Made by a program: the position numbers and the translations under genes. Of a stretch of 63,135 bases of DNA, positions 1 to 63,135 are shown piece after piece; the stretch's first letter is position 1, and each line of letters begins with the position of its first letter. Where the stretch lies: the NCBI GenBank assembly GCA_016199265.1, contig JACQGX010000088.1:1-63135 (forward strand). The letters are read 5' to 3'. The notes below the pieces were generated by a model. That model was not told the origin of the DNA, did not search any database, and was given only the letters and a program-made list of their open reading frames with translations. Source of the DNA: Chloroflexota bacterium (GTDB lineage Bacteria > Chloroflexota > UBA11872 > UBA12225).

Positions 1-117
1 ACCGTCACCGCCACCTGCCGTCAGCAACAGCGCTCGGTGCTGGACTACCTCACCGCGGTCTGCACCGCCGCGCAACGCCGTCACCCGATCCCCTCTCTAC
101 TGCCGGCCGCGGCGTAG
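1..117 (+). mobile_element. 3' end of a transposase ORF entering from the left edge (partial)
   Basis: The frame is open from base 1 to the TAG at 115-117 and reads TVTATCRQQQRSVLDYLTAVCTAAQRRHPIPSLLPAAA. From memory, this TCRxQxRxVLDYL tail resembles C-termini of IS66/ISBst12-like transposases. It abuts a truncated host gene on the other strand. Confidence 0.35.
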
Positions 118-327
118 CACCGCTACCCCGTGAACGGCCACCGCCAGGCCAACGTACGCCTCACCCGCCACCCGGCCGCCGCGGGTCACAATCGCCGCCG
201 CGCCCGGCACAACATCGTCTTCGACCCACTGTTCGAGCAACCCGAAGGCGCGCCGCAGCCCGTCCGGGTCAAACGACGCCGCCCGCGCCCCATCTAGCGA
301 CACACCGCGCTCTGCCATTCTCGTCAT
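97..327 (-). pseudogene. N-terminal stub of a beta-lactamase-family serine hydrolase, truncated near the IS end
   Basis: An ATG at 327 is preceded by GGAGGGA. The product MTRMAERGVSLDGARAASFDPDGLRRAFGLLEQWVEDDVVPGAAAIVTRGGRVAGEAYVG matches the typical N-terminus of class C/esterase-type serine hydrolases. The frame then degenerates and stops before any SxxK motif. Confidence 0.5.
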
Positions 328-404
328 AGTCCCTCCGTGCCTCCTCTGGACAGCGCCATTGTCGCACGATCTCGACGTTTTAGCAACTGTGCATATGTCC
401 ATAA

Positions 405-418
405 ATTCATACGTGAAT
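405..418. promoter_or_regulatory. Palindrome ATTCA-TACG-TGAAT in the AT-rich region upstream of cbiM (candidate metalloregulator operator)
   Basis: This is a perfect 5-4-5 inverted repeat in the only AT-rich stretch upstream of cbiM. An ArsR-family gene lies at the other end of the cbiMQ pair. Confidence 0.25.
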
Positions 419-509
419 GCATGAGAAGAAGACAAAGTACGGCGGTTCTTCTTTACACATCAGTGCTATACTAAAGCTTGTCATCAGTTAAAGAAGAAAC
501 GATCAGGCA

Positions 510-1340
510 ATGACTCACATTATGGTGCCGGATGGAGTGCTGCCGTGGTGGCTTTCTGTCGCCGGCTGGCTCATCGCCACCGGACTGCTCGGCGTGACGC
601 TGCGCCGGCTGCGCACCGTCACGTCGTCACGCATGGTACCGCTCGTCGCGGTCATGACCGCCCTGATGGTCGTCGTGATGTCGTTCGAGCTGGTGCCGAT
701 CGGCTACGAGCTCCACCTGACGGTGCTCACCGGTCTGGTGATCGGCCCCTGGTACGGCGCGATCGCGGCGCTGCTCTTCAACGTGTTGCGGGCGTTCATC
801 GGCGACGGCGCCTTCACCAACATCGGACTCAATACCGCAGTCACGTGGATCGAGATCGCACTCGGCGCAGCATTCTGGGCGGCGCTTCGACCGCCGGCGC
901 AGCAGGGCCGGCCGGCGGTCGCCGCCGGTGCGGCGACGTTCGCCGGTCTCCTGCTGTCGACGCTCGTCTTCATTGGCGTGATGGGCATCTCGACGGTTGA
1001 GCCGGGCGAGCTCGTGGAAACGGGCGCCTATGACGTGGCGGCGGTTGGCTTCAAGGAATCGCCGTTTGGCGGCGGTCTCCTGAGCATCCACCTTTCGGAA
1101 CCCGAACGCGCGGCCGGGCACGACGACAGCCACGGCGACGCCACCCGTGAGTCCGCCGGGTTTGCGCGCTTCGCGCTGGCCGCGCTGATCCTGGGGGCGA
1201 TCGGCGCGCTGCTCGAAGCGACGCTGACCGGCGCGATCGTCGCCTATATCGCCCGCGTCCGACCGGGACTGCTCGACCTGCACCCGACGCCGGCGCGCGT
1301 ACGGCCGGCTTCCGTGTCGGTCGCCTCGTCTCAAGGGTAG
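510..1340 (+). CDS. cbiM: ECF-type cobalt/nickel uptake component CbiM/NikM-like, with a C-terminal extension carrying an extra TM helix
   Basis: The N-terminus MTHIMVPDGVLP is a CbiM-type MHIxDG-like motif. The protein has multiple hydrophobic helices and a His/Asp-rich loop (AAGHDDSHGD), and it is followed by cbiQ. Confidence 0.75.
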   Translation: MTHIMVPDGVLPWWLSVAGWLIATGLLGVTLRRLRTVTSSRMVPLVAVMTALMVVVMSFELVPIGYELHLTVLTGLVIGPWYGAIAALLFNVLRAFIGDGAFTNIGLNTAVTWIEIALGAAFWAALRPPAQQGRPAVAAGAATFAGLLLSTLVFIGVMGISTVEPGELVETGAYDVAAVGFKESPFGGGLLSIHLSEPERAAGHDDSHGDATRESAGFARFALAALILGAIGALLEATLTGAIVAYIARVRPGLLDLHPTPARVRPASVSVASSQG

Positions 1341-1347
1341 GTGTTTT

Positions 1348-1528
1348 TCACCGCAGAGACGCAGAGAGGGCGCAGAGAGGGCACAGAGAGCATCATGAGT
1401 CTTGCCACAGAAAGCACAGAGTACACAGAGAGGTTTCCTGGCCATCTGAGTCCTTTCTCTGTGCTCTCTGTGTGCTCTGTGGCTAACTTCTCGGTGTTCT
1501 CTGCGTGGAGTTTGCGTCTCTGCGGTGA
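1348..1528. repeat. Hairpin repeat element, CAGAGAG flavour
   Basis: There is a perfect 15-nt terminal inverted repeat: tcaccgcagagacgc at 1348-1362 and gcgtctctgcggtga at 1514-1528. The arms are made of gcagaga/cacagag tandem units. The 67-aa track ORF at 1341..1544 is just its translation. Confidence 0.85.
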
Positions 1529-1540
1529 GGTCGGTCTTCC

Positions 1541-2290
1541 ATGATCCGATTCGCTTCGCTTGATCGGTGGGCGACGCAGGGCGCGAGCTGGCTGCACCGC
1601 GCGTCGCCCGTGGCAAAATGGGCGCTGCTCGGGTCGGCGGTGCTGCTCGCCATCCTGGCGCGTGAGCCGTGGCCGCTGCTGGCCGGATACGCGGTGCTCG
1701 TGCTCGCCGTCGCCTCGTGCCGGCTGCCGGTGGGCACACTCGTGCTCGTCTCGCTCCTGCCGGTGCCGATGTTTGGCCTGGTGGCGCTCTCGCGCTGGAA
1801 CGGCGACGTCAACGTACCGCTGACGATCGTCGCCAAGGGGACACTCACGGCGATGGCCGGCATCGTCGTCGCCGCGACGACGCCCTACCCGGATCTGCTC
1901 GCGCCGGCCACCCGCGTCTTGCCGGCGGTGGTGGCCGACAGCCTGGTGCTCACGTACCGCGCCTTGTTCCTGCTGGTGGCGCGGGTCGAGGCATTCCGGC
2001 TCGCGCTGCAAGCCCGAGGCGGAGTCTTCGGGCGCCCGGCGCCCGGCGCCCTGCCGTGGCCGGCGCGCGGCACGACGTGGCGCCGCCGCTTCGCGCTCGC
2101 CGCGACCGGCGCGGCCATGACCGTGGTGCGCGCCGTCGACGTCAGTACGCGCCTCTACGACGTGATGCGCCTGCGCGGGTACCACGGACGGCTCAGTCCG
2201 ACGCGCCCGCTCGCGCCGCGCCGGGCCGATTGGCGGCCGCTGATCTTGGCGCTCGGCTTGGTCGCGCTCGGCGTTGCCGCCCGACTCTAA
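1541..2290 (+). CDS. cbiQ: ECF transporter transmembrane (T) component CbiQ
   Basis: The protein is polytopic and carries the CbiQ-type segment LVLTYRALFLLVARVEAFRLALQARG. It lies immediately downstream of cbiM. Confidence 0.75.
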   Translation: MIRFASLDRWATQGASWLHRASPVAKWALLGSAVLLAILAREPWPLLAGYAVLVLAVASCRLPVGTLVLVSLLPVPMFGLVALSRWNGDVNVPLTIVAKGTLTAMAGIVVAATTPYPDLLAPATRVLPAVVADSLVLTYRALFLLVARVEAFRLALQARGGVFGRPAPGALPWPARGTTWRRRFALAATGAAMTVVRAVDVSTRLYDVMRLRGYHGRLSPTRPLAPRRADWRPLILALGLVALGVAARL

Positions 2291-2383
2291 ACTCGGTCCG
2301 CCGTCCCAGGTCCAAAGTCCCAGGTCGGCCGCCAGATGCCACGTTCTTTGGACATTGGACTTGCGACTTTGGACCTGGTTTAG
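2287..2383. repeat. Hairpin repeat element, GTCCAAAG flavour, bounded by CTAAAC...GTTTAG
   Basis: The left arm reads ctaaactcggtcc...caggtccaaagtcccaggtc and the right arm reads ctttggacattggacttgcgactttggacctggtttag. The cbiQ stop TAA (2288-2290) lies within the terminal CTAAAC. Confidence 0.8.
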
Positions 2384-2394
2384 GAGCGGGGTGA

Positions 2395-2829
2395 CTACGA
2401 CACGTTCGCGGCGGCGGGGTCGTCGAGGTGTGTCAGTGCGGTGCTGAGCAGCGCGCGGATACACTCGTCGGCCAGGCTGTAGTAGACGACGCGTCCTACC
2501 TTGCGGTTGCGCACGAGCCGGAGGCTGCGTAGGACGCGCAGATGCTGCGAGACGGCCGATTCGGAGATGCCGGCCAGCGCTGCCAGGTCGCAGACGCAGA
2601 GGTCGATGGCCATCAGCGCGTGCAGGATCTTGGCCCGGCTGGCGTCCCCCAACGCCCGGAAGATCTCGGCAAGCTCGACGTAGTACTCGTCCGAATGAAG
2701 CGTCCGTTCGGCGCGCTCGATCGCCTCCGGATGCACCATCCGCGTGGTGCAGCCGTCGCCGGGTACCGGCGCCCCATGGTGCTCGCCGGCCCGGCCGGTG
2801 GCGTTCGCTGGATGAATCGACGTGATCAT
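2395..2829 (-). CDS. ArsR/SmtB-family metalloregulator
   Basis: The winged-HTH region reads ELAEIFRALGDASRAKILHALMAIDLCVCDLAALAGISESAVSQHLRVLRSLRLVRNRKVGRVVYYSL. The N-tail is rich in His and Cys. A GGGAGGG sequence lies upstream of the ATG at 2829. Confidence 0.85.
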   Translation of the reverse strand: MITSIHPANATGRAGEHHGAPVPGDGCTTRMVHPEAIERAERTLHSDEYYVELAEIFRALGDASRAKILHALMAIDLCVCDLAALAGISESAVSQHLRVLRSLRLVRNRKVGRVVYYSLADECIRALLSTALTHLDDPAAANVS

Positions 2830-2841
2830 GAACCGCCCTCC

Positions 2842-2910
2842 CTAAACCAAGTGCAAGGTGCAAAGTGCAAAGTGAACAGCCCTGCGGGTTCCACCGCGGC
2901 TGTGCTTTAG
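2842..2910. repeat. Hairpin repeat element, GTGCAAAG flavour (degenerate right arm)
   Basis: The sequence is ctaaaccaagtgcaaggtgcaaagtgcaaagtgaa...gctttag, matching the consensus seen at 5574, 28864 and 62282. Confidence 0.75.
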
Positions 2911-3095
2911 TGTCGTCGTGCAGTCGCGCAAGGCTCCTGGGCCCCGCCTTCGAGCTGCCTACTATCACGATACACTTTGGCGGAAGCCGGCTGTCCGGCG
3001 CGACGCGTCGTACCGCTTTTTGGCCGCAGCGGCCGCCGTGCTATCGTGGCTTCCGGATGCGTGTTTTTCTCGCAAGCGAGCAAAGGAGGTTCACC

Positions 3096-4580
3096 GTGGC
3101 TGCGACGAGGACACCAGCAAGGAGACCGGTGGCGACCACTGCCGGTGGCCCGCGGGGCGACGCGGGACCGATCGAGCGGTTCTTCGGCGTGCGGGCCAGC
3201 GGGAGCTCGATCGGGACCGAAGTGCGTGCGGGAATCACGACCTTCTTCGTGATGGCCTACATCATCTTCGTCAACCCGGCGATACTCTCGTTTGCCGGCA
3301 TTCCGGCCCTCGAGGGGCAAGGCCCGCCGTTCTTCGCGGTCGTGGCCGCGACGGCGCTGGTAGCCGGTGTAATGACGCTGGCGATGGCGCTCTCTGCCAA
3401 TTACCCGCTGGCGATTGCGCCCGGCATGGGGCTCAACGCCGTCGTCGCCTTCCAACTGGTCGCCGGTGCCGGCTTGTCGTGGCAGGCGGCGATGGGCGTG
3501 GTCTTCATGGAAGGGGTGCTGATCACGATCTTGGTGCTCACCGGGTTTCGGGAGGCGGTGGTGAACGCCTTCCCGCTGACGCTCAAGCGGGCGATCGGCG
3601 TCGGCATCGGGCTCTTCATCCTGTTCATCGGACTCTATCAGGGCGGTTTTGTCCGCGTACCCGTGGCGCTCGGCGAATCAGTAACCGCGCCGCCGCCGGT
3701 ACCGCTAGCGCTGGGGAACTTCACGACGCTGCCGTTTGTCATGGCGCTGCTTGGGCTGCTGATCACCGTCGCGCTCGTCGCGCGCAACGTGCGCGGCGCG
3801 CTGCTGACCGGTATCTTGACGACGACCGTCATCGCGACGATCGTGCACTACGCGACCGGCGCACCGGTGTCGTCGGTGCCGACCGCGGCGACACTGCCGG
3901 CGCAGGCCTTCGCGCTGCCGGACCTCTCGACGCTCGGCGCCGGGATCAACTTCGAAGCGTTTGCGTTCATGGGCATCCTGGCCGCGCTGCTGGCCGTCTT
4001 CTCGTTGATGCTCTCAGACTTCTTCGACACGATGGGCACGGTGATGGGAATCGGCGCCGAAGCCGGCTGGCTCGACGAGAACGGGCGGCTGCCGCGCCTC
4101 AACCGCGTGCTGGTGGTCGACTCGCTCGCCGCGGTCGTCGGCGGGGCGGCCGGCACCTCGTCGGCGACGACGTACATCGAGAGCGCAGCCGGTGTCTCCG
4201 AGGGGGCCAAGACCGGCTTGGCGTCGGTGGTCACGGCGCTGCTGTTCTTCGCGGCGCTGTTTATCGCGCCAGTCGCGGGCATGATCCCGCCCGAGGCGAC
4301 GGCGCCGGCGCTGATTGTCGTCGGGTTCTACATGGCTTCGGTCGCGCGCGGCATCGACTTCGGCGACGTCGAAATCGGCCTACCGGCGCTGTTGACGATC
4401 GTCGGCATGCCGTTGACGTACTCGATCACGAACGGCATCGGCTTTGGCGTGCTGAGCTTTATCGCGGTCAAGGCGGCGCGCGGCAAGGTGCGCGAGCTGC
4501 ACCCGATGGTCTGGATCGTCGGCCTCGCCTTCCTGCTCTACTTCGCGCTGCCGGCGCTGCAGCTCGGGTTCGGCGTGTAG
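3096..4580 (+). CDS. NCS2/AzgA-family purine (adenine/guanine/hypoxanthine) permease
   Basis: The family-typical segment IERFFGVRASGSSIGTEVRAGITTFFVMAYIIFVNPAIL is present, with about 12 hydrophobic segments. The GTG at 3096 is preceded by AAGGAGG at 3083-3089. The longer track start at 2865 runs through a repeat element. Confidence 0.85.
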   Translation: MAATRTPARRPVATTAGGPRGDAGPIERFFGVRASGSSIGTEVRAGITTFFVMAYIIFVNPAILSFAGIPALEGQGPPFFAVVAATALVAGVMTLAMALSANYPLAIAPGMGLNAVVAFQLVAGAGLSWQAAMGVVFMEGVLITILVLTGFREAVVNAFPLTLKRAIGVGIGLFILFIGLYQGGFVRVPVALGESVTAPPPVPLALGNFTTLPFVMALLGLLITVALVARNVRGALLTGILTTTVIATIVHYATGAPVSSVPTAATLPAQAFALPDLSTLGAGINFEAFAFMGILAALLAVFSLMLSDFFDTMGTVMGIGAEAGWLDENGRLPRLNRVLVVDSLAAVVGGAAGTSSATTYIESAAGVSEGAKTGLASVVTALLFFAALFIAPVAGMIPPEATAPALIVVGFYMASVARGIDFGDVEIGLPALLTIVGMPLTYSITNGIGFGVLSFIAVKAARGKVRELHPMVWIVGLAFLLYFALPALQLGFGV

Positions 4581-4639
4581 CGGCGCGTCGCGGCTGTGCC
4601 TGATCCGGTGGGCCGGCATTGCACGCCGGCGGCGCCGGC

Positions 4640-5050
4640 CTATCCGTCCCGTGGCTTGTCCCACTGTTCCCGCACGTATTGCTCTGCCTCGTCTGGTGTC
4701 ATAGCGGCGATTTCTTCCTCGCTCTTGCCGAACTGGTACTTGAGCGCGTCGACGACCCACTGCGGCGGCGCTGGCGCAAGCTCGGGAGTCGGTGCCGGCG
4801 GCCGGCGCACTGGTCGTCTCGTGAGCAGAGTCTCCCAAAACCGATCCTGCGTGACCATTAGCTGCGTGCGGAGGATGAACGAGAATTGGCTCGGGGGCAT
4901 GCTCTTGGCAGCCGCGAACGATGTGTGAGTCCGCAACACGGTTCCGTCCGGAAGCACCTTTCGGTAAAAGGTGTGCCCGGTGCTGCGGACCAGCTCCCAC
5001 CCATCGATGCGGCAGAACTCGACTACCTCCTGCCAGGTTGGCGTTCTCAC
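4640..5050 (-). CDS. HicA-like toxin-domain protein with a ~70-aa C-terminal extension
   Basis: The N-terminal segment TWQEVVEFCRIDGWELVRSTGHTFYRKVLPDGTVLRTHTS fits the YcfA/HicA pattern (xxGWxxxRxxGxHxxF). Its start overlaps the upstream gene's stop in an ATGA. Confidence 0.5.
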   Translation of the reverse strand: MRTPTWQEVVEFCRIDGWELVRSTGHTFYRKVLPDGTVLRTHTSFAAAKSMPPSQFSFILRTQLMVTQDRFWETLLTRRPVRRPPAPTPELAPAPPQWVVDALKYQFGKSEEEIAAMTPDEAEQYVREQWDKPRDG

Positions 5051-5520
5051 TCCGCTGCCTGCCGCAGTTGCCGCAAGTCCGGAGGGAGCTCGTCCAGCAG
5101 GTCAACCTGCCGGTCCGGAGGCGTCAAGGCGAACCGTAAGAGCCAGGGAAGATGCTCTGCCCGCTTCGTCTTGGAGTAGAAGGCCCAGTCCTCGAAGAAC
5201 TCGTGGGCGTACACGCGCAACTCGTTGACGGCATCCGTGGTTGCCTCCTCAAGCGACTCGCCAAACCCAAGGATGCCCAGCTTCTCGATAACAATCGTCA
5301 CTTCACCTGGCGATACATCCGCCCGGGCGTCAAAGTGGAACGACTCCAGCGCCTTCAGGAGGTCGTCCGGCCGCATAAGAAGCATCGCCTCCTTGCCGCG
5401 GTGACGAAAGATGAGGCGTGGTTGATGTTCATGTACAACCGACGTCATCAGGTCAGAAAGGCGGGCCTTCGCCTCCGAAAAGTCGACGGCCGGCAACGGG
5501 ACCGGGGCCGCTGTGCTCAT
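5047..5520 (-). CDS. Phd/YefM-like antitoxin-domain protein with an extra C-terminal domain
   Basis: The segment FSEAKARLSDLMTSVVHEHQPRLIFRHRGKEAMLLMRPDD is a typical Phd/YefM N-terminal domain. The gene is translationally coupled to the HicA-like gene. Confidence 0.55.
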   Translation of the reverse strand: MSTAAPVPLPAVDFSEAKARLSDLMTSVVHEHQPRLIFRHRGKEAMLLMRPDDLLKALESFHFDARADVSPGEVTIVIEKLGILGFGESLEEATTDAVNELRVYAHEFFEDWAFYSKTKRAEHLPWLLRFALTPPDRQVDLLDELPPDLRQLRQAAE

Positions 5521-5540
5521 GGCCAGAGCGTATCAGTTCT

Positions 5541-5567
5541 GGTCAATCTGGTCAATCTGATCATTGT
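5541..5567. promoter_or_regulatory. Tandem 9-mers GGTCAATCT x2 (plus a degenerate third) just upstream of the Phd-like gene start; candidate operator
   Basis: The units ggtcaatct ggtcaatct gatcattgt occupy 5541-5567, which is 21-47 nt upstream of the ATG at 5520 on the minus strand. Confidence 0.3.
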
Positions 5568-5573
5568 GGTCAG

Positions 5574-5635
5574 CTAAACCAAGTGCAAAGCGCAAAGTGA
5601 GGCTGCCTGCCGGTTACACCTTGGCTTTGGTGTAG
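5574..5635. repeat. Hairpin repeat element, GTGCAAAG flavour
   Basis: The sequence is ctaaaccaagtgcaaagcgcaaagtgaggctgcctgccggttacaccttggctttggtgtag. Confidence 0.8.
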
Positions 5636-5704
5636 ACCACCAGCAGCGGGCGCCGGGTGCGGTCGGCGAGCAGATCCAACCGCCGATTGCGCCGCCCTCG
5701 GCGG

Positions 5705-6352
5705 CTACACCGGCCGCCAGACCGGGATCATGTCGTAGCTCGTTCCGGTCTCGTCGAGCACGTCCCGCACGGCCCCGGCCTGCGACGCAGGCAGCAGCAT
5801 CGCCCCCCGCGCCAACTGGACGGCGGGTGCGGCGACCACCCCGGGCCGGCCCCCACGGCCGTGCAGGCGCCGGCTGAGGCGCACGCCCTTGTGCGGCGGC
5901 ATGCCCGCAGCGGAGAAGCGGACCACCACCCAAGGGGCAAGACCAGCGGGCTGCATCGCCGCGAGGGCCGCCGCTTCAGCGAACAACACGACCCCGTCCG
6001 ACCAGATGCCGTGGAACAGGTCCGCCCCGATCTCTTCGGGTGCGTCCGCGTTGGCCACGAGTACGGCGAGGTGCATCGGGAGCCGGAACGTGCCCTCGGT
6101 TTCGATGGCGGCGCGGACGACCGCGCCCCGGATGCCGGCGAGCGGGTGCTCCTGCCGGGGGCAAGCCAGGACGAGCAGGTCGACGTCGCTCTTCCGCCCG
6201 AAGTCACCGCGTGCGTATGAACCGAAGAGCACGAGCGCGACCGCCCCCTCGATATCCCGGACCCGCCGGGTCAGCGCATCCAACGCGTCGATCAGGCGGC
6301 CGGCGACCTCCTCAGGCCAGGGACCACGCCTCAACCTGCGCGAGAAGTTCAT
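5705..6352 (-). CDS. Nucleotidyltransferase (MNT/Pol-beta superfamily) domain fused to a C-terminal beta-alpha-beta domain of unknown function
   Basis: The NTase motif is LVLFGSYARGDFGRKSDVDLLVL. The C-terminal ~90 aa (WVVVRFSAAGMPPHKGVRLSRRLHG...VQLARGAMLLPASQAGAVRDVLDETG) looks like the Cas2/PaaX-middle-domain pattern. The start is uncertain (ATG at 6352 or 6376). Confidence 0.65.
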   Translation of the reverse strand: MNFSRRLRRGPWPEEVAGRLIDALDALTRRVRDIEGAVALVLFGSYARGDFGRKSDVDLLVLACPRQEHPLAGIRGAVVRAAIETEGTFRLPMHLAVLVANADAPEEIGADLFHGIWSDGVVLFAEAAALAAMQPAGLAPWVVVRFSAAGMPPHKGVRLSRRLHGRGGRPGVVAAPAVQLARGAMLLPASQAGAVRDVLDETGTSYDMIPVWRPV

Positions 6353-6650
6353 CCAAGTCGTGCGCCGTGGTGCCATTGCCCTGTCTTCCGTACCAGCGGC
6401 CGGTCCGGATGCTCTCGATCTCGCCGAACGCCTCGGCCACGGCCGAGTATCCTTGCTGGTCGAGCCAGCGCGTCACGCCCCGGTGCTGGTCGAGGTCGAT
6501 CCCGTGCCGGCGCAATGCACCGGCCGCGACGGCATGGATCACCATGCCGTGGGTCAGTTCCGCGTAAGCACGGATGTCCTCAACCGGGTCGAGCTTGGCC
6601 CGCGCCCGCCGCACCTGCTCCAGCGCCGCCCGGTGACCCGCCTCATTCAC
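6312..6650 (-). CDS. Helical HEPN-like protein, upstream partner of the NTase fusion
   Basis: The sequence is all-helical, and the C-terminal segment ESIRTGRWYGRQGNGTTAHDLDELLAQVEAW resembles the HEPN (PF05168-type) R...Y...t.eeA region. The GTG at 6650 follows GGGAGGG. The gene overlaps the NTase gene start. Confidence 0.4.
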   Translation of the reverse strand: MNEAGHRAALEQVRRARAKLDPVEDIRAYAELTHGMVIHAVAAGALRRHGIDLDQHRGVTRWLDQQGYSAVAEAFGEIESIRTGRWYGRQGNGTTAHDLDELLAQVEAWSLA

Positions 6651-6749
6651 CCCACCCTCCCAAACTGGAAAAGTACTATCCAGACTAGCAAATATGGATA
6701 ACATATTGCCACCGCCCGGTCCCTGACTGTATGCCCTCTCGTCTGGTGC

Positions 6750-7475
6750 TCATCCGCCTCGTGCGCAGTCCTCGGCCATACGGGCGATCCAGTCGGGCCG
6801 CCCGCAGGCCACTTCGTCTACGCCCATATCTACCATGCGGCGGAAGACGGCGTACGACTCGTCGTACGTCATGTTGTCGGGCATCCCACAGCGGACGTGC
6901 AACCCGGCGCGCTTGGCGGCGGCGATCTGGTCTGGCACCGCGGCACGGGGCCAGACGATCAACAGGCTGACGCCCAACCGAGCGATCACCTCTTCTGGAT
7001 CGAACGGCCGCGGCGTCGTCAAGAAATAGGCCGTGGCGAGGCGCGGCTGCAGTTCCTTGACCCGCTGCAGCATCTCCTCGTTGAAGGCCGAGATGGTGCA
7101 ATCCTCCACCATCTCGGCCTGCTCGATCAGCGCGACCACGTCGGCGGCGATCCCGTCGTCCTTCAACTCCACGAGCAACTTGCACCGCCCCTTGACGTGC
7201 GCCAGTACCTCAGAGAGCGTGGGGATCGGTTCCGTGCCCCCGGCCCGCAAGCGCTTCAGCTCCGCCAGCGGCAGGTCGGCCACCCGCCCGCTGCCATTGG
7301 TCGTGCGGTCGACCGTCGCATCGTGCATGAGCACGAGGTGCCCGTCTCGGCTGCGGCGCACGTCGCACTCGATTCGGTAGGTGCCCTGCTCAATGGCCTT
7401 CTCGAAGGCCGCCAGCGTGTTCTCCGGTGCATAGCACATCGCCCCACGGTGGGCGCCTACGAGAATCGTCCGCAC
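6750..7475 (-). CDS. Glycerophosphodiester phosphodiesterase (GDPD family)
   Basis: The sequence LVGAHRGAMCYAPENTLAAFEKAIEQGTYRIECDVRRSRDGHLVLMHDATVDRTTNGSG is the canonical GDPD N-terminal active-site region. Confidence 0.85.
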   Translation of the reverse strand: MRTILVGAHRGAMCYAPENTLAAFEKAIEQGTYRIECDVRRSRDGHLVLMHDATVDRTTNGSGRVADLPLAELKRLRAGGTEPIPTLSEVLAHVKGRCKLLVELKDDGIAADVVALIEQAEMVEDCTISAFNEEMLQRVKELQPRLATAYFLTTPRPFDPEEVIARLGVSLLIVWPRAAVPDQIAAAKRAGLHVRCGMPDNMTYDESYAVFRRMVDMGVDEVACGRPDWIARMAEDCARGG

Positions 7476-7601
7476 AGCTTACTTTCTCCTTCCACGTGTC
7501 GCACTGCCCAGTCGGCCTCTACTCCAGAACGCCGACCAGACTCCGTCCAAAGCCGAGGCTCCCCGCTCCCAGAAAAGCAATCTGGGCCATGTGATCGTTC
7601 G

Positions 7602-9029
7602 CTACCGCGTGCGGCTGGCGTCGAGCTGGCGCTGCGCCTCGACAGTCGCCTGCTGGAGGGCGTCGCGGGGCGTAAGCTCGCCCTTGAAGGCCTGGGTGAG
7701 GTAGGTCTTGAGCGTGTCGATGTACTCCTTCGCCGTCGGCGCCTTCGGCGGCGTCATGACGTGCTTCGCCCGGAAGAACGCATTGATCCACACGTCGTAG
7801 CCGGGCCACGTGGCGAGCACATCTTGAAACGGTTTCCCTTTCGTGAACTTCTCGGAGATGGGAATTTGGGGCTGAATGCGGAGCAGCTCGGCATAGGTCT
7901 CTTCGCCGTCAAACCCGGTCAGAAACCGCACGAAACGCCAGGCGGCGGCGGCCTGCTTGGCCTCCTTCGGGATCACCGGAATGTCCCCGTAGTGGTACGC
8001 GAACCCGCCGGGCATGCCCGCCGGGTCCGGGAATGCGCTGATCCCGTAGTCGTCGAAGCGCAGGTTGTTCTGCTTGATCGTGGAGAGGCGCCATGGCCCG
8101 TCGCGCCACATCGAGAAGCGCCCGGCCAGGTACGCGCCCCCTGGGATCTGGCCGAACGTGCTCTGGAACTCGGTGACTCGGGCCAGATCGAACCGGCGCA
8201 GGACGCCGACCAGCCACTCGAGCGCCTTCACGTTGTTCGGATGATTGGCGGTGACTTTGGCGCCCGAGGCATCGAGCAACTGGCCGCCGAAGGCCGGCAG
8301 ATAGTTCGGGAAAATCAGTTGCGGACAGCAGCCAAACCAGACGTCCCAGAAGCCCACGCGCGTATACGCCGAGCCGGCGCCTCCCTCCGCCTTGTTCAGC
8401 TTGAGCCCTAATTCCGGCACCTCCTCGAGCGTCCGGGCCGGCAGCTTCTCCGGATCGAGGCCCATTTCCCGGAAGTGCGCCTTGTGCCACATCAGCGCGT
8501 ACCCCTGCGACCACAGCGGCAGGGCGTACAACTTGCCCTGGTACAGCCCCAGGTCCCACATCGAGGGATGCATCCAGCCCTTCATCTGCCCGAGGTCTTT
8601 GCCGGCCACGTCCTGCAGCGCACCAAGCTGGCCCTGGTGCGCCAACGAATACACCTCACCGTTGCCGTTGGTCAAGATCAGCACGTCCGGCGGGGTGCCG
8701 CCGGCGGCCGCCGCCACGAGCTTCGTCACCATCTGCCCGCCCGGCACCGTTGTCGGGGAAACAGTGATCTGCGGGTTCTTCGCCGTAAAGGCCTCGTCGA
8801 TCCGGGCGATCATGCCGGTGGGACCCTCGTACTGTGGACCGGTCCACGGGCTCCAGAACTCGATCTCGGCGCGCTGCTTCGCGCCGTCCGACGGCGCCGG
8901 CCCACCCAGCGGACTGCACGCCGCCGCGAGCGGTCCGACGGCCATCGCAGCCATGCCGGCCGCGACCACGCGCCGGCGGGAAATTCCCCGCACCTCATCG
9001 GTGTCAAAGCGCCAAGCGCTCATACTCAC
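7602..9029 (-). CDS. ABC transporter extracellular solute-binding protein, family 1 (UgpB/sugar type), Tat/lipoprotein signal
   Basis: The signal is RRRVVAAGMAAMAVGPLAAACS (twin-Arg plus lipobox). The 475-aa length and composition are typical of family-1 SBPs. The gene lies upstream of the GDPD gene on the same strand. Confidence 0.8.
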   Translation of the reverse strand: MSMSAWRFDTDEVRGISRRRVVAAGMAAMAVGPLAAACSPLGGPAPSDGAKQRAEIEFWSPWTGPQYEGPTGMIARIDEAFTAKNPQITVSPTTVPGGQMVTKLVAAAAGGTPPDVLILTNGNGEVYSLAHQGQLGALQDVAGKDLGQMKGWMHPSMWDLGLYQGKLYALPLWSQGYALMWHKAHFREMGLDPEKLPARTLEEVPELGLKLNKAEGGAGSAYTRVGFWDVWFGCCPQLIFPNYLPAFGGQLLDASGAKVTANHPNNVKALEWLVGVLRRFDLARVTEFQSTFGQIPGGAYLAGRFSMWRDGPWRLSTIKQNNLRFDDYGISAFPDPAGMPGGFAYHYGDIPVIPKEAKQAAAAWRFVRFLTGFDGEETYAELLRIQPQIPISEKFTKGKPFQDVLATWPGYDVWINAFFRAKHVMTPPKAPTAKEYIDTLKTYLTQAFKGELTPRDALQQATVEAQRQLDASRTR

Positions 9030-9273
9030 CTGACCTCCTTGCTCCGTACACGGAGCACCTGCTTGCTTACGGCTCTAGGTCCTCTCGTGGCCCTTGAGCA
9101 GAATCGCCGGTCGTTTCGCTGATCGGGCCGCGGCCGATGGTAGCCACCCAACGTAACCTGCCGGTTAACGTACTGCCGCTCCTGACGTGGTATGGATCTC
9201 CGTCGTGCTCATCGGTGCACAACCTCGCTCAGATGAGCACTCCGACCGGGCGGCATGGTATCGTTCGGCGGTG

Positions 9274-10287
9274 ATGGATGTCAAGGCGGATGGCGCCGCG
9301 CCGCCGCGTGTGGACGAACGGCTGGCCCTCCACGTCTGCCGGCGCTACTACCTGGACGGCGAGACCAAGCAGGAGATCGCGAAGGCGCTTGGCATTTCAC
9401 GGTTCAAAGTTGCGCGCCTGATCACGACCGCGCAGGAGTTGGGCCTGGTGCGCATCGAGCTCCGCCAACCCAGCGAGCAGGATGACCGGTTGGCCGGCGA
9501 GCTGAAGCGGCGCTTCGATCTTTGCGACGCGCGCGTGCTGTGTGTCGATGATCCCGACTCGCTCACCAGCGCCCTCGGTCGGGCCAGCGCTCAACTTCTA
9601 TGTACGCGCCTTCGGCCCGGGGACGTCCTGGGGATCGGCTGGGGCACGACGGTGCAAGCCGTGGTCGAAGCACTGGCGACGGAGCGGCCGGCGCGGCCGG
9701 TGGACGTCGTGCAGCTTCGTGGCGGCGTCCACAGCGTCGAGCTGGCCTTCAATGCCATCGAGCTGGCGCGCCGGGCGGCCGAGCTGCTCGGCGGGCTCTT
9801 CTCCCCGCTCTACGCGCCCGCACTGCTCCGGACGGTGGAGGCGCGGGAGGCGCTCCTGCGTGAGCCCGCGATCGCGGAAACGGTGGCCCGATTTGCCGCA
9901 GTCACGGTGGCGCTGACCGGCATCGGCGCGCTGCGGCCGCATCCCACCCTCGCCTACTACCGCAGCGGGTCGCTGGGTCCCGAGGCACTGGCGGAGCTCG
10001 AGCGAGCGGGGGCCGTCGGCGACGTCTTCGGCCAATACGTGGACGCGGACGGTTCTCTCCTCCCGCAGTTCGCCGCCCGGACGATGGCGCCAACGCTGGA
10101 GGCGCTGCAGCACGTGCCGCTGCGCATCGGCGTGGCGGGCGGAGCGGCCAAGACGCTGGCAATCGCGGCCGCCCTGCGTAGCAGATGGATCAATGCGTTG
10201 GTCACGGACGCCGACGTCGCGCAGGCGCTGCTCCAGCTACCCCACCTGGAGCACGCCGACGGGCGCGTCACGTCCGTCACCGTCTGA
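9274..10287 (+). CDS. SorC/DeoR-type sugar-binding transcriptional regulator
   Basis: The N-terminal HTH reads RYYLDGETKQEIAKALGISRFKVARLITTAQELGLVRIEL, followed by a sugar-phosphate-binding domain (GIGWGTTVQAVVEAL). The ATG at 9274 was chosen over the 9187 GTG. Confidence 0.8.
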   Translation: MDVKADGAAPPRVDERLALHVCRRYYLDGETKQEIAKALGISRFKVARLITTAQELGLVRIELRQPSEQDDRLAGELKRRFDLCDARVLCVDDPDSLTSALGRASAQLLCTRLRPGDVLGIGWGTTVQAVVEALATERPARPVDVVQLRGGVHSVELAFNAIELARRAAELLGGLFSPLYAPALLRTVEAREALLREPAIAETVARFAAVTVALTGIGALRPHPTLAYYRSGSLGPEALAELERAGAVGDVFGQYVDADGSLLPQFAARTMAPTLEALQHVPLRIGVAGGAAKTLAIAAALRSRWINALVTDADVAQALLQLPHLEHADGRVTSVTV

Positions 10288-10514
10288 GGATGCCGCGCCG
10301 CTCGACCGTGTGCTGGCCCCTGTCCTGGCTTCACCCGCCAAGTGTGAGTCTCGGCGGGGCCATGATCGCGCCGACCTCGCGCTCGAGCGTCTCGAGCAGG
10401 CTCGCGTTCGGGGCCGCCCCGCCGGCCGCCAGCAGGTTGAGCGTCTTGTTCCAGACGCAGGAAGTACGGAGGCCGTCGCACGCCGGCCCGAGGCGTTTGT
10501 GATACTCCTCACGC

Positions 10515-11780
10515 ATGTGGGGCCTTTTCCTTGGGGCGTTTCTCGGTCCGTTCGGCGGCAACGTCGTCCAGGTGCTTCTGCCGGTGCTGCAGCGCTGGTA
10601 CGACGTCGACGTTCAGGCAGCGGCGCTTTCGATCACGGCGTACATGGTGCCGTTTGCCGCCGCCCAGTTCTTCTCCGGCGCGCTGGCCGATCGCTACGGC
10701 CGGCGGCCGGTCGTGGTTGCCGGGTTTGGAGCGTTCGGCCTGGCGTCGCTCGTCGCGGGCGCGGCGCCGTGGTACGGGCTCTTTCTCGCGGCGCGCGCCG
10801 GCCAGGGGCTGGCCAATGCCTGTACGACGCCGATTCTGATGGCGACGCTGGGTGACCGCGTCGAAGCCGGCCGGCTCGGCCGGTCGCTGGGGTGGTTCGC
10901 GGCCGCGAACACCGCCGGGCTGTTTCTGGCGCCGCTCGTCGCGGGTGCGCTTGCGCTCGTCGACTGGCGCCTCGTCTACCTGCTGCTGGCCGCGGTGTGC
11001 GCCTGGCTCACGGTTCACTACGCCCGGTGGCTGGCGGCGATGCCTGGGGCGACGACCGACCACCGATCCTTCGACAAGGTCAGGACAGGCTTTCCGTCGA
11101 CCGTAGAAGACGAAGGACCCTTCGACAAGCCCAGGGCAGGCTCGACGAAGGACGAAGTAGGGGATTTGCCACGACCGTCGCTCGTCCTTCGACAGGCTCA
11201 GGATGAGCGACGGTCGGCGGTCGGCGGCCGCCCTTCCCGGTTCGCGGCGCTCTGCCTCGCGGCGCTACTGGGCTATCTCTCGCTCAACGGGGTCGGATTC
11301 CTCGTCGCGCTCTATCTTGCGGGCGCATTCGGGCTCGATCCGGGGCGGAGCGGTGCGCTCCTTTCGGCCTTTGGGCTGGCCAACATGCTCGCCGCCGGGC
11401 CTGCCGGATGGGCGGCCGACCGCTTCGGCCGGCTACCGGTGAGCGCGGCCGGGACGGTGGGCGCCGCTGCGGTGCTGGCGCTGGTCCCGCTCGCGCCGTC
11501 GCCGCCGGCAATCGGCGTGCTGCTCTTTCTCGGCGGCATCGCCGTCGCCGCGCTGTGGGCCGGCTTGACGACGCTCGCGGTTTCGTCGTCAAGCGAGCGA
11601 AGGGCCACGGCGAGCTCGATCTTCAATGCGTGGAAGTTTGTGGGCTACGCCCTTGCCCCGGTTGTCTACGTGCCCGTGTACTCTCAACTGGGTTTTGCTG
11701 CCGCCTTCACCGCCTCGGCCGGCGCCACCGGCGCCATTCTCGTGCCCCTCGCCTACCTTGCCGCCGCTTCGCCGCGGTAG
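10515..11780 (+). CDS. MFS transporter carrying a repeat-derived insertion in the central loop
   Basis: The TM1-loop motif is SGALADRYGRRPVVV (MFS signature GxxxDRxGRR). Hydrophobic helices lie either side of a hydrophilic ~54-aa insert. Confidence 0.75.
   Translation: MWGLFLGAFLGPFGGNVVQVLLPVLQRWYDVDVQAAALSITAYMVPFAAAQFFSGALADRYGRRPVVVAGFGAFGLASLVAGAAPWYGLFLAARAGQGLANACTTPILMATLGDRVEAGRLGRSLGWFAAANTAGLFLAPLVAGALALVDWRLVYLLLAAVCAWLTVHYARWLAAMPGATTDHRSFDKVRTGFPSTVEDEGPFDKPRAGSTKDEVGDLPRPSLVLRQAQDERRSAVGGRPSRFAALCLAALLGYLSLNGVGFLVALYLAGAFGLDPGRSGALLSAFGLANMLAAGPAGWAADRFGRLPVSAAGTVGAAAVLALVPLAPSPPAIGVLLFLGGIAVAALWAGLTTLAVSSSSERRATASSIFNAWKFVGYALAPVVYVPVYSQLGFAAAFTASAGATGAILVPLAYLAAASPR
11066..11228. 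repeat. Intragenic repeat cluster (CCTTCGACA-GGCTCAGG / CGAAGGACGAAG flavours) inside the MFS gene
   Basis: Three copies of ccttcgacaaGg/cC(c)agg plus cgacgaaggacgaagta encode SFDKVRTG...PFDKPRAG...LVLRQAQDERR. The same motif occurs intergenically at 37363-37391. Confidence 0.75.
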
Positions 11781-12684
11781 AACCGGATACTCGCGCTCGC
11801 CGTAGACACGCAGGGGCGCCCGGCTGCTGGCGAGCATCTTGAGTCGTGGACAGGCGGCGAGCAACTCGCCGATGGCCGGGCCGGCGGCGGTGATGTGCTC
11901 GCAATTGTCCAACACCAGCAGCATCTGCTTCTCGCGCAGGAACTCCTTCAACGTCGCCAGCGGCGGCTGCTCGGCGACTTCGCGCACGCCGAGCGCCTGC
12001 GCGCACGCCGAGCGCCTGCGCGATGGCCGAGGGCACCAGCGCGGCGTCCGACACCGGCTCCAGGGGCACAAAGTAGACGCCGTGATCGAAATCGTCGATG
12101 GCGTCGGCGGCCACTTGCAGGCTCAAACGCGTTTTCCCAGTGCCCCCGGGACCCGTCAATGTCAGCAAGCGGGTGTCGGAGCGCAGCAGCCGCCGGCGCA
12201 CCGCTTCGACCTCGCGCTCGCGGCCAATGAGCGGCGTCGGCTGCGCCGGCAAGTTGTTCGGACGTGCGTCCAGGCTCCTCAGTGGCGGGAACGTCTGCGG
12301 CAGGTCCGGCGTCACCAACTGGAACACGCGCTCGGGCCGGATCAGGTCCTTGAGCCGGCGCTCCCCCAGGTCCCGCAGGCTCGCGCCCTCCGACAAGTTG
12401 TCGCGGACGAGCTCTTCGGTCGGCAGCGTCAGCAGCGTCTGGCCGCCATGGCCGATGGCCAGCAGGCGCGCCACTCGATTCAGCGCCGGGCCGAAGTAGT
12501 CGCCATCGCGTTCCTGCGCCGCGCCACTGTGCAGCGCGATCCGCACCCGCAGAGGCTCGACGTCGCGCCAGGGCTCGGCAAACAGCGCGCGCTGTGCCGC
12601 CAGCGCCGCTCCGAGCGCGTCAGTCGCCGTATCGAACGCCGCACAGAACGCGTCGCCTACCGTCTTGAAAATGAACCCGGCGAG
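11781..12684 (-). pseudogene. Remnant of an adenylate/guanylate cyclase-domain plus P-loop NTPase (STAND-like) regulator; truncated at both ends and frameshifted
   Basis: The cyclase core (FIFKTVGDAFCAAF...VRIALHSGAA) begins right after an in-frame stop, so the first third of the domain is missing. A P-loop (LTLTGPGGTGKTRL) follows. A 19-nt tandem duplication at 11982-12019 shifts the frame. The reading ends at the MFS stop without the usual C-terminal repeats. Confidence 0.7.
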
Positions 12685-12993
12685 CTACGTCCGCTTGTTG
12701 AACTCCATGCGGGCGCGGTCGTACCCCTCGCGGACGGTCTCTTTGAGGTCCTCCCACGTCCGCTTGAGCGCGCCGGTCGTGCCCGTGGTATCGACGGCGC
12801 TGAACCGCTTCGGCCAGGAATCCGTGAGGTCGGACTCGGCCTCGTGGTACTCACGGTCGCGATACCGATCATGGAGGGCCGACTCCCACCCGTACCGGTA
12901 GGCCTCCTCGTGCTCCGCCCAGGGCTTGCTCTGTCCGTAGCGGGCCTCCCAGTCGGTGCGACAGCGATCGGCATAGGCCTCGAACCGCGGCAT
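12685..12993 (-). CDS. Small Trp/Tyr/Arg/Glu-rich conserved hypothetical protein
   Basis: This 102-aa ORF has repeated YRYGWE / DWEARY-type motifs and coding-like codon usage. Confidence 0.45.
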   Translation of the reverse strand: MPRFEAYADRCRTDWEARYGQSKPWAEHEEAYRYGWESALHDRYRDREYHEAESDLTDSWPKRFSAVDTTGTTGALKRTWEDLKETVREGYDRARMEFNKRT

Positions 12994-13053
12994 GGTCGTC
13001 GTCGTGCCCGTCGTGGACGTCGTGCCCGCCGGCGATCATCAAGTACGTGTCGA

Positions 13054-13686
13054 TCAGCCCTTGCGGGCGACAACCTCCTCGACGATGCCCCACTTGGAGC
13101 GGTCGCAGCGCTCGACGCTGAAACCGGCCGCCCCGAGGTGATCGAGCGGGTCACGCAGCAGGTGATCGCCCGTGAGCCGCGCCAACGGATCGAGCAGCCG
13201 CTCCACCCAGCGCACCGGCCCGACCGGGCTTCGGACGTGCTCGAGCAGCAGGAGCTGCCCGCCCGGTCGAAGCACCCGGTGCGCCTCCGCGAGCGCCCGA
13301 CGCTCGTCCGGGATCGTGCACAGGGAGAGGGTGGCGACCACGGTGTCGAAGCTGTCGTCCGGGAAATCGAGAGCCTGCGCGTCGCCGAGCCGGAGCTCGA
13401 CCTCGCGGCCAAGCTCCTGTGCCCGCCGACGGGCGACGGCCAGCATCGCCGGGCTCAGATCGATGCCCGTGAGGTGCGCGTCGCGTGGGTAATAGGCGAG
13501 ATTCAGCCCGGTGCCGATCGCGAGCTCCAGGGTTCGCCCGCCGGCACGAGAACAGATCCTGCTTCGGCCGTCACCCAACAGCAGCCGGTCAAAGACCTGC
13601 ATCCAACGGTCGTAGTCCGCAGCGGACTTGTCGTAGAAGCGACGCACACGTTCGGTTTCGTGCGCCGCCGGGGCTTCGGCCTTCAT
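13054..13686 (-). CDS. Class I SAM-dependent methyltransferase (Methyltransf_11/UbiE-like)
   Basis: Motif I is TLELAIGTGLN. The post-I/II/III pattern LTGIDLSPAML...DDSFDTVVATLSLC...RVLRPGGQLLLLEH is present. Confidence 0.85.
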   Translation of the reverse strand: MKAEAPAAHETERVRRFYDKSAADYDRWMQVFDRLLLGDGRSRICSRAGGRTLELAIGTGLNLAYYPRDAHLTGIDLSPAMLAVARRRAQELGREVELRLGDAQALDFPDDSFDTVVATLSLCTIPDERRALAEAHRVLRPGGQLLLLEHVRSPVGPVRWVERLLDPLARLTGDHLLRDPLDHLGAAGFSVERCDRSKWGIVEEVVARKG

Positions 13687-13734
13687 GTCACTGGCTCCTT
13701 GATGTCACTCGGCTCGTGGTTGGTAACAGCGCCG

Positions 13735-15030
13735 CTACTCACGCGCACGAGTGTGCGGGTGCAGACTCCTCGGCTCGGTCGCCGGCCCGCGCCCCACCTC
13801 GCCCAGCCACGTGCCGATTCGCGCGCTGAGGAGGCTCGCGATCAGCACGGCCTGCAGGCCGGCCGCCACGCTCGCCAGCGCGGTGGGCGGGTCGAGCGCC
13901 GGCACCGCCATGGCGCGGGCGATGTACGGGAAGGCGACGGCAAGGAAGACGGCGCCGTAGAGCAGGGCACCTCTCCAGTGTGTGGCGCCCGGGAAGGAGA
14001 AGCAGCTCCGCGTGGCCTCGCCCCTGGCGCGCAGCGCGTACCAGGCGTCGAGGGCCACCGCCGCGGGGACCAGCAGGACGGGCGCGGCGACGACCGGGCC
14101 GGGTGGCAGGAACAGCCGATAGAGGGCCACGGTCGGGGCGTAGACCGCCAGGTCCACCAGGGCGATCGCCGTCGCAGCCCCGACGCGGCGGGTCGAGTAC
14201 AGCGCCAGGTGGGCAAAGGCGGCGCCGATCACGAGCACGGTGACCGGGTAGGTCCAGCCGGGCCGCCCGAGGACGATGTCGTCGGCCCACTCCCAACTCG
14301 TCGTGAGGAGCTGGAGCCAGTTAAGGCTGAGCAGCGCCAGGATGCCCAACGCCAGCACGTCGACCGTGCGCGGCCGGTCGACGAGGCTCCGCCAAGCGGG
14401 CCGCGGCGCGGTCGAGAGCGCGAGGGCCACACCGGTAAGCGCCACGGCGGTGACCGACAGCGCCATGACGACGTGCGGCGGGCTCTCGGCGGACAGGTCG
14501 GGCCCGATCACCTGGTGCCAGACGATGTCCACCGGGATGAACGCGAACATGTAGGCCGAGAGCAGTCCGAGCAGGGCGAGCAGCGGCTCCCGGCGGAACC
14601 GCGCCCGCAGGCTCCCATGGCCGCGCAGCGCGACCGAGAGCCCGTAGGCGACGAGCAGCAAGTTCAGCGCGAACGATGCGTACATGAGGAGGTGTGGCGG
14701 CCAGAGCAGGTCCTCGCCGAAGGGCAAGCCGTAGAGCCGGTGCCAGAGCTCGTCCCAGCGCGCGCCGACTTGCAGGAGCAGGCCGCTCAGGAGCACGACG
14801 GCGGCCACATGGCGCCGCACCTGCAGTGCCCTCAGCACCGGCTCGGGCGGGGCCACCGGCTCGACCGGCCGCGGGAGGGGGCTCGCGAAGAGCCACCAGG
14901 CCAGCAGACCGGAGGCGGCGACGAGCACGATCAGGCCGAGCCAGCCGGCCCAGTCCGGCGGCCGCGCGCCCGCGAGCGTCGGCGGGGGCGGCGCGCTTGG
15001 ACCGAGGAGCACGGCGGACAGGAGTGGCAT
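13735..15030 (-). CDS. Polytopic membrane protein of unknown function
   Basis: The 431-aa protein has about 10 or more hydrophobic helices and a conserved-looking WDELWHRLYGLPFGEDLLWPPHLLMY segment. It shares a strand with the flanking methyltransferase. Confidence 0.55.
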   Translation of the reverse strand: MPLLSAVLLGPSAPPPPTLAGARPPDWAGWLGLIVLVAASGLLAWWLFASPLPRPVEPVAPPEPVLRALQVRRHVAAVVLLSGLLLQVGARWDELWHRLYGLPFGEDLLWPPHLLMYASFALNLLLVAYGLSVALRGHGSLRARFRREPLLALLGLLSAYMFAFIPVDIVWHQVIGPDLSAESPPHVVMALSVTAVALTGVALALSTAPRPAWRSLVDRPRTVDVLALGILALLSLNWLQLLTTSWEWADDIVLGRPGWTYPVTVLVIGAAFAHLALYSTRRVGAATAIALVDLAVYAPTVALYRLFLPPGPVVAAPVLLVPAAVALDAWYALRARGEATRSCFSFPGATHWRGALLYGAVFLAVAFPYIARAMAVPALDPPTALASVAAGLQAVLIASLLSARIGTWLGEVGRGPATEPRSLHPHTRARE

Positions 15031-15044
15031 GGCACCTCCTCGCG

Positions 15045-15329
15045 TCAGGCTGTAAGGAGCCGGAGGATCGTCTCGGCACGGGGCAACCCTCGCGTACCAC
15101 TCCCAGCGGCCGGTCTTCTCGCCGCCGACGAGCAGGACGCGTCTGGCGCGGTGGCTTGGAGACGACTGAGCGCGACACCCTGGATGCAGGCGGTGAAGGC
15201 GAGCGCGAGCTCGACGGGGTCGCCGCCGGCGACCTGGCCTTCCGCTTGCCCCTCACGAATGAGCGCGACGATGTCCTGGAGCGTCTGCCGCCCGTACCCC
15301 TCGACGGCGGCCCGCGCCCCTTCCGGCAC
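15045..15329 (-). pseudogene. TetR-family regulator C-terminal fragment (no HTH present)
   Basis: The sequence TLQDIVALIREGQAEGQVAGGDPVELALAFTACIQGVALS is a typical TetR ligand-domain helix pattern. An in-frame stop lies about 12 codons upstream of the GTG, and no N-terminal HTH is found. Confidence 0.4.
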
Positions 15330-15475
15330 CGCCTCGCTGGTGAAGGCCTGTGGTTGAATAGCCGTTCAAACCATAGCGCCGGGCGCGCCGAGTGTCAAGT
15401 CGGCGCCGGTTGGTTGGTTCTCGGACGAGGGAGCAATGTGGACTCTGGAGTTCGGCTATGGGGCATAATCCGTCC

Positions 15476-16081
15476 ATGCTCAATCGCACTGCTTACGTTT
15501 CTACGCAGACAACGCCGCAGTGGCGGCGCCTGGCCGCCGTTGCCGCGCGAGAGATCATCTTGCTGGCTGCCGCGTCGGTGTTCCTGGCGCTGACCGCCCG
15601 AATCAGTGTGCCGTTACCGTTTACGCCGGTGCCGGTCACCGGGCAGACGCTCGGCGTCTTGCTCACCGGCGCACTGTACGGTCCCTGGCGAGGCGCGCTG
15701 GCGCTGGTGGTCTACCTGCTCGAAGGTCTTGCCGGTGCGCCGGTGTTCGCCGGCGGCGCGAGTGGTCTGCCCATCCTGCTCGGTCCGCGCGGCGGCTATC
15801 TCGTCGGGTTCATCGCCGCCGCGGCCGTTGCCGGCTGGCTCGGCGGCGCATCCCGGCCGGCGTGGCTCCGATTCGCCGGGATGCTGCTGGCCACCGCCGC
15901 CATCTATGCCGTCGGCGTCCCCTGGCTCACCGTCGCGGCCGCGCGGCCGTTGCCCATCGCCATCGTCCAGGGTCTGCTCCCCTTCCTCGCCGGCGACGTG
16001 CTCAAAGCCGCGCTCGCCGCCGGCGTCGTCCCGGCCGGCACCGCACTGTTGACGCGCCTCAGTCGGTGGAGCGGCCAATAG
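15476..16081 (+). CDS. bioY: Biotin transporter BioY (ECF S component)
   Basis: The sequence ARISVPLPFTPVPVTGQTLGVLLTGALYGPWRGALALVVYLLEGLAGAPVFAGG is the BioY signature region. The start is at the ATG at 15476 (alternatives at 15458 and 15392). Confidence 0.85.
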   Translation: MLNRTAYVSTQTTPQWRRLAAVAAREIILLAAASVFLALTARISVPLPFTPVPVTGQTLGVLLTGALYGPWRGALALVVYLLEGLAGAPVFAGGASGLPILLGPRGGYLVGFIAAAAVAGWLGGASRPAWLRFAGMLLATAAIYAVGVPWLTVAAARPLPIAIVQGLLPFLAGDVLKAALAAGVVPAGTALLTRLSRWSGQ

Positions 16082-16141
16082 TTAGAATGGCTGCGGCGCG
16101 TCTCAAGCGAGGGCGCCGATGAAGAGGAAGGAGTCGTAACC

Positions 16142-16972
16142 GTGGCAAAACCAAAGGTGGCGTGCCACCTGATTGTCTTTGGCAGGACGGAAGAGAACGA
16201 TCTAGACAGCGTGCTGGCCGACGTGCAGAAGGCCGGCTACGATGGGATCGAGCGCGGGATGCTCGCCGGCGGCGACGCCGCCAAGGCGAAGGCAAAACTC
16301 GAGGAATACGGGCTCATCCAGTGGAGCCTGTCTACCGGCTTCGCCAGCCTGGGAGATGTCGGCAGATCGATCGACTACATCACCGCACTCGGCGGCAAGT
16401 TCATCATGGTTTCCGGCGTGGGCGACCACAGGACCGAGGGGCTGCGTGCGTACGAGAAGGCGTCTGAGCTTTTCAATGAAGCGGGACGTACCTGCCAGAC
16501 TGCCGGCATCCAGTTTTGTTACCACAACCACTCCTGGGAGTTTCAGGCCTACGATCGGGCGACAGGTCAGCCGGTGGCGCCCGGCGAGCCGGGGAGCGTC
16601 ACCGGCCTCGAGCGGCTGTACGAGCTCACCGATCCGCAGTTGGTGAAGGGGTGTGTCGACGTCTACTGGGTGCAGCACGGTGGCGAGAACCCGGCGGCGT
16701 TTCTTCAGCGGCACGCGAACCGCATCGGCTACCCGCACTTCAAGGACATGCGCTATCTCGGCCAGGAGCCTCGACGGCGGGGGCCGCTCCTGCGCGAAGA
16801 GGCCGAGTTCGTCGAGCTGGGCCGCGGCGAGGTCGACTTCCCCGCCATCTGGCGCGTGCTCGAGCCGCTCAACCTGCCATGGGCCGTCTACGAGCAGGAC
16901 CGCTCCAAGTTGCCCCCCGGCGAGGCCGCCGACGTCAGCCGGCGGTACCTGAGGGAAGCGCTGGGAGTCTGA
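16142..16972 (+). CDS. Sugar phosphate isomerase/epimerase (xylose isomerase-like TIM barrel)
   Basis: The GTG at 16142 follows GGAAGGAG. The protein begins KVACHLIVFG...AGYDGIE, contains ...HNHSWEF..., and has a conserved C-terminal YEQD. Confidence 0.8.
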   Translation: MAKPKVACHLIVFGRTEENDLDSVLADVQKAGYDGIERGMLAGGDAAKAKAKLEEYGLIQWSLSTGFASLGDVGRSIDYITALGGKFIMVSGVGDHRTEGLRAYEKASELFNEAGRTCQTAGIQFCYHNHSWEFQAYDRATGQPVAPGEPGSVTGLERLYELTDPQLVKGCVDVYWVQHGGENPAAFLQRHANRIGYPHFKDMRYLGQEPRRRGPLLREEAEFVELGRGEVDFPAIWRVLEPLNLPWAVYEQDRSKLPPGEAADVSRRYLREALGV

Positions 16973-16983
16973 TCCGCTGGATT

Positions 16984-17023
16984 CCCCTCTCCCCTGGTGG
17001 GAGAGGGGGTAGGGGGTGAGGGG
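16984..17023. repeat. CCCTCTCCC...GGGAGAGGG / GGGGTGAGGGG repeat
   Basis: The sequence is cccctctcccctggtgggagagggggtagggggtgagggg. Related copies lie at 32605-32650, 35795-35820 and 58495-58570. Confidence 0.7.
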
Positions 17024-17029
17024 AATCGG

Positions 17030-17755
17030 CTATATCCCGCTAGGGACGATCGCCAGCTCGGGCACGCGGACTCGCGCCGGGAGTGAGGCAACGAAGAGGC
17101 ACGCTTGGGCGACGTCCTCCGGCAGGAGCGCTTTGGCGACGATCTCGGGCGGCGTCGGCACCGGCCGCTTCTCGAGCAGCGGCGTGTTGGTCAGGCCCGG
17201 GAAGATGACCGTCGTCCGAATCCCGTTCTCCCGCTCTTCCTCCATCGTGCCGTGCGCCAATCCGACCTGGCCGTGCTTCGTCGCCTGGTAGGCGACGCCG
17301 GAACGATCGGGTCGCTGGACGGCCGCCGAAGAGAGGTACACGAGCAGGCCGCCGCCCTGCTGGCGCATGTGCGGCAGCGCCGCCTGTGTGGTGTGAAAGC
17401 ACGCCGAGAGGTTGCTCTCGACCATGTCGTGCCAGTCGGCCGGATCGAGGACGCTCAAGGCTCGGCGCGGAATGTTGGTTCCGGCGGCATTGATCACCAC
17501 GTCGAGCCGCCCAAGCCGCTCGGCGGTGGTGTCGACCGCCGCCCGAGTCGCCGGCCCGTCGGCAAGATCGACGGCGTGCACCAGCACACGGCGCCCGTGG
17601 TGGCGAGCCTCTGCCGCGACCTCCTCGAGCGCCGCCGCGCGACGGGCGACGAGTGCGACGTCGGCCCCCTCCGCGGCGAAGAGCAGCGCCGTCGCGCGGC
17701 CCATACCGCTGCTGGCGCCGGTGACCAGGACCACCAGCCCGTCAAGCTTTCCCAT
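17030..17755 (-). CDS. Short-chain dehydrogenase/reductase (SDR)
   Basis: The protein starts MGKLDGLVVLVTGASSGMGRAT (TGxxxGxG) and carries NAAG and YQATK catalytic motifs. The ATG at 17755 follows AAGGAAGGAGA. The longer track ORF start lies in repeat DNA. Confidence 0.9.
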   Translation of the reverse strand: MGKLDGLVVLVTGASSGMGRATALLFAAEGADVALVARRAAALEEVAAEARHHGRRVLVHAVDLADGPATRAAVDTTAERLGRLDVVINAAGTNIPRRALSVLDPADWHDMVESNLSACFHTTQAALPHMRQQGGGLLVYLSSAAVQRPDRSGVAYQATKHGQVGLAHGTMEEERENGIRTTVIFPGLTNTPLLEKRPVPTPPEIVAKALLPEDVAQACLFVASLPARVRVPELAIVPSGI

Positions 17756-17883
17756 ACGATCGTCTCCTTCCTTCGGGTCGTTTGCCCCCAAGAGCCTAGC
17801 GAACGGCGAGCCAAAGTGGCGAGGGGAGTCGGGCGCGTACAAGAGTTCCGGGGACTGCGCGTGCACGCAAATCTTCCGGGCGC

Positions 17884-17966
17884 GTGGCTTTCCTGTAGGG
17901 GCGTATGGAGATGCGCCCGACCGCGGCCCCTGGGCGTATGTCGATACGCCCCTACAGGAAAGCCAC
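17884..17966. repeat. Palindromic GTAGGGGCGTA...TACGCCCCTAC element (copy 1)
   Basis: The outer inverted repeat is 22 nt (gtggctttcctgtaggggcgta / tacgcccctacaggaaagccac). The 62-nt core is nearly identical, in reverse orientation, to 32753-32814. Confidence 0.85.
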
Positions 17967-18035
17967 GCCTCCGGCACGCTTGCCTGCACCCAGGGGTACC
18001 GAAATGCTCGGCACCAACGGTGTATCCTTAGACGC

Positions 18036-18362
18036 GTGAAACGGTCACGAGAGGCGCCGCTGCAGGACCGTCAAGTCGAGCTGGATGCGCTCTTTCGACA
18101 GGCGCAGCGGTGCGAGGCGGCGGGCGACGTCGCGCAGGCGCTGGAGCTGTATCTGGAGGCGTTGGCGCGTTTCGATCCGGTCGATCTGTCGTACTTCGAG
18201 CCGCCGGCGATCCTGCTCGAGCGGGGGCGCCGTTACGAGGCGGCGCTGGCGTTGTGCGAGCGCGTGCTGCGCGAGATCGACTTCACCGTCCCCGGCCGGG
18301 AGCCGTCCGAGGCGCAGTTCAGTCAGCGACGCCTGCGGCTGCGGCGGAAGCTGGGCCGGTAA
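18036..18362 (+). CDS. Small helical (TPR-like) hypothetical protein
   Basis: The ORF starts at a GTG and contains AGDVAQALELYLEALARFDP...ERGRRYEAALALCERVL. Its 3' end overlaps the convergent kinase gene by 44 nt. Confidence 0.3.
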   Translation: MKRSREAPLQDRQVELDALFRQAQRCEAAGDVAQALELYLEALARFDPVDLSYFEPPAILLERGRRYEAALALCERVLREIDFTVPGREPSEAQFSQRRLRLRRKLGR

Positions 18363-19737
18363 CCGGCACAGCCGGATCGCCGGCCACGTCCAATGGTAGA
18401 CGGATGGTGATCGTGGCGCCCTCGCCCTCACGGCTCTCGATCGCGATCGTTCCTCCATGCTGCTCGACAATTCGGCGGCCGGCGTCGAGGCCCACGCCGG
18501 TGCCGGCGAGGTGTCCGACCACATTCGAGCCGCGGTAGAAGCGATCGAAGACGCGCTCGAGATCGGCCTCTGGGATACCGATCCCCTCATCACGCACGCG
18601 GAGCACCGCCCACCGACCGTCGAACTCGCGTTCGGTCTCGACCAAGAGCGTGATCGTACCGCCGTTCGGGCTGTACTTGACGGCGTTGCCGAGGAGATTG
18701 TCGAGCAGTCGCTCGAGGCGGGATGTGTCCCACCAACCGCAGACCTCGGGCAGTGTCGATTCGACCACGATGCGATGGCGCTCGGCCAGCGCCTGGTGGT
18801 CGGCGGCGGTCTGGCGCGCCAGCGCCAGGAGGTCGGCCGGCTCGCGGCGCAGCTCTAACGCCTGCCCTTCGCGCAGTTACGTCACGTCGAGCAGCTCGTC
18901 GACGATTCGCCGCATCTTGCGGACGGCGACGTCGAGCCGGCTCACCCTCGCGGCGAGGCGATCGGGTGACACCGCACCCTTACGAGAAAGCTCCAACTGC
19001 AGGCTCTGCACCGTCGCCGAGAACGCGGTGAGGGGATTCTTGAGGTCGTGCGAGACGATCGTCAGCACGTCGTCGCGGGTGTTGATCGCCGCTCGGGCAT
19101 CGTCCAGCGCACGGTCGCGGGCATCGGCGATCTCCTGCAGCACGCGATTGCGCTCGGCGAGCGCGGCGCGCCACGCCCGGTCGCGCCGCGCGGCGACTTC
19201 TCCGCTGCGATCCATCAGAAACGCCACCGCCAGGCCGGTGATGAGGAAGAAGATCGTAAAGAAGACGCTATCGGTAAGGTGGCGGAGCTCGAACGGTACG
19301 CCGTCCAGAAACATGAGCTGGAGCCGGCCGGCCAGCACGCCAATCCCGGAGACGAGCGCGACCAACACCGTGCCGCGCCGACCGTGCGTGGCGGCCGCCG
19401 CCACGACGAACAGGAGGTAGACCGAATCGTAATAGGCGTTCCGGAGGAAGCCGTGGTAATTCGCCAGGACGAGGTAGACCAACCCGCAATCGAGCAGGCG
19501 GAGCAGGGGCTGCGACCGCAGCAAGACGTGCGGCGCGAACCGGAGCAGCAGCCAGACCCAGGTGTATGAGCCGGCGACGGCGATGGCAATCAACGCCGCG
19601 TACAACGCGGCCGGCCGGCCGAACGCCACGAGCACGAGCGCCGGCGCGACCAGAAAGCTCAGCCGCAGCCACTGCAGCAAGCGCTCGAACCGCAGACGGT
19701 CGTCGGGATCGAGGGCGAGCCCCACATGCTGATTCAC
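18319..19737 (-). pseudogene. Membrane sensor histidine kinase interrupted by one in-frame TAA
   Basis: The N-terminal part has several TM helices and the H-box (LTIVSHDLKNPL). A TAA at 18877-18879 falls between HisKA and HATPase. The same frame continues LREGQALELRREP...NLLGNAVKY...DEGIGIP...GTGVGL. Confidence 0.75.
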
Positions 19738-20019
19738 CGGCGTGCCTGGTACCTAGTGTGACGCCTGCCGGTCATCACGTCCAGGGGAAAGACTGACGAC
19801 GACCGACAAGGACGGACAACGGGGCCAGTGTACACAATCCCGAACTGGGCGCGAGGGCGCGAGGGCGCGAGCACGCAGTCGATCACGTTCTTTAGCGGCG
19901 GCAGGCAAACCGTACGGTTGGTCGGTGCCGTTCGCACTCCGAGCATGCGAGTACATACCGGTCATTTCGTGATGTGACGCTCACCGGCGTGTTAGCTTTC
20001 AACGCCGGAGGCCAACTGA

Positions 20020-20649
20020 ATGGGTTCTGAACACACGCCGCTGTTTATCCCGGTCGTGCTCGGCAGCATCCGCCGAAACCGGCGCAGCTACCGGCCCGCT
20101 GGCCTGCTCGCCGAACGCGTGGCGGCCGCCGGGCACCACACCGAGTTGATCGACCTGCGCGAGCTCAACCTGCCGATGTACGACGAGGAGGCGGTGACCG
20201 AGGCGCACCCAGGTGTGAAGCACCTGCGTGGCGCACTGGCTAGAGCAGACGCGTCCGTCTGGCTCTCGCCCGAGTACAACCACTCCTTCACCAGTGCCGT
20301 AAAAAACGCCATCGATTTTGTCGACGAAGAACTGCGCCGCAAGCCGGTTGGCGTTTGCGGCCTCGCCGGCAGCGCGGTCGGGGGCGCGCGCTGCGTCGAG
20401 CAACTCAAGCTCGTGCTCATCGAGCTGCATGCCGTCACCATCCGCGATTCGGTGTACTTCGGCGAGGCGAGAACGATCTTTGATGAGGACGGCACGCTGC
20501 TGCGACCAGAGTTCATCCGCAGGATCGACCTGATGCTGCGCGAGCTTACCTGGTACGCACGCGCCCTCCGATGGGGCCGCGAGCACATCCCGCTCCCGAA
20601 AAGGCGTCAACTGCCTCGCCCAGCAGATGGCAGCCTGGGCGGCCGCTGA
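20020..20649 (+). CDS. NAD(P)H-dependent FMN reductase (flavodoxin-like)
   Basis: Family motifs are present: IPVVLGSIRRNRRS...LSPEYNHSFTSAVKNAIDF. A GGAGG lies upstream of the ATG. Confidence 0.85.
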   Translation: MGSEHTPLFIPVVLGSIRRNRRSYRPAGLLAERVAAAGHHTELIDLRELNLPMYDEEAVTEAHPGVKHLRGALARADASVWLSPEYNHSFTSAVKNAIDFVDEELRRKPVGVCGLAGSAVGGARCVEQLKLVLIELHAVTIRDSVYFGEARTIFDEDGTLLRPEFIRRIDLMLRELTWYARALRWGREHIPLPKRRQLPRPADGSLGGR

Positions 20650-20990
20650 GAAGCCGAATGCCACACCGGCCGTCGCCACGCAACCGCGTGGCGGTAGACC
20701 TTTGGTTGAGGGCGCACGCCTGGAGAGCGGCCGCGGTACCACCTGCGATGGGTCAGCAGGCGGGCGCTGCCCGGGTGGACGGATTTTCGCGCGGACCAGT
20801 CACAAATCTGGACAGCCGCTCGTTGATCCCGGTGATGAACACGATCTACCCGATGAATACGCCGATCCGTCTGCGCGGCATCACCACCCAGCTCGTGCGG
20901 CTCGCCACCGTAGCCATCGCCGTCTACTTGGCCCTCGTCGCCCTGTCGCCGGCGTACGCCTAGCCCACCGCTCAGCCCCGCCCCGACGCG

Positions 20991-21054
20991 GCGAGAGGGC
21001 GATGGGGCAATGGGGCAATGGGGCGCCCGTTGCTCGCCCTCTCGCCCTCTCGCC
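20991..21054. repeat. Hairpin repeat element, GGGGCAAT / GAGAGGGCGA flavour
   Basis: The left arm gcgagagggcgatggggcaatggggcaatgggg pairs with cgccctctcgccctctcgcc. Confidence 0.7.
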
Positions 21055-21093
21055 ACGTGGGGCCGGCCGGCGGCACGGTGCGTTAAACGAGAG

Positions 21094-21519
21094 GTGCTGC
21101 CTTCTCATCACGCCGGCCTTGCCGCCGCCGCGACGGTGCCGCTGGCGTGGCGCGGCTGGAATGGCCCGGCGCGGCTGGAGTTCTTTGCCGCGGCGGTGCT
21201 GATCGACGCCGACCACTACCTTTCTTACGTCTGGCGGACCGGCGACCTCTCGCTGTGGAACGCCTACTGGTGGCACCGACGGCGCACTCACGCGTCCCCG
21301 AGGCGCTGGAAGCTGCACTGGCCCCATCTGGGTTTCCAGCCGACGCGACCGCTGCACGTACCGGCGGCGCTGCTCTTGTTCCTGCTCGTCTCGTGGCGGT
21401 GGCGCCGGCTGCGACCGCTGGCGTGGGGCCTCATTTTCCACCGCGCGCTCGACGCGCTGTGGGAGGCGCTGGCGCAACCCGGCCATCTCCCTTGCCCGGA
21501 CGTGAAACGTGAAACGTGA
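21094..21519 (+). CDS. Putative membrane-bound metal-dependent hydrolase (YdjM/DUF457-like)
   Basis: The protein has an N-terminal PSHHAGLAA segment, an LIDADHYLSY motif and hydrophobic helices. The start is uncertain, and the C-terminus runs into a repeat arm. Confidence 0.4.
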   Translation: MLPSHHAGLAAAATVPLAWRGWNGPARLEFFAAAVLIDADHYLSYVWRTGDLSLWNAYWWHRRRTHASPRRWKLHWPHLGFQPTRPLHVPAALLLFLLVSWRWRRLRPLAWGLIFHRALDALWEALAQPGHLPCPDVKRET

Positions 21520-21606
21520 GCTTCCGAGCAGATCCCCATGGTAAGGGGTGCCATTTTGGTACAAGCGCCGCCTTTTGGCTCACGTTTCACGCGTCACGTT
21601 TCACGT
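21500..21606. repeat. Hairpin repeat element, CGTGAAACG flavour
   Basis: The left arm acgtgaaacgtgaaacgtgagc (21500-21521) pairs with gctcacgtttcacgcgtcacgtttcacgt (21578-21606). Both convergent flanking genes end inside the arms. Confidence 0.85.
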
Positions 21607-22704
21607 GCCGAAGCTGATCCCCACGCTGCGGGCAGCTTGCACCATTTCGCCGTTGGGGTCGACCAGCTTCGGGCGGGCGATCGCATCGGCGATGGAGACG
21701 TCGACGATGTCCCGGCCGCGGAGGGCGACCATCCGACCGTACCCGCCACGGGCGATGAGATGGACAGCCGCCGCACCGAAGCGTGTACCCAGCGTACGGT
21801 CGAATGGGCTGGGCGAGCCGCCGCGCTGGAGGTGGCCGAGCACAACCGCGCGCGTTTCGGCGCCGGTGGCCAGCGCGATGTCTTCGGCTACCTGGATACA
21901 GATGCCGCCCAGGCGCCGCGCGCCAGGCGCGCCGTGCCGTTCTTCCTGGTATACCTGCGCGCCACCTTCAGGCACGGCGCCTTCGGACACGACGACGATC
22001 GAGAACTTCCGCCCGGCGCGGGCGCGGTTGATCAGCGCCGACGCCACCGCATCGATCCGGTACGGAATCTCGGGGATAAGAATGACGTCGGCCCCACCGG
22101 CGATACCCGCCTCCAACGCGATCCAACCCGCATCGCGCCCCATCACCTCGACGACCATGACACGATTGTGGCTTTCCGCCGTCGTGTGCAGCCGGTCAAT
22201 CGCATCGGTGGCGACGTGCAGCGCCGAGTCGTAACCGAACGTCACGTCGGTCGCCGCCAGATCGTTGTCGATCGTCTTCGGCACGCCGACGAGATTGATG
22301 CCGAGCTCGAGCAGTTGCGAGGCGATACGCATGCTGCCATCGCCGCCGATGGTGACCAGCGCGTCGATCTCCAGCTCCCGTATGCGGTTGACGACCTCCG
22401 GCGATCGATCGATTGGTTCACCCGTTTCGGTCGGCATAGCGAACGGATTGCCGCGATTGCTCGTGCCAAGAATCGTGCCTCCCAAGGGCAGGATGCCGCG
22501 TACGCTTTCGGCCGTCAGCGGCCGCACGCGCGCGCCGTAACGTCCCAAGAGCCCGTCGAAGCCGCTTTCGATCCCCAGTACTTCCCAGCCGTAGACACCG
22601 ATCGCCGTCTTGACGACCGCCCGAATGACCGCGTTCAAGCCGGGACAATCGCCGCCGCCCGTCGATACGGCGATCCGCCGCACATCGCCTGTCGATGCTC
22701 CCAT
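21601..22704 (-). CDS. pfkA: 6-phosphofructokinase, ATP-type signature (Gly104-type GGDGS)
   Basis: The protein begins MGASTGDVRRIAVSTGGGDCPGLNAVIRAVV and contains TIGGDGSMRIA and GVPKTIDNDL. The ATG at 22704 follows AGGGGAGGA. Confidence 0.9.
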   Translation of the reverse strand: MGASTGDVRRIAVSTGGGDCPGLNAVIRAVVKTAIGVYGWEVLGIESGFDGLLGRYGARVRPLTAESVRGILPLGGTILGTSNRGNPFAMPTETGEPIDRSPEVVNRIRELEIDALVTIGGDGSMRIASQLLELGINLVGVPKTIDNDLAATDVTFGYDSALHVATDAIDRLHTTAESHNRVMVVEVMGRDAGWIALEAGIAGGADVILIPEIPYRIDAVASALINRARAGRKFSIVVVSEGAVPEGGAQVYQEERHGAPGARRLGGICIQVAEDIALATGAETRAVVLGHLQRGGSPSPFDRTLGTRFGAAAVHLIARGGYGRMVALRGRDIVDVSIADAIARPKLVDPNGEMVQAARSVGISFGT

Positions 22705-22738
22705 AGTCCTCCCCTTTAGCCCTCCCCTTGTGGTAACC

Positions 22739-22843
22739 GGTCGAACGACGAACGACGAGCGACGAACGGCCAATGTTGTTGCTGACGAGACAGCCTTCTT
22801 CGTCGTCCGTCGTTCGGCCTTCGTCTTCGATGTTCCTTCGTCT
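22739..22843. repeat. Hairpin repeat element, CGACGAACG flavour, in the divergent pfkA/ROK promoter region
   Basis: The left arm ggtcgaacgacgaacgacgagcgacgaacggcc pairs with cttcttcgtcgtccgtcgttcggccttcgtcttcg. Confidence 0.8.
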
Positions 22844-22860
22844 GATCGTAGAATACCTGC

Positions 22861-23805
22861 ATGAACACGAAACTTGCCGGCGAACACCGGCCTACTGCTA
22901 TCGCGGGACCCGCGGTGCGGCGGCGCTTTGGCGGCGCGGTGGGGGTCCACACCGGTGGGACGGTGTGCCGCGCGGCCGCCGGGCTGGCGCCGGAAGGGAT
23001 CTGGCGCTCGGCGCTGCCCGCGGGCGGCGTCGAGGCGACCTGCGAGGCGATGGTCGCCGCGGTCGTGAGGGTAGAACCGGCGCCGAAGCTGGTGGTCGTC
23101 GCCACACCCGGTCACGTCGATCCGGCGAGCGGCGACGTCGCCGGGGCCGCCAACCTCGGTCCCGAATGGACGGGCACTGTCCCACTTCGGCGGCTGCTGG
23201 AATCACGACTCGGTTGCGAGGTCACGGTGCGCAACGACGCCACCGTGGCGCTCGAGGCCGAGCGGCGGCGCGGCGGCTTGATCGCCGCCAACGACGGCGC
23301 CCTCATCAGCCTGAGTACGGGCGTGGGGGTGGCGCGGCTCGTCGGCGGCCGCGAGACGCCGACCGAGCTGGGGCACAGCGTGCTTCAGTTCGACGGCCCG
23401 CCGTGCCTGGGCCGGCCGCACCGCGGCTGCTTTGAGAGCTTTCTAGGCGGCTGGGCGCTCCCGCTGCGGTACAAGGAGCGGCACCCCGACTTCACCGGCA
23501 CCGCAGCGCGGGAAATCCCCGACGATCCGGCGTTCTGGACCGAGTGCGGCGCCCGCCTGGGCGAGCTGGTCGTCACGCTCTGTCTCTTGGGACAGCGCCT
23601 CGAAGTGGTATCCCTCATGGGACAGGTAACGCTGGCGCGCGCGCATTTCCTGCTGCCGGCGGTGCGTGCGCGCGTCCAGCAGGAAGCGGCGCTCCTGGGA
23701 GTCGTGCCGCGCCGCATCGTCGTTACGCCGCTCGGTGACGACGTCGGGGTGCTCGGCGCATTACTGGTCGCGCGTGACCTGCTCTATCCGTTCCAGGCCG
23801 CTTAA
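22861..23805 (+). CDS. ROK-family sugar kinase (glucokinase-like), degenerate zinc motif
   Basis: ROK-type segments are present: ATPGHVDPASGDV..ANLG..W, VRNDATVALEAE, and ELGHSVLQFDGPPCLGRPHRGCFE (ExGH plus a partial CxCGxxGCxE motif). Confidence 0.7.
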   Translation: MNTKLAGEHRPTAIAGPAVRRRFGGAVGVHTGGTVCRAAAGLAPEGIWRSALPAGGVEATCEAMVAAVVRVEPAPKLVVVATPGHVDPASGDVAGAANLGPEWTGTVPLRRLLESRLGCEVTVRNDATVALEAERRRGGLIAANDGALISLSTGVGVARLVGGRETPTELGHSVLQFDGPPCLGRPHRGCFESFLGGWALPLRYKERHPDFTGTAAREIPDDPAFWTECGARLGELVVTLCLLGQRLEVVSLMGQVTLARAHFLLPAVRARVQQEAALLGVVPRRIVVTPLGDDVGVLGALLVARDLLYPFQAA

Positions 23806-23856
23806 ACTTTGAGAGAAGAGCGAATCTCGTTCACTAGAAAGCCAGTTTACAGGCCC

Positions 23857-25010
23857 ATGCGTATCGGCATCCTGACCGGCGGCGGCGACGTCCCCGGTCT
23901 CAACCCGTGTATCAAGGCAGTGGTCACCCGAACGATCGACGCCGGCCTCGAGATCGCCGGCATCCGTCGCGGCTGGGGCGGGCTGCTCAACTACACCCTC
24001 GACGATCCACGCGGCAACGCCGAATGGGTGCAGCCGCTCTCCAAGGCCGACGTGCGGACGATCGACCGCTACGGCGGCACCCATTTGCACTCGTCGCGGA
24101 CCAATCCCGCGCGCGTCGGCCCTTCGATGATGCCGGCGTTCCTCAGCGGCATGTTCCCGTTCACCGGCGCGAAGGGCACCGCCGACTGCACACCACACGT
24201 GCTGCGCGTGCTCGAGCACCTGGGGATCGACACCCTCGTGCCGATTGGCGGCGACGACACGCTTTCCTACGCCGTGCGCCTGCACCAGGAAGGCGTGCGC
24301 GTCATCGGTATCCCGAAGACGATGGATAACGACGTCTTCGGCACCGATTACTGTATTGGCTTTTCGACGGCGATTACCCGGAGCGTCGACCTGATCAACT
24401 CGCTACGCACCCCCGCCGGCTCGCACGAGCGCATCGCGATCGTCGAGCTGTTTGGGCGCAACTGCGGCGAGACGGCGCTGGTGTCGGCGTACCTGGCCGA
24501 CGTCGACCGCACCGCCATCTCCGAGGTGCCGTTCGACGTGGAACGGCTGGCGCGGTTTCTGACGGACGATCGCCGGCGCAACCCGAGCAATTATGCGATG
24601 CTGGCCATCTCGGAGGGCGCGTCGATGATCGGCGGCCAGGTGGTCGAATACGGCCAGGAGGATGCCTACGGCCACCGCAAGCTCGGCGGCATCGGCCAGA
24701 TTACCGGCGAGGCAATCAAACAACTCACCGGCATCGACATAGTTTACCAGCCACTCAGCTATCTGATGCGCGCCGGCGCGCCCGACTCGCTCGATCGAAT
24801 GGTGGCCATCTCGTTCGGCAACCTGACCGTCGACCAGCTCCTGCAGGGCCACAGCGGGCGCATGGTGGCCCTCCAAAGCGGCCAGTACACCACCGTCCCG
24901 CTCAACATCACCAGCCAGGGCGTCAAGCGCGTCGACGTCCAGGAGCTCTACGACCCCGAGGCGTACCGGCCAAAAGTCCGCACCATGCTCGGGAAGCCGA
25001 TGTTCCTGTA

Positions 25011-25014
<4 letters not shown>
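23857..25014 (+). CDS. pfp: Phosphofructokinase with PPi-type signature residues (GGDD, PKTMDND)
   Basis: The protein begins [23 protein letters not shown] and contains [11 protein letters not shown] and [10 protein letters not shown]. The ATG at 23857 was chosen. Confidence 0.8.
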
Positions 25015-27323
<2,309 letters not shown>

Positions 27324-27429
27324 CGTTACCAGATTCTACTCTGGTCCCCCTTGCTCCTGTGCGCGCGGCAGAAGCCGGTATGCTCACGCCATACCCTGCT
27401 CTCCCCATTCTAGAGGGTCAGGGTGAGAG

Positions 27430-27526
27430 CTAAAGCAAGTCCAAAGTCGAAAGTCCAAAGTCCAAAGCACGTCGCATCTTGTAGGCTACCTTGGACTTTG
27501 GACCTTGGGCTCTGGACTGAGTTTAC
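27430..27526. repeat. Hairpin repeat element, GTCCAAAG flavour
   Basis: The left arm ctaaagcaagtccaaagtcgaaagtccaaagtccaaagc pairs with ccttggactttggaccttgggctctggactgagtttac. Confidence 0.8.
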
Positions 27527-27528
27527 GC

Positions 27529-28485
27529 ATGGCTGATCGCACGCGCAAGACCGCAGCACCGACGGCGTCTCCCATAATGGCGTCGACCGATCCGTACCGG
27601 ATTCTTCAAGTCGATCCCTCTGCGGAGCGCGAGGTCATCGAAGCCGCCTACCGTGCGCTCGCACGCAAGTACCATCCCGACGTCAATCGTACCCCGGATG
27701 CAGAGCACCGGATTCGGGAGATCAATGAAGCCTACGCCGTCCTCCACGACGACGCTCGCCGGGCTTCGCTCGACGCTACGCGCAGCGGCCCCGGCGCCGC
27801 CCGACCCGCACCAGTAACCGATGCCGAGCTTCGCGCTCGTTTGACCCCGGACCGGCCAATCGACCTGTACCGTGCCGCTCTGGCCGACACCTGGCAGGGG
27901 TTCGTAGGACGGATCAAGGGCCAGGGGTCGGCGGCGGAGGGCGGCCGTCCCACGGCAGGCGGCAGCCGCGTACAGCCGGCCTTCCTCGTTGCGGCTGTGG
28001 TATTCGGCGCCGTCGCGTTTGTGGCGCTTGGTGCGCGGGCCTTGCCGGCGGCTCGAGGTGGCGACGATCGCGCTTTCGCGGCGTACTGGCGCGTGGCCGC
28101 GACGGCGAAGGCGGACGTCGAGGTCGCGCGCCAGCGTTACGTCGAGGTGCTGGGTGGGGAGAGCGGGCCGGCGGCGTACCAAGCTGCCATCGCGAACCCG
28201 GTGTTTCCCAACGTCGCCACCCAGTTTGCGGCCGAGCTCAATACCGCGATGGGCCGGCTCAAGGAAGTCTCAAGCGTGCCGCGAACGGTGGAGGCCTACC
28301 ACTTTCAGCAACTGGACGACTGGCGCGAGGAGCGTGCTCTACGCCTCGCCTACCGCGATGCCGCGGTCACGCGCAACCCCGATCTGTGGGCACAGACCAC
28401 CGAACGCGAGGCGGCGTGGCGTGCCTCCGCTCGGCATCATCGCACCGAGGCCCTCGCCTGGCAGCTCGCCGCTCGTGTGAAGTAG
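27529..28485 (+). CDS. J-domain (DnaJ-like) membrane protein
   Basis: The J domain is DPYRILQVDPSAEREVIEAAYRALARKYHPDVN...INEAYAVL (HPD motif). A TM helix (PAFLVAAVVFGAVAFVALGA) follows. Confidence 0.8.
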   Translation: MADRTRKTAAPTASPIMASTDPYRILQVDPSAEREVIEAAYRALARKYHPDVNRTPDAEHRIREINEAYAVLHDDARRASLDATRSGPGAARPAPVTDAELRARLTPDRPIDLYRAALADTWQGFVGRIKGQGSAAEGGRPTAGGSRVQPAFLVAAVVFGAVAFVALGARALPAARGGDDRAFAAYWRVAATAKADVEVARQRYVEVLGGESGPAAYQAAIANPVFPNVATQFAAELNTAMGRLKEVSSVPRTVEAYHFQQLDDWREERALRLAYRDAAVTRNPDLWAQTTEREAAWRASARHHRTEALAWQLAARVK

Positions 28486-28486
28486 G

Positions 28487-28591
28487 CAGCAGTCAGCGAT
28501 CAGCGGTCAGCGGTCAGCTATCAGTTCCCGGCCCGGCCCCACCGAGTGCTACACCTCACCGGCTGCTGACTGCTGACCGCTGATCGCTGAC
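28487..28591. repeat. Hairpin repeat element, CAGCGGT flavour
   Basis: The left arm gcagcagtcagcgatcagcggtcagcggtcagctatcag pairs with ggctgctgactgctgaccgctgatcgctgac. It starts right after the J-protein stop codon. Confidence 0.85.
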
Positions 28592-28741
28592 AACTAGACT
28601 AGTCGCCCATGGGGTGGCGGAGAACCGGGTACGATTCGGTACAGTGCAACGACGCAAGCGTCTCGGGGGAAGGGGTCTGGTCTTATTTCCGCAGGCGCCG
28701 ACTTCACGTCAGAACACATCCACAAGGAGACTTCCAGCCGC

Positions 28742-28867
28742 ATGATGTCGGATCCGCGCACGGTCGAGCGCCTGCTGGGCTACATGACTAAGGCAGTCTG
28801 GCTCATCATGGCCTACAGCTTTGGAACCATGATTGGCCGATTGATCCTGCTGGCCCAGGGCAACTAA
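28742..28867 (+). CDS. Possible 41-aa small membrane protein
   Basis: The ORF encodes MMSDPRTVERLLGYMTKAVWLIMAYSFGTMIGRLILLAQGN. AAGGAGA lies 11 nt upstream. The stop TAA sits in the terminus of the next repeat. This ORF is not in the supplied track because it is shorter than 60 aa. Confidence 0.25.
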   Translation: MMSDPRTVERLLGYMTKAVWLIMAYSFGTMIGRLILLAQGN

Positions 28868-28939
28868 CCCAAGTGCAAAATGCAGAGTGCAAAGTGTAAG
28901 GTGAGGGTGACTGCAGGCTGCACCTTGGCGTTGGTTTAG
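28864..28939. repeat. Hairpin repeat element, GTGCAAAG flavour
   Basis: The sequence is ctaacccaagtgcaaaatgcagagtgcaaagtgtaaggtgagggtgactgcaggctgcaccttggcgttggtttag. Confidence 0.85.
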
Positions 28940-28975
28940 CCTCGGCACCGGTCTAGCGGACCATCGGGCAACGGC

Positions 28976-29012
28976 AAGGGCGGGTCAAAGACCCGCCCTT
29001 ATCATTTGGTTT
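28976..29012. terminator. GC-rich stem-loop between convergent genes (candidate intrinsic terminator)
   Basis: The stem aagggcgggtc (28976-28986) pairs with gacccgccctt (28990-29000) around a 3-nt loop. On the plus strand it is followed by atcatttggttt. It lies 10 nt beyond the stop of the minus-strand receiver gene. Confidence 0.5.
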
Positions 29013-29421
29013 AGGCGGGCACCGGCTCCGACCGCGCCACCGCCTGCTTGCACACGTCGAGCAGTTCTTCGAGGTCGAAGGGCTTGGCCAGAAGCGCGTC
29101 TACGTGCATCTGCGCGGCTGTCAGCGATAGGTCGAGCCGGGCGCTGCAGAGGACGATCGGGGCGTGCGGCGCCGGCCGCCGCCGGTAGGCATCGATAAGG
29201 TGGACGCCGTCGACGTTGGGCATCGCGACGTCTACGAGGATCGCCGCCGGCCGCACCACGGCCAACAGTTCGAGCGCTTCGCGGCCGTCGGCAGCGGTGA
29301 CGACGGCGTAGCCTTCGTCTTCCAGCGCCTGGCGGATGAAGTCACGGATGGCTTTGTCGTCGTCCGCAACCAGGATCGGCTGAATCGGCCCATTCCGGTT
29401 CACCCACGTTCCCCTTTCCAA
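29011..29421 (-). CDS. Stand-alone response-regulator receiver (CheY-like)
   Basis: Receiver motifs are present: ILVADDDKAIRDFI...AAILVDVAMPNVDG...LAKPFDLEELL. No output domain is present. Confidence 0.85.
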   Translation of the reverse strand: MERGTWVNRNGPIQPILVADDDKAIRDFIRQALEDEGYAVVTAADGREALELLAVVRPAAILVDVAMPNVDGVHLIDAYRRRPAPHAPIVLCSARLDLSLTAAQMHVDALLAKPFDLEELLDVCKQAVARSEPVPA

Positions 29422-29682
29422 TCCAACATCTCAGCTCGGAACGGCCGTTCGGCCGCTGACCCGCGCCCACCGCCGCCTGTGGCACGAAGCGTGCCAGCAC
29501 AACCGGCCGGTGGCCGGTGAGACTGACCCGAAGTCAGTAGCAAGGGACGGTATCCCTTTCGGCTCGAGCCAGCCGTCGAGCGAGCAGCTCGGGTCCGCCT
29601 TCATCGGCGATTGCGTAGCCGAACTCGCCATCGCCGGCCGCCTCGGCGTAGAGACGCCCGGCCGCGTCGCCGGTGAGCGTAT

Positions 29683-30507
29683 TCAGCGGTCTACCGCCGA
29701 GCTCTTGCGCGAGTCGCAGCGCCGCGACCTCCTGGTCAAAGAGCGACACGATCTCGTCGCCTGCCAGGCCGTCGCGCCATGGCCGGGGAAATGCTTGAGC
29801 ACCCCCAGCACGCCGCCGCGCTGCAGGCCGCGCAGGTAGGCGCGGCTCAGCGCCGCCGCCCGCGAAGCATCGGACGAGAACGCGCGTGTGCCGATGACGG
29901 CGCTCGGCGCGGACAGCACGTCGGCGACCGGGGCCAGGTCGAGGTTGAAGCCGAGCCAGCGCAGCGTCGTGGCGTCTTCGACGCCGCGCAGATCGACGCC
30001 CGCGACACCGGCGGCGGCGCTGGCCGCCGCCGGCGGCGTGTTCCCCGTGATCGCGCGGAGCGCGTTGGCAGTGCCGCCCTCGAAGTCGGTCGCCACGAAC
30101 GGACGGATGCCGTCACTCGCCTCGGCGGCGCCCGCGCTCAACGCGCTCGTCAGGAGTTGCACCTGCGCGGTATCGCGCACATTGCGACGGAGCAGGAAGA
30201 ACCCGCCGATCCGGCCGCGGCGCGCCCGCTCGAGCAAGCCGGCGTCGGGAGTGTTACCGGCGAAGCCCACCATCAGCAGTTGGCCCGCCTTGACCTCGAG
30301 CGGCAGCCGCCGCGCGACCGCCAGCAGCGCCCGCTCCGCGACCGGCAGACCGGCCTCGTGCGCGAGTGGCGCGCTCGTTTCGCACCCGGCCCCGAGCGCG
30401 GGCGGGGCCGTGATGGGCGAGAGGGCGAGGCAGAGAGCGACGGTCAACCGCAGGGGGCACCACGGCGCACTCGGTCTCCGCGTCGCTGCGTGGCTGCGGT
30501 GAGGCAC
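29683..30507 (-). pseudogene. Glycoside hydrolase family 3 (NagZ-like) gene truncated just after the KHFPGHG motif
   Basis: A signal peptide is followed by QLLMVGF...ATDFEGG...LGFNLDLAPVADV...KHFPGHG. After that no frame contains the DSH catalytic motif or the SDDL nucleophile region. Confidence 0.6.
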
Positions 30508-30521
30508 GCCGACCCGACGAA

Positions 30522-32567
30522 TCAGCGCAGCGCGGCTTCGAGCGTGAACGTCGCCGGCTCGAGCGTGACCGGCACGAGCGGCGAGACCGCGACGACGACC
30601 CGCTGCATACGGTCACCGAAACCGCGGATGGTAACGCTGCCCTCGACCTCAGTCGTACCGCGCACCGGCTTCACCACGAGCGGCCGCACCTCGACGCCCG
30701 AGTCGGTGAACACCACCGCCTGGACCGCCCAGTCGAGCGCCGCGGCGTTGACCGATCGCAGGAAGCCACGCGCTTGCCAGCCGCGATCGTACTCCGCATC
30801 GTCGTGAAATCCAATCTCCGGGATCGAGATGTCGTCGACGGCGATCCCCGAACCGTGGTACGACTGGTCGGTGATGTAGAAAAAGCGGAGCACGATCTTC
30901 TGGCCGGCGTACGGCGTGAGGTCCATCGCCTCTTCGATCCAGGTAGGCGTGTCCCCACCACCGCTCCTCCCCGTCAACCCATGCCCGAGGTTCTGGCCTA
31001 CCGGATCGGAATCGGCCGTGTGCTGTCCCGCCATCGTTTGCCAGCTACAACCGCCATCGGTCGAAACGGCGACGCCGGCGTAGTCATAGTCCTTCTCGGT
31101 GTGAAACCACGCGGCAAAGTGCAGCGTCGCCTGCTCGACGCCGGTCAGGTCGACCTCGCGCGTGAGTGTGCTCTCCATTTCGTCGGCGGCGTTGCCCCAC
31201 CATTGCGCCTGCCCGCTGCGCGGCGCGCCGCCGTAGAGCGGCGCCTCGCCCGCGCCGCGGAAGCGCAGCTCGAGCGCGCCGCGCCGGTCACCCGAAGCGC
31301 TCGGGCGGAACTCGATGCTGCGCATCGCGTACGGCCGAACGCTACCGGTCGCCGCCGCCGGATAGGTCGCGTGCGACTCGTACGTCGCCGCGCGGGTCCT
31401 GATCTTCTCGTAGCCAAACCGGCCGCCGGCAATTGTCCGGTCGTTGACGAGATTGGCGACGACGAAGTCGCGGAACAGCTCGTCGAACGTACGCGGTGTG
31501 GCCTGCCCATCGGACCCGGCGGGACCAACCGGTTGCTGGCCGGCCAGGTAATTCTCGACCGTGGCGACGCTCACGCCGGGCGTGCCAATCAACTCCTTGA
31601 CCTTCTCGTAACCGCCCAGCCGCTGCGCGAAGTACTCCAGGAACAGATAGCCGGCGCCGTAATGCGGAATGGTCTCTGTTGGACGCTCAGCCCAGCCGTT
31701 GAGCTGTGTCTCCGGCCGCGTGAGAAAGCTGCGCGCGACGCCACCCTGATCGAAGCCGGCGAGCGACATCGCCAGCTCGGAGGCGCCCTCGTTGAGCCAC
31801 GAGTCCTGCTGAGGGTGGATCGCCCAGTGGATGAAGTGCTGCACTTCGTGCGCCAACACCGAGTCGTAGCTCGCCGTCCCCGGCCGCGTCGCGTCCAGGT
31901 TCATGAACAGCATCGGGCGCTCGTTGGAGTAAGGGTTGACTTCGCGCGGGTAGAGGTCGCTGGCCGAGAAGTAGCCGCCGACGCCGGGAACGCGGCCGTT
32001 GAACACGGTGATTCGCGGCGCCTCGGGCGGCTCGCCGAAGTAGCGGCGCAGCGCCGGGTACGTCGTTTCCTCGAATACGCGCGCGCTGGCCTCGAGCTTG
32101 TCGGTCGCCGGTGGTGCCGCCAGTCCATCCTGCACGTACAGCAGAAGGTGCTCGGAAGCGTACTGCAGTGTCGCCCGCACGTCAAAGAAGCGGTGGTTCG
32201 GCTCATCGAGGACCCAGAACGTGCGTGTCTCGCCAACGGCTTCGTCGCGGTACAGCGGCACGCGCGCAGCGGCCGGAGTGCCACACACTTGTTTGAAGCG
32301 GCGTACGATATCGGCCTCGTCGCGTGGCGGCGGCGTCACGGCGCGCAGCAGGTCGCGCGTCGCGCGCGCCGACAGCGCCGCGGGTGCGGCGAGACGGCTG
32401 CTGCCGGGATCGGTCGCGGTGTGGCCCACAGGCGGGTTCGCGACTTCACCGCGGGCGACTCCGAGTGCGCTGGCGCGCACCTCGGCAACGTCGGGAGCTC
32501 GCGCACACGCGACCAGGGCGGCGACGTTCACCGCCAGCGCGAGCACAAGCGCAAGGCACCGTTTCAT
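30522..32567 (-). CDS. Secreted lipoprotein zinc metalloprotease (gluzincin HExxH...NEG) with a C-terminal InhA/MAM-like beta domain
   Basis: The lipobox signal is MKRCLALVLALAVNVAALVAC. The active site is LAHEVQHFIHW...SWLNEGASELA. The C-terminal segment is VDLTG...ATLHFAAWFHTEKDYDYAGVAVSTDGGCSW. Confidence 0.75.
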   Translation of the reverse strand: MKRCLALVLALAVNVAALVACARAPDVAEVRASALGVARGEVANPPVGHTATDPGSSRLAAPAALSARATRDLLRAVTPPPRDEADIVRRFKQVCGTPAAARVPLYRDEAVGETRTFWVLDEPNHRFFDVRATLQYASEHLLLYVQDGLAAPPATDKLEASARVFEETTYPALRRYFGEPPEAPRITVFNGRVPGVGGYFSASDLYPREVNPYSNERPMLFMNLDATRPGTASYDSVLAHEVQHFIHWAIHPQQDSWLNEGASELAMSLAGFDQGGVARSFLTRPETQLNGWAERPTETIPHYGAGYLFLEYFAQRLGGYEKVKELIGTPGVSVATVENYLAGQQPVGPAGSDGQATPRTFDELFRDFVVANLVNDRTIAGGRFGYEKIRTRAATYESHATYPAAATGSVRPYAMRSIEFRPSASGDRRGALELRFRGAGEAPLYGGAPRSGQAQWWGNAADEMESTLTREVDLTGVEQATLHFAAWFHTEKDYDYAGVAVSTDGGCSWQTMAGQHTADSDPVGQNLGHGLTGRSGGGDTPTWIEEAMDLTPYAGQKIVLRFFYITDQSYHGSGIAVDDISIPEIGFHDDAEYDRGWQARGFLRSVNAAALDWAVQAVVFTDSGVEVRPLVVKPVRGTTEVEGSVTIRGFGDRMQRVVVAVSPLVPVTLEPATFTLEAALR

Positions 32568-32752
32568 GGCCACGAATCGCCGCCTGTCCCACCATACCAC
32601 AGTTGCGGCCCCTACCCCTAACCCCTCCCCGATGCGGGGAGTCGGTCCGCGGCGCGGCGCTCGACCGGTCCGCCTCTCCGACACGAAGAGGGGCTAGCGG
32701 GTGAGGTCCGCCTGCAGGGCGCAGGCCAAAGTGCCGGCGGCGTCGAATCTTT

Positions 32753-32814
32753 GTAGGGGCGTATCGACATACGCCCAGGGGCGGCGGTCGGGCGCATCTC
32801 GCTACGCCCCTACA
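32753..32814. repeat. Palindromic GTAGGGGCGTA...TACGCCCCTAC element (copy 2, inverted relative to copy 1)
   Basis: The sequence is gtaggggcgtatcgacatacgcccaggggcggcggtcgggcgcatctcgctacgcccctaca. It differs at only a few positions from the reverse complement of 17895-17956. Confidence 0.85.
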
Positions 32815-32899
32815 GCCAGTGGCGGTCCCCGGAACTTCTGCCTGCACCCCTCCTGCACTTCCGCTTGCGTGTGAATTTGGCATCCAGTATGATCGCCCT

Positions 32900-34438
32900 A
32901 TGCGGAAACGGATAAAGAGCGACCCTCTTCCGGTCGAGCGAGAGCTGGGCGAGGCGTGGCGGGTCGCGCCGGCGGCGGGGACGCTTACGACGGTGGAGGG
33001 CGAAAAGGTTCGGGTGGTGTACCCGGGCCGGCCGAACGCGGCCGCCGGTCCCGATTTCTTGGATGCGGTGCTCGAGACCGGCGACGGGGAGGTGCGCGGC
33101 GCCGTCGAGCTTCACCGCCGGACGAGCGACTGGGAACGGCATGGGCATGGCGCCGATCCGCGATACAGCGGCGTCGTGCTGCACGTCGTCGGCCGGCACG
33201 ACGGCGCCGCCAGCCGGCCGCCGGGCGGCGCCCAGTTGCCGTTGCTCGAGCTCGTCGGGGGAAGCTGGACCGGCGGGGAGGACGCCGCGCCGCCGTTGCC
33301 TTGCGCCGCCAACATCACCACCGGGCGCGATCCGCTGCCTCTCCTCGAAGCGGCGGGCGATGCGCGCTTCGAGGCCGGCATCCGGCGAATCCAGGAATTA
33401 CAGAACAGTTTCGCTCGACCATCTGGCGCAGCAGGCGCTGCCGCAGCCGACTGGGACCAGTTGGCCTACGTGCTGCTGGCCGAGGCGCTGGGATACAGCC
33501 AGAATACGACGGCGCTGCACGAGCTCGCGGCCGCCGTGCCGCTCGACGAGGTGCGCCGCTGCGCCGCCGGCGCGCAGCGGCAGACGGCCGGCACGCGGGC
33601 CGAAGCGCTGCTGCTTGGTGCGGCCGGCTTACTCCCGTCTCAGCGGCACCTGCCGGCAGCCCGATGCCGTGGTGCCTACGTCGAGGCGCTCGAGCGGGCG
33701 TGGCAGGTCGCCGGCCGAGCACCGGCCTTGCGGTCATATCGCTGGGACTTCGCCCACGTGCGGCCCGAAAACGCGCCGGTGCGGCGCGTCGTTGCGCTCG
33801 CCAAACTGGCGCTGGAGTGGCCGCGAGCGGGCGTGTTCGCCGCGATTGCCGAGGTCATTGGTGCACCCGACCGGCCCAGCCAGAGCAGCGGTGGGCGCGG
33901 CGGCAGGCGAAATACGCCAGCCGAGGAACCAAGACCCCACGAGAGAGCCAAGCTGCACGACAGCCGGCGGCCCGATGCCGGTGCCCGCGTGCTGCTCGCC
34001 GCCAACCGGAACCTGGCGCGCCGCGTGACGTTGCCGTGCCCGGAAGGGTACTGGGCCGAGCACTGGGACTTCGGCGTGCCGGTCAAGCAACCGGGCACCG
34101 AAGCGACCGCGCTGATCGGTCACTCGCGGGCGGCCGACGCGGTGGTCAATGTGCTCCTCCCGCTCGCCGTCGCGATGGCCGTCTCCGGCGGCGACGCCGC
34201 GCTCCACGCCCGCGCCGTCGCCGCCTACCGCACCCACCCGCTCCTCACCGAAAATTGGATCACCCGCCTGGTGCGCGAGCGTACCGGCCTCAGCGCCGCA
34301 CGCGGTGATCGCGTCGCCGGCGCGCGCGCCCAGCAAGGCCTGATCGCCATCTACGAAGGCCCCTGCCGGGAACTGCGGTGCGGCGAGTGCCCGTTGGGAG
34401 TGCAGAGCGAAAAGTGCAAAATGAAAAATGCAAAATGA
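32900..34438 (+). CDS. DUF2851-family protein
   Basis: The sequence VVYPGRPNAAAGPDFLDAVLETGDGEVRGAVELHRRTSDWERHGHGADPRYSGVVLHVV matches the remembered DUF2851 N-terminal signature. The C-terminus runs into a repeat arm. Confidence 0.65.
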   Translation: MRKRIKSDPLPVERELGEAWRVAPAAGTLTTVEGEKVRVVYPGRPNAAAGPDFLDAVLETGDGEVRGAVELHRRTSDWERHGHGADPRYSGVVLHVVGRHDGAASRPPGGAQLPLLELVGGSWTGGEDAAPPLPCAANITTGRDPLPLLEAAGDARFEAGIRRIQELQNSFARPSGAAGAAAADWDQLAYVLLAEALGYSQNTTALHELAAAVPLDEVRRCAAGAQRQTAGTRAEALLLGAAGLLPSQRHLPAARCRGAYVEALERAWQVAGRAPALRSYRWDFAHVRPENAPVRRVVALAKLALEWPRAGVFAAIAEVIGAPDRPSQSSGGRGGRRNTPAEEPRPHERAKLHDSRRPDAGARVLLAANRNLARRVTLPCPEGYWAEHWDFGVPVKQPGTEATALIGHSRAADAVVNVLLPLAVAMAVSGGDAALHARAVAAYRTHPLLTENWITRLVRERTGLSAARGDRVAGARAQQGLIAIYEGPCRELRCGECPLGVQSEKCKMKNAK

Positions 34439-34519
34439 AAAATGCGATATTCGAAGCCAACCAGTCGTCTCATCTGGGGCGCCTCGTTCACTTTGTACTT
34501 TGCATTTTGCACTTTTCAC
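34400..34519. repeat. Hairpin repeat element, GTGCAAAA/ATGAAAA flavour
   Basis: The left arm gtgcagagcgaaaagtgcaaaatgaaaaatgcaaaatgaaaaatgc pairs with cactttgtactttgcattttgcacttttcac. The stops of both convergent genes lie inside the arms. Confidence 0.85.
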
Positions 34520-35301
34520 TGGCGCGTGGCGCCCGCCAGCGCCGGCCCTACCTGCTGCGCCAGGCGCTCGAGGTAGCGCAGCTCGGCGTCGGTGTAGGCT
34601 TTGCCTTTAGGGCGGCGGGCCAGCACGAGGAGGCCGACGAGGCGTTGGCGGTGACGCAGCGTCACCGCCACGCCTGCGCCGCGATTAGCGAGCGCCGCCA
34701 GCGGCAGCAGAGCCACCGGCACGTCGGAGAGCTCGCGCCAGCGCTCGACCGGTATCGCGCGCGGGTACAAACCAAGCAGGCGAGGCAGCACGTCGTCGAG
34801 CGGGAATTCGGGAGGCGCGCGATCGTCGAGCTGCGTCGCCGGCACATTCGCCGTGGCGTCGGCCGGCCGCTGCCGCGCCAGCGCCCAGTCACCCGCGCTG
34901 GCGGCCGGCACGAGGCGCCCGCCCCGCGGGACGAGCACGGCGGCCGCGGGGGCGTTGAGCCGGCGGAGCGACTCCTGTGCCACGGCGCTGCCGAGCTCCT
35001 CGGCGGTCGCCGGCAAGCGATGCTGAACGATGGCCGTAATGCGCTCGCGCCGTACGCGCGCAACGGCCATCACGAGGGCGACGGTACCGAGCGCCACGGC
35101 AAAGAGCAACGCGATGGTCAGCGCGACGGCGCTTCCCGGCTGCGCGACGAAGAACGCGATCAGCAAGGCACCGGCGGCGCCGAGTGAGGCGATGGTACCC
35201 CACGGCACCGTCATCGCACGCGGCGCATCCGGTTTCCCGAGTGCTCCGGGCGCATCGCCTTCGTCGGGCCGCTCGCCGATTGTCGGCGGGAGATCGCTCA
35301 T
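34516..35301 (-). CDS. Membrane-anchored GAF-like domain protein
   Basis: Two N-terminal TM helices are present. The C-terminal segment RLVGLLVLARRPKGKAYTDAELRYLERLAQQVGPAL is a typical GAF end. Confidence 0.5.
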   Translation of the reverse strand: MSDLPPTIGERPDEGDAPGALGKPDAPRAMTVPWGTIASLGAAGALLIAFFVAQPGSAVALTIALLFAVALGTVALVMAVARVRRERITAIVQHRLPATAEELGSAVAQESLRRLNAPAAAVLVPRGGRLVPAASAGDWALARQRPADATANVPATQLDDRAPPEFPLDDVLPRLLGLYPRAIPVERWRELSDVPVALLPLAALANRGAGVAVTLRHRQRLVGLLVLARRPKGKAYTDAELRYLERLAQQVGPALAGATRQ

Positions 35302-35418
35302 CCTCTAGCGCAATCGTACATCGGAACCCGCGCGCCGCGCTTCACTTGGCCATCGCGACGAGGGAACCGCTCCACTTACCCCCTACTGCGCCGCCGACGC
35401 GGTGGAGCGGTCAACGCG

Positions 35419-36504
35419 TCACGGCTGCTTCGCCAGCAATTGGTCTGCCGCCGCCGGTGGCGAAAGGCGCCGAGCGACGACGGCATCGACGAGCTCCGCC
35501 CATTGGCCGGAGGCACGTGCTCGGCGTTCGGCCTCTCGCTGCGCCTTCGCCGCCATCGAGCGCAGCACGTGGCGTTCGGCGAGGCTGCGCGCTCGCGCCG
35601 CGCCTCGGCCACTCGCCCCGAGCCACGTGCGATGCGCGGCGAGCGTTTCGACAAGCTCGGCCGCACCGGCGCCCGTCGTCGCCACGGTCTTGAGCGCCGG
35701 AACAGCCCAGGGGAGTGAAGAGCGAACACCGACGGGTGAAGAGTGAGGTGGGGACCCTTCGCCTCGGTCCTCTCCGGATGCGGAGCCATCACCCCTGCCC
35801 TCTCCCTTTGGGAGAGGCAGCCCATCCACCGGCCCCTGCGCCAGGCGCAGCTCGGCTACCAGCCGGTCTGCGCCTTCGCGGTCGGCCTTGTTGACGACGA
35901 GGACGTCGGCGATCTCGAGGATGCCGGCCTTGATCGCCTGCACCTCGTCGCCAAGACCGGGCGCCATCACGACGACGGTGGTGTGGGCCTCCTGGGCGAC
36001 GGCGAGTTCGTCCTGGCCAACGCCGACGGTTTCGATCAGGATCGTCTCAAAGCCGGCCGCCGCCAGGACGATCGCTACCGCCATGGTCTGCGCCGCGATG
36101 CCGCCGGCGGCGCCGCGACTGGCCATGCTGCGGACGAAGACGCCCGGGTCACCGGCCAGTTCGCCCATCCGCACGCGGTCGCCAAGCAGCGCCCCGCCGG
36201 TGAAAGGGCTGCTCGGGTCGACGGCGACGACCGCCACTCGCTGCCCGCGACGGCGCAGCTCACGGGCGATGCGGTCGACCAGCGTGCTCTTACCCGTCCC
36301 CGGGGCGCCCGTGATGCCGACGAGATGCGCACCACCCGCCTGGGGATACAACGAGTCGACGATGGAATCGGCGCGTGCGCCGCCCGTCTCGATGACGCTC
36401 AGCAGCCGCGCCAGCGCCCGCCGATCACCACCGACTGCCGCCCGGATCAGCTCGTCGTCACGCGCGCCGTTCAAGGTGCCGCCCGAATTGGAGTTTGAAA
36501 CCAC
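35419..36504 (-). CDS. meaB: Methylmalonyl-CoA mutase-associated GTPase MeaB/ArgK, with a 42-aa insertion
   Basis: Family motifs are present: GDRRALARLLS, GITGAPGTGKSTL, ETVGVGQ and VVNKADREGA. The start is uncertain (GTG at 36504 or TTG at 36474). The longer track ORF N-terminus is repeat DNA. Confidence 0.85.
   Translation of the reverse strand: MVSNSNSGGTLNGARDDELIRAAVGGDRRALARLLSVIETGGARADSIVDSLYPQAGGAHLVGITGAPGTGKSTLVDRIARELRRRGQRVAVVAVDPSSPFTGGALLGDRVRMGELAGDPGVFVRSMASRGAAGGIAAQTMAVAIVLAAAGFETILIETVGVGQDELAVAQEAHTTVVVMAPGLGDEVQAIKAGILEIADVLVVNKADREGADRLVAELRLAQGPVDGLPLPKGEGRGDGSASGEDRGEGSPPHSSPVGVRSSLPWAVPALKTVATTGAGAAELVETLAAHRTWLGASGRGAARARSLAERHVLRSMAAKAQREAERRARASGQWAELVDAVVARRLSPPAAADQLLAKQP
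35710..35835. repeat. Intragenic 126-nt insertion in meaB containing a CTGCCCTCTCCC/GGAGAGGCAG hairpin
   Basis: The insertion encodes GPVDGLPLPKGEGRGDGSASGEDRGEGSPPHSSPVGVRSSLP between ...AELRLAQ and WAVPALKTVATTG. It shares the ccctctccc...gggagagg motif with 16984-17023. Confidence 0.65.
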
Positions 36505-36600
36505 AGATGCACACAGATGCACACAGAACGTGGGGATGGGATGGAACCGCAGATGAATGGTAATAAGGGGAACGAGGAGAAACCGCCGATGGACGCCGAA
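36497..36600. repeat. CACAGATGCACAC / CCGCAGATGAA repeat cluster
   Basis: The cluster reads gaaaccacagatgcacacagatgcacacagaacg...ggaaccgcagatgaatgg. A related ttcatctgcggtttc lies at 37421-37435. Confidence 0.7.
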
Positions 36601-36665
36601 CTCTAGAGAGGAACCGCCTTCAGATACCGCATAATCCATCCAAGAGCCCGTGATCGCTGCTCGGA

Positions 36666-36717
36666 GTCAGCGGTCGGTGGTTGGGTAGCTGACCGCTGAA
36701 AGCTGACCGCTGACCGC
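36666..36717. repeat. Hairpin repeat, CAGCGGT flavour
   Basis: The sequence is gtcagcggtcggtggttgggtagctgaccgctgaaagctgaccgctgaccgc. A half-copy (gcggtcagcggtcagc) lies at about 39031-39046. Confidence 0.75.
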
Positions 36718-36730
36718 CGATGAATGGCGA

Positions 36731-37258
36731 TTATGTCGATGTAGGCAGGGAGATGGGGTCACGCTGCAGCAGCTCGATAAGGACGCCGTGGGCACTTTTC
36801 GGATGGAGGAAGGCGACGAGACCGCCGTGGCCGCGGCGTGGCGCTTTGTCGATGGGTTCGAATCCGTCGCGTTCGAGGCGCGCCAGTTCGGCGGTGATGT
36901 CGTCGACGGCGAAGCAGACGTGGTGCATCCCTTCACCGCGGCGCGTAAGAAAACGCCCCACCGACGACTCGCCGCCAAGCGGCTCGAGCAGCTCTAGCCT
37001 GGCCGAGGGCGCAGCCGTGGGACGGGCGAAGCCCTCGCGGGACGGCTCAGTATCAGCGCCGGATTGGGCAGGCAAATGCTTCGCCGCTGCGGACCGCGTT
37101 CCGATCCATCCTCCTGCCGGCACAAAGCAGACGCGGACGCCCTGCGCCGCCAGGTGCTCGACGTCGGTCGACGCGTGGCCGAGCAGCCGGCGGAACGTCG
37201 CCGCCGCGCCTTCTACATCGGCCACGGCGATCCCCACGTGATCGACACCCAGAATCAT
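36731..37258 (-). CDS. mce: Methylmalonyl-CoA epimerase (VOC/glyoxalase fold) with a ~36-aa insertion
   Basis: Epimerase segments are present: MILGVDHVGIAVADVEGAAATF...RLELLEPLGGESSVGRFLTRRGEGMHHVCFAVDDI...AFLHPKSAHGVLIELLQ. Confidence 0.8.
   Translation of the reverse strand: MILGVDHVGIAVADVEGAAATFRRLLGHASTDVEHLAAQGVRVCFVPAGGWIGTRSAAAKHLPAQSGADTEPSREGFARPTAAPSARLELLEPLGGESSVGRFLTRRGEGMHHVCFAVDDITAELARLERDGFEPIDKAPRRGHGGLVAFLHPKSAHGVLIELLQRDPISLPTST
37001..37108. repeat. Intragenic 108-nt insertion in the epimerase gene (origin unclear)
   Basis: The insertion encodes GWIGTRSAAAKHLPAQSGADTEPSREGFARPTAAPS between VCFVPAG and ARLELLEP. It contains a cgagggc...gccctcg inverted repeat. It has only a weak (~17 nt) resemblance to 54746-54767. 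Confidence 0.4.
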
Positions 37259-37340
37259 GTCGACTTCCCGGCCCCTGGCCCCTTACAGCGCCTCACAATA
37301 GCCGCTCCCGCAAGCAGATCTCTTCAGCCAGCCTCCTGGG

Positions 37341-37445
37341 CTATCTGCGTTCATCGGAGCCTGCCCTGAGCCCCTTCGACAGGCTCAGGGCTGCGCTCAG
37401 GATACACTCCGTCGAATGGGTTCATCTGCGGTTTCTGTTCTTCGT
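37341..37445. repeat. Composite repeat: GCCCTGAGC-CCCTTCGACAG-GCTCAGGGC hairpin plus TTCATCTGCGGTTTC unit
   Basis: A 9-nt perfect inverted repeat lies at 37363-37371 / 37383-37391. This is the same CCTTCGACAGGCTCAGG motif found inside the MFS gene. Confidence 0.75.
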
Positions 37446-37447
37446 TC

Positions 37448-39028
37448 TTACCCCCGATACTCGCCGAACACCGTCCGCATCGCGCCGGCCATCTCGCCGA
37501 CGGTGGCACGGGCGCGGGCGCATTCGAGGAGCGGCGGGAGGACGTTTTCCGTCGCGGCGGCGGCGGCGCGCAACCGGTCGAGCGCAGCCGTCACGCGCCC
37601 GCCATCGCGCGAGCGGCGCAGTTGCTCGAGGCGGCGGATCTGGCGCTCGCGCACGGCCGGATCGACTTTGAGGATCTTCATCGGGGCGCTCTCGCCGCCG
37701 GCCGCCGTTTGGAAGCGATTGACGCCGACGATCGTCTTGTCGCCGCTCTCGACCGCGCGCTGATAGACGTACGCACTTTCTTCGATCCGGCGCGCGTAGT
37801 ACCCACTTTCGACCGCCACCAATCCGCCGCCGATCTGCTCGATCTCGGCCAGCAGTTCTTCGGTTCTGCCCTCAAGCTCGTCGGTAAAGCGCTCGACGAG
37901 ATACGAGCCGGCGAGCGGGTCGGCGCTGTCGGGGACGCCGCTCTCGTAGGCGATCACCTGCTGGGTGCGCAACGCGAGCTGCGCCGTTGCCTCGGTCGGC
38001 AGCGCCAGCGCCTCGTCGAGCGCGTTGCAGTGGAGGCTTTGCGCTCCGCCAAGCACCGCCGCCAGCGCCTGGAGCGTCACACGCACGACGTTGTTCTGCG
38101 GCTGCTGCGCCGCGAGCGTGCTGCCGGCGGTCTGCGTGTGGAAGCGCAGCTTCCACGAGTTGGGGTCTTTGGCGCCGAACCGGTCGCGCGCGAGTCGCGC
38201 CCAGATGCGCCGCGCCGCGCGAAACTTGGCGATCTCTTCAAAGAGGTTGTTGTGGCACGCGAAGAAGAACGAGAGCCGCGGCGCGAAAGCGTCGATCTCG
38301 AGCCCCGCGTCGAGCGTGGCGGTCGTGTAGGTGATGGCGTTGGCAAAGGTGAAGGCGAGCTCCTGCGCCGCGGTGCAACCGGCCTCGCGCAGATGGTAGC
38401 CGCTGATGCTGATCGGGTTCCAGCGAGGCAGATGCGCGGCGCAGAAGGCGATGCTGTCGGTCACCAACCGCAGGCTCGGCCGGGGCGGGTAGACGTACGT
38501 CCCGCGGGCAACGTACTCCTTGAGGATGTCGTTCTGCGTCGTCCCGGAGAGCTTCTCCGGAGGGACGCCCTGCTCTTCGGCCGCGACGACGTAGAGCGCG
38601 AGCAGGATCGCGGCGGTCGCGTTGATCGTCATCGACGTGCTCACCCGGTCGAGGGGGATGCCGTCGAGGAGCTGCCGCATGTCCTCGACGCTGCAGATCG
38701 AGACGCCGACGCGGCCGACCTCCCCCTCGGTGAGCGGGTGATCGGCGTCATAGCCGAGCTGCGTGGGCAGATCAAATGCGACCGACAACCCCGTCTGCCC
38801 CTGCTCGAGCAGGTAGCGGTAGCGCCGGTTCGATTCCTCGGCGGTCGCGTAACCGCCGTACTGGCGCATCGTCCACAACCGGCCGCGATACATCGTGGGA
38901 TAGATCCCACGAGCGAAGGGGAATTCCCCTGGATCGCCAAGCGCGGCCTCATACGACCAACCGGCGATGTCATCCGGGCGGTACACGGGTTTCACTGGAA
39001 TCCCGCTGTCGGTGAGGCGTTCTGCCAT
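37448..39028 (-). CDS. Methylmalonyl-CoA mutase catalytic (large) subunit, without a B12-binding domain
   Basis: Substrate-barrel motifs are present: [32 protein letters not shown]...[18 protein letters not shown]...TNAATA. The protein ends before any DxHxxG B12 domain. Confidence 0.9.
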
Positions 39029-39045
39029 GAGCGGTCAGCGGTCAG

Positions 39046-39615
39046 CTACCCCAAGACCGTGATCTTCCTGATCTTATCGCCGATCTTGATGCCGTTGACG
39101 ACGTCCATGCCGTCGGAGACCTGGCCGAAGTTGGTGTAGGTCTTGTTCAGCCATTCGGCCGGCTTGGTGCAGATGAAGAACTGCGAATCGTTGTTGATGC
39201 GGATGTCCTGGCCGCGCGCCACACCGACGGCGCCGACGACAAACGGCTTGTCGTTGAGCTCACTGGGCATCGTGCCGCCGCCGGTGCCGTTGCCGCGCGG
39301 GTCACCGCCCTGCACCACCCAGTCCTCGACGCGGTGGAAGGTCAAGCCGTTGTAGTAGCCCTGGCTCGCCTTCTGCTCGAAATTCTGCACCGTCTTGGGC
39401 GCGGCGTCGGGGAAGAGCTGGATCGTAAACGAGCCGCCCTTCTCGAGCTCGACGACGGCGCGCTTGCCTGAGCCCTTACCGTTCTGGGCGGCGCTACTCT
39501 TCGATTGACCGGGCAGTCCGGGTATGGCGCACGCCGCCGCCAGGGCCGCCAGGGCGCCCGACCCGGTGAGCGCGCCCGCGTGAATTGCTTGGAAAACGAA
39601 TGAACGCCGAAGCAT
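39046..39615 (-). CDS. Secreted cyclophilin-type peptidyl-prolyl isomerase
   Basis: A signal peptide is followed by FTIQLFPDAAPKTVQNFEQKASQGYYNGLTFHRV...GGDP.GNGTGG...SQFFI. Confidence 0.85.
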   Translation of the reverse strand: MLRRSFVFQAIHAGALTGSGALAALAAACAIPGLPGQSKSSAAQNGKGSGKRAVVELEKGGSFTIQLFPDAAPKTVQNFEQKASQGYYNGLTFHRVEDWVVQGGDPRGNGTGGGTMPSELNDKPFVVGAVGVARGQDIRINNDSQFFICTKPAEWLNKTYTNFGQVSDGMDVVNGIKIGDKIRKITVLG

Positions 39616-39622
39616 GGATCGT

Positions 39623-41431
39623 TTATACCAGCGAATCTGCGCTGTCCAGTGCGTCATAGGAGGGTGGTCGCGATTCGTCGAAGCTCGCCCGGCGGACGGC
39701 GGCGCGCTCGGCCAGCGTCAGCGACACGGTGCGTCGTGGTGCGCCGGGGCTGACGATGGTAAGCGGCACGACATCGCCGACGCTGTGTTTGACCATCAGG
39801 CGGCGCAGGTCGTCGAGACCGGTAACGTCCTGGCCATCCATCGCGACGATGATGTCGCCCGGTTGGATTTCCGCGGCGGCCGGCGAATCCGGCGTGACCT
39901 CACGGACGAGCACGCCGCGGCTCACCGGTGCGCCGAGCGTGAGCGCCAGACTGGGCGTCACGTCGGCCACCGAGATGCCGAAGTGCGGCCGCGCGACGCC
40001 GCCCGAAGCGACGATCTGCTCGGCGATCTGCCGCGCCCCTTCGATGGGGATCGAGAACCCAGTCAGGTCCTGGCCGCGGCGGCTGACCCGAATCGCGGTG
40101 TTGATACCGACGACCTGCCCACTGCGGTTGAGCAGTGGCCCGCCGCTGTCGCCGGGGTAGAGCAGCGCATTGGTCGTGATCAGGTTGAACAGCGGATAGT
40201 CCTGGAACGTCTGAATCTCGCCGGCGAGCGAGCGGATCACGCCGGTCTTGGCGCTCGGTGCTCCGGGCAAGAGCGGCGCGTAGCCAAGCGCCAGCACGCG
40301 CTCGCCGAGCGCCAGCGACTGCGCGCTGCCGAGCGGTACGTACGGCAGATTGGGCGCTTCGATCTTCACGACCGCGACGTCGGTCCAATCGTCGGCGCCG
40401 AGCGGCTGGGCGGCCAGGCTGCGCCCGTCGGGCAGCAGCGCCCGCAGCCGGCCTCCCGCGAGCGAGGCCACGACGTGGCTGTTGGTCAGAACGAGCCCAC
40501 TGGGGTCGTAGATGATGCCCGTCCCAAACCCCTGTTGGTTATCGGTCAGCTTGACCACCGCCGGCCGCGCGCGCTCAATCAACTGCCGCAGCGCCGCGAC
40601 TTCGTCCACCGGAAGGCGCGTATTGCTCGCCGGCGGTGCCGCGATCTGCCGCCACGCCGGCTCGGGTTGCATGGCCGGTGCCGGATAGAGGTCGGCTTCC
40701 TTCCCAAGATCGCCGCCGTTGACGACGGTGACGTCGCCCGGCCGCGCGAATGGCGTGGCCACCTTCCAGAGCTGGAATGCGCGCCGCTGCGCCCGCAAGA
40801 CGAGCGCCGGGCCGATATCGGCGACCGGTGCGACCGGCACACCGTTGATCGCGATGGGATCGGGCGCGGTGAGGTACGCAGCGCGCAGCGCCGGATAGCT
40901 GTCCAGCAGCCGCAGACGCTTCTGCACGATCTGGTCGAACGAGAGCGACGCTTCGTCGGTAAACGCCGCCGGCTTGGGAATCAGCCGGTGCGCCGCCAGC
41001 CAATCGTCCTTGCCGGCGGCGCTCAATTCGTCGAACAGATTGACGAAGACGGCGCGGCCCAGGTCGGGCCGCCACTGGAGCACCACTTTTTGTGTCGCCT
41101 GGACGACGAACCCATCCCACATGAATCGCTGCGAGACGGGATACCCCAATACGTCGACGCCGCCGAGGCGCTGGAACTCGGACCACAGCGGGATGCCGCC
41201 TTCGTCGGTGATGCTGTAGCCCTGGTCCCCCGTCCGGCTGGCACCGGTTTCGGTGTAGAAGTGGCCGTTGACGATCTCGAAGTTGCGCTGCACCTCGGAC
41301 GAGGCGCGCTGCGCCAGCGTGGCCGCGGGCGCCTGCGCGAGGAGCGCAGACGCCGCCAGTACGGCGGCGAACAGGAATCGGAAAGACGCTCGGGCGGGGA
41401 GCACCAGGCGGATAGGGATGCTTCGCTGCAT
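39623..41431 (-). CDS. HtrA/DegP-like serine protease with PDZ domain and a ~300-aa N-terminal extra domain
   Basis: Catalytic triad contexts are LTNSHVV, TDVAVVKI and GDSGGPLLN. A PDZ domain (GVLVREVTPDSPAAAEIQPGDIIVAMDG) follows. An N-terminal signal peptide is present. Confidence 0.8.
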   Translation of the reverse strand: MQRSIPIRLVLPARASFRFLFAAVLAASALLAQAPAATLAQRASSEVQRNFEIVNGHFYTETGASRTGDQGYSITDEGGIPLWSEFQRLGGVDVLGYPVSQRFMWDGFVVQATQKVVLQWRPDLGRAVFVNLFDELSAAGKDDWLAAHRLIPKPAAFTDEASLSFDQIVQKRLRLLDSYPALRAAYLTAPDPIAINGVPVAPVADIGPALVLRAQRRAFQLWKVATPFARPGDVTVVNGGDLGKEADLYPAPAMQPEPAWRQIAAPPASNTRLPVDEVAALRQLIERARPAVVKLTDNQQGFGTGIIYDPSGLVLTNSHVVASLAGGRLRALLPDGRSLAAQPLGADDWTDVAVVKIEAPNLPYVPLGSAQSLALGERVLALGYAPLLPGAPSAKTGVIRSLAGEIQTFQDYPLFNLITTNALLYPGDSGGPLLNRSGQVVGINTAIRVSRRGQDLTGFSIPIEGARQIAEQIVASGGVARPHFGISVADVTPSLALTLGAPVSRGVLVREVTPDSPAAAEIQPGDIIVAMDGQDVTGLDDLRRLMVKHSVGDVVPLTIVSPGAPRRTVSLTLAERAAVRRASFDESRPPSYDALDSADSLV

Positions 41432-41547
41432 TGCCGGCGAACCTACGACGCGACGTGCTCGCTTCTCGAGCACGCCCCGATTGACGTGGATACCAATTCA
41501 GTGTATCGCGCCGCGCGCGTGCGTGTTACGCTAACCTGCCGGTACCT

Positions 41548-43107
41548 ATGACAAACGCCGATGTTCCCGACAAGATTCGTGAGCTGCGCGAGCGCAAAGC
41601 CCAAGCGCGCTTCGGCGGCGGATCGAAGCGCATCGAACAGCAACACATCCGCGGCAAATTGACCGCGCGCGAGCGGCTCGACCTCCTGCTCGACGCGGGC
41701 TCCTTCGAGGAGACCGACATGCTCGTCACCCACCGCGCGACCGACTTCGGCCTGGAGGCGCAACGTTACCTGGGCGACGGCGTCGTGACCGGTTGGGGGC
41801 GCATCGACGGGCGGCCAGTGTACGTGTTCTCGCAGGACTTCACCGTCTTCGGCGGCTCGCTTTCGGAGGCCGTCGCCGAAAAGGTCTGCAAGATCATGGA
41901 CATGGCGATGAAGAACGGCGCCCCGGTGATTGGGCTCAACGATTCGGGCGGCGCGCGCATCCAGGAGGGCGTCGTCTCACTCGGCGGGTACGCCGACATC
42001 TTCCTGCGCAACACGCTCGCCTCGGGCGTCATCCCGCAGATTTCGGCCATTCTCGGACCATGTGCCGGCGGCGCGGTCTACTCGCCGGCGATCACCGACT
42101 TCGTGCTGATGGTCGAGCGGACGAGCTACATGTTCGTCACCGGACCCAACATCGTGAAGTCGGTGACACACGAGGACGTCGACTTCGAACAGTTGGGCGG
42201 CGCCGAGGTCCACAACACCACGAGTGGCGTGGCGCACTTCCTGGCGGCGACCGAGCCCGAGTGCCTCGATCTGATCCGCCGTCTCATGTCATACCTGCCC
42301 TCGAACAACGTCGACGATCCGCCGTACGTCGACACCGGCGACTTGCCGCTGCGCGAAGACGCCGAGCTCGTGACGCTCGTCCCGGAGCAGCCGAACAAGC
42401 CATACGACATGCGCGACGTGATCCGGCGCATCGTCGACCGCGACACCTTCCTCGAGGTGCAGGCGCTCTACGCGCAGAACATCATCGTCGGCTTCGCCCG
42501 GCTCAACGGCCATTCGGCCGGCATCGTCGCGCAGCAACCCGCCGTGCTGGCAGGCGTGCTCGACATCAACTCGTCGGACAAAGCGGCGCGCTTCGTGCGC
42601 TTTTGCGACTGCTTCAATATCCCCATCTTGACGTTTGTCGACGTGCCGGGCTTTCTGCCGGGGGTAGGACAGGAACACGGCGGCATCATCCGCCACGGGG
42701 CCAAGCTGCTCTACGCCTACTGCGAGGCGACGGTGCCCAAGCTCACGGTGATCACGCGCAAGGCGTACGGCGGCGCCTATGACGTCATGAGCTCGAAGCA
42801 CATCCGCGGCGACGTCAACTACGCCTGGCCAACCGCCGAGATCGCGGTGATGGGCGCCGAAGGCGCCGTGCCGCTCATCTTCCGCGACGAGATCGCCCAA
42901 TCGCCCGACCGCGAAGCAACCCGCACCCGCCTGGTTGAGGAGTATCGCCAGAAGTTCGCCAACCCATACATCGCGGCCGCGCGCGGTTACGTCGACGACA
43001 TCATCGAACCGCGCCAGACTCGGCGCAAGCTGATCTCTGCGCTGGAGATGCTGAAGAACAAGCGCGACTCCAACCCACCCAAGAAACACGGCAACATACC
43101 CTTGTAG
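41548..43107 (+). CDS. pccB: Propionyl-CoA carboxylase beta chain / acyl-CoA carboxyltransferase
   Basis: Family segments are present: [26 protein letters not shown]...GGSLSEA...[11 protein letters not shown]...AYGGAYDVM. Confidence 0.9.
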
Positions 43108-43114
43108 ACAGGCA

Positions 43115-44728
43115 ATGTTCAAGCGGGTGCTCGTCGCCAATCGGGGCGAAATCGCGGTACGGATCATTCGGGCCATTCACGAGCTTGGCGCCGAAGCCGT
43201 CGCCGTCTATTCCGAGGCCGATCGCGCGGCGCTGCACGTCCGGCTGGCCGATTGCGCGTATCCGATTGGTCCCGCGCCGGCTGCGCAGAGCTATCTGAAC
43301 GTGCCGGCGATCCTGGCGGCTGCGCGCCGGGGTGGTGCCGAGGCGGTCCATCCGGGGTACGGCTTCTTGTCGGAAAACCCGGCGTTCGCGCGAGCGTGCG
43401 CCGATGCCGGGATCGTCTTCGTCGGGCCGTCGCCGGAGGCGATGGCGCTGATGGGCGACAAGGTGGAAGCGCGCCGGGCCGCCGTGGCGGCCGGTGTGCC
43501 GGTGGTGCCGGGCACGACCGAGCCGGTGCGCGACGACGCGAGCGCGGCGGCGGCCGCCACGGACATTGGCTATCCCTTGCTCATCAAGGCGGCGGCCGGA
43601 GGTGGTGGCAAAGGCATGCGCGCGGTGCGTACGCCCGAGGACCTGCGGCCGGCGCTGGCCCAGGCACGCAGCGAGGCGGTCGCGTCCTTTGGCGACGGCA
43701 GCGTCTATCTCGAGAAGCTGATCGTGCGGCCCCGCCACATCGAGGTGCAGCTCTTCGGCAACGGAAAGGGCCGAGTCGTCCACCTTGGCGAGCGCGAGTG
43801 CAGCCTGCAGCGGCGCTACCAGAAGGTCGTCGAGGAGGCCCCCGCGCCGCACCTGCCCGACGACGTGCGGCGCCGGCTCTGGGCGGCGGCCGTATCGGCT
43901 GCCGAGGCGGTGAAGTACGCCGGCGCCGGCACGATCGAGTTCCTCTTCGAGCCGTCGACGCAGCAGGTCCATTTCCTAGAGATGAACGCCCGCCTCCAGG
44001 TGGAGCATCCCGTCACCGAAGCCGTGACCGGCGTCGACCTGGTCAAAGCGCAGTTCCGCCTCGCGGCCGGCGCATCGCTCGAGGCGGCGTTGGGGAGCGC
44101 GTCCGAAGTCCAAAGTCCAAAGCATGCCCTGAGCGCAGCCGAAGGGTCCAAAGTCGGTGCCCGGCGCGATGACGACCTTGGGCTTTGGACTCCGGACGTT
44201 GGACTCCATGCTATCGAGGCGCGCATCTACGCCGAGGACCCGGACAACAACTGGTTCCCGTCGACCGGTACGCTGCGCCTCGTGCGCGAGCCGGGCGGCC
44301 CGGGCATCCGCGTCGACAGCGGGTGCGAATCCGGGCAAGAGGTCACCGTCCACTACGACCCGCTTCTGGCGAAGCTGATCGCCTGGGGGAGCACGCGGGC
44401 AGAGGCACTCGACCGCCTGCGGCGCGCGGTCGACGAATACGTCCTGACCGGCGTGCGCACGACGCTGCCGTTCCATCGCTGGCTGGTGCGAGACGAAGCG
44501 TTTCTTGGCGCCGAGCTCTCGACCGGCTTCATTGCCGAGCGCTGGCCGGCGGCGCCGTCCGGCGCGGCCGTATCCGGCGAGCGCGTGCGCGCCGCGGCGC
44601 TCGTCGCCGCTCACGCGTTTGCCGCGCGCCGGCACGCGGCCGCGCCGACGATTCAAACGGATGCGGCGGCGCCCGGCTCGACCGGTAGTGAGTGGCGCCG
44701 TGTGGCCCGTCGGGAAGCGCTGCGGTGA
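43115..44728 (+). CDS. accC: Biotin carboxylase subunit of acyl-CoA carboxylase, carrying an in-frame hairpin-repeat insertion
   Basis: The protein begins MFKRVLVANRGEIAVRIIRA and contains GYGFLSENP, KAAAGGGGKGMR, EMNARLQVEHPVTE and EARIYAEDP. Confidence 0.9.
   Translation: MFKRVLVANRGEIAVRIIRAIHELGAEAVAVYSEADRAALHVRLADCAYPIGPAPAAQSYLNVPAILAAARRGGAEAVHPGYGFLSENPAFARACADAGIVFVGPSPEAMALMGDKVEARRAAVAAGVPVVPGTTEPVRDDASAAAAATDIGYPLLIKAAAGGGGKGMRAVRTPEDLRPALAQARSEAVASFGDGSVYLEKLIVRPRHIEVQLFGNGKGRVVHLGERECSLQRRYQKVVEEAPAPHLPDDVRRRLWAAAVSAAEAVKYAGAGTIEFLFEPSTQQVHFLEMNARLQVEHPVTEAVTGVDLVKAQFRLAAGASLEAALGSASEVQSPKHALSAAEGSKVGARRDDDLGLWTPDVGLHAIEARIYAEDPDNNWFPSTGTLRLVREPGGPGIRVDSGCESGQEVTVHYDPLLAKLIAWGSTRAEALDRLRRAVDEYVLTGVRTTLPFHRWLVRDEAFLGAELSTGFIAERWPAAPSGAAVSGERVRAAALVAAHAFAARRHAAAPTIQTDAAAPGSTGSEWRRVARREALR
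44101..44205. repeat. Intragenic GTCCAAAG-flavour hairpin element inside accC (105 nt, in frame)
   Basis: The left arm gtccgaagtccaaagtccaaagc pairs with gctttggactccggacgttggac. The element is translated as SEVQSPKHALSAAEGSKVGARRDDDLGLWTPDVG between conserved AAG... and HAIEARIYAEDP. Confidence 0.85.
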
Positions 44729-45264
44729 AAGTGGCGGTGCGCGTCCTCGATCGGCAACTTGTGATCGAGCTACCGGACGAACCGGGTACGCCGGGTGCGC
44801 CGGATGCGCCAGCGCTGATCGATCGAATACCTATAGCAGGTGACTTGGTGACGGTGCGCCCGGGGCTCTACAGCCTGGTGGTCGACGGCCGCTCGTACGA
44901 AGTCGCCGTCGAGGCGTTGCCGGACGATGCCCGGTCACTGGTGGTGACCGTCGACGGGACGGCGCTGCCGGTCGAGGTCGAAGACGAGCGGCAGCGTGCG
45001 CGTCGTGCCGCCGAGCAGGCACGCGGCGTGACCGCCGGCCGGATATCCACGGCAACCATCGTCGCACCGATGCCGGGGCGCGTCGTCTCGGTGCTCGCTG
45101 CGCCGGGCGATACCGTCGAGCGCGGGCAAACGATCGTGACCCTGGAAGCGATGAAGATGGAGAGCAGCCTCACGGCGCCGCACACCGGTACGGTGACCGA
45201 GGTGCTCGTCACCGCCGGCCAGACGGTGCAGCAACGCCAGCCGCTGGTACGGATCGAAGGCTAG
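44725..45264 (+). CDS. Biotin carboxyl carrier protein (biotinyl domain)
   Basis: The biotinylation motif is LEAMKMES. The GTG at 44725 overlaps the accC stop (GTGA). Confidence 0.8.
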   Translation: MKVAVRVLDRQLVIELPDEPGTPGAPDAPALIDRIPIAGDLVTVRPGLYSLVVDGRSYEVAVEALPDDARSLVVTVDGTALPVEVEDERQRARRAAEQARGVTAGRISTATIVAPMPGRVVSVLAAPGDTVERGQTIVTLEAMKMESSLTAPHTGTVTEVLVTAGQTVQQRQPLVRIEG

Positions 45265-45302
45265 GCGGCCACAGAGCCGCTATACTAGCGCGCCGCCGCC
45301 TT

Positions 45303-46769
45303 ATGCTCCGACTCTGGCCGCCCGCGTTCCGCGCTTCACACTCCACAGACGCACCGCCCGCACTGCCGCGCGCGGTGCTTCCGGCACTACACCGGCGACA
45401 TCTGCTTCGCCTGGCAGGAAGCGTCGCGTCCACCCGCCTGGTCGCATCCGCCGCGCGACCGTTGCTCGCCGACGGTTCGCCGTCATCCGCCGTGGCGGCC
45501 GACTCGGTGCCCAGCGACTATGTAGGCTACGCCCTCGTGCCCCGCTTTTTCCCGGAAACCGGCCACAACGTCGACGGCGAGTTCCTGGCGTACGTACGCC
45601 ACAACGGCGGCGCCGGCGAATTCGGTTACCCGGTGACCGAAGAATTCTGGGAGCCATCCGGCGCCAGCGCTGCCGGACGGATGGTGCAGTATTTTCAGCG
45701 CGCGCGGCTCGAGTGCGACCTCGTGACCAAACGGGTCACGCGCAGTCCGCTCGGCGAGCTGCTCGTTCGCCCGCAGCCGGCGGTGTCACCCGCGCCGGAA
45801 GCGCGCTTCTTCACCGAGACGGGGCACAACGTGATGAACGCATTCCTGCGGCACTTCGAGACAGCCGGCGGCGTCGAGGTGTTGGGGTACCCCATCTCGG
45901 AGGAGGTCGAGGAAAACGAGCACGTCGTGCAGTGGTTCGAGTATGTGAGGCTGGAGTGGTGGCCGGAACACCCGCCGGCGCACCGCGTGCAGCTCGGGCT
46001 GCTCGGAGACGAGCACTTACGGCGCACGGCGCAGCAGGTCCCCGCGGCGGCGGTGCGCCGGGCGGCGCCGCTCGAACCCGTGCGCGAGTGGATCCTCCCG
46101 CCGCCCCAGCCCCCACCGGCCCGGCCGCAACCGCCGTTGCTCGTGCCGATCCTCTACTACCACCACGTGCCCAGCCAGCAGCCCTTGCGCACGCAGATTC
46201 GGGCATTCAAGCGCGCGGGGCGCACGATCGTCCCGTTGGGGCGAGTCGTCGACGCCGTGCGCGGCGAAGCGACGCTTCCGCCCGATCCGCTGGTGCTCAC
46301 GTTCGACGATGCCTGGGAGTCGCAGTTCCAGAACGCGGCGCCGGTGCTCCAGGCAGAGGACGTCCCGGCGACATTCTTCGTGATTACGCGCTATCTGAGC
46401 GCACTCGCCGGCTACATGACGTGGGACCAGGCGCGTATGCTCAAGGAACGGGGGCACGAGGTCGAGTCGCACTCCCATAACCATCCCCGTCTCGATACGC
46501 TTTACGCAGCGGACGAAGGTGCGGCGGTCGCGGAAATCTGGGAATCGCTGGCGGTGCTGGAGAGCCGGCTCGGGCGCTCACGACGTCTCTTCGCGTACCC
46601 AGATGGCCGGTGGGACGACGCGGTGGTCTCGATAGTTGCGAGAATTTACCGTGGCGCGGTCGCCACGGGCGGCGGTGCGCTGCAAACGCAGGATCTGATG
46701 TACGCGCTCCGGCGCATCAAAGCCGAGCCATCGTACGCCGCAGCGAGTCTGCTGAAACAAATGGTGTAA
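45303..46769 (+). CDS. Secreted polysaccharide deacetylase (NodB domain) with N-terminal duplicated FxETGHNV modules
   Basis: A twin-Arg-like signal (RRHLLRLAGS) is present. The FPETGHNV...GYPVTEE module occurs twice. NodB motifs are LTFDDAW and HSHNHP. Confidence 0.8.
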   Translation: MLRLWPPAFRASHSTDAPPALPRAVLPALHRRHLLRLAGSVASTRLVASAARPLLADGSPSSAVAADSVPSDYVGYALVPRFFPETGHNVDGEFLAYVRHNGGAGEFGYPVTEEFWEPSGASAAGRMVQYFQRARLECDLVTKRVTRSPLGELLVRPQPAVSPAPEARFFTETGHNVMNAFLRHFETAGGVEVLGYPISEEVEENEHVVQWFEYVRLEWWPEHPPAHRVQLGLLGDEHLRRTAQQVPAAAVRRAAPLEPVREWILPPPQPPPARPQPPLLVPILYYHHVPSQQPLRTQIRAFKRAGRTIVPLGRVVDAVRGEATLPPDPLVLTFDDAWESQFQNAAPVLQAEDVPATFFVITRYLSALAGYMTWDQARMLKERGHEVESHSHNHPRLDTLYAADEGAAVAEIWESLAVLESRLGRSRRLFAYPDGRWDDAVVSIVARIYRGAVATGGGALQTQDLMYALRRIKAEPSYAAASLLKQMV

Positions 46770-46872
46770 GCATTCGGGCCTCGGCGGGCACCGCCGCGAC
46801 GTGAAAAGACACAATCACCCGGCCCGTCGGTGCAGCGGTGCGCCAGTCTGAGAGCAGTTCAGGAGTTCAATC

Positions 46873-48225
46873 ATGAGTGTGACAGCCGTCGTCGGCTGTG
46901 GGTGGGGTGACGAAGGAAAAGGCAAGATCGTCGACGCGCTGGCCAGCGCGCGTGGTGCGAAGCTGGTTATCCGCTTCAACGGCGGCCCCAACGCCGGCCA
47001 CACCGTCGTGCCGGAGGTCGACGGCGGCGCCGCGAGCGCGCCGCGCTGGAATCGGGTCGTGTTCCGGCTCCATCAAGTGCCGTCCGGGGTGTTCACTCCC
47101 GGCTGCGTCTGCGTCTGTGGCCCGGGCACGGTGATCGATCCGGACGGATTTCTGGCAGAGATCGCCGAACTGGAGGCACACGGCGTCGACACCGAGCGCG
47201 TGTTGCTATCCGATCGCGCGCACGTCGTGCTGCCTGTCCACCGCCAGCGCGACCGGCTGCTCGAAGCGGCGCGCGAAGGGCTGGCGCAGGGGACGACGCT
47301 GCGCGGCGTCGGCCCGGCTTACGAAGACAAGGTGGCGCGTATCGGCCTGCGCCTAGGCGATCTTCTCGACCGCGAATACCTGCGTGAGTATCTCCCCTTC
47401 TTCGCCGACGAACAGTCGCGCCGGCTGGCCGGGCTCGGGGGCGAGCCGGTCGGTCTGCAAGAACTGCTGGAGCTCTGCGACCGCTGGGCCGACCGGATCG
47501 GCAATCGGATCGTCGACAGCTACCCGATCGTCCGTGATGCGCTGCACGAAGGCGGACCGATTATCCTGGAAGGACAGCTCGGCGCCGGCCGGGACATCGA
47601 CTGGGGCATCTACCCTTACGTCACATCGTCGGGCGCCACGACCGGCGCGGCGGCGACGGGATCGGGGGTGCCGGCGACGGCGATCCGAGAGGTCGTCGGG
47701 GTCGTCAAGGCGTTTGCCACCTCGGTCGGCGGCGGACCGCTGGTGACCGAATTGTTCGGCGCGGAAGCCGAGCGGCTGCGGACCGCCGGCGGCGCTGAAA
47801 CCGAGCACGAATACGGCGCCACGACGGGGCGTGCGCGGCGCTGCGGCTGGTTTGATGCCGTCGCCGCCCGCCAAGCCGCGGCGATCAACGGCTGCACCGC
47901 GATGGCCGTGACCAAGCTCGACGCGCTCGACGGCCTCCCCGAAGTGAAGATAGCGACGGCGTACGAGCTCGACGGGCAGATGCTCGACCACGTGCCGAGC
48001 AACACGCGTCGTCTGGCCCATGCGGAGCCGGTGTATGAAACACTGCCCGGCTGGACGGCCCCATCCCGGGAGATTCGCGAATGGGATCGACTGCCCGAGG
48101 CCGCGCGCGCCTACGCCGGCCGGATCGAAGCGCTCGTCGGCGTGCCCGTTGTGTACGCCGGCACCGGGCCATCGCGGCCGGAGATGGCCGAAAGAGGCGC
48201 GCAAGAGGAGCGCGCAGCCAGGTAG
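46873..48225 (+). CDS. purA: Adenylosuccinate synthase
   Basis: Family motifs are present: VVGCGWGDEGKGKIVD, FNGGPNAGHTVV, GTTLRGVGPAYEDK and TKLDAL. Confidence 0.9.
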   Translation: MSVTAVVGCGWGDEGKGKIVDALASARGAKLVIRFNGGPNAGHTVVPEVDGGAASAPRWNRVVFRLHQVPSGVFTPGCVCVCGPGTVIDPDGFLAEIAELEAHGVDTERVLLSDRAHVVLPVHRQRDRLLEAAREGLAQGTTLRGVGPAYEDKVARIGLRLGDLLDREYLREYLPFFADEQSRRLAGLGGEPVGLQELLELCDRWADRIGNRIVDSYPIVRDALHEGGPIILEGQLGAGRDIDWGIYPYVTSSGATTGAAATGSGVPATAIREVVGVVKAFATSVGGGPLVTELFGAEAERLRTAGGAETEHEYGATTGRARRCGWFDAVAARQAAAINGCTAMAVTKLDALDGLPEVKIATAYELDGQMLDHVPSNTRRLAHAEPVYETLPGWTAPSREIREWDRLPEAARAYAGRIEALVGVPVVYAGTGPSRPEMAERGAQEERAAR

Positions 48226-48261
48226 CATTTGAGCGGAAGGAAGAAAGAGAGGAATAGCGTT

Positions 48262-49250
48262 ATGCCACTGGTTCCTATGAAGATCGTCCTGGACGAGGCC
48301 GAGCGCGGCGGCTACGGCGTCGGCGCGTTCAACGTCAACAACATGGAACAGATCCAGGCGATCATGCGTGCGGCGAGCGAAGTGCGGTCGCCGGTGATCA
48401 TCCAGGCGTCGCGCGGCGCGCTGCGCTACACCAACATGGTCTACCTGCGCCACCTCATGCATGCGGCCGTCGAGGACAATCGCGATATCAAGATCGTGAT
48501 GCACCTCGACCACGGCAACGACCTCGACATCGTCAAGCAGGCGATCGACCTCGGCTTCACCTCGGTGATGATCGACGGCTCGCTCGAGCCCGACGGGAAG
48601 ACACCGCGGTCGTTTGAGAGTAACGTCGAGATGACGCGCAAAGCGGTCGAGATCGCGCACCCGTACGGCGTGACCGTCGAGGGCGAGCTCGGCACGCTGG
48701 GCGGCATCGAAGAGCACGTCCAGGCCAGCCGCGTTATCTTGACCAATCCGGAAGAGGCGGTGGAGTTCGTCAAAGCCACCGGCGTCGACGCGCTCGCGGT
48801 CGCGATCGGCACCTCCCACGGCGCGTACAAGTTCAAACAGACGCCGATGCTGGCGCTCGACCGCGTCGAGAAGATCCATCGGCTCGTGCCTCACGTACGC
48901 CTGGTGATGCACGGCTCGTCGAGCGTGCCGCAGGAGCTGATCGCAGAGATCAATCGGTACGGCGGCAGCATGCCGAACGCGATGGGCGTCCCCGTCGAGC
49001 AGATCCAGGACGGCATCCGGCGCGGCATCCGCAAGATCAACGTCGACACCGACACGCGCTTGGCCGCAACGGCGACGATCCGACGCATCTTCCACGAGGA
49101 GCCGGCCGTCTTCGACCCGCGAGAGTACCTCGGTCCGGCGCGCGACGCGATCTACCGCGTGGTCAAGGCGCGTATGGAGGCGTTCGGCTCGGCCGGGCAC
49201 AACGACGACTACGCACCGACGACGCTGGAGGAGGCGAGACGCTTGTACAA

Positions 49251-49254
<4 letters not shown>
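48262..49254 (+). CDS. fba: Class II fructose-1,6-bisphosphate aldolase
   Basis: Family segments are present: GYGVGAFNVNNMEQIQAIMRAASEVRSPVIIQASRGA...HLDHG...GTSHGAYKF. The ATG at 48262 follows GAGAGGA. Confidence 0.9.
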
Positions 49255-50379
<1,125 letters not shown>

Positions 50380-50645
50380 CGTCGTTTGCCTGGAATGTAC
50401 GCACTCTTCGTGAACGCTCTCCGGCAGCGTACACGGCGGCGTAGCGGTCATACGCCCGTATAGAGTTTCTACCCATCCTATGCGCTTTGTCGAGTTCGAC
50501 CACCTGCGGTACCGGGTCTCTTTGGATACGCTGGACACGCTTCGTCCGTCACGCCGCGCTGCCTTCGTCCCCTGCACGTCACGTGCCGGGGGCGGCCGTC
50601 CCATTTCCCCGGCGTCCGACGTACAAGATACGATGAGGGACGGCG

Positions 50646-52010
50646 ATGGCCGCTGAGCGGATTTCTGTGCTCGTTGTCGATGGCTCGCCCGAGCAGGCCG
50701 AGCGGCTTACCCGAATGATAGCCGCTCACGACGACCTCGTGATCGCCGGCTCGGTGGGGCACGGCGCCGAGGCAGTCGAGCGCATCCCGATCGTGCGGCC
50801 GGACATCGTGCTGGTCGACCGGCAATTGGTCGACGCCGATGGCTTCAGCGCAACCGAGGCGATCGTCTCACAGTATCCGTGGGTGTCGGTGATTATGCTG
50901 TCCGGCACGGCCGACCCCGACGACTTTCGGCGAGCGATGCTGGCCGGCGCCCGCCAGCTTCTGAACCGCCCGTTTACCGAGACCAACCTCGCCGGCGCGA
51001 TCAGGCAGGTCTATCAGCGCCGCGCGGCCGGCGCAGGGGCCGCGGCCCCGCCGCCGTCGGCCGAAGCGCCGGCGGGGCCGCCGATGTCATTGCTGTCCCA
51101 GGGCACTCTACCGGCGCCTGCCCTGGCACCTGGCCCGGCGATTGCGCCGGCTGCGTCGATTGCGCCGGCTGCCAAGCAAGGCGCGATCTACACGTTCTAT
51201 TCGGCCAAGGGCGGCGTCGGCTGCACGACGCTCGCGTGCAATCTTGCCGTTGCGCTCAAGCAGCGCACGGGCAAGGAGGTGGCCCTCTTCGACTGCGGCC
51301 TGCTGTTCGGCGACGTCGGCGTCGTGCTCAACATCGATCCGCGCCAGACGATTGTCGATCTGCTGCCCCGCTCGGGCGACGCGACAGGCCGGAATTCCGG
51401 CATCGACGCCGACGTGCTCCGCCAGGTGATGGTGACCCATAGCTCGGGCGTGAAAGTGCTACTCGCGCCCGCTTCACCGGAGAAGGCCGAGCTGATCGCA
51501 CCGGAGCACGTGGCGCGGGTGCTGGCGCTGCTGCGCGAACAGTTCGACTACGTCGTCATCGATACGTGGCCGACGTTCGAGGAGCGCATCCTCCATGTGC
51601 TCGACACCTCGGACCACATCGTCGTGCCCACCACGCTCGAAATGCCGGCGATCAAGAACTGCAAGCTCCTGCTCGACGTGGCGAGCGCGCTCGCCTACCC
51701 ACCGGAGAAAATCGCGCTGGTGCTCAACCGCGCGAACAGCCGCGGCGGTATCCGCGTTCACGACGTCGAGCAGATTCTGCAGAAGCGCTTCTTCGCCGAA
51801 ATCGTCTCCGACGGGCGCCTGACGACGCACTCGCTCAACGAGGGTGTGCCCTTTGTGATGACCAACCCCGACGCGCCGATCTCGGCCAATGTCGTCGATC
51901 TCGCCTGCCGGCTGGCAGGCGTGCCCGCGCCGGCGACCGGAGAACGCCAGCGGCCCCGCCAGCGTGCCGGCGGCCTGCTGCGCGCCGTCGGCAGCGTCTT
52001 CGGCGCATAG
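50646..52010 (+). CDS. Receiver domain fused to a TadZ/CpaE-like ParA/MinD-family ATPase
   Basis: The REC domain (VLVVDGS...IVLVDRQLVDADG) is followed by an Ala/Pro linker and then YSAKGGVGCTTLACNLA, an atypical Walker A lacking the GK[ST] lysine as in TadZ/CpaE. Confidence 0.75.
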   Translation: MAAERISVLVVDGSPEQAERLTRMIAAHDDLVIAGSVGHGAEAVERIPIVRPDIVLVDRQLVDADGFSATEAIVSQYPWVSVIMLSGTADPDDFRRAMLAGARQLLNRPFTETNLAGAIRQVYQRRAAGAGAAAPPPSAEAPAGPPMSLLSQGTLPAPALAPGPAIAPAASIAPAAKQGAIYTFYSAKGGVGCTTLACNLAVALKQRTGKEVALFDCGLLFGDVGVVLNIDPRQTIVDLLPRSGDATGRNSGIDADVLRQVMVTHSSGVKVLLAPASPEKAELIAPEHVARVLALLREQFDYVVIDTWPTFEERILHVLDTSDHIVVPTTLEMPAIKNCKLLLDVASALAYPPEKIALVLNRANSRGGIRVHDVEQILQKRFFAEIVSDGRLTTHSLNEGVPFVMTNPDAPISANVVDLACRLAGVPAPATGERQRPRQRAGGLLRAVGSVFGA

Positions 52011-52153
52011 ACACACCGGCGCGATTACACGTATCCACCGTAAAGGCATCCGTTAGCCGGGCCCGCTGCTATAATCGGGATCAGGCTACCGCTTTCTAGT
52101 TGGGCCGGCAGCGTATGCGGGCGAGGCGGGAGTCGTTGTAGGCGAGTCGATCG

Positions 52154-54706
52154 GTGGGTATGGACGCGCTAAGCCGCCTCTCGGAGATGAGCCGCCAGAT
52201 TCTTACGCTTGCGAAGAAAGAGGCGGCCTTTTTTCAGCACGACCAGATCCGTACCGAGCACATCCTCCTGGCGATCGCCGCCGTACCGGAAGCGGTTGCC
52301 TCGCGCCTGCTGCGCCGCCAGGGCGTCGATCCGCAGGCGGTGGTGCGTGAGGTGGTTTCGCACTTGCACATTGGGCGCGCGGTCGACAGCCGGGCGATTA
52401 CGCTTTCGCTGTCGGCGCGGCGGTCGATTGAGGTCGCCGGCATCGAGGCGCAGCGCCTGGGCTCGGAGTACATCGGCACCGAGCACCTCTTGCTCGGCAT
52501 CATGGCCGAGCGCGACAGCCTCGCCGGCCGCGTGCTGACCAAGCTCGGTATCGATGCCGACGTCATCCGGCGCCAGGCCACCGGACTGTCCGACGGCGGC
52601 CGGCAGGTCGCGGCGGCCGGCGCGCCTACCGGCTCACGCTCGCGCGGGCGCTCCACCGAAAAGAGCGACGGCAAACCGTCGATGCTGGCGCAGTTCGGAC
52701 GTGACCTGACACAACTGGCGCGCGTCGGCCGAACGGATCCGCTCGTCGGCCGGCAAAAGGAGCTCCAACGGATCGCACAGATTCTGCTGCGCCGCACTAA
52801 GAACAACCCGGTGCTCGTCGGCGAGGCAGGAGTTGGCAAGACGGCGATCGTCGAAGGGCTGGCGCGCGCCATCGTCGACCGCGAAGTGCCCGAGATGCTG
52901 CGGGGCCTGCGCGTGATCCAGCTCGATCTGCCGGGAATGGTCGCCGGCACCAAGTACCGCGGCGACTTCGAGGAGCGGCTCAAAGGTGTCGTCGCCGAGT
53001 TGGTGAAGGATGGCAACGTCATCGTCTTCATCGACGAGCTGCACATGCTGCTCGGCGCCGGCGGGGCGGTTGGCGCGATCGACGCCGCGAGCATGCTCAA
53101 GCCGGCGCTGGCGCGCGGCCAGGTGCGCTGCATCGGTGCGACGACGTGGCGCGAGTACCGCCGGTACATCGAGGCGGACGGCGCGCTGGCGCGGCGCTTC
53201 CAGCCGGTACCGGTCGAAGAGCCGAGCGTCGACGAGACGGTCGAGATTCTCAAGGGGCTGCGGCCGGTCTACGAGACGTTTCACGGCGTGGCGATCGCCG
53301 ACGAGGCGTTGGTCGGCGCCGTCCGGATGAGCGACCGCTACATCATGGATCGCGCGCTGCCCGATAAGGCGATCGACTTGATCGACGAGGCGGCGGCGCG
53401 AGCCAAAGTCATGCGCCTGACGCCATCGGACGAGATACGGCGGCTGCAGCGGCTGCGCGAGCAGGCACGCACCGAGCGCGACGCGGCGGTCGAGTGGCGC
53501 GAGTACGAGCGGGCGAGCGCACTCGGCGAGGAAGAGCGTCGCCTGGCGCGCGAGCTCGAGGACCTTCGCACCGACTGGCGTAGCCGGTTGGAAGCACAAG
53601 CCGCGACGATTGGCCCCGACGACGTCGCCAAGGTGGTGGCCGGGTGGACGGGCGTGCCGGTGTCCAGCCTGACCGAGCACGAGGCGGCGCGGCTGCTAAA
53701 GATGGAGCCAGGGCTGGGCGAGCGAGTGGTCGGTCAGCGTCATGCGCTGGCTGCACTGGCCAAGGCGTTGCGCCGGTCGGCGGCACGCTTGGGCGATCCC
53801 AACCGCCCGGTTGGCTCATTCTTGCTCGTCGGCCCGACGGGTGTCGGCAAGACCGAGGTGGCCAAGGCGCTGGCAGAATACCTCTTCACCAGTGAGGACA
53901 GCCTGATCCGCTTCGACATGAGCGAGTTCAGCGAGTACCACACGATCTCGCGCTTGGTGGGAGCACCGCCGGGGTACGTCGGCTACGAAAACGCGGGAGA
54001 GCTGTCGGAGGCCGTCCGACGGCGGCCGTACTCGGTGGTGCTCTTCGACGAAGTCGACAAGGCCCATCCGCAAGTATTGACGGTGCTGCTGCAGATCATG
54101 GACAGCGGACACCTGACCGACGCGCACGGGCGGCGGGTGAACTTCAAGAACACGACCGTGCTCATGACGGCCAATTTCGGCACCGAGCGGCTGCGCCGAG
54201 CGGGGATCGGTTTCCGCGAGCAGCAGGCGGGTGGCGGGATAACGGCGGCGAACGTGCGCGACATCGTGGGCAACGAGCTCAAGCGGCGGCTGGCACCCGA
54301 GTTCATCAACCGGCTCGACGAGGTGATCGTCTTCGAGCCGCTGCAGCCGGACGACATGCGCGCGATCGCCGAGAGGATGCTCATGCGCGAGCGTGTGGCG
54401 GCGCAGGTACGCGGCTTCGAGATGCGCTGGAACGAAGCCGTCGTCGCGCTGCTGGCGGAGAAGGGACACACCCCGTTCGACGGCGCTCGCCCGCTGCGCA
54501 CGCTCGTCCAGCAGTGGGTGGAGGACGAAGTGGCGCAACAGGTGCTCGACGGCCGCCTCAAAGCCGGCCAGACAATCGTGCTCGAGGCTGTCGACGGCAA
54601 GCTGGAGTTGCGCGGCGCGTCCGCGCCGCCACCCGGCGCCTCCGAACCATCCGGGGACGGCTCCGAAGACGCGAGCGAAGCGCTGGCGGTGACTGCAGAG
54701 GCGTAG
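52154..54706 (+). CDS. clpC: ATP-dependent Clp protease ATP-binding subunit ClpC
   Basis: Clp_N repeats are present (TEHILLAI / TEHLLLGI). There are two AAA modules (GEAGVGKTA and GPTGVGKTE) with a UVR-like linker between them. Confidence 0.9.
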   Translation: MGMDALSRLSEMSRQILTLAKKEAAFFQHDQIRTEHILLAIAAVPEAVASRLLRRQGVDPQAVVREVVSHLHIGRAVDSRAITLSLSARRSIEVAGIEAQRLGSEYIGTEHLLLGIMAERDSLAGRVLTKLGIDADVIRRQATGLSDGGRQVAAAGAPTGSRSRGRSTEKSDGKPSMLAQFGRDLTQLARVGRTDPLVGRQKELQRIAQILLRRTKNNPVLVGEAGVGKTAIVEGLARAIVDREVPEMLRGLRVIQLDLPGMVAGTKYRGDFEERLKGVVAELVKDGNVIVFIDELHMLLGAGGAVGAIDAASMLKPALARGQVRCIGATTWREYRRYIEADGALARRFQPVPVEEPSVDETVEILKGLRPVYETFHGVAIADEALVGAVRMSDRYIMDRALPDKAIDLIDEAAARAKVMRLTPSDEIRRLQRLREQARTERDAAVEWREYERASALGEEERRLARELEDLRTDWRSRLEAQAATIGPDDVAKVVAGWTGVPVSSLTEHEAARLLKMEPGLGERVVGQRHALAALAKALRRSAARLGDPNRPVGSFLLVGPTGVGKTEVAKALAEYLFTSEDSLIRFDMSEFSEYHTISRLVGAPPGYVGYENAGELSEAVRRRPYSVVLFDEVDKAHPQVLTVLLQIMDSGHLTDAHGRRVNFKNTTVLMTANFGTERLRRAGIGFREQQAGGGITAANVRDIVGNELKRRLAPEFINRLDEVIVFEPLQPDDMRAIAERMLMRERVAAQVRGFEMRWNEAVVALLAEKGHTPFDGARPLRTLVQQWVEDEVAQQVLDGRLKAGQTIVLEAVDGKLELRGASAPPPGASEPSGDGSEDASEALAVTAEA

Positions 54707-54729
54707 CGGCCTCGCGTTTTCAGTGCCAG

Positions 54730-54935
54730 GGTGAGGCGCATCGGCTCGAGGGCGCGCCCGCCGTGGGCTAAAGCAATACCGTTGGCGAGATTCGGCACCG
54801 TGTACTGCGGGGAGGGCCCGCCGGGGGCTGAAGCCCACCGGCTACGTAAACGAAGCCAGCTCAAGCAGGCTGGCCACTCCCCGCAGACGTTTTTCAGGGC
54901 AGTAGGGCCGCCCGGTTCAGAGGCCGGAGATCGGA
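54730..54935. repeat. Intergenic patch of short hairpin motifs (e.g. GGGCTGAAGCCC)
   Basis: The motif gggggctgaagcccaccggctacgtaaacgaagcc and other short inverted repeats are present. No credible ORF is found. Confidence 0.4.
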
Positions 54936-55102
54936 CCGTCGGGAGTGTCCGCGAATGACGCTATACTGTGGCCAGGGTTGCGGAGCATATGGATCGGCGC
55001 GGCCAGAAAGTACGGCATGGAGCTCGCGTGGACTATGTAGGCACGCGCATTGGGGATGCTCTAAGTGCCGGCCGCGCTGTTCGTTCTGTCGAGCAACCGG
55101 TC

Positions 55103-55387
55103 GTGACTCTTGAGGGCCTCCGAGCGCGACGCGAGGAGATCCTGCGGATTGCGGCAGCGCACGGGGCGCGAAACGTCCGTGTCTTTGGCTCGGTCGCCAG
55201 AGGACAAGCTCGGCCCGACAGCGACGTGGACTTCCTGGTGGAGCTCGAACCAAATCGCACGGTGCTCGACCTGAGCAGCCTCATCCTCGACCTGCAAGCA
55301 GCCTTGCGGCGCAAGGTTGACGTAGTGGAACTGGGACGCACGTCGCCTGCCGCCGAGCTTATCGAGCGTGAAGCGGTCCCACTATGA
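55103..55387 (+). CDS. Nucleotidyltransferase (MntA-like antitoxin-type) with no HEPN partner
   Basis: The motif is RNVRVFGSVARGQARPDSDVDFLVEL (GSxxRG...DxD). The GTG at 55103 gives the typical ~94 aa. The stop overlaps the ABC gene ATG (ATGA at 55384). Confidence 0.7.
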   Translation: MTLEGLRARREEILRIAAAHGARNVRVFGSVARGQARPDSDVDFLVELEPNRTVLDLSSLILDLQAALRRKVDVVELGRTSPAAELIEREAVPL

Positions 55388-57314
55388 CCGAAGACCAACC
55401 CCGGCTGCAGGCGCTGGCGGACTATGGCTGGCTGCTGTGGCTCGTGGTGCGCGCCGCGCCGGGGGCATGCGCCCTCTGGACGGCCACGACGCTTGGCCAG
55501 GCCCTGCTTGTGCCGGCGCAGCTCTGGCTCACCAAGACGCTGGTCGACTCGCTTCCTTCGAGCAACAGAACTACTACGACCAGCTCGATCGCGTCCTCTC
55601 CGGCACCGAGACGCGCTGGTCGGGCATGGTTGGGCATTTCCTCGGTCTGGTGCGCGAGGCGGTGCGGTTCACCAGCTACGCCGTGGCGCTCACCAGCGTG
55701 GCGCCGGTCCTGCTGTTGGTCGCCATCGCCGGCGTTGCGCCTGGTGCCGCGGTCTTCTTGGGGGGTGGCCTGAGCTACTACGGTCTGCTCCGGCAGCAGA
55801 CCCGCGAGTCTCGCCTCGGCGACTACAACGCCAGCCTGCTCACCGAGCGGGGGTTCGCCAAGGAGGTGCGCCTGTACGGGCTGGCCGGCTACGCGCTGGA
55901 CGGCTGGCACCGGCTCTACTGGCAAACGCGTGACGAGCGCCGCCGCCTGGCGCAGCGCCAGGCCATCAAGGCGCGGGCGGTCATTCTCGCGGCGACGATG
56001 GCGAACATGGGGGCGCTCGTTTGGGTGGTAACGGCCGGGCGAATCCATGTCACGGCCGGCGGCTATGCGCTGCTCTTTCAGGCGCTCAACGGCGTGATCC
56101 AGACGCTGTACTTCCTGGCGAACACGCTCCAGACGCTCGGTACCCAGGCGGGTCACGCCAGTGCCGTCCGTGCCTTCTTTCGGCTGCCCTCGGAGACCGC
56201 TTCCTCGAACACGGCCTCGTCGGACACGGCCTCGTCGGACACGGCCTCGCCGGACACGGCCTCGTCGGACACGGCCTCGTCGGACACGGCCTCGTCAGAG
56301 ACTTCCTCGTCAGAGACTTCCTCGTCGGACACGGCCTCGCCGGCGACCGCCAATGGAGGCAGCGAACGAGCGGGTCACGTGAGACAGGCGGGCGTGGCAC
56401 GTGTGGCAGGGCTGGGGGCGGCGGTGGTGGGAGCAGGCGTGGGCGAGGCGGGCGTGGCGTTCCCCCGTCCGCTGCGTCACTCGATCCGCTTCGAGGACGT
56501 GTGGTTTACCTACCCCGGCGCCAGTCAACCGGCGCTGTCGGGCGTGACGTGCGAGATCCGGGCGGGCGAAACGGTGGCGCTCGTCGGCGAGAACGGCGCC
56601 GGCAAGACCACGCTGGTCAAGCTCCTGCTCGGCCTGTACCAGCCGGATGCCGGACGGATCACGTTCGACGGGATCGACGCGCGCGAGATCGATCCCCAAG
56701 CGCTGCGCGCCGCGGCCTCCGCGGTGTTCCAGCAGTTCGTCCACTACCACCTGACCTTCCGCGAGAACGTCGCCCTCGGCCAGCCGGCGGGAGACGGCAT
56801 GGGCAGCGACGGCCCAATGACGAAGGCACCGGACCCGGCGCCGGACCCGGCACACGAGACTGCGCCCGGCTCGGCGCTCGTGGCCGCGATGGAGCGCGCG
56901 GTCGAGCGGGCCGTCGAGCAGGCGGGGGCCCAAGACATTGTGCGGGCGCTGCCGCAGGGCTACGACACGCTGCTCGGGCCGGACGTGGGCGGCGTGGACC
57001 TTTCCAGCGGCCAGTGGCAGCGGGTCGCCCTCGCCCGCGCCTTCTATCGCCCGGCCCAGGTGCTTGTGCTCGACGAACCGACCGCCGCGTTGGATCCTCT
57101 CGCGGAGCTGGCGGTGTTCGAGCGCTTCGCCGCGTTAGCCGCCGGCCGCACGGCCGTGCTGATCTCCCATCGCCTGGGCATGGTGCGGCTGGCCGGCCGC
57201 GTGATCGTCCTCGAGCAGGGGCGCGTGGCCGAGAGCGGCACGTACGAGTCGCTGCTCCGCAGCGGCGGCGCCTACGCCGCCCTGTTTACGGCGCAGGCGA
57301 GGTGGTACACGTGA
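55384..57314 (+). pseudogene. ABC exporter (fused TMD-NBD) with an N-terminal deletion/frameshift and a 15-nt tandem repeat in the linker
   Basis: The N-terminus (frame of 55384) reads ...AQLWLTKTLVDSL. The frame then shifts near 55545 into ...SFEQQNYYDQLDRV, which skips about 58 aa that are present in the paralog. The NBD motifs are intact: GENGAGKTT, LSSGQWQR and VLVLDEPTAALD. Confidence 0.7.
56196..56345 (+). repeat. About ten tandem copies of a 15-nt unit (ACGGCCTCGTCGGAC) encoding (TASSD)n
   Basis: Units are phased at 56196, 56211, 56226 ... 56331 with a few substitutions. They encode SSNTASSDTASSDTASPDTASSDTASSDTASSETSSSETSSSDTASP. Confidence 0.9.
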
Positions 57315-59365
57315 GCGCGGCCAGGGCTACCAATACCGCCGCCGGCACCGCCGCAACCACCAACGGCGTCACTATCGCTACCACCGCGACCGCGGCCGGT
57401 GCAGACCAGGCGCTCGCCGCGCGTCACCGGACCGAGTTGTGGTGGAACATCTTCGGCCTGCTCCGTGAGATCTGGCTGGCGCAGCCGCTCGCGAGCGTGG
57501 CCATGGTGGCGCTCATGCTGGCCGGCAACGCCTGAACCGGGCTCTACGTGCTGGCCATGGGTGGGCTGGTGGATGCGCTGACCGGCGGGGCGGCCGGCGG
57601 CCACTCTGCCCTGTTCTGGGTCTGGGTCTACGTCGGCGCGAGCGTGCTGGAGGAGGCGTATTGGGCGGTGGAACCGGTGCTCTCGGTCTACCTCGTCGAT
57701 CACAGCGGCTACCGAATCCAGCGCCGCGTCCTGGAGCGCGCGGCTGCGGCGCCGCTGATCCAGTTCGAGGAAGGAGCCTTCTTCGACCACCTCCAGCGCG
57801 CCTCGGCGGCGATAGGCGAGCGGCTGGTCAATCTCTCCCGCGACGTGTTCGGGGTCTGCCGCTACCCCATCAGCCTGCTGTCGCTGGCCATCGCGCTCGC
57901 CGCCGTCCACCCCGCGCTGCTCCCGCTGCTCGTGGCGGGCGGCCTACCATCGGTCTGGCTCAACGCGCGGGCCGCCACCGCCGTCTACCAGGCGCAGCGG
58001 CGGCACACGACCAGCGACCGCATCCGCAGTCACCTGCAACGCTTGCTCACCAGCCGCGAAGCGGCCGCCGAGGTGCGCCTATTTGGCACCGTCGGCCCTT
58101 TGCTGGCGCGCTGGCGGCGGCTGCGCCGCGAGCGTGCGCGCGACGTGCTCGGCGCCTGGCGACGCCGCAGCGCGCTGGCCGGTGCAGGCAGTTTCCTGGC
58201 CGGCGTGGCCTACGCCGCCGGGCTCGTGCTCGTGACCTGGCTCATTCTCCAGCGGCGCCTCTCCGTCGGCGGCTACGTCACCGTGGCCGCCGGTGCGCTT
58301 TGGTTCCAGGAGATGCTGGGCGGCCTCATCTCAGGCCTCCGCTCGCTGGAGGAGCAGTCCCAGTTCCTCGGGGATCTGTTCGACTTCTGGCGCGAGGCAC
58401 GAATCGAGGGCTCACCACAAAGGCACAAAGACACAAAGGAGGTTACAAAGGTAAGAAGGGGAGAGGAGAACGTGGGCGCGGCACCCTCGGAGCCGGCTCT
58501 CCCTCTCCCGGTGGGTCACGGCACTCCCCCTCGCCCACAAGGGCCGAGGGGGTCGGGGGGTGAGGGGAAACCTCGCCGCGGCCTCGCCGTCGAAGCCGAA
58601 CACCTCACCTTTGCCTACCCCGGTGCCGCTGCCCCGGTTCTCCGAGACGTGAGCCTGTGCATCGCGCCGGGCGAGAAGATCGCCATTGTCGGCGAGAACG
58701 GCGCGGGCAAGACTACGCTGGTGAAAGTGCTGATCGGCTTCTACCAGCCGGATGCCGGTGTGGTCCGCCTGGACGGGCTACCGCTCGTTGGCGACCAGGC
58801 GGTGGCGGCGCGCCGCCGCATCGCCGCCGTCTTCCAGGACTACGCCACGTATCAGCTCACCGCGCGCGAGAACATCGGCTTTGGCGACCTCGCCCGGCGC
58901 CACGACGAGGCGGCCCTCCTTGCTGCGGCCGAGCGTGCGGGCTTCGCCGGCTTCGTCCGTGCACTGCCCAAGGGGCTGGACACCTACCTCGGCCGCCAGT
59001 TCGGCGACACCGAGCTCTCGGGCGGCCAGTGGCAACGCGTGGCGCTCGCCCGGGCGTTCTTCCGCAACGCCAATCTGCTGGTGCTGGACGAGGCGACGGC
59101 GGCGCTCGATCCGCTAGCCGAGTTGGCGCTGTTCGAGCGCTTCGCCGAGCTGGTCGAGGGACGCAGCGCCATCATGATCTCGCACCGTCTGGGCGTGGCG
59201 CGGCTGGCGGATCGCGTGATCGTCTTGCGCGAGGGCCGCATCGTCGAGGAGGGCCGCCACGCCGACCTCGTCACCAGGGGCGGCGCGTATGCGGCGCTGT
59301 TCGAGGCGCAGGCCCAGTGGTATCGCAGTCAACCAGGCACCCGCCCGACAGCACAACAGAGGTGA
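57311..59365 (+). pseudogene. Second ABC exporter (fused TMD-NBD) interrupted by one in-frame TGA; repeat-derived insert in the linker
   Basis: The GTG at 57311 overlaps the upstream stop. The sequence reads ...MLAGNA-TGA(57533-57535)-TGLYVLAMGGLVDAL in one frame. The NBD motifs are GENGAGKTT, LSGGQWQR and LLVLDEATAALD. Confidence 0.7.
58408..58572. repeat. Intragenic composite repeat (CACAAAGG units plus CCCTCTCCC/GGGGTGAGGGG motif) in the ABC linker
   Basis: The DNA caccacaaaggcacaaagacacaaaggaggttacaaagg ... ctccctctcccggtggg ... ggtcggggggtgagggg encodes GSPQRHKDTKEVTKVRRGEENV...GSGGEGKP. Confidence 0.75.
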
Positions 59366-59567
59366 GGGTGACAACCGGGACAGACCCCTGAGACTGTCTC
59401 GTTTCGTACGCTGGACCACCCGTCGGCAGTCGCGTGTCCACGTGCCCATGCTAATCAGAGATCACCAGGCCGCGGGCTATCCTCGCTGCCCACCCGGTAC
59501 GATCGGCCGACACGACGAAGGCTGGCTAATGCCCGCCACCCGCCAACCAGGCCGAGGGGCAGTCCGG

Positions 59568-60344
59568 ATGCAGTACCTGTTCAGCGATACCGACGTGGCC
59601 GCACGTCGGCTCCAAGTGGTCACCCAGGTGTTTGCCGAAGCGACGAAGCCCTTTCTGTTGGAGGTGGGACCGCGCCGGCCGCGGCTCACCTACGATCTGG
59701 GGTGCGGCCCCGGCTTCACGACACACCTGCTCGCCGACACCCTCGAGTGCGAGCGTGTGGTGGGACTCGACACGTCGCCGCACTTCCTCACGCTGGCGCG
59801 GCAGCGCGCGACGAGCCGCACGGCGTTCGCCCTGCACGACGTCACCGCGCTGCCCTTCCCGGAAGGGCCTGGCGACCTCATCTACTGTCGATTCCTTCTC
59901 ACGCACCTACCGGACCCCAGCGCCGTCCTCGGCCGGTGGACCAGCCAGTTGCGGCCACAGGGCCGTCTGTTGGCGGAGGAGGTGGAGTGGATCCATACCA
60001 CCAACGAGGTCTTCCAGACCTATCTCGACATCGTGGAGGCCATGCTGGCGGCACAGTCGACGCACTTGTACGTGGGGCCGCTCCTGGACCGCCGCGGGGA
60101 CATCGAGGGCACGCGGCGCCAGGTGAGCTGGGTGTACCGGCTCTCGGTGCCGACGCACCTCGCCGCCACCGTGTTCCGGCTGAACATGCAGGCGTGGAGG
60201 GACGAGCCTTTCGTGCGGGAGCATTACTCCGCCTCGGCGCTTGAGGAGCTCGAGCAGGCGCTCGTGAGCCTCACCCAGCGCGAGGCCCGTGAGCCGGAGA
60301 TCGAGTGGGGCGTGCGCCAACTGGCGTGGGCGCGCGTGTTCTAG
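59568..60344 (+). CDS. Class I SAM-dependent methyltransferase
   Basis: Motif I is YDLGCGPGFTT, followed by VGLDTSPHFL, DLIYCRFLLTHL and LRPQGRLL. The start is at the ATG at 59568 (alternative at 59529). Confidence 0.75.
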   Translation: MQYLFSDTDVAARRLQVVTQVFAEATKPFLLEVGPRRPRLTYDLGCGPGFTTHLLADTLECERVVGLDTSPHFLTLARQRATSRTAFALHDVTALPFPEGPGDLIYCRFLLTHLPDPSAVLGRWTSQLRPQGRLLAEEVEWIHTTNEVFQTYLDIVEAMLAAQSTHLYVGPLLDRRGDIEGTRRQVSWVYRLSVPTHLAATVFRLNMQAWRDEPFVREHYSASALEELEQALVSLTQREAREPEIEWGVRQLAWARVF

Positions 60345-60469
60345 GGCGTGATAGGGAAGGCGACAGACGCCGCGTTCTGCCGCCCTCTTAAGTGCGGTCG
60401 GACATCCCTGCTGGGAAGACGGTGGATGGGTCGCTGAGCGGCTGTGAGGGTAGAATGCAACGAAACTCG

Positions 60470-60779
60470 CAAAGCGTCGCAGTTCTTCGCCACGTGGTCG
60501 GTACCGATCCGCTCCTCGTTTGTGTCAGTGGAGCGCCACGAACGGACTACGGCGCGCCGCGGTCCCGGCGTGGAAGAGGCCATCGCCCAGTTGGGGGCCG
60601 GGCAACTCCTCGAGGCGTGGGTGCGCGCACAGCCGCTTGAGTTGGGCGTGCCGGTCCTCGAAGTCGACACCACCGACGGCTACATGCCCAATCTCGACGC
60701 GATCGTACCTCCCGTGCGATCGGCCGCGGCGCACGATCACGAACAGCAGGATGGCGGCCCCATGCGGACCCGCCAATGA
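60470..60779 (+). pseudogene. Degenerate remnant of a P-loop kinase-like gene
   Basis: A P-loop-like LLVCVSGAPRT segment lies in one frame. A typical C-terminal VLEVDTTDGYMPNLDAIV segment lies in another. No intact ORF is present. Confidence 0.3.
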
Positions 60780-60832
60780 CCCGAGACGCTTTCCTCGCCC
60801 GCAGGCCTGCCGGCGCGCTCGTCGCCGACGCC

Positions 60833-60965
60833 GCTGGCGTCAAGCTGCCCAGCTACGTCACCGGCGAGCAGGACCGCGCGATCATCACCGCTGAGGAGAC
60901 CAGGCGTGACCGGTTGCTCTTGGAGCGTTTCTGGCAGACTGGCGGGCGCGCGTCCGATACCGTGC
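60833..60965 (+). pseudogene. Tyrosine recombinase/integrase fragment
   Basis: The sequence KLPSYVTGEQDRAIITAEETRRDRLLLERFWQTGGRASD matches the start of the integrase catalytic domain (LPxxLTxeE...RDRallxLLxxTGlRxsE), but nothing follows it. Confidence 0.35.
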
Positions 60966-60996
60966 ACTCGACCAAGTGTCGAGGAAAGCACCGATG

Positions 60997-61233
60997 TGCG
61001 TCGCAGCAGAGATCGCCGCGTGGCAAGCAACCGCCATCCCGCTGGCTGGTGTGGAGCCGACGCTGCCAGAAGAGGATCTCAGGCCGCTGCTGGACCGTCT
61101 GGCTGGGGCCCGGTTCGTCGGGTTGGGCGAAGCCAGCCACGGCGATCATGAGTCGTGCCAATGCAAGCGCCGCCTGATCCAGACGCTGGTGCGCCGCTAC
61201 GCTCCGAGGGGACACGAACTCGTGGAGGCGTGA
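60997..61233 (+). pseudogene. Erythromycin-esterase-family N-terminal fragment
   Basis: The segment ARFVGLGEASHGDHESCQCKRRLIQTLV resembles the family motif vvgLGEatHGthEf...k.rl...Lv. It is cut off by the next gene. Confidence 0.35.
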
Positions 61234-62162
61234 TGGTGGAGTCCGAGGTGTCGTGGCGGGCGCTGCTACCTGCCGACATGCCGGCAGAGCGCGTCGCCGC
61301 CCGGTTTGGGCTGATCTCGGACACGCACCTGCCGGAGCGGTGTCCTGCGCTCCCGCCGTCGCTGGACCGGGTCTTCGGCAGCGTCGACCTGATCCTGCAC
61401 GCGGGAGATCTCGGCGAGCTCTCGGTGCTCGACCGGCTGGGCGCGCTCGCGCCGGTGGTCGCGGTGCACGGCAACGACGACACTCCCGAGGCGCAGCGCG
61501 AGCTGCCCTACCAGCAGGTCATCGCCGCCGCCGGCCAGCGGATCTTGTTGTGCCACACCCACCATCCCGATCCGGCCGACGAGGAGGCGTGGCGGCGGCG
61601 CAGCCACCCACCCGGCGCCGCCTTCGCGCGGCGGGCCGCGATGGGGCGGCGGGCGGGCGCGAGCATCGTCGCCTACGGCCACTCGCACGTGCCCGTCGTC
61701 GCCGAGGTCGAGGGGGTGTGGCTGGTCAACCCGGGCGCCATCGCCCCGGCCAACCCGGTGACGCGCATGCGCTATCAGACGGTGGCGCTGCTGTACCTGC
61801 GCGACGACGGCGCGCCGTTCGTGGTGCACGTCGACCTCGCCGCACCCGACCGGCCGTTCGCGCCAGCGTTCTGGCTGGAGCACGAGCGGCGCGGTGCTGT
61901 CAGCGCCATGGCGCCCCACTTCACCGAGTCGATCCTGGAGCCAGCTTTGATGCCCCTTTGGCTACGGGCGTGGGAGCAGGTCCGCACCATGCCGGACGAG
62001 GCGCGACGGCCGATCAACGCGCTGCTGTGCCGGCTGGCCTACCCTTGCTGGTCGGGAGAGCGCGAACACGTCACGCGCGCTGAGGTGCTCGACGCGTTCC
62101 GCACCGAGAACACACTCCCTCCCGAGACTCGCGAGTTTATCCTCCGCGCACTGACCCCGTGA
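61233..62162 (+). CDS. Metallophosphoesterase (YfcE/MJ0936-like) with a ~110-aa C-terminal extension
   Basis: Family motifs are present: GLISDTHLP, LHAGDLG, VHGNDD and GHSHVP. The ATG at 61233 follows GGAGG. Confidence 0.8.
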   Translation: MVESEVSWRALLPADMPAERVAARFGLISDTHLPERCPALPPSLDRVFGSVDLILHAGDLGELSVLDRLGALAPVVAVHGNDDTPEAQRELPYQQVIAAAGQRILLCHTHHPDPADEEAWRRRSHPPGAAFARRAAMGRRAGASIVAYGHSHVPVVAEVEGVWLVNPGAIAPANPVTRMRYQTVALLYLRDDGAPFVVHVDLAAPDRPFAPAFWLEHERRGAVSAMAPHFTESILEPALMPLWLRAWEQVRTMPDEARRPINALLCRLAYPCWSGEREHVTRAEVLDAFRTENTLPPETREFILRALTP

Positions 62163-62200
62163 CGCTGGGAGAGCGAGGCACGGTGAGGACGAGACTGCCC

Positions 62201-62252
62201 AAGGACGATGGACGAACGACGACGGCGGCGTCGTCGTTCGTCCTTCGACCTT
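62201..62252. repeat. Hairpin repeat, CGACGAACG flavour
   Basis: The stem gacgaacgacgac pairs with gtcgtcgttcgtc around a short GC-rich loop. It lies 40 nt past the phosphoesterase stop. Confidence 0.8.
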
Positions 62253-62281
62253 GGTCGAGCGCCGGCACGACGTGACCGGCG

Positions 62282-62345
62282 CTCTAGACCAAAGCCACGG
62301 TGGTACCCACAGGCGTCCTCACTTTGCACCTTGCACTTGCTTTAG
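62282..62345. repeat. Hairpin repeat element, GTGCAAAG flavour (reverse orientation)
   Basis: The sequence is ctctagaccaaagccacggtggtacccacaggcgtcctcactttgcaccttgcacttgctttagg. This is the reverse complement of the consensus seen at 2842, 5574 and 28864. Confidence 0.8.
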
Positions 62346-63135
62346 GCGTCCGTACCCACATGCACCCCTTGCAAACAACGTCGGTGGAACGTTTCGGCGG
62401 AGCAGGACTTGTGGTTACCAAGCAGACCGGAAACGCCTCGCCCGACGTCGACCGCGCCCGTGAAGCGATCGCACTCGCCGAACAGGCGCACACGCGTATC
62501 CGCGCGAGTACGACGCCGCGCGCCCCATTGTCGAGCGCGCGCTATTGCCCGCGCCGGACAAGGGCGAAGTTGCGCACGCGAAGCTACACCTCGAGATCGA
62601 CTCCGGGTGCCGGTCACGTTCCTGCCGCCGGGCGGGAGCGTGCCAGCAGCGGCGCGCCAGGGCGGCGGCCAAAACGAGGCATTTGGCGCGAGACACGCGC
62701 CGCCCTCCGGCGCTCGCGGCGGCCGGGCGGCGCAAGGGGAACGGGCGGCGCCTGTCCGGTGACCTGACCGCGACACCGGGTGGGGCGCCGAGGCGCGGCG
62801 GGCGCAAGCGCGGCGCACGTATAGTGACTATACAACGGCACCGTGTACGGGGCCGCGCCACCGGGGCCGATTCTGTCTCACGCGGCGCGGCGCGCGGCGC
62901 GCGAAGGCGGGCCGGAGGCGCGGTGATGTGCCCGAGGAGGCGGGGGCACGGCAGCAGGTGGTGAGACATCGGGCCGCCGGGCACGGCCTGCTCGCCTAGT
63001 GCTGTCTCAGACGACCTGTTGCACAAAGCGGCCGTACCCTCAAGGGAGGGCAATCGGAAAACGGTCGCCGGATCATGCACTATAGACCTTCAGAAAAAGG
63101 ACTGGAATAAGCGGCGAAAAGGGCATCATCGTTGG

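Follow-up and report, generated by a model that had tools for sequence, protein, structure and literature searches.

In the window analysed here, a stretch of 63,135 nt from a Chloroflexota bacterium (contig JACQGX010000088.1), small, dispersed, non-coding repeats occur at least 16 times and fall into at least six sequence families. Most of them form long imperfect palindromes, the arms being arrays of a 7-nt unit in inverted orientation. The element class is real: its members have one architecture, a centre with short tandem units arrayed in inverted orientation on either side, and differ in sequence. On balance, these elements are probably selfish DNA akin to MITEs or REPs and prone to insertion, rather than host-designed terminators, a reading that includes slippage of the units, copying between the arms and a relationship with larger cassettes. 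A preliminary description had reported hairpin elements in this DNA; that observation is largely real and is partly confirmed in its details.

Inverted heptamer arrays in the window

All 16 sites first described (E01 to E16) are present, at the positions reported or a few bases away. The estimate of about 20 elements is reached only if a half array without inverted partner, (CAGCGGT)x2.4 at 39030..39046 between mutase and PPIase genes, and tandem runs at 5538, 36502, and 58416 are added. Tandem runs of period 7 number 15 in the window vs. 0.6 expected per Markov-2 shuffle. In an arm-pair test, a tandem run of period 7-11 counted if its reverse complement recurred at most 220 nt away with a score of at least 10 (match +1, mismatch -2). 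The test returned 13 rows in the window, corresponding to about 10 elements, 0.1 in shuffles and, over 1.3 Mb of bacterial loci unrelated to the window, 11 rows. Per base, the window is thus enriched over the controls roughly 20-fold by rows, or about 35-fold once the rows are grouped into elements, a grouping made by the analyst.

The units, initially described as 6-9-mers, are mostly heptamers (13 of 16 elements), among them GTGCAAA, GTCCAAA, CAGCGGT, AGTAGGC, GACGAAC, and ACGTGAA. The 8- and 9-mers of the first description consist of a heptamer plus 1-2 bases of the following unit, and the only non-heptamer exceptions are E05 (8-mer) and E01 (9/11-mer). RNA folding was compared with shuffles for 15 elements (E02-E16), E01 being too long for shuffling and therefore only folded. 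Eleven of the 15 are far more stable than their shuffles (z -2.7 to -8.6). In the GTGCAAA copies at 2842, 5574, 28864, and 62282, which have CTAAAC termini, the right arm is not the reverse complement of the left; pairing is limited to about 9 bases at the ends, z ranges from -0.85 to +0.07, and this flavour does not form a hairpin. They are the family A elements E03 (2842..2910, +; CTAAACCAA-(GTGCAAR)3-...-TGCTTTAG, non-hairpin, z -0.85), E04 (5574..5635, +; z +0.07), E10 (28864..28939, +; z -0.27), and E16 (62284..62345, reverse orientation, -; z +0.05).

Families of dispersed repeats

Varying arm sequences had been taken as a sign that the elements are unlike copy-paste families. This is not supported, as copies of one flavour are homologous from end to end, loop included, in a single orientation. 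In family B, E02 (2287..2383, +; GTCCAAA/GTCCCAG units, termini CTAAAC...GTTTAG, z -5.2) aligns over its full length with the reverse complement of E08 (27430..27525, -, reverse orientation; z -5.3) with a score of 102, vs. 31 in the other orientation. Alignments of E04, E03, and E10 with the reverse complement of E16 are likewise orientation-specific. Family A copies differ in unit number, and further ones are found on three unrelated soil-metagenome contigs, where the stop codon of the upstream ORF lies each time in CTAAAC. Because whole-length homology within a flavour is accompanied by copies on unrelated contigs, each flavour can be regarded as a dispersed repeat family. Sequence comparison argues for an ordinary homologous repeat family in the case of A and B, and more weakly in that of C.

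Families A and B are flanked as C|TA...TA|G. At their left ends C precedes in 9 of 9 cases and at their right ends G follows in 6 of 7, although these bases could simply be the outermost ones of the inverted repeat. No clean empty/filled pair was found among near-identical strains, hence no insertion or target duplication was observed directly. A search of the genome for a RAYT/IS200-like transposase had been suggested; the window contains neither a RAYT nor any other transposase. Two GTAG-tagged REP doublets, separate from the heptamer elements, occur at 17861-17989 and 32717-32849.

The arrays are present in very many copies in the groundwater metagenomes from which the genome came. Words of (GCTGACC)n occur there at depths of 400-8000 and with many different flanks, the genome itself being at 5-11, and the bin containing (GCCTACT)n reaches 1558-9724. 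The same arms are found around other loops on other contigs. The family C hairpin E12 (36666..36720; z -6.0) has a length variant, in which contigs from runs X2 and X3 match the window save for 7 gap positions; the evidence for this variant comes from short-read unitigs of a single study, in two of its runs.

Two neighboring loci allow comparison between genomes. E13 (44101..44204, +; GTCCAAA-unit hairpin, z -2.7) lies in frame in accC (43115-44728, +), where it adds about 30 residues to a surface loop of biotin carboxylase. Outgroups and some Chloroflexota have the loop without insert. Five relatives have heptamer-arm hairpins in it, built from different units, with arms complementary within each genome; GTCCAAA, GTCCCAG, GTCCTAA, GGACGAA, and GGACGGA are the units seen at this site, and the right junction GGACTY|CAY is common to the window, L003, and L090. 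At the orthologous PCCB-accC junction, neither the window nor L004 has an insert; the junction is filled by an 11-mer-arm hairpin in L001 and by an IVP cassette (see below) in L089, and occupied in L003 by 207 nt of GC-rich hairpins.

Could the arrays have evolved where they stand, slippage duplicating 7-nt units and hairpin-templated repair copying the arms, with no movement and with units alike by convergence? The 7-nt variant of E12, the variable unit number of family A and the covariation of units at one accC site across genomes would all fit. Heptamer over-representation is moreover described as general in bacteria and attributed to slippage (PMC4692102, citing Mrazek 2007), and period 7 leads the tandem runs of unrelated control loci too (22 of 35). 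However, such an origin does not account for non-repetitive loops and termini common to the copies of a family in one orientation only, for the same families at non-orthologous sites of different genomes and metagenomes, for array depths in the community hundreds to thousands of times that of the genome, or for a PCCB-accC junction empty in some genomes and holding unrelated inserts in others. We consider it unlikely.

Placement relative to genes

Convergent gene pairs flank 4-5 of the sites and divergent pairs 3, another 5-6 are co-directional or intercistronic and 1 is intragenic: element placement is indiscriminate. The proposed close tie to gene ends is supported, and every case put forward of a stop inside a terminus or an arm (cbiQ, fba, the SirB1-like gene, pfkA, DUF2851, and GAF) was verified. 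E02 lies between the convergent cbiQ and arsR, with the cbiQ TAA (2288-2290) in its CTAAAC terminus. E06 (21496..21610; ACGTGAA-unit hairpin, z -4.4) fills the gap between a hypothetical gene and pfkA, the TGA stop of the former (21517-21519) being in the left arm and the pfkA stop (21601-21603) in the right. E11 (34399..34520; GTGCAAA/ATGAAAA-unit hairpin, z -3.7) fills that of the convergent DUF2851 (TGA 34436-34438) and GAF (34516-34518) genes, with both stops in its arms. E14 (49250..49386; AGTAGGC-unit hairpin, 4 + 8 units, z -8.6) does the same for the convergent fba and SirB1-like genes, whose stops lie in the outermost units (fba TAG 49252-49254 in the first, SirB1-like stop 49384-49386 in the last). 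The stop of the J-protein gene was also correctly said to abut an element, since E09 (28487..28591; family C, CAGCGGT-unit hairpin with 27-nt arms 96% complementary, z -7.3) begins about 1-6 nt past the DnaJ-protein TAG (28483-28485). In the frame plot, the terminus of E10, which aligns with the other family A copies, contains TAA 28865-28867, the stop of a small upstream ORF.

Elsewhere, E01 (1348..1528), a nested hairpin of 181 nt whose arms consist of CGCAGAGAGGG / CACAGAGAG units, is located within an operon between cbiM (510-1340, +) and cbiQ (1541-2290, +; Pfam CbiM/CbiQ); its MFE over 1345-1531 (187 nt) is -105.8 kcal/mol. E04, also aligned with the family A copies, lies between genes for a nucleotidyltransferase (5705-6376, -) and a PHD-like antitoxin (5047-5520, -), as identified by Pfam. 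E05 (20978..21066; hairpin with 8-mer units GGGGCAAT / CTCGCCCT, z -6.8) separates two small co-directional ORFs (frame plot), and E12 the methylmalonyl-CoA epimerase gene and meaB (both -). Divergent genes surround E03, 12 nt upstream of the arsR start, E07 (22739..22823; family E, GACGAAC-unit hairpin, z -2.7), between pfkA and a ROK kinase gene, and E08, between a GAF histidine kinase gene and a DnaJ-domain gene. Finally, E15 (62199..62254; family E, GGACGAT/GGACGAA/CGACGAC units, z -7.1), with 26-nt arms 92% complementary and a 4-nt loop, is downstream of a metallophosphoesterase gene.

That 4-5 elements exactly fill convergent gaps with both stops in the arms, that the stems are very stable and that the Xanthomonas repeats are transcribed and adjoin stop codons (PMC4692102) could indicate RNA structures selected by the host, that is, bidirectional terminators or 3'-end stabilizers kept out of cellular need. 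Yet a general terminator role is contradicted in several ways. No U-tract was found after any element of the window, even though a GC hairpin of canonical terminator type, with a T-rich stretch behind it, is present at 28978-28998. Three elements are between divergent genes, where no transcript ends, and others are in operons (cbiM-cbiQ and epimerase-meaB) or in the accC ORF, positions at which termination would do damage. In the syntenic relatives L001 and L003, the fba/SirB1 gap is without heptamer-arm hairpin. Host selection is rather improbable.

Still less probable is that each flavour is an iteron-like site for a regulator of its own that binds DNA or RNA and may be the four-helix-bundle protein, the inverted arrays acting as operators or nucleoid sites. 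One unit does recur at many loci, three window elements are in divergent promoter regions, and heptamer repeats near start codons in Nostoc were proposed to be regulatory (bioRxiv 10.1101/2022.06.06.494920). Against this, at least eight different units are present within 63 kb beside functionally unrelated genes, elements are also found inside ORFs and past stop codons, the neighboring genes include no cognate regulator, and units change freely at the orthologous accC site.

Joins of palindromic low-complexity sequence made by the metagenome assembler can be dismissed: short-read contigs often end at arrays, but Logan contigs obtained independently from other runs cover E09+E10 without gaps and E12 with the single 7-nt difference, an independent contig of run X1 holds an intact E09 copy, the reading frame is unbroken through E13, and the same families appear in contigs from other studies.

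Comparison with other bacterial repeats

Neisseria Correia elements and pneumococcal RUP are MITEs mobilized by IS630/Tc1-mariner transposases. Families A and B are like them in their length (60-100 bp), terminal inverted repeats, TA flanks (C|TA...TA|G), multiple copies, and location in gene spacers in either orientation. In contrast with these MITEs, no cognate transposase was found here and no empty site was seen; Correia and RUP, moreover, are not known to contain internal heptamer arrays that vary in number. Rickettsia palindromic elements (RPEs), reportedly described by Ogata et al. in 2000, are said to lie in frame in conserved genes, with the peptide in a tolerant loop, and form a few conserved families without tandem-unit arms. 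E13 in accC is RPE-like, whereas most other elements here are intergenic. The heptamer repeats of cyanobacteria known as STRR, reportedly described by Mazel et al. in 1990, and the TAACTGA repeats of Beggiatoaceae also have several different heptamer units in tandem and occupy many intergenic sites of one genome near gene starts or ends. Both are almost always direct arrays, whereas the inverted pair is the rule here. Among 170 sets, one inverted case was found (MacGregor 2015, PMC4679880). REP/REPIN sequences with their RAYT are likewise short, highly repeated extragenic palindromes in inverted, hairpin-forming doublets, but the heptamer elements are devoid of the GTAG/CGTC tag and of the 20-40-bp REP unit (Bertels & Rainey 2011, PMC3116915; Di Nocera et al. 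2013, PMC3733652).

Another likeness concerns Xanthomonas, where 70-75 inverted GGGAATC heptamer pairs per genome are transcribed and biased toward stop codons (PMC4692102) and where, in X. campestris and X. axonopodis, the repeats show no link with insertion sequences (Rehm et al. 2015, PMC4692102). In both systems two convergent heptamer arrays can form a stem-loop, copies number dozens per genome, most sites are intergenic with a strong stop-codon bias or even overlap of ORF ends, and length varies among relatives (PMC4692102). However, Xanthomonas has a single G-rich unit, for which G-quadruplex formation has been discussed (PMC4692102), vs. at least eight unrelated units here, most of them quadruplex-incapable. 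CTAAAC termini in two families, in-frame insertions in conserved proteins and the link to a four-helix-bundle cassette further distinguish the present elements.

A proposed mode of spread

As selfish DNA, the elements would insert at any tolerant spot, such as post-stop spacers, operon spacers, and promoter regions. Occasionally one would land in a protein surface loop, and only in-frame, stop-free units would survive there. For families A and B, C|TA...TA|G suggests a TA-duplicating, IS630/Tc1-mariner-like transposase preferring CTAG; the element terminus would then supply the stop because CTAG-type sites presumably concentrate at stop codons in a 68% G+C genome. The stem would subsequently grow, shrink and change via slippage of whole 7-nt units, as the 7-nt polymorphism and the covarying units illustrate, and the arms may stay complementary through arm-to-arm copying (intrastrand template switching). 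If transcribed, stems of 17-30 bp would be RNase III substrates or 3'-end/processing structures. Folding energies of the plus and minus strands, a weak test of RNA-level selection, show no consistent sense-strand bias and give no support for such selection.

IVP cassettes and rRNA intervening sequences

Inverted heptamer arrays bracket an S23p/IVP gene in 7 of 7 independent related Chloroflexota loci examined, and six of these use GGACGAA/GACGAAG, the unit of E07 (22739) and E15 (62201). The gene encodes a four-helix bundle of ~135 aa (TIGR02436 / PF05635, "S23p", Avd-like), for which we know of no demonstrated mobility function. All cassettes are within operons, with the left array beginning 0-7 nt past the upstream stop. 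The pattern (GACGANN)2GAC is found 30 times in the 106 kb of IVP loci, twice in the window and never in the 1.3 Mb of controls. In a genome also having the cassette, an ORF-less hairpin with a GGACGAA-type unit lies between rplJ and rplL, and the E07 loop resembles the last 18 nt of a relative's IVP ORF (16 of 18 positions, z 5.2, a short match). ORF-less hairpins appear to be a miniature form of a larger cassette with an IVP gene. No IVP gene was found within the window, and the link is limited to family E, A, B, C, D, and F having no known ORF-bearing partner.

In Coxiella burnetii, RNase III cuts the intervening sequence (IVS) at its terminal stem of 28 bp (Warrier et al. 2016, PMC4990558), and 2-3 tandem GACAGAT heptamers, in strain-variable number, lie just upstream of the S23p ORF (PMC4990558). 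IVS of 23S rRNA are regarded as selfish DNA of unknown mobility (PMC4990558). A long inverted-repeat stem with heptamers in its 5' arm before an S23p (PF05635) ORF is also the design of the seven cassettes found in relatives; by analogy, the cassette design is that of ORF-bearing 23S rRNA intervening sequences. Unlike IVS, the elements described here are located in mRNA spacers and ORFs rather than in rRNA helices, the window copies are ORF-less, and cutting by RNase III, demonstrated for IVS, is only presumed for them. Inverted heptamer pairs near stop codons have already been published for Xanthomonas. What is new is a testable link to IVP cassettes, whose identical heptamer stems may tie the window elements to rRNA intervening sequences.

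Heptamer elements of the contig

The repeat elements of the window, numbered E01 to E16 by position, are several families of small, probably selfish repeats whose stems are built and rebuilt from 7-nt units. The preliminary description had placed them in a single superfamily that would differ from copy-paste repeats; the finding itself is real, but the elements fall into homologous families. They lie on a 63-kb contig with a G+C content of 68%. The best public protein match of its biotin carboxylase (accC) is 73% identical, named relatives are designated "Chloroflexota bacterium", and sequence near-identical to the window occurs in groundwater and aquatic runs that belong to three metagenome studies.

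The gene names assigned at first sight are confirmed by Pfam, which also completes the map. The gene order starts with cbiM, cbiQ and arsR, followed by a toxin-antitoxin-like pair, two pfk genes flanking a ROK kinase gene, and genes for a GAF histidine kinase, a DnaJ-domain protein and a response regulator. Then come DUF2851, a GAF protein, meaB, methylmalonyl-CoA epimerase, mutase, PPIase and HtrA and, at the end, PCCB (carboxyltransferase), accC, BCCP, purA, fba, a SirB1-like transglutaminase-fold protein, ClpB and two ABC exporters. Neither rRNA nor tRNA was found in the window, and Rfam at gathering thresholds returned zero matches there. A 1172-aa ORF (11839-15357, +) has no Pfam match and an unconvincing third-position G+C, carries 19-nt tandem repeats at 11981-12031, and is overlapped by strong opposite-strand candidates at 13054-13704 and 13735-15252.

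Tandem Repeats Finder returned period-7 arrays at nearly all the sites first named. In our own scan, the window holds 15 period-7 runs, where a Markov-2 shuffle gives 0.6. Among tandem runs with a period of 7-11, 13 runs, representing about 10 elements, have a reverse-complement partner within 220 nt, against 0.1 in shuffles. The same paired test gave 11 rows in 1.3 Mb of unrelated bacterial DNA, made up of distant-phyla returns of an accC genome scan reused as a negative control. Per base, the window is enriched over these controls about 20-fold by rows and about 35-fold once rows are grouped into elements. Isolated hairpins with tandem-heptamer arms do occur in the control loci, at 11533-11640 of a Desulfosarcina variabilis locus (AGTGTTA), 7182-7319 of a Halopseudomonas locus (GCAAGCT) and 15752-15917 of locus L052 (AGATATG), the architecture being widespread in unrelated phyla at low density.

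The repeated unit, initially given as a 6-9-mer, is a heptamer in 13 of the 16 elements, and the supposed 8- and 9-mers each consist of one heptamer and the beginning of the following unit. A second array of the complementary unit lies close by on the other strand in 12 of the 16, the exceptions being the four copies of family A. When compared with dinucleotide shuffles, 11 of 15 elements fold much better (z from -2.7 to -8.6), and for nine of these 11 no shuffle was equally good. E01 (187 nt, at 1348), whose length is beyond the shuffle test, folds at -105.8 kcal/mol. In contrast, the GTGCAAA elements with CTAAAC termini that make up family A (at 2842, 5574, 28864, and 62282) are not hairpins (z from -0.85 to +0.07): their right half (CACCTTGGCTTTGGTTTAG) is not complementary to the (GTGCAAA)n left half.

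Families with termini and a possible insertion signature

The preliminary description had held that the flavours of the element do not behave as copy-paste families. This view does not stand, as the flavours are ordinary sequence families, with one-orientation alignments and copies in soil. In family B (GTCCAAA/GTCCCAG), E02 aligns over its full length, loop included, with the reverse complement of E08, scoring 102 vs. 31 in the other orientation. In family A, E03, E04, and E10 align one-sidedly with the reverse complement of E16, and additional copies are found on three soil-metagenome contigs. The family A terminus had no exact match in 185,579 species genomes.

Both families show the terminal inverted repeats and the small size of MITEs. 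The elements measure 60-100 bp, and base pairing between their termini, CTAAAC(C)AA...TTGGTTTAG, extends over 6-9 bp. The left end of every copy is TAAAC, or in one case TAACC, and the right end is TTTAG or a one-base variant (GTGTAG, GTCTAG, GTATAG, GTTTAC), the soil copy L086 being degenerate there. TA occurs at both ends of every copy, flanked by C on the left in 9/9 and by G on the right in 6/7 cases; seen without an empty site, this TA is indistinguishable from a part of the inverted repeat.

TA-duplicating transposases that insert into CTAG leave such flanks, as with IS630 and the Correia and RUP elements. The C|TA...TA|G flanks would fit such a transposase with a CTAG target, and families A and B may have been inserted in this way. 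Insertion at the CTAG of a TAG stop codon would change the stop into TAA, in which the target contributes TA and the element the final A. TAA stops of the predicted kind are found for cbiQ, for the small ORF ahead of E10, and in the soil contigs. Searches for an empty site or a matching transposase gave nothing; the window and the other loci retrieved contain no transposase at all, and hence no autonomous partner of families A and B. At 28978-29013, a canonical-looking terminator hairpin (GGGCGGGTCAAAGACCCGCCC, then a T-rich stretch) is followed by a lone family A right terminus, TTGGTTTAG, and this terminus provides the response-regulator gene (29011-29421, -) with its TAA stop codon.

REP elements are marked by a GTAG/CGTC tag at the end of a 20-40-bp palindrome. 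This tag is absent from the heptamer elements, where AGTAGGC has GTAG only as part of the repeat, and no RAYT (IS200/IS605-like Y1) or other transposase gene was found in the 63-kb window. The window does contain two REPIN-like doublets (17861-17989 and 32717-32849), each with a GTAG-tagged palindrome CTGTAGGGGCGTATnnnnATnCGCCC and its inverse 13 nt further; their arms of 58-60 nt are 73-83% complementary, with minimum free energies of -100.7 and -79.7 kcal/mol. These doublets are a family distinct from the heptamer elements, of a kind usually tied to a RAYT transposase.

Placement relative to genes

What was first stated about stop codons proves correct to the base: seven of them lie inside or adjoin element arms, and the elements are biased toward intergenic DNA and ORF ends. 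Four or five elements fill gaps between convergent genes, five or six lie in spacers between co-directional genes, among them spacers within operons (cbiM-cbiQ, epimerase-meaB), three are located in the promoter or 5' regions that separate divergent genes, and E13 is in frame within accC. Such a distribution is what one expects of DNA landing wherever it is tolerated. The period of 7 nt explains part of the association with stop codons: each next unit is read in a new frame, so that units bearing TAG or TGA (AGTAGGC, ACGTGAA) stop an incoming ORF within three units. The units found within ORFs (GTCCAAA, GACGAAC) are without stop triplets in either arm.

Placement at gene ends could also suggest transcription terminators. 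However, all elements lack a U-tract, no T runs being found 3' of the stems, and a scan for intrinsic terminators at 20-40 kb of the window gave fewer sites than shuffles, which makes a general terminator role unlikely. The single match inside an element (34477-34489, E11 loop and right arm) has a 5-pair stem that is not the stem of E11 itself. Moreover, the hairpin maintained within the accC ORF is not there as a terminator and argues for a process at the DNA level. Readings as G-quadruplexes or CRISPR arrays were dropped, as most units are devoid of G-runs and regularly spaced direct repeats are lacking.

Other repeats are present in or near genes. An ABC exporter gene (57548-59365, +) has an in-frame insert at 58416-58570, in the linker before the ATPase domain; the insert includes (CACAAAGG)x3 along with a pair of GC-rich hairpins, GGGGAGAGGAG...CTCTCCCTCTCCC and CCCCCTCG...CGAGGGGG. 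The other exporter gene (55368-57314, +) carries at 56190-56343 an in-frame 15-nt tandem, TCGGACACGGCCTCG, in 10.3 copies at 87% identity, encoding a five-residue peptide repeat; the match of its ATPase domain, 184 residues against a profile of 137 positions, suggests an additional insert in the domain. At 5538-5572, a direct 9-mer, TCTGGTCAA, in 3.9 copies, adjoins E04 directly upstream of a PHD-like antitoxin gene (5047-5520, -) and may be an operator of the toxin-antitoxin pair.

Apparent turnover at syntenic sites

Synteny with three relatives is excellent from meaB to the SirB1-like gene. Within this region, the PCCB-accC junction measures 7 nt in the window and 25 nt in the relative locus L004; it is a 162-nt spacer with an 11-mer-arm hairpin in L001 and 207 nt of GC-rich hairpins in L003. 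In L089, a 134-aa gene lies there between inverted heptamer arrays.

A surface loop of accC has the outgroup length in some Chloroflexota and contains an insert of variable length in others. In five genomes the insert is a hairpin with tandem-heptamer arms (minimum free energy -42 to -50 kcal/mol), and the unit differs: GTCCAAA in the window, GTCCCAG in L003, GTCCTAA in L090, GGACGAA in L088, and GGACGGA in L089. Inside each genome, both arms match each other. The right junction, GGACTY|CAY, is common to the window, L003, and L090, which points to a single ancestral insertion whose units would have changed in concert in both arms. The opposite polarity of the L088 and L089 inserts points rather to a replacement or a possible second insertion.

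In-frame inserts of variable length also occur at the same protein positions in relatives in the epimerase gene (36983-37129, -) and in meaB (35680-35856, -). Epimerase length is 175 aa in the window, 134 in L001, and 196 in L003, and the insert DNA is palindromic, not clearly heptameric. A 10-mer tandem, CACAGATGCA x2.6, lies at 36502-36527, where the longest meaB ORF is extended at its 5' end; judged by its absence from relatives, this N-terminal extension is probably a non-coding leader.

Possible slippage, copy number and viral copies

Over 36613-36900, contigs of two metagenome runs differ from the window at 7 gap positions and nowhere else. One heptamer gained or lost within this span, which holds E12, is a plausible explanation of what is a single observation in short-read unitigs, with a gap position not fixed to the base. 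No presence or absence of a whole element was seen in Logan contigs at 96% likeness, and those at 85% likeness are too noisy for strain variation to be read. In the same runs, 31-mers of (GCTGACC)n reach a depth of 400-8000, vs. 5-11 for this genome, and have many different flanks; a bin with (GCCTACT)n has a depth of 1558-9724. Other contigs show identical arms around different loops.

Among viral contigs, 42 contain (GCTGACC)3 and 16 contain (GTCCAAA)3, with varied G+C. Two phage-like IMG/VR contigs (L101 and L118, G+C about 0.61) have GCTGACC/GCTGAAA/GCTGATT arrays in most intergenic spaces, one followed by CTAAAC, so that heptamer-arm elements populate viral or proviral DNA too. Inverted arrays 415-690 nt apart in viral contigs were considered as brackets of a four-helix-bundle (IVP) gene and rejected, being successive intergenic arrays around ordinary phage genes; no IVP gene was found near the arrays of family E units (GACGAAC/GGACGAA) in viral contigs.

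Cassettes carrying a four-helix-bundle gene

The gene at the L089 junction encodes a four-helix-bundle protein (PF05635 "23S_rRNA_IVP"; TIGR02436, E 2.7e-20; PDB 2GSC from X. campestris, E 1.4e-9). A search at E up to 1e-5 gave 1843 homologues, of which many lie on very short contigs. We surveyed L089 (1631-2123) and six further independent Chloroflexota loci: L091 (9965-10504), L094 (9956-10470), L096 (9961-10448), L156 (9966-10500), L157 (9930-10540), and L158 (9762-10670). In all seven, the IVP gene is bracketed by inverted tandem-heptamer arrays and sits between co-directional operon genes. The hosts are PCCB-accC, two FAD-oxidase (glcD/glcE-like) pairs, JAB-ThiF, ABC-ABC, folD-MTHFR, and asd-aminotransferase. 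The left array begins 0-7 nt past the upstream stop and provides the ribosome-binding site of the IVP gene (7/7). Downstream of the L158 cassette are three extra modules, each a heptamer array and then a small GCGCACAAnnTGCGC palindrome.

The cassette unit is GGACGAA/GACGAAG in six of the seven loci, and it is also the unit of E07, E15, the L088 accC insert, and a hairpin of L004. The motif (GACGANN)2GAC is absent from the 1.3 Mb of controls. The window has two occurrences, one each in E07 and E15, and the cassette loci, 106 kb in all, have 30. One cassette-bearing genome has, between rplJ and rplL, an ORF-less hairpin with the same unit as its cassette, with hairpins of other units nearby. 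The E07 loop shares 16 of 18 bases with the last 18 nt of the L089 IVP gene (z 5.2); by this short match, E07 would look like an internally deleted cassette. Loops of the other elements have no similarity to IVP cassettes. A PF05635/TIGR02436 ORF was not found in the window, using tblastn and an HMM of 120 homologues, and the family E copies there are at most ORF-less derivatives of the cassette.

Relationship to published repeats

In Xanthomonas, GGGAATC heptamers form 70-75 convergent pairs per genome that could fold into stem-loops, have a strong bias for stop codons or overlap ORF ends, are transcribed, vary in length among species, and show no association with insertion sequences (Rehm et al., PMC4692102). 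The elements of the window share with them at least two tandem 7-nt units, a nearby complementary array (12/16 elements), and the stop-codon bias. This architecture being already published for one Xanthomonas unit, the novelty here is that of a variant. According to an idea of Mrazek quoted in the same work, 7 nt would be the DNA segment held by the polymerase, favouring slippage (PMC4692102).

In Coxiella, RNase III cuts the 28-bp terminal stem of the intervening sequence (IVS) of the 23S rRNA. Just upstream of its S23p ORF, this IVS has two or three tandem GACAGAT units, in strain-dependent number (Warrier et al., PMC4990558). Older hypotheses regard IVSs as remnants of transposition, or as mobile elements whose ORF serves mobility (PMC4990558). 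The cassettes share the terminal stem, the arm heptamers, and the S23p ORF, but all those seen sit between protein-coding genes and not in 23S rRNA. An inverted-repeat stem with a heptamer arm, as in IVSs, is found in E07, E15, and the seven cassettes of relatives. A search for RNA runs holding the window sequence found none.

Diversity-generating retroelements have an accessory protein, Avd, which PF05635 resembles (PMC10053308). It is conceivable, if rather unlikely, that heptamer hairpins, the cyanobacterial and Xanthomonas-type repeats, and ORF-bearing 23S rRNA IVSs form one mobile class, whose autonomous form encodes the Avd-like S23p, acting in spread or in array-making, and whose ORF-less hairpins are miniature parasites. 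By analogy with Avd, S23p might for example work with a reverse transcriptase. For the heptamer families described here, the way the elements move, the role of the four-helix-bundle protein, and cutting of the stems by RNase III are inferred. In our incomplete coverage of the literature, no paper was found tying heptamer-arm hairpins of mRNA spacers to four-helix-bundle cassettes.

Implications

The over-representation of heptamers in bacteria has been on record since 1990, as have the S23p-bearing IVSs of 23S rRNA, neither with an accepted origin or function. In this contig and its relatives, the same inverted 7-nt arrays are found both with and without a four-helix-bundle gene. It is new that one genome contains so many different units, that copies lie in frame in conserved enzymes, that two families bear a CTAG/TA signature and, most importantly, that four-helix-bundle genes are consistently bracketed by the same arrays, which links heptamer repeats to rRNA IVSs. 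Binding of the arrays by the four-helix-bundle protein, movement of the cassettes, and cutting of mRNA stems by RNase III become testable questions. In practice, the elements shift stop codons, lengthen ORF calls, add peptides to conserved enzymes, and break short-read assemblies, and the annotation of Chloroflexota genomes from metagenomes should allow for them.

Follow-up and report, generated by a model that had tools for sequence, protein, structure and literature searches.

A hairpin with heptamer-repeat arms in frame within a biotin carboxylase gene of a Chloroflexota bacterium

The carboxylase operon and its enlarged loop

The Chloroflexota sequence analyzed here (63,135 nucleotides, hereafter the window) contains an operon whose second gene, encoding a biotin carboxylase subunit, harbors a hairpin with arms of seven-base repeats. 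The operon and the parts of the hairpin are as follows:

41548-43107, + strand: carboxyltransferase subunit of 519 aa, PccB/MmdA type, operon gene 1 (Pfam Carboxyl_trans, 1.6e-202; NCBIfam mmdA subfamily, 831 bits)
43115-44728, + strand: biotin carboxylase subunit, probably of an acyl-CoA carboxylase, 537 aa, intact (continuous ORF, Pfam, PDB homologues)
44692-45264, + strand: biotin carboxyl carrier protein of 190 aa, operon gene 3 (Pfam Biotin_lipoyl)
44100-44123, no strand assigned: left arm, CGTCCGAAGTCCAAAGTCCAAAGC, about three tandem heptamers (GTCCGAA GTCCAAA GTCCAAA G)
44108-44200, + strand: insert of 31 codons, presumably translated (aa 332-362, VQSPKHALSAAEGSKVGARRDDDLGLWTPDV), the excess over the canonical 7-residue loop
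44124-44177, no strand assigned: central part (loop) of the hairpin, with a third GTCCAAAG at 44146-44153
44178-44205, no strand assigned: right arm, TTGGGCTTTGGACTCCGGACGTTGGACT, reverse-complement heptamers (TTTGGAC type)

The carboxylase had initially been annotated as the essential gene accC, an assignment that is not borne out by its surroundings. Because the partner subunit is of the PccB/MmdA type, and because the operon adjoins genes for methylmalonyl-CoA mutase (MM_CoA_mutase), a Glyoxalase-fold epimerase, and MeaB (as it does in relatives), the enzyme is probably of the acyl-CoA (propionyl-CoA) type and not the fatty-acid accC; a dual acetyl/propionyl role is conceivable. For annotation it matters that the insert splits profile matches and pushes the protein under the curated accC cut-off: the score against the equivalog TIGR00514 is 553 bits, with the cut-off at 626.5.

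The fold and the catalytic residues of the enzyme are intact. The 537-residue frame holds complete Biotin_carb_N (residues 1-110), CPSase_L_D2 (115-323), and Biotin_carb_C (368-474) domains, which cover positions 1-110 of 110, 1-209 of 211, and 1-107 of 108 in their respective Pfam profiles, and homologues in the PDB match at E ~1e-140. Residues K116, K158, H208, K237, E275, E289, N291, R293, and R370 are invariant in the orthologue alignment; these catalytic-type residues presumably correspond to E. coli K116, K159, H209, K238, E276, E288, N290, R292, and R338.

The hairpin spans residues 329-364, with the frame open throughout, and the insert lies in the interval (323-368) between the ATP-grasp domain (CPSase_L_D2) and the C-terminal domain (Biotin_carb_C). 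By alignment, the loop at this position measures 38 residues versus a canonical 7 (the length found in 81 of the 120 best homologues), an excess of 31 codons; compared with solved homologues, the figures are 42 residues here and 11 there (query 323-364, 345-355 of 9tps). An expansion with extra codons had thus been recognized correctly in the initial annotation, but its sizes require revision: it gave the insert as 35 codons, while quoting a peptide of 34 residues, and the loop as about 44 residues against about 13 in E. coli. The third-position GC content (GC3) is 0.58 in the insert versus 0.85 in the remainder of the gene. In the AlphaFold2 model (mean pLDDT 83), residues 329-360 are the only part of the enzyme core with pLDDT <50; they have no secondary structure and are flanked by a helix (322-326) and a strand (365-372). 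The model places the insert in a loop, and it suggests that the site is surface-exposed and structurally permissive, and that the insert would add about 31 disordered surface residues.

Heptamer hairpins in the gene and elsewhere in the window

Between 44100 and 44205, tandem GTCCAAA/G heptamers form two inverted arms, each of about three imperfect copies, around a center of 54-58 nt. The arms pair in either of two registers, 44101-44123 with 44182-44204 (23 nt, 83% complementary) or 44100-44120 with 44178-44198 (21 nt, 90% complementary), and the RNA fold of 44085-44215 reaches -60.3 kcal/mol (z = -2.9 against dinucleotide shuffles). Tandem Repeats Finder reports a period of 7 with 3.1 copies and 93% matches at 44101-44122, the period-7 self-match of the left arm is 0.88, and the right arm contains a 14-nt direct repeat, GGGCTTTGGACTCC and GGACGTTGGACTCC, formed as a tandem duplication. 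Allowing up to two mismatches, GTCCAAAGTCCAAAG is matched 14 times in the window (0.02 expected), and all but one of these matches (GTGCAAAGTGCAAAG at 2858) are confined to 2303-2374, 27439-27510, and 44101-44197; exact copies of GTCCAAAG number 12, with 0.67 expected. The arms, the heptamer enrichment, and the continuous 537-residue frame confirm the original observation of a repeat hairpin lying in frame within a conserved carboxylase, and the companion statement, that the same type of element is otherwise intergenic, agrees with the copies at ~2296-2384 and 27429-27527. These siblings and the hairpins of like architecture are listed below, with no strand assigned to any of them:

2296-2384: sibling hairpin, GTCCCAG/GTCCAAA heptamers, between convergent gene ends at 2290 and 2395
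27429-27527: sibling hairpin, GTCCAAA/GTCGAAA heptamers, intergenic, directly 5' of a DnaJ-domain gene (ATG at 27529)
28488-28595: hairpin, GGTCAGC unit, 31-nt arms with variant units in mirrored order
21496-21610: hairpin, ACGTGAA unit, between convergent gene ends
22742-22823: hairpin, CGAACGA unit, 5' leader of a phosphofructokinase gene, outside the gene itself
34409-34520: hairpin, GAAAAAT/GCAAAAT versus CACTTTG units, between convergent gene ends
49250-49386: hairpin, AGTAGGC unit, eight copies in the right arm, between convergent gene ends
62199-62254: hairpin, GACGAAC/TCGTCCT units, 3' of a gene ending at 62162

The left arm (44100-44123) is identical at 19 of 19 positions (AAGTCCAAAGTCCAAAGCA) to the intergenic copy at 27451-27469, and this identity includes the first loop bases, three beyond the array. 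The loop itself (44124-44177) has no significant blastn match elsewhere in the window, the terminal motif CCTAAACCAAGT of the intergenic copies is missing from the carboxylase hairpin, and no direct repeat of the kind left by target-site duplication flanks it (...GGGGAGCGC on the left, CATGCTATC on the right). Its similarity to the other copies is limited to the arms of heptamers and the junction between arm and loop, and the hairpin is an unproven candidate for a mobile element.

In total, arms of heptamers (or of 8-11-mers) characterize about 14 hairpins or arrays in the 63 kb, all of them intergenic except the carboxylase copy, and about a dozen of the further hairpins use other repeat units. 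Their usual sites are the 3' ends of genes, the space between convergent genes, and 5' leaders, and individual units are dispersed (GTCCAAA at three loci, GTGCAAA at three, GGTCAGC at four, along with other units). Hairpins also occur between cistrons of the carboxylase and neighboring operons (36687-36720, 39028-39046, and, in the relative L161, 8438-8535). Among roughly 50 genes scanned in the window there is no transposase, REP-associated tyrosine transposase, or reverse transcriptase, and no part of the window scores at or above the gathering threshold of any Rfam family. The mirrored order of variant units in the two arms at 28488-28595 points to inverted copying, and it led us to reject a telomerase-like addition of one repeat to both ends of a break.

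Across ~200 kb of clade sequence, no second gene with a comparable insert was found. Three candidates were set aside: the array at 22740-22765 lies in the 5' leader, given a true phosphofructokinase start near 22703; GC-rich three-copy heptamer tracts within genes (2031-2051 and 11211-11227) are ordinary, with normal Pfam lengths and no partner arm; and a loop of the methylmalonyl-CoA epimerase with 34 inserted residues (37001-37120) has neither a period-7 signal nor a hairpin (z = 0.3). Separately, the window contains a family of GTAG-containing palindromes, CTGTAGGGGCGTAT, unrelated to the heptamer hairpins.

The same loop in orthologous carboxylases

In orthologues across the clade, neither the length nor the sequence of the carboxylase loop is stable: the loop is hypervariable, and it is often composed of heptamer arrays. 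Among close Chloroflexota relatives its length is anything between 7 and 55 residues and its sequence is in no case conserved, while the cores of the proteins are 77-93% identical; in the well-supported sister pair P0015/P0012, cores that are 93% identical carry loops of 55 and 20 residues. The initial annotation had called for a check whether the insert is absent from relatives, which holds for some of them (L168/P0010, an empty site with a loop of 8 residues, and the outgroups, with 7) but not throughout, as 23 of 30 close-clade orthologues have unconserved loops of 10-55 residues; the long loop is missing from 7 close orthologues and from all outgroups. A conserved, homologous segment of non-repeat origin was not seen across the clade. 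In a protein search of metagenome and genome contigs nearly all relatives were distant (42-56%), with L001 at 70%, and the backbone of the orthologue tree has bootstrap values of 1-27%, too low for counting independent gains.

Heptamer arrays of various units build the loop in 7 of the 10 insert-bearing orthologue DNAs retrieved, and four of these, made of units other than that of the hairpin at 44100-44205, fold as strong hairpins (L163, z = -5.6; L165, z = -6.3; L170, z = -3.8; L167, z = -3.8). The L171 loop consists of non-complementary heptamer arrays, one of which, (CACTCAT) x4.5, continues into the native Leu-His codons CTT CAC, and the L164 loop has been enlarged through a 39-nt tandem duplication. 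Some units recur between genomes: GACGAAG occurs in the loops of L165 and L170 and also in spacers of L164 and L169, and the L167 loop shares GTCCCAG with the window (at 2303).

The reading frame is open and stop-free in every insert-bearing orthologue (n = 24), and all 34 database orthologues are in frame. From this conservation of the frame we infer that the insert is translated. Together with the intact domains and catalytic residues and the disordered loop of the AlphaFold2 model, the in-frame orthologues agree with the suggestion, made at the outset, that the enzyme tolerates a translated palindrome. The other possibility raised then, that the element is removed or the gene is dead, finds no intron or intein signature. 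An insert absent from the functional protein (through an intron, an intein, or ribosomal bypass), a pseudogene, or an assembly artefact is highly unlikely: a repeat could in principle mislead an assembler, and nothing more direct speaks for any of these, but 31 residues are much too short for an intein and contain no intein blocks, no Rfam intron family is present, and a stop-free frame here and in all insert-bearing orthologues would not be needed if the segment were removed. A dead gene is at odds with intact domains and catalytic residues and a GC3 of 0.85, and an artefact with comparable inserts in independent JGI, ENA, NCBI, and Logan assemblies, including P0003, which is identical in two of them (L161 and L162).

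Since 7 nt is not a multiple of three, the gain or loss of one unit shifts the frame, and copy-number slippage could serve as a reversible switch for the carboxylase; in Haemophilus, tracts of heptanucleotides are among the known contingency repeats (PMC8262952). The 4-4.5 perfect heptamer copies in L170 and L171 are compatible with such phase variation. Even so, we give it very little credence for a core metabolic gene of a free-living soil bacterium, given only ~3 imperfect copies per arm here, mostly degenerate loops in the relatives, and the 34 of 34 orthologues in frame.

A role of the hairpin in the mRNA is improbable, whether as a site at the domain boundary where translation pauses and the nascent protein is helped to fold, or as an internal element for processing or stability that adjusts the proportions of the operon's products. 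Many orthologues do hold a structured insert at the identical domain boundary, in 5 of 11 loops the fold is significantly more stable than in shuffled controls although the loops are unrelated in sequence, and the hairpins between cistrons described above are of a like kind. Against this, the remaining six loops (L161, L166, L164, L169, L001, and L171, the last with z = +2.8) have no significant fold, the element is dispensable in the 7 close orthologues and all outgroups with short loops, and both length and position within the loop vary.

The ends of the hairpin bear on whether it was imported at all. Its outermost arm bases are GCG TCC GAA on the left and GGA CTC CAT on the right, where the empty-site orthologue L168 reads CGG TCT GAG ... 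CTC CAC, and these bases may be native codons. Replication slippage and fold-back template switching could have expanded them in place, with the likeness to intergenic copies reflecting a genome-wide mutational preference for heptamers. In accord with such growth, the first heptamer (GTCCGAA) resembles TCT GAG of L168, the last unit holds the native GGA CTC CAT, and tandem duplications are seen in the right arm (14 nt) and in L164, as is the L171 array that reaches native codons; heptamers are moreover reported as the favored long repeat unit of many bacteria, for which polymerase slippage has been proposed (PMC4679880, PMC4692102). As a complete account this is nevertheless unlikely, because the 19-mer held in common with 27451-27469 includes three post-array bases, identical units (GACGAAG, GTCCCAG) recur across loci and genomes, and slippage alone cannot yield inverted arms with mirrored variant units (28488-28595). 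Part of the hairpin may still have grown in place, as the native-looking outer bases and the L171 array would suggest.

Known repeat systems and the likely origin of the insert

The element resembles both the Rickettsia palindromic elements (RPE) and the cyanobacterial STRR and is a member of neither. RPE are 100-150 bp long and conserved in full-length sequence and encoded peptide, as summarized in PMC10969869 (Ogata et al. 2000, 2002, therein). They too form a palindromic family with copies both intergenic and in frame within genes (unrelated housekeeping genes, in their case), and they too add a translated peptide at a permissive site of a host protein presumed functional. Unlike RPE, the element found here shares only heptamer arms and three loop bases with its sibling at 27429-27527, its loop and the orthologue inserts being unrelated, and the repeat units in the carboxylase loop differ from one relative to another. 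Furthermore, one gene in 63 kb is hit rather than many genes per genome, and the host is a free-living, high-GC Chloroflexota rather than an obligate intracellular Rickettsia.

Known heptameric repeats include the STRR of Calothrix/Nostoc, those of Xanthomonas (GGGAATC) and Nostoc (GGGGAYT) (PMC4692102), and those of Beggiatoaceae (TAACTGA; PMC4679880). The window's repeats are like these in their 7-nt unit, their short arrays (2-8 copies), the presence of several units in one genome, and their dispersed placement, mostly intergenic near gene ends and more rarely in coding sequence; occasional inverted pairs that can make stem-loops are also on record (PMC4692102). Known heptameric repeats are mainly direct arrays of unrelated units, whereas here an inverted pair of arrays is the default and one copy is translated. 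The STRR1-3 units of cyanobacteria are CCCCAGT, TTGGTCA, and CAACAGT, and no unit in the window matches them in this form. STRR heptamers were reportedly found by Vioque in 1997 within the RNase P RNA gene of heterocyst-forming cyanobacteria; that case is similar in that intergenic-type heptamers are tolerated in an essential gene, in a dispensable, strain-variable peripheral helix or loop, and different in that an RNA gene is free of frame while the host here is protein-coding. Our literature searches found no such elements described for Chloroflexota.

As small non-autonomous palindromes that are intergenic, at 3' ends, and between cistrons, the hairpins also recall REP/BIME and MITEs (ERIC, Correia, BOX), and ERIC copies occur inside genes with an open frame (PMC10969869). 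They differ from both in having internally periodic arms and no GTAG/CGTC head, target-site duplication, or conserved core. MITEs are recognized by terminal inverted repeats together with a target-site duplication, of which only the inverted arms are present here. REP/BIME are extragenic, imperfect palindromes of 20-40 nt with a GTAG/CGTC head; the carboxylase copy is intragenic, and its arms are tandem heptamers that start AAGT/CGTCC.

We consider it likely that the carboxylase segment derives from a genome-wide family of heptamer hairpins and is a translated insert, tolerated and nearly neutral, in a permissive loop with fast turnover. It would represent one copy of hairpins whose arms are inverted tandem arrays of seven bases, in a free-living soil Chloroflexota where family copies normally remain intergenic and one has come to lie in frame in an interdomain linker. 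The copy may have arrived from another GTCCAAA array via template switching, recombination, or non-autonomous transposition. It would have no function of its own, and its survival could be owed to the permissive loop and to a unit without stops in any frame or strand, a property that GTCCAAA has along with GACGAAG and GTCCCAG (the clean-hairpin units of the carboxylase loop) and that four of seven window units lack. Later change would proceed by slippage and duplication, with selection purging just frameshifts and stops. The lasting occupancy of one loop could, on the other hand, reflect a single ancient event or a function and not repeated neutral hits.

It is also conceivable, if unlikely, that the interdomain loop is a specific, recurrent site of landing or regeneration for a family with its own copying machinery, which would write, replace, and erase inverted heptamer arrays at gene ends and at this coding site. 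The core enzyme would then display a hypervariable surface peptide, and the family, with its STRR-type repeats and free-living host, would parallel the "protein-coding palindromes" of Rickettsia but be copied by a mechanism that differs from known transposition.

Returning to the near-neutral insert, translated repeats of a selfish or structural nature are known from housekeeping enzymes, to date, chiefly as a peculiarity of Rickettsia, and the new aspect is a like outcome in a free-living soil Chloroflexota with inverted heptamer arrays. The process can be seen in motion, in a single loop of 7-55 residues made from several unrelated units amid cores that are 77-93% identical. The loop may thus serve as a natural experiment on how new peptide sequence arises from repeats of non-coding DNA, on what the filter of frame and stop codons admits, and on the origin and spread of heptamer repeats, which have long been known to be over-represented in bacteria. 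As for the peptide itself, a repeat of the form (VQSPKSK)n is realized over just the 7-10 residues that the actual arms encode, and the tryptic peptides predicted for the insert region are HALSAAEGSK and DDDLGLWTPDVGLHAIEAR.

The carboxylase gene and its insert

The biotin carboxylase ORF (537 aa) is uninterrupted and encodes three complete domains, Biotin_carb_N (aa 1-110), CPSase_L_D2 (aa 115-323), and Biotin_carb_C (aa 368-474). All 36 aligned sequences agree at residues K116, K158, H208, K237, E275, E289, N291, R293, and R370, which we equate with the catalytic residues of the E. coli enzyme. The local features are as follows:

41548-43107, PccB/MmdA-type carboxyltransferase, directly before the biotin carboxylase gene
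43115-44728, biotin carboxylase gene
44100-44205, hairpin in frame within this gene (the carboxylase copy)
44692-45264, biotin carrier protein, directly after the biotin carboxylase gene

Genes for HtrA, cyclophilin, methylmalonyl-CoA mutase, a glyoxalase-fold epimerase, and MeaB lie upstream, and this gene order is the same in relatives. Given the PccB/MmdA-type partner, the carrier protein, the methylmalonyl-CoA neighbors, and the preserved order, the enzyme is an acyl-CoA carboxylase, with propionyl-CoA carboxylase the likeliest identity; the label "essential accC" in the initial annotation is thus unjustified, and a dual role that includes the fatty-acid accC function is possible. The nearest carboxylase homologs carry Chloroflexota names in their source labels, which puts the organism in this phylum, and their JGI samples, where the sample type is recognizable, are soils. 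A BioY biotin transporter gene (15392-16081) lies 26 kb upstream of the operon.

The arms of the hairpin pair in two registers (44101-44123 with 44182-44204, 23 nt, 83% complementary; 44100-44120 with 44178-44198, 21 nt, 90% complementary), and the left arm is a tandem heptamer array (GTCCGAA, GTCCAAA, GTCCAAA, and a final G; period 7, 3.1 copies, 93% matches). The region folds as RNA at -60.3 kcal/mol (z = -2.9 relative to dinucleotide-shuffled sequences). In the window, the 15-mer GTCCAAAGTCCAAAG occurs 14 times with up to two mismatches (0.02 expected), and an exact 8-mer occurs 12 times (0.67 expected). Since the arms, the fold, and the heptamer excess were all recovered, the description of the element in the initial annotation holds, save for small counting details. 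GC3 of the gene is 0.58 inside the insert vs. 0.85 outside.

Solved biotin carboxylases match the ORF at E ~1e-140 in two blocks, and the best structure has just 11 residues opposite query residues 323-364. The window protein has 38 residues between positions 326 and 365, and the corresponding stretch is exactly 7 residues long in 81 of the 120 best homologs. A structural model (AlphaFold2, built from the sequence alignment; mean pLDDT 83, pTM 0.81) places the insert at a domain junction: within the enzyme core, pLDDT falls below 50 only at residues 329-360, a stretch without secondary structure that connects helix 322-326 to strand 365-372, so that a disordered excursion is predicted here.

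Heptamer hairpins across the window

The carboxylase copy is a member of a genome-wide hairpin family. About 14 hairpins or arrays of like architecture occur in the 63-kb window: a 4-67 nt loop separates two inverted arms, and each arm repeats a 7-nt (sometimes 8-11 nt) unit a few times in tandem. Among the units are GTCCAAA/GTCCCAG, GTGCAAA, ACGTGAA, GGTCAGC, AGTAGGC, CGAACGA/GACGAAC, and GAAAAAT. In the longest example (28488-28595), variant units occur in mirrored order across both arms, which shows that one arm is an inverted copy of the other and not an array of independent origin. On a gene map drawn from GC3 and Pfam, every hairpin except the carboxylase copy is intergenic, as had been claimed for two of them (2296-2384 and 27429-27527); examples are:

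2296-2384, between convergent gene ends
21496-21610, between convergent gene ends
22742-22823, 5' leader of the phosphofructokinase-family gene 21601-22703(-)
27429-27527, 5' leader
34409-34520, between convergent gene ends
49250-49386, between convergent gene ends

A second phosphofructokinase-family gene (23809-25014, +) lies 1 kb from the first, on the opposite strand. All GTCCAAAGTCCAAAG matches but one fall in three loci (2303-2374, 27439-27510, and 44101-44197), and the outlier is a GTGCAAAG variant at 2858. The carboxylase copy and the copy at 27451-27469 have 19/19 bases in common, with identity running 3 bases past the array; a similarity search of the window found no relative of the 54-nt center of the carboxylase copy.

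Several GTCCAAA and GTGCAAA arrays are flanked on their outer side by CCTAAACCAAGT, which contains TAA (31 matches in the window vs. 11.8 expected). Of eight matches with 0-2 mismatches, the one at 39129 is probably coincidental, and seven adjoin arrays:

2373-2384(-)
2841-2852
5573-5584
27429-27440
28863-28874
29004-29015(-)
62335-62346(-)

One hairpin sub-family may actually end in this motif, which does not occur at the carboxylase copy.

No Rfam family reached threshold and no mobility genes were found in the window. The carboxylase hairpin lacks the target-site duplication of MITEs and the GTAG/CGTC head of REP elements. Its sequence architecture most resembles that of the heptameric repeats of cyanobacteria (STRR), Xanthomonas and Nostoc (G-rich heptamers), and Beggiatoaceae (TAACTGA) (PMC4692102, PMC4679880), and its outcome that of the Rickettsia palindromic elements (PMC10969869), although the conserved element and conserved peptide that define the latter are lacking here. 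We found no description of such hairpins from Chloroflexota in the literature.

An unrelated palindromic family with the core CTGTAGGGGCGTAT (5 observed vs. 0.13 expected in the window) shares a GTAG motif with the REP elements of the GTAG superfamily and occurs at:

17876-17974, inverted repeat with a 37-nt stem
32751-32815
50450-50463

Perfect, GC-rich heptamer tracts also occur inside a CbiQ-like gene (2031-2051, GGCGCCC, 3 copies) and an MFS gene (11211-11227, CGGTCGG, 2.4 copies); both genes are of normal length against Pfam profiles, and the tracts probably arose by ordinary slippage of a GC-rich coding sequence.

The same loop in relatives

Among 30 close-clade orthologs (core identity 77-93% among pairs computed), the loop ranges from 7 to 55 residues, with 7-9 in 7/30 and at least 10 in 23/30. 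Its sequence is unconserved across the 30. The tree backbone lacks resolution, but the loop contrasts strongly within well-supported pairs. P0015 (the protein at locus L164) and P0012 (100% bootstrap, 93% identity) have loops of 55 vs. 20 residues; P0014 (27) forms a group with P0026 and P0030 (9 each; 82% bootstrap), joined at 64% by P0010 (the L168 protein, 8 residues); and P0020 and P0018 (100% bootstrap) both have 26 residues of unrelated sequence.

Loop DNA of 11 orthologs, by locus (z, fold against shuffles)
L163, ACTCCTA-type heptamers forming a hairpin, z = -5.6
L165, GACGAAG-type heptamers, z = -6.3
L170, TCGTCCT x4, left arm partial, z = -3.8
L167, GTCCCAG/GTCCCGG-type, z = -3.8
L171, a CAAGTAG and a CACTCAT array, not complementary to each other
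L001, small GC hairpin flanked by AATCCAA direct repeats
L161, L164, L166, L169, GC-rich, little periodicity
L168, empty site, LGARSEAAL

Although each copy of a 7-nt unit shifts the frame, the frame is open in every ortholog, with all fetched loops stop-free and a multiple of 3 nt long. The clean loop-hairpin units GTCCAAA, GACGAAG, and GTCCCAG are free of stop codons in all six frames, whereas 4/7 of the window units contain one. This is the pattern that a translation filter would produce, and it argues against removal, bypass, or pseudogenization. Of the outcomes first envisaged (a tolerated element, a removed one, or a dead gene), the complete domains and preserved frame thus favor tolerance, and the frame and stop-codon pattern speaks against the others. 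No sequence, length, or fold is conserved (6/11 loops fold no better than shuffles), and some relatives have short loops, which argues against a function of the inserted peptide and weakens the case for one of the RNA hairpin. On this evidence, the insert is best interpreted as a tolerated, near-neutral, and presumably translated repeat in a permissive, fast-turnover loop.

Such turnover would proceed by slippage and duplication, and probably also by replacement. A 39-nt tandem duplication in the L164 loop (8380-8460), which yields two copies of TGQEP(P)S(L/P)PAMEAR, makes up a large part of the 55 residues in the P0015 loop. Loop-type units are also intergenic in relatives: a GACGAAA/GACCAAA heptamer hairpin occupies the cyclophilin-HtrA spacer of both L164 (3596-3677) and L169 (6249-6311), and its unit also builds the loop inserts of L165 and L170. 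The element may have arrived by copying from another array, which is favored because the arm-to-loop junction is shared with the 27451-27469 copy and the same units recur across loci and genomes. These points count against a hairpin grown in place, but the native look of the outermost arm codons, together with the loop patterns of L171 and L164, indicates that in-place growth contributes as well. No such arrays were found inside other genes in the relatives' loci examined. In L161, a hairpin with tandem 11-mer arms (GGTGGTGATCA; 8438-8535) in the carboxyltransferase-biotin carboxylase spacer has a like architecture but a different unit length.

Variable loops and repeats in other proteins

The methylmalonyl-CoA epimerase gene (36731-37258, -) has a loop insert of ~34 residues (37001-37120) relative to L161 and L169, and the corresponding site in L167 (3728-3820) is occupied by a different insert. 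Both inserts are free of heptamer periodicity and of hairpins (z = 0.3 and -0.4), which speaks against a second repeat-insert case; variable loops therefore arise without repeats too. The carboxyltransferases of L161 and L168 contain an 11-residue Gly/Asp-rich insert (RTGDGDGGAAGQ / VEG-GALGPGGE; alignment columns 334-344) that is absent from the window protein and three others, the proteins being otherwise 85-87% identical. Finally, a 15-nt tandem repeat, TCGGACACGGCCTCG (56190-56343; 10.3 copies, 87% matches), lies within the gene for an ABC-transporter ATPase (55368-57314), ahead of the segment for the ABC_tran domain, and would encode a 5-residue peptide repeat.
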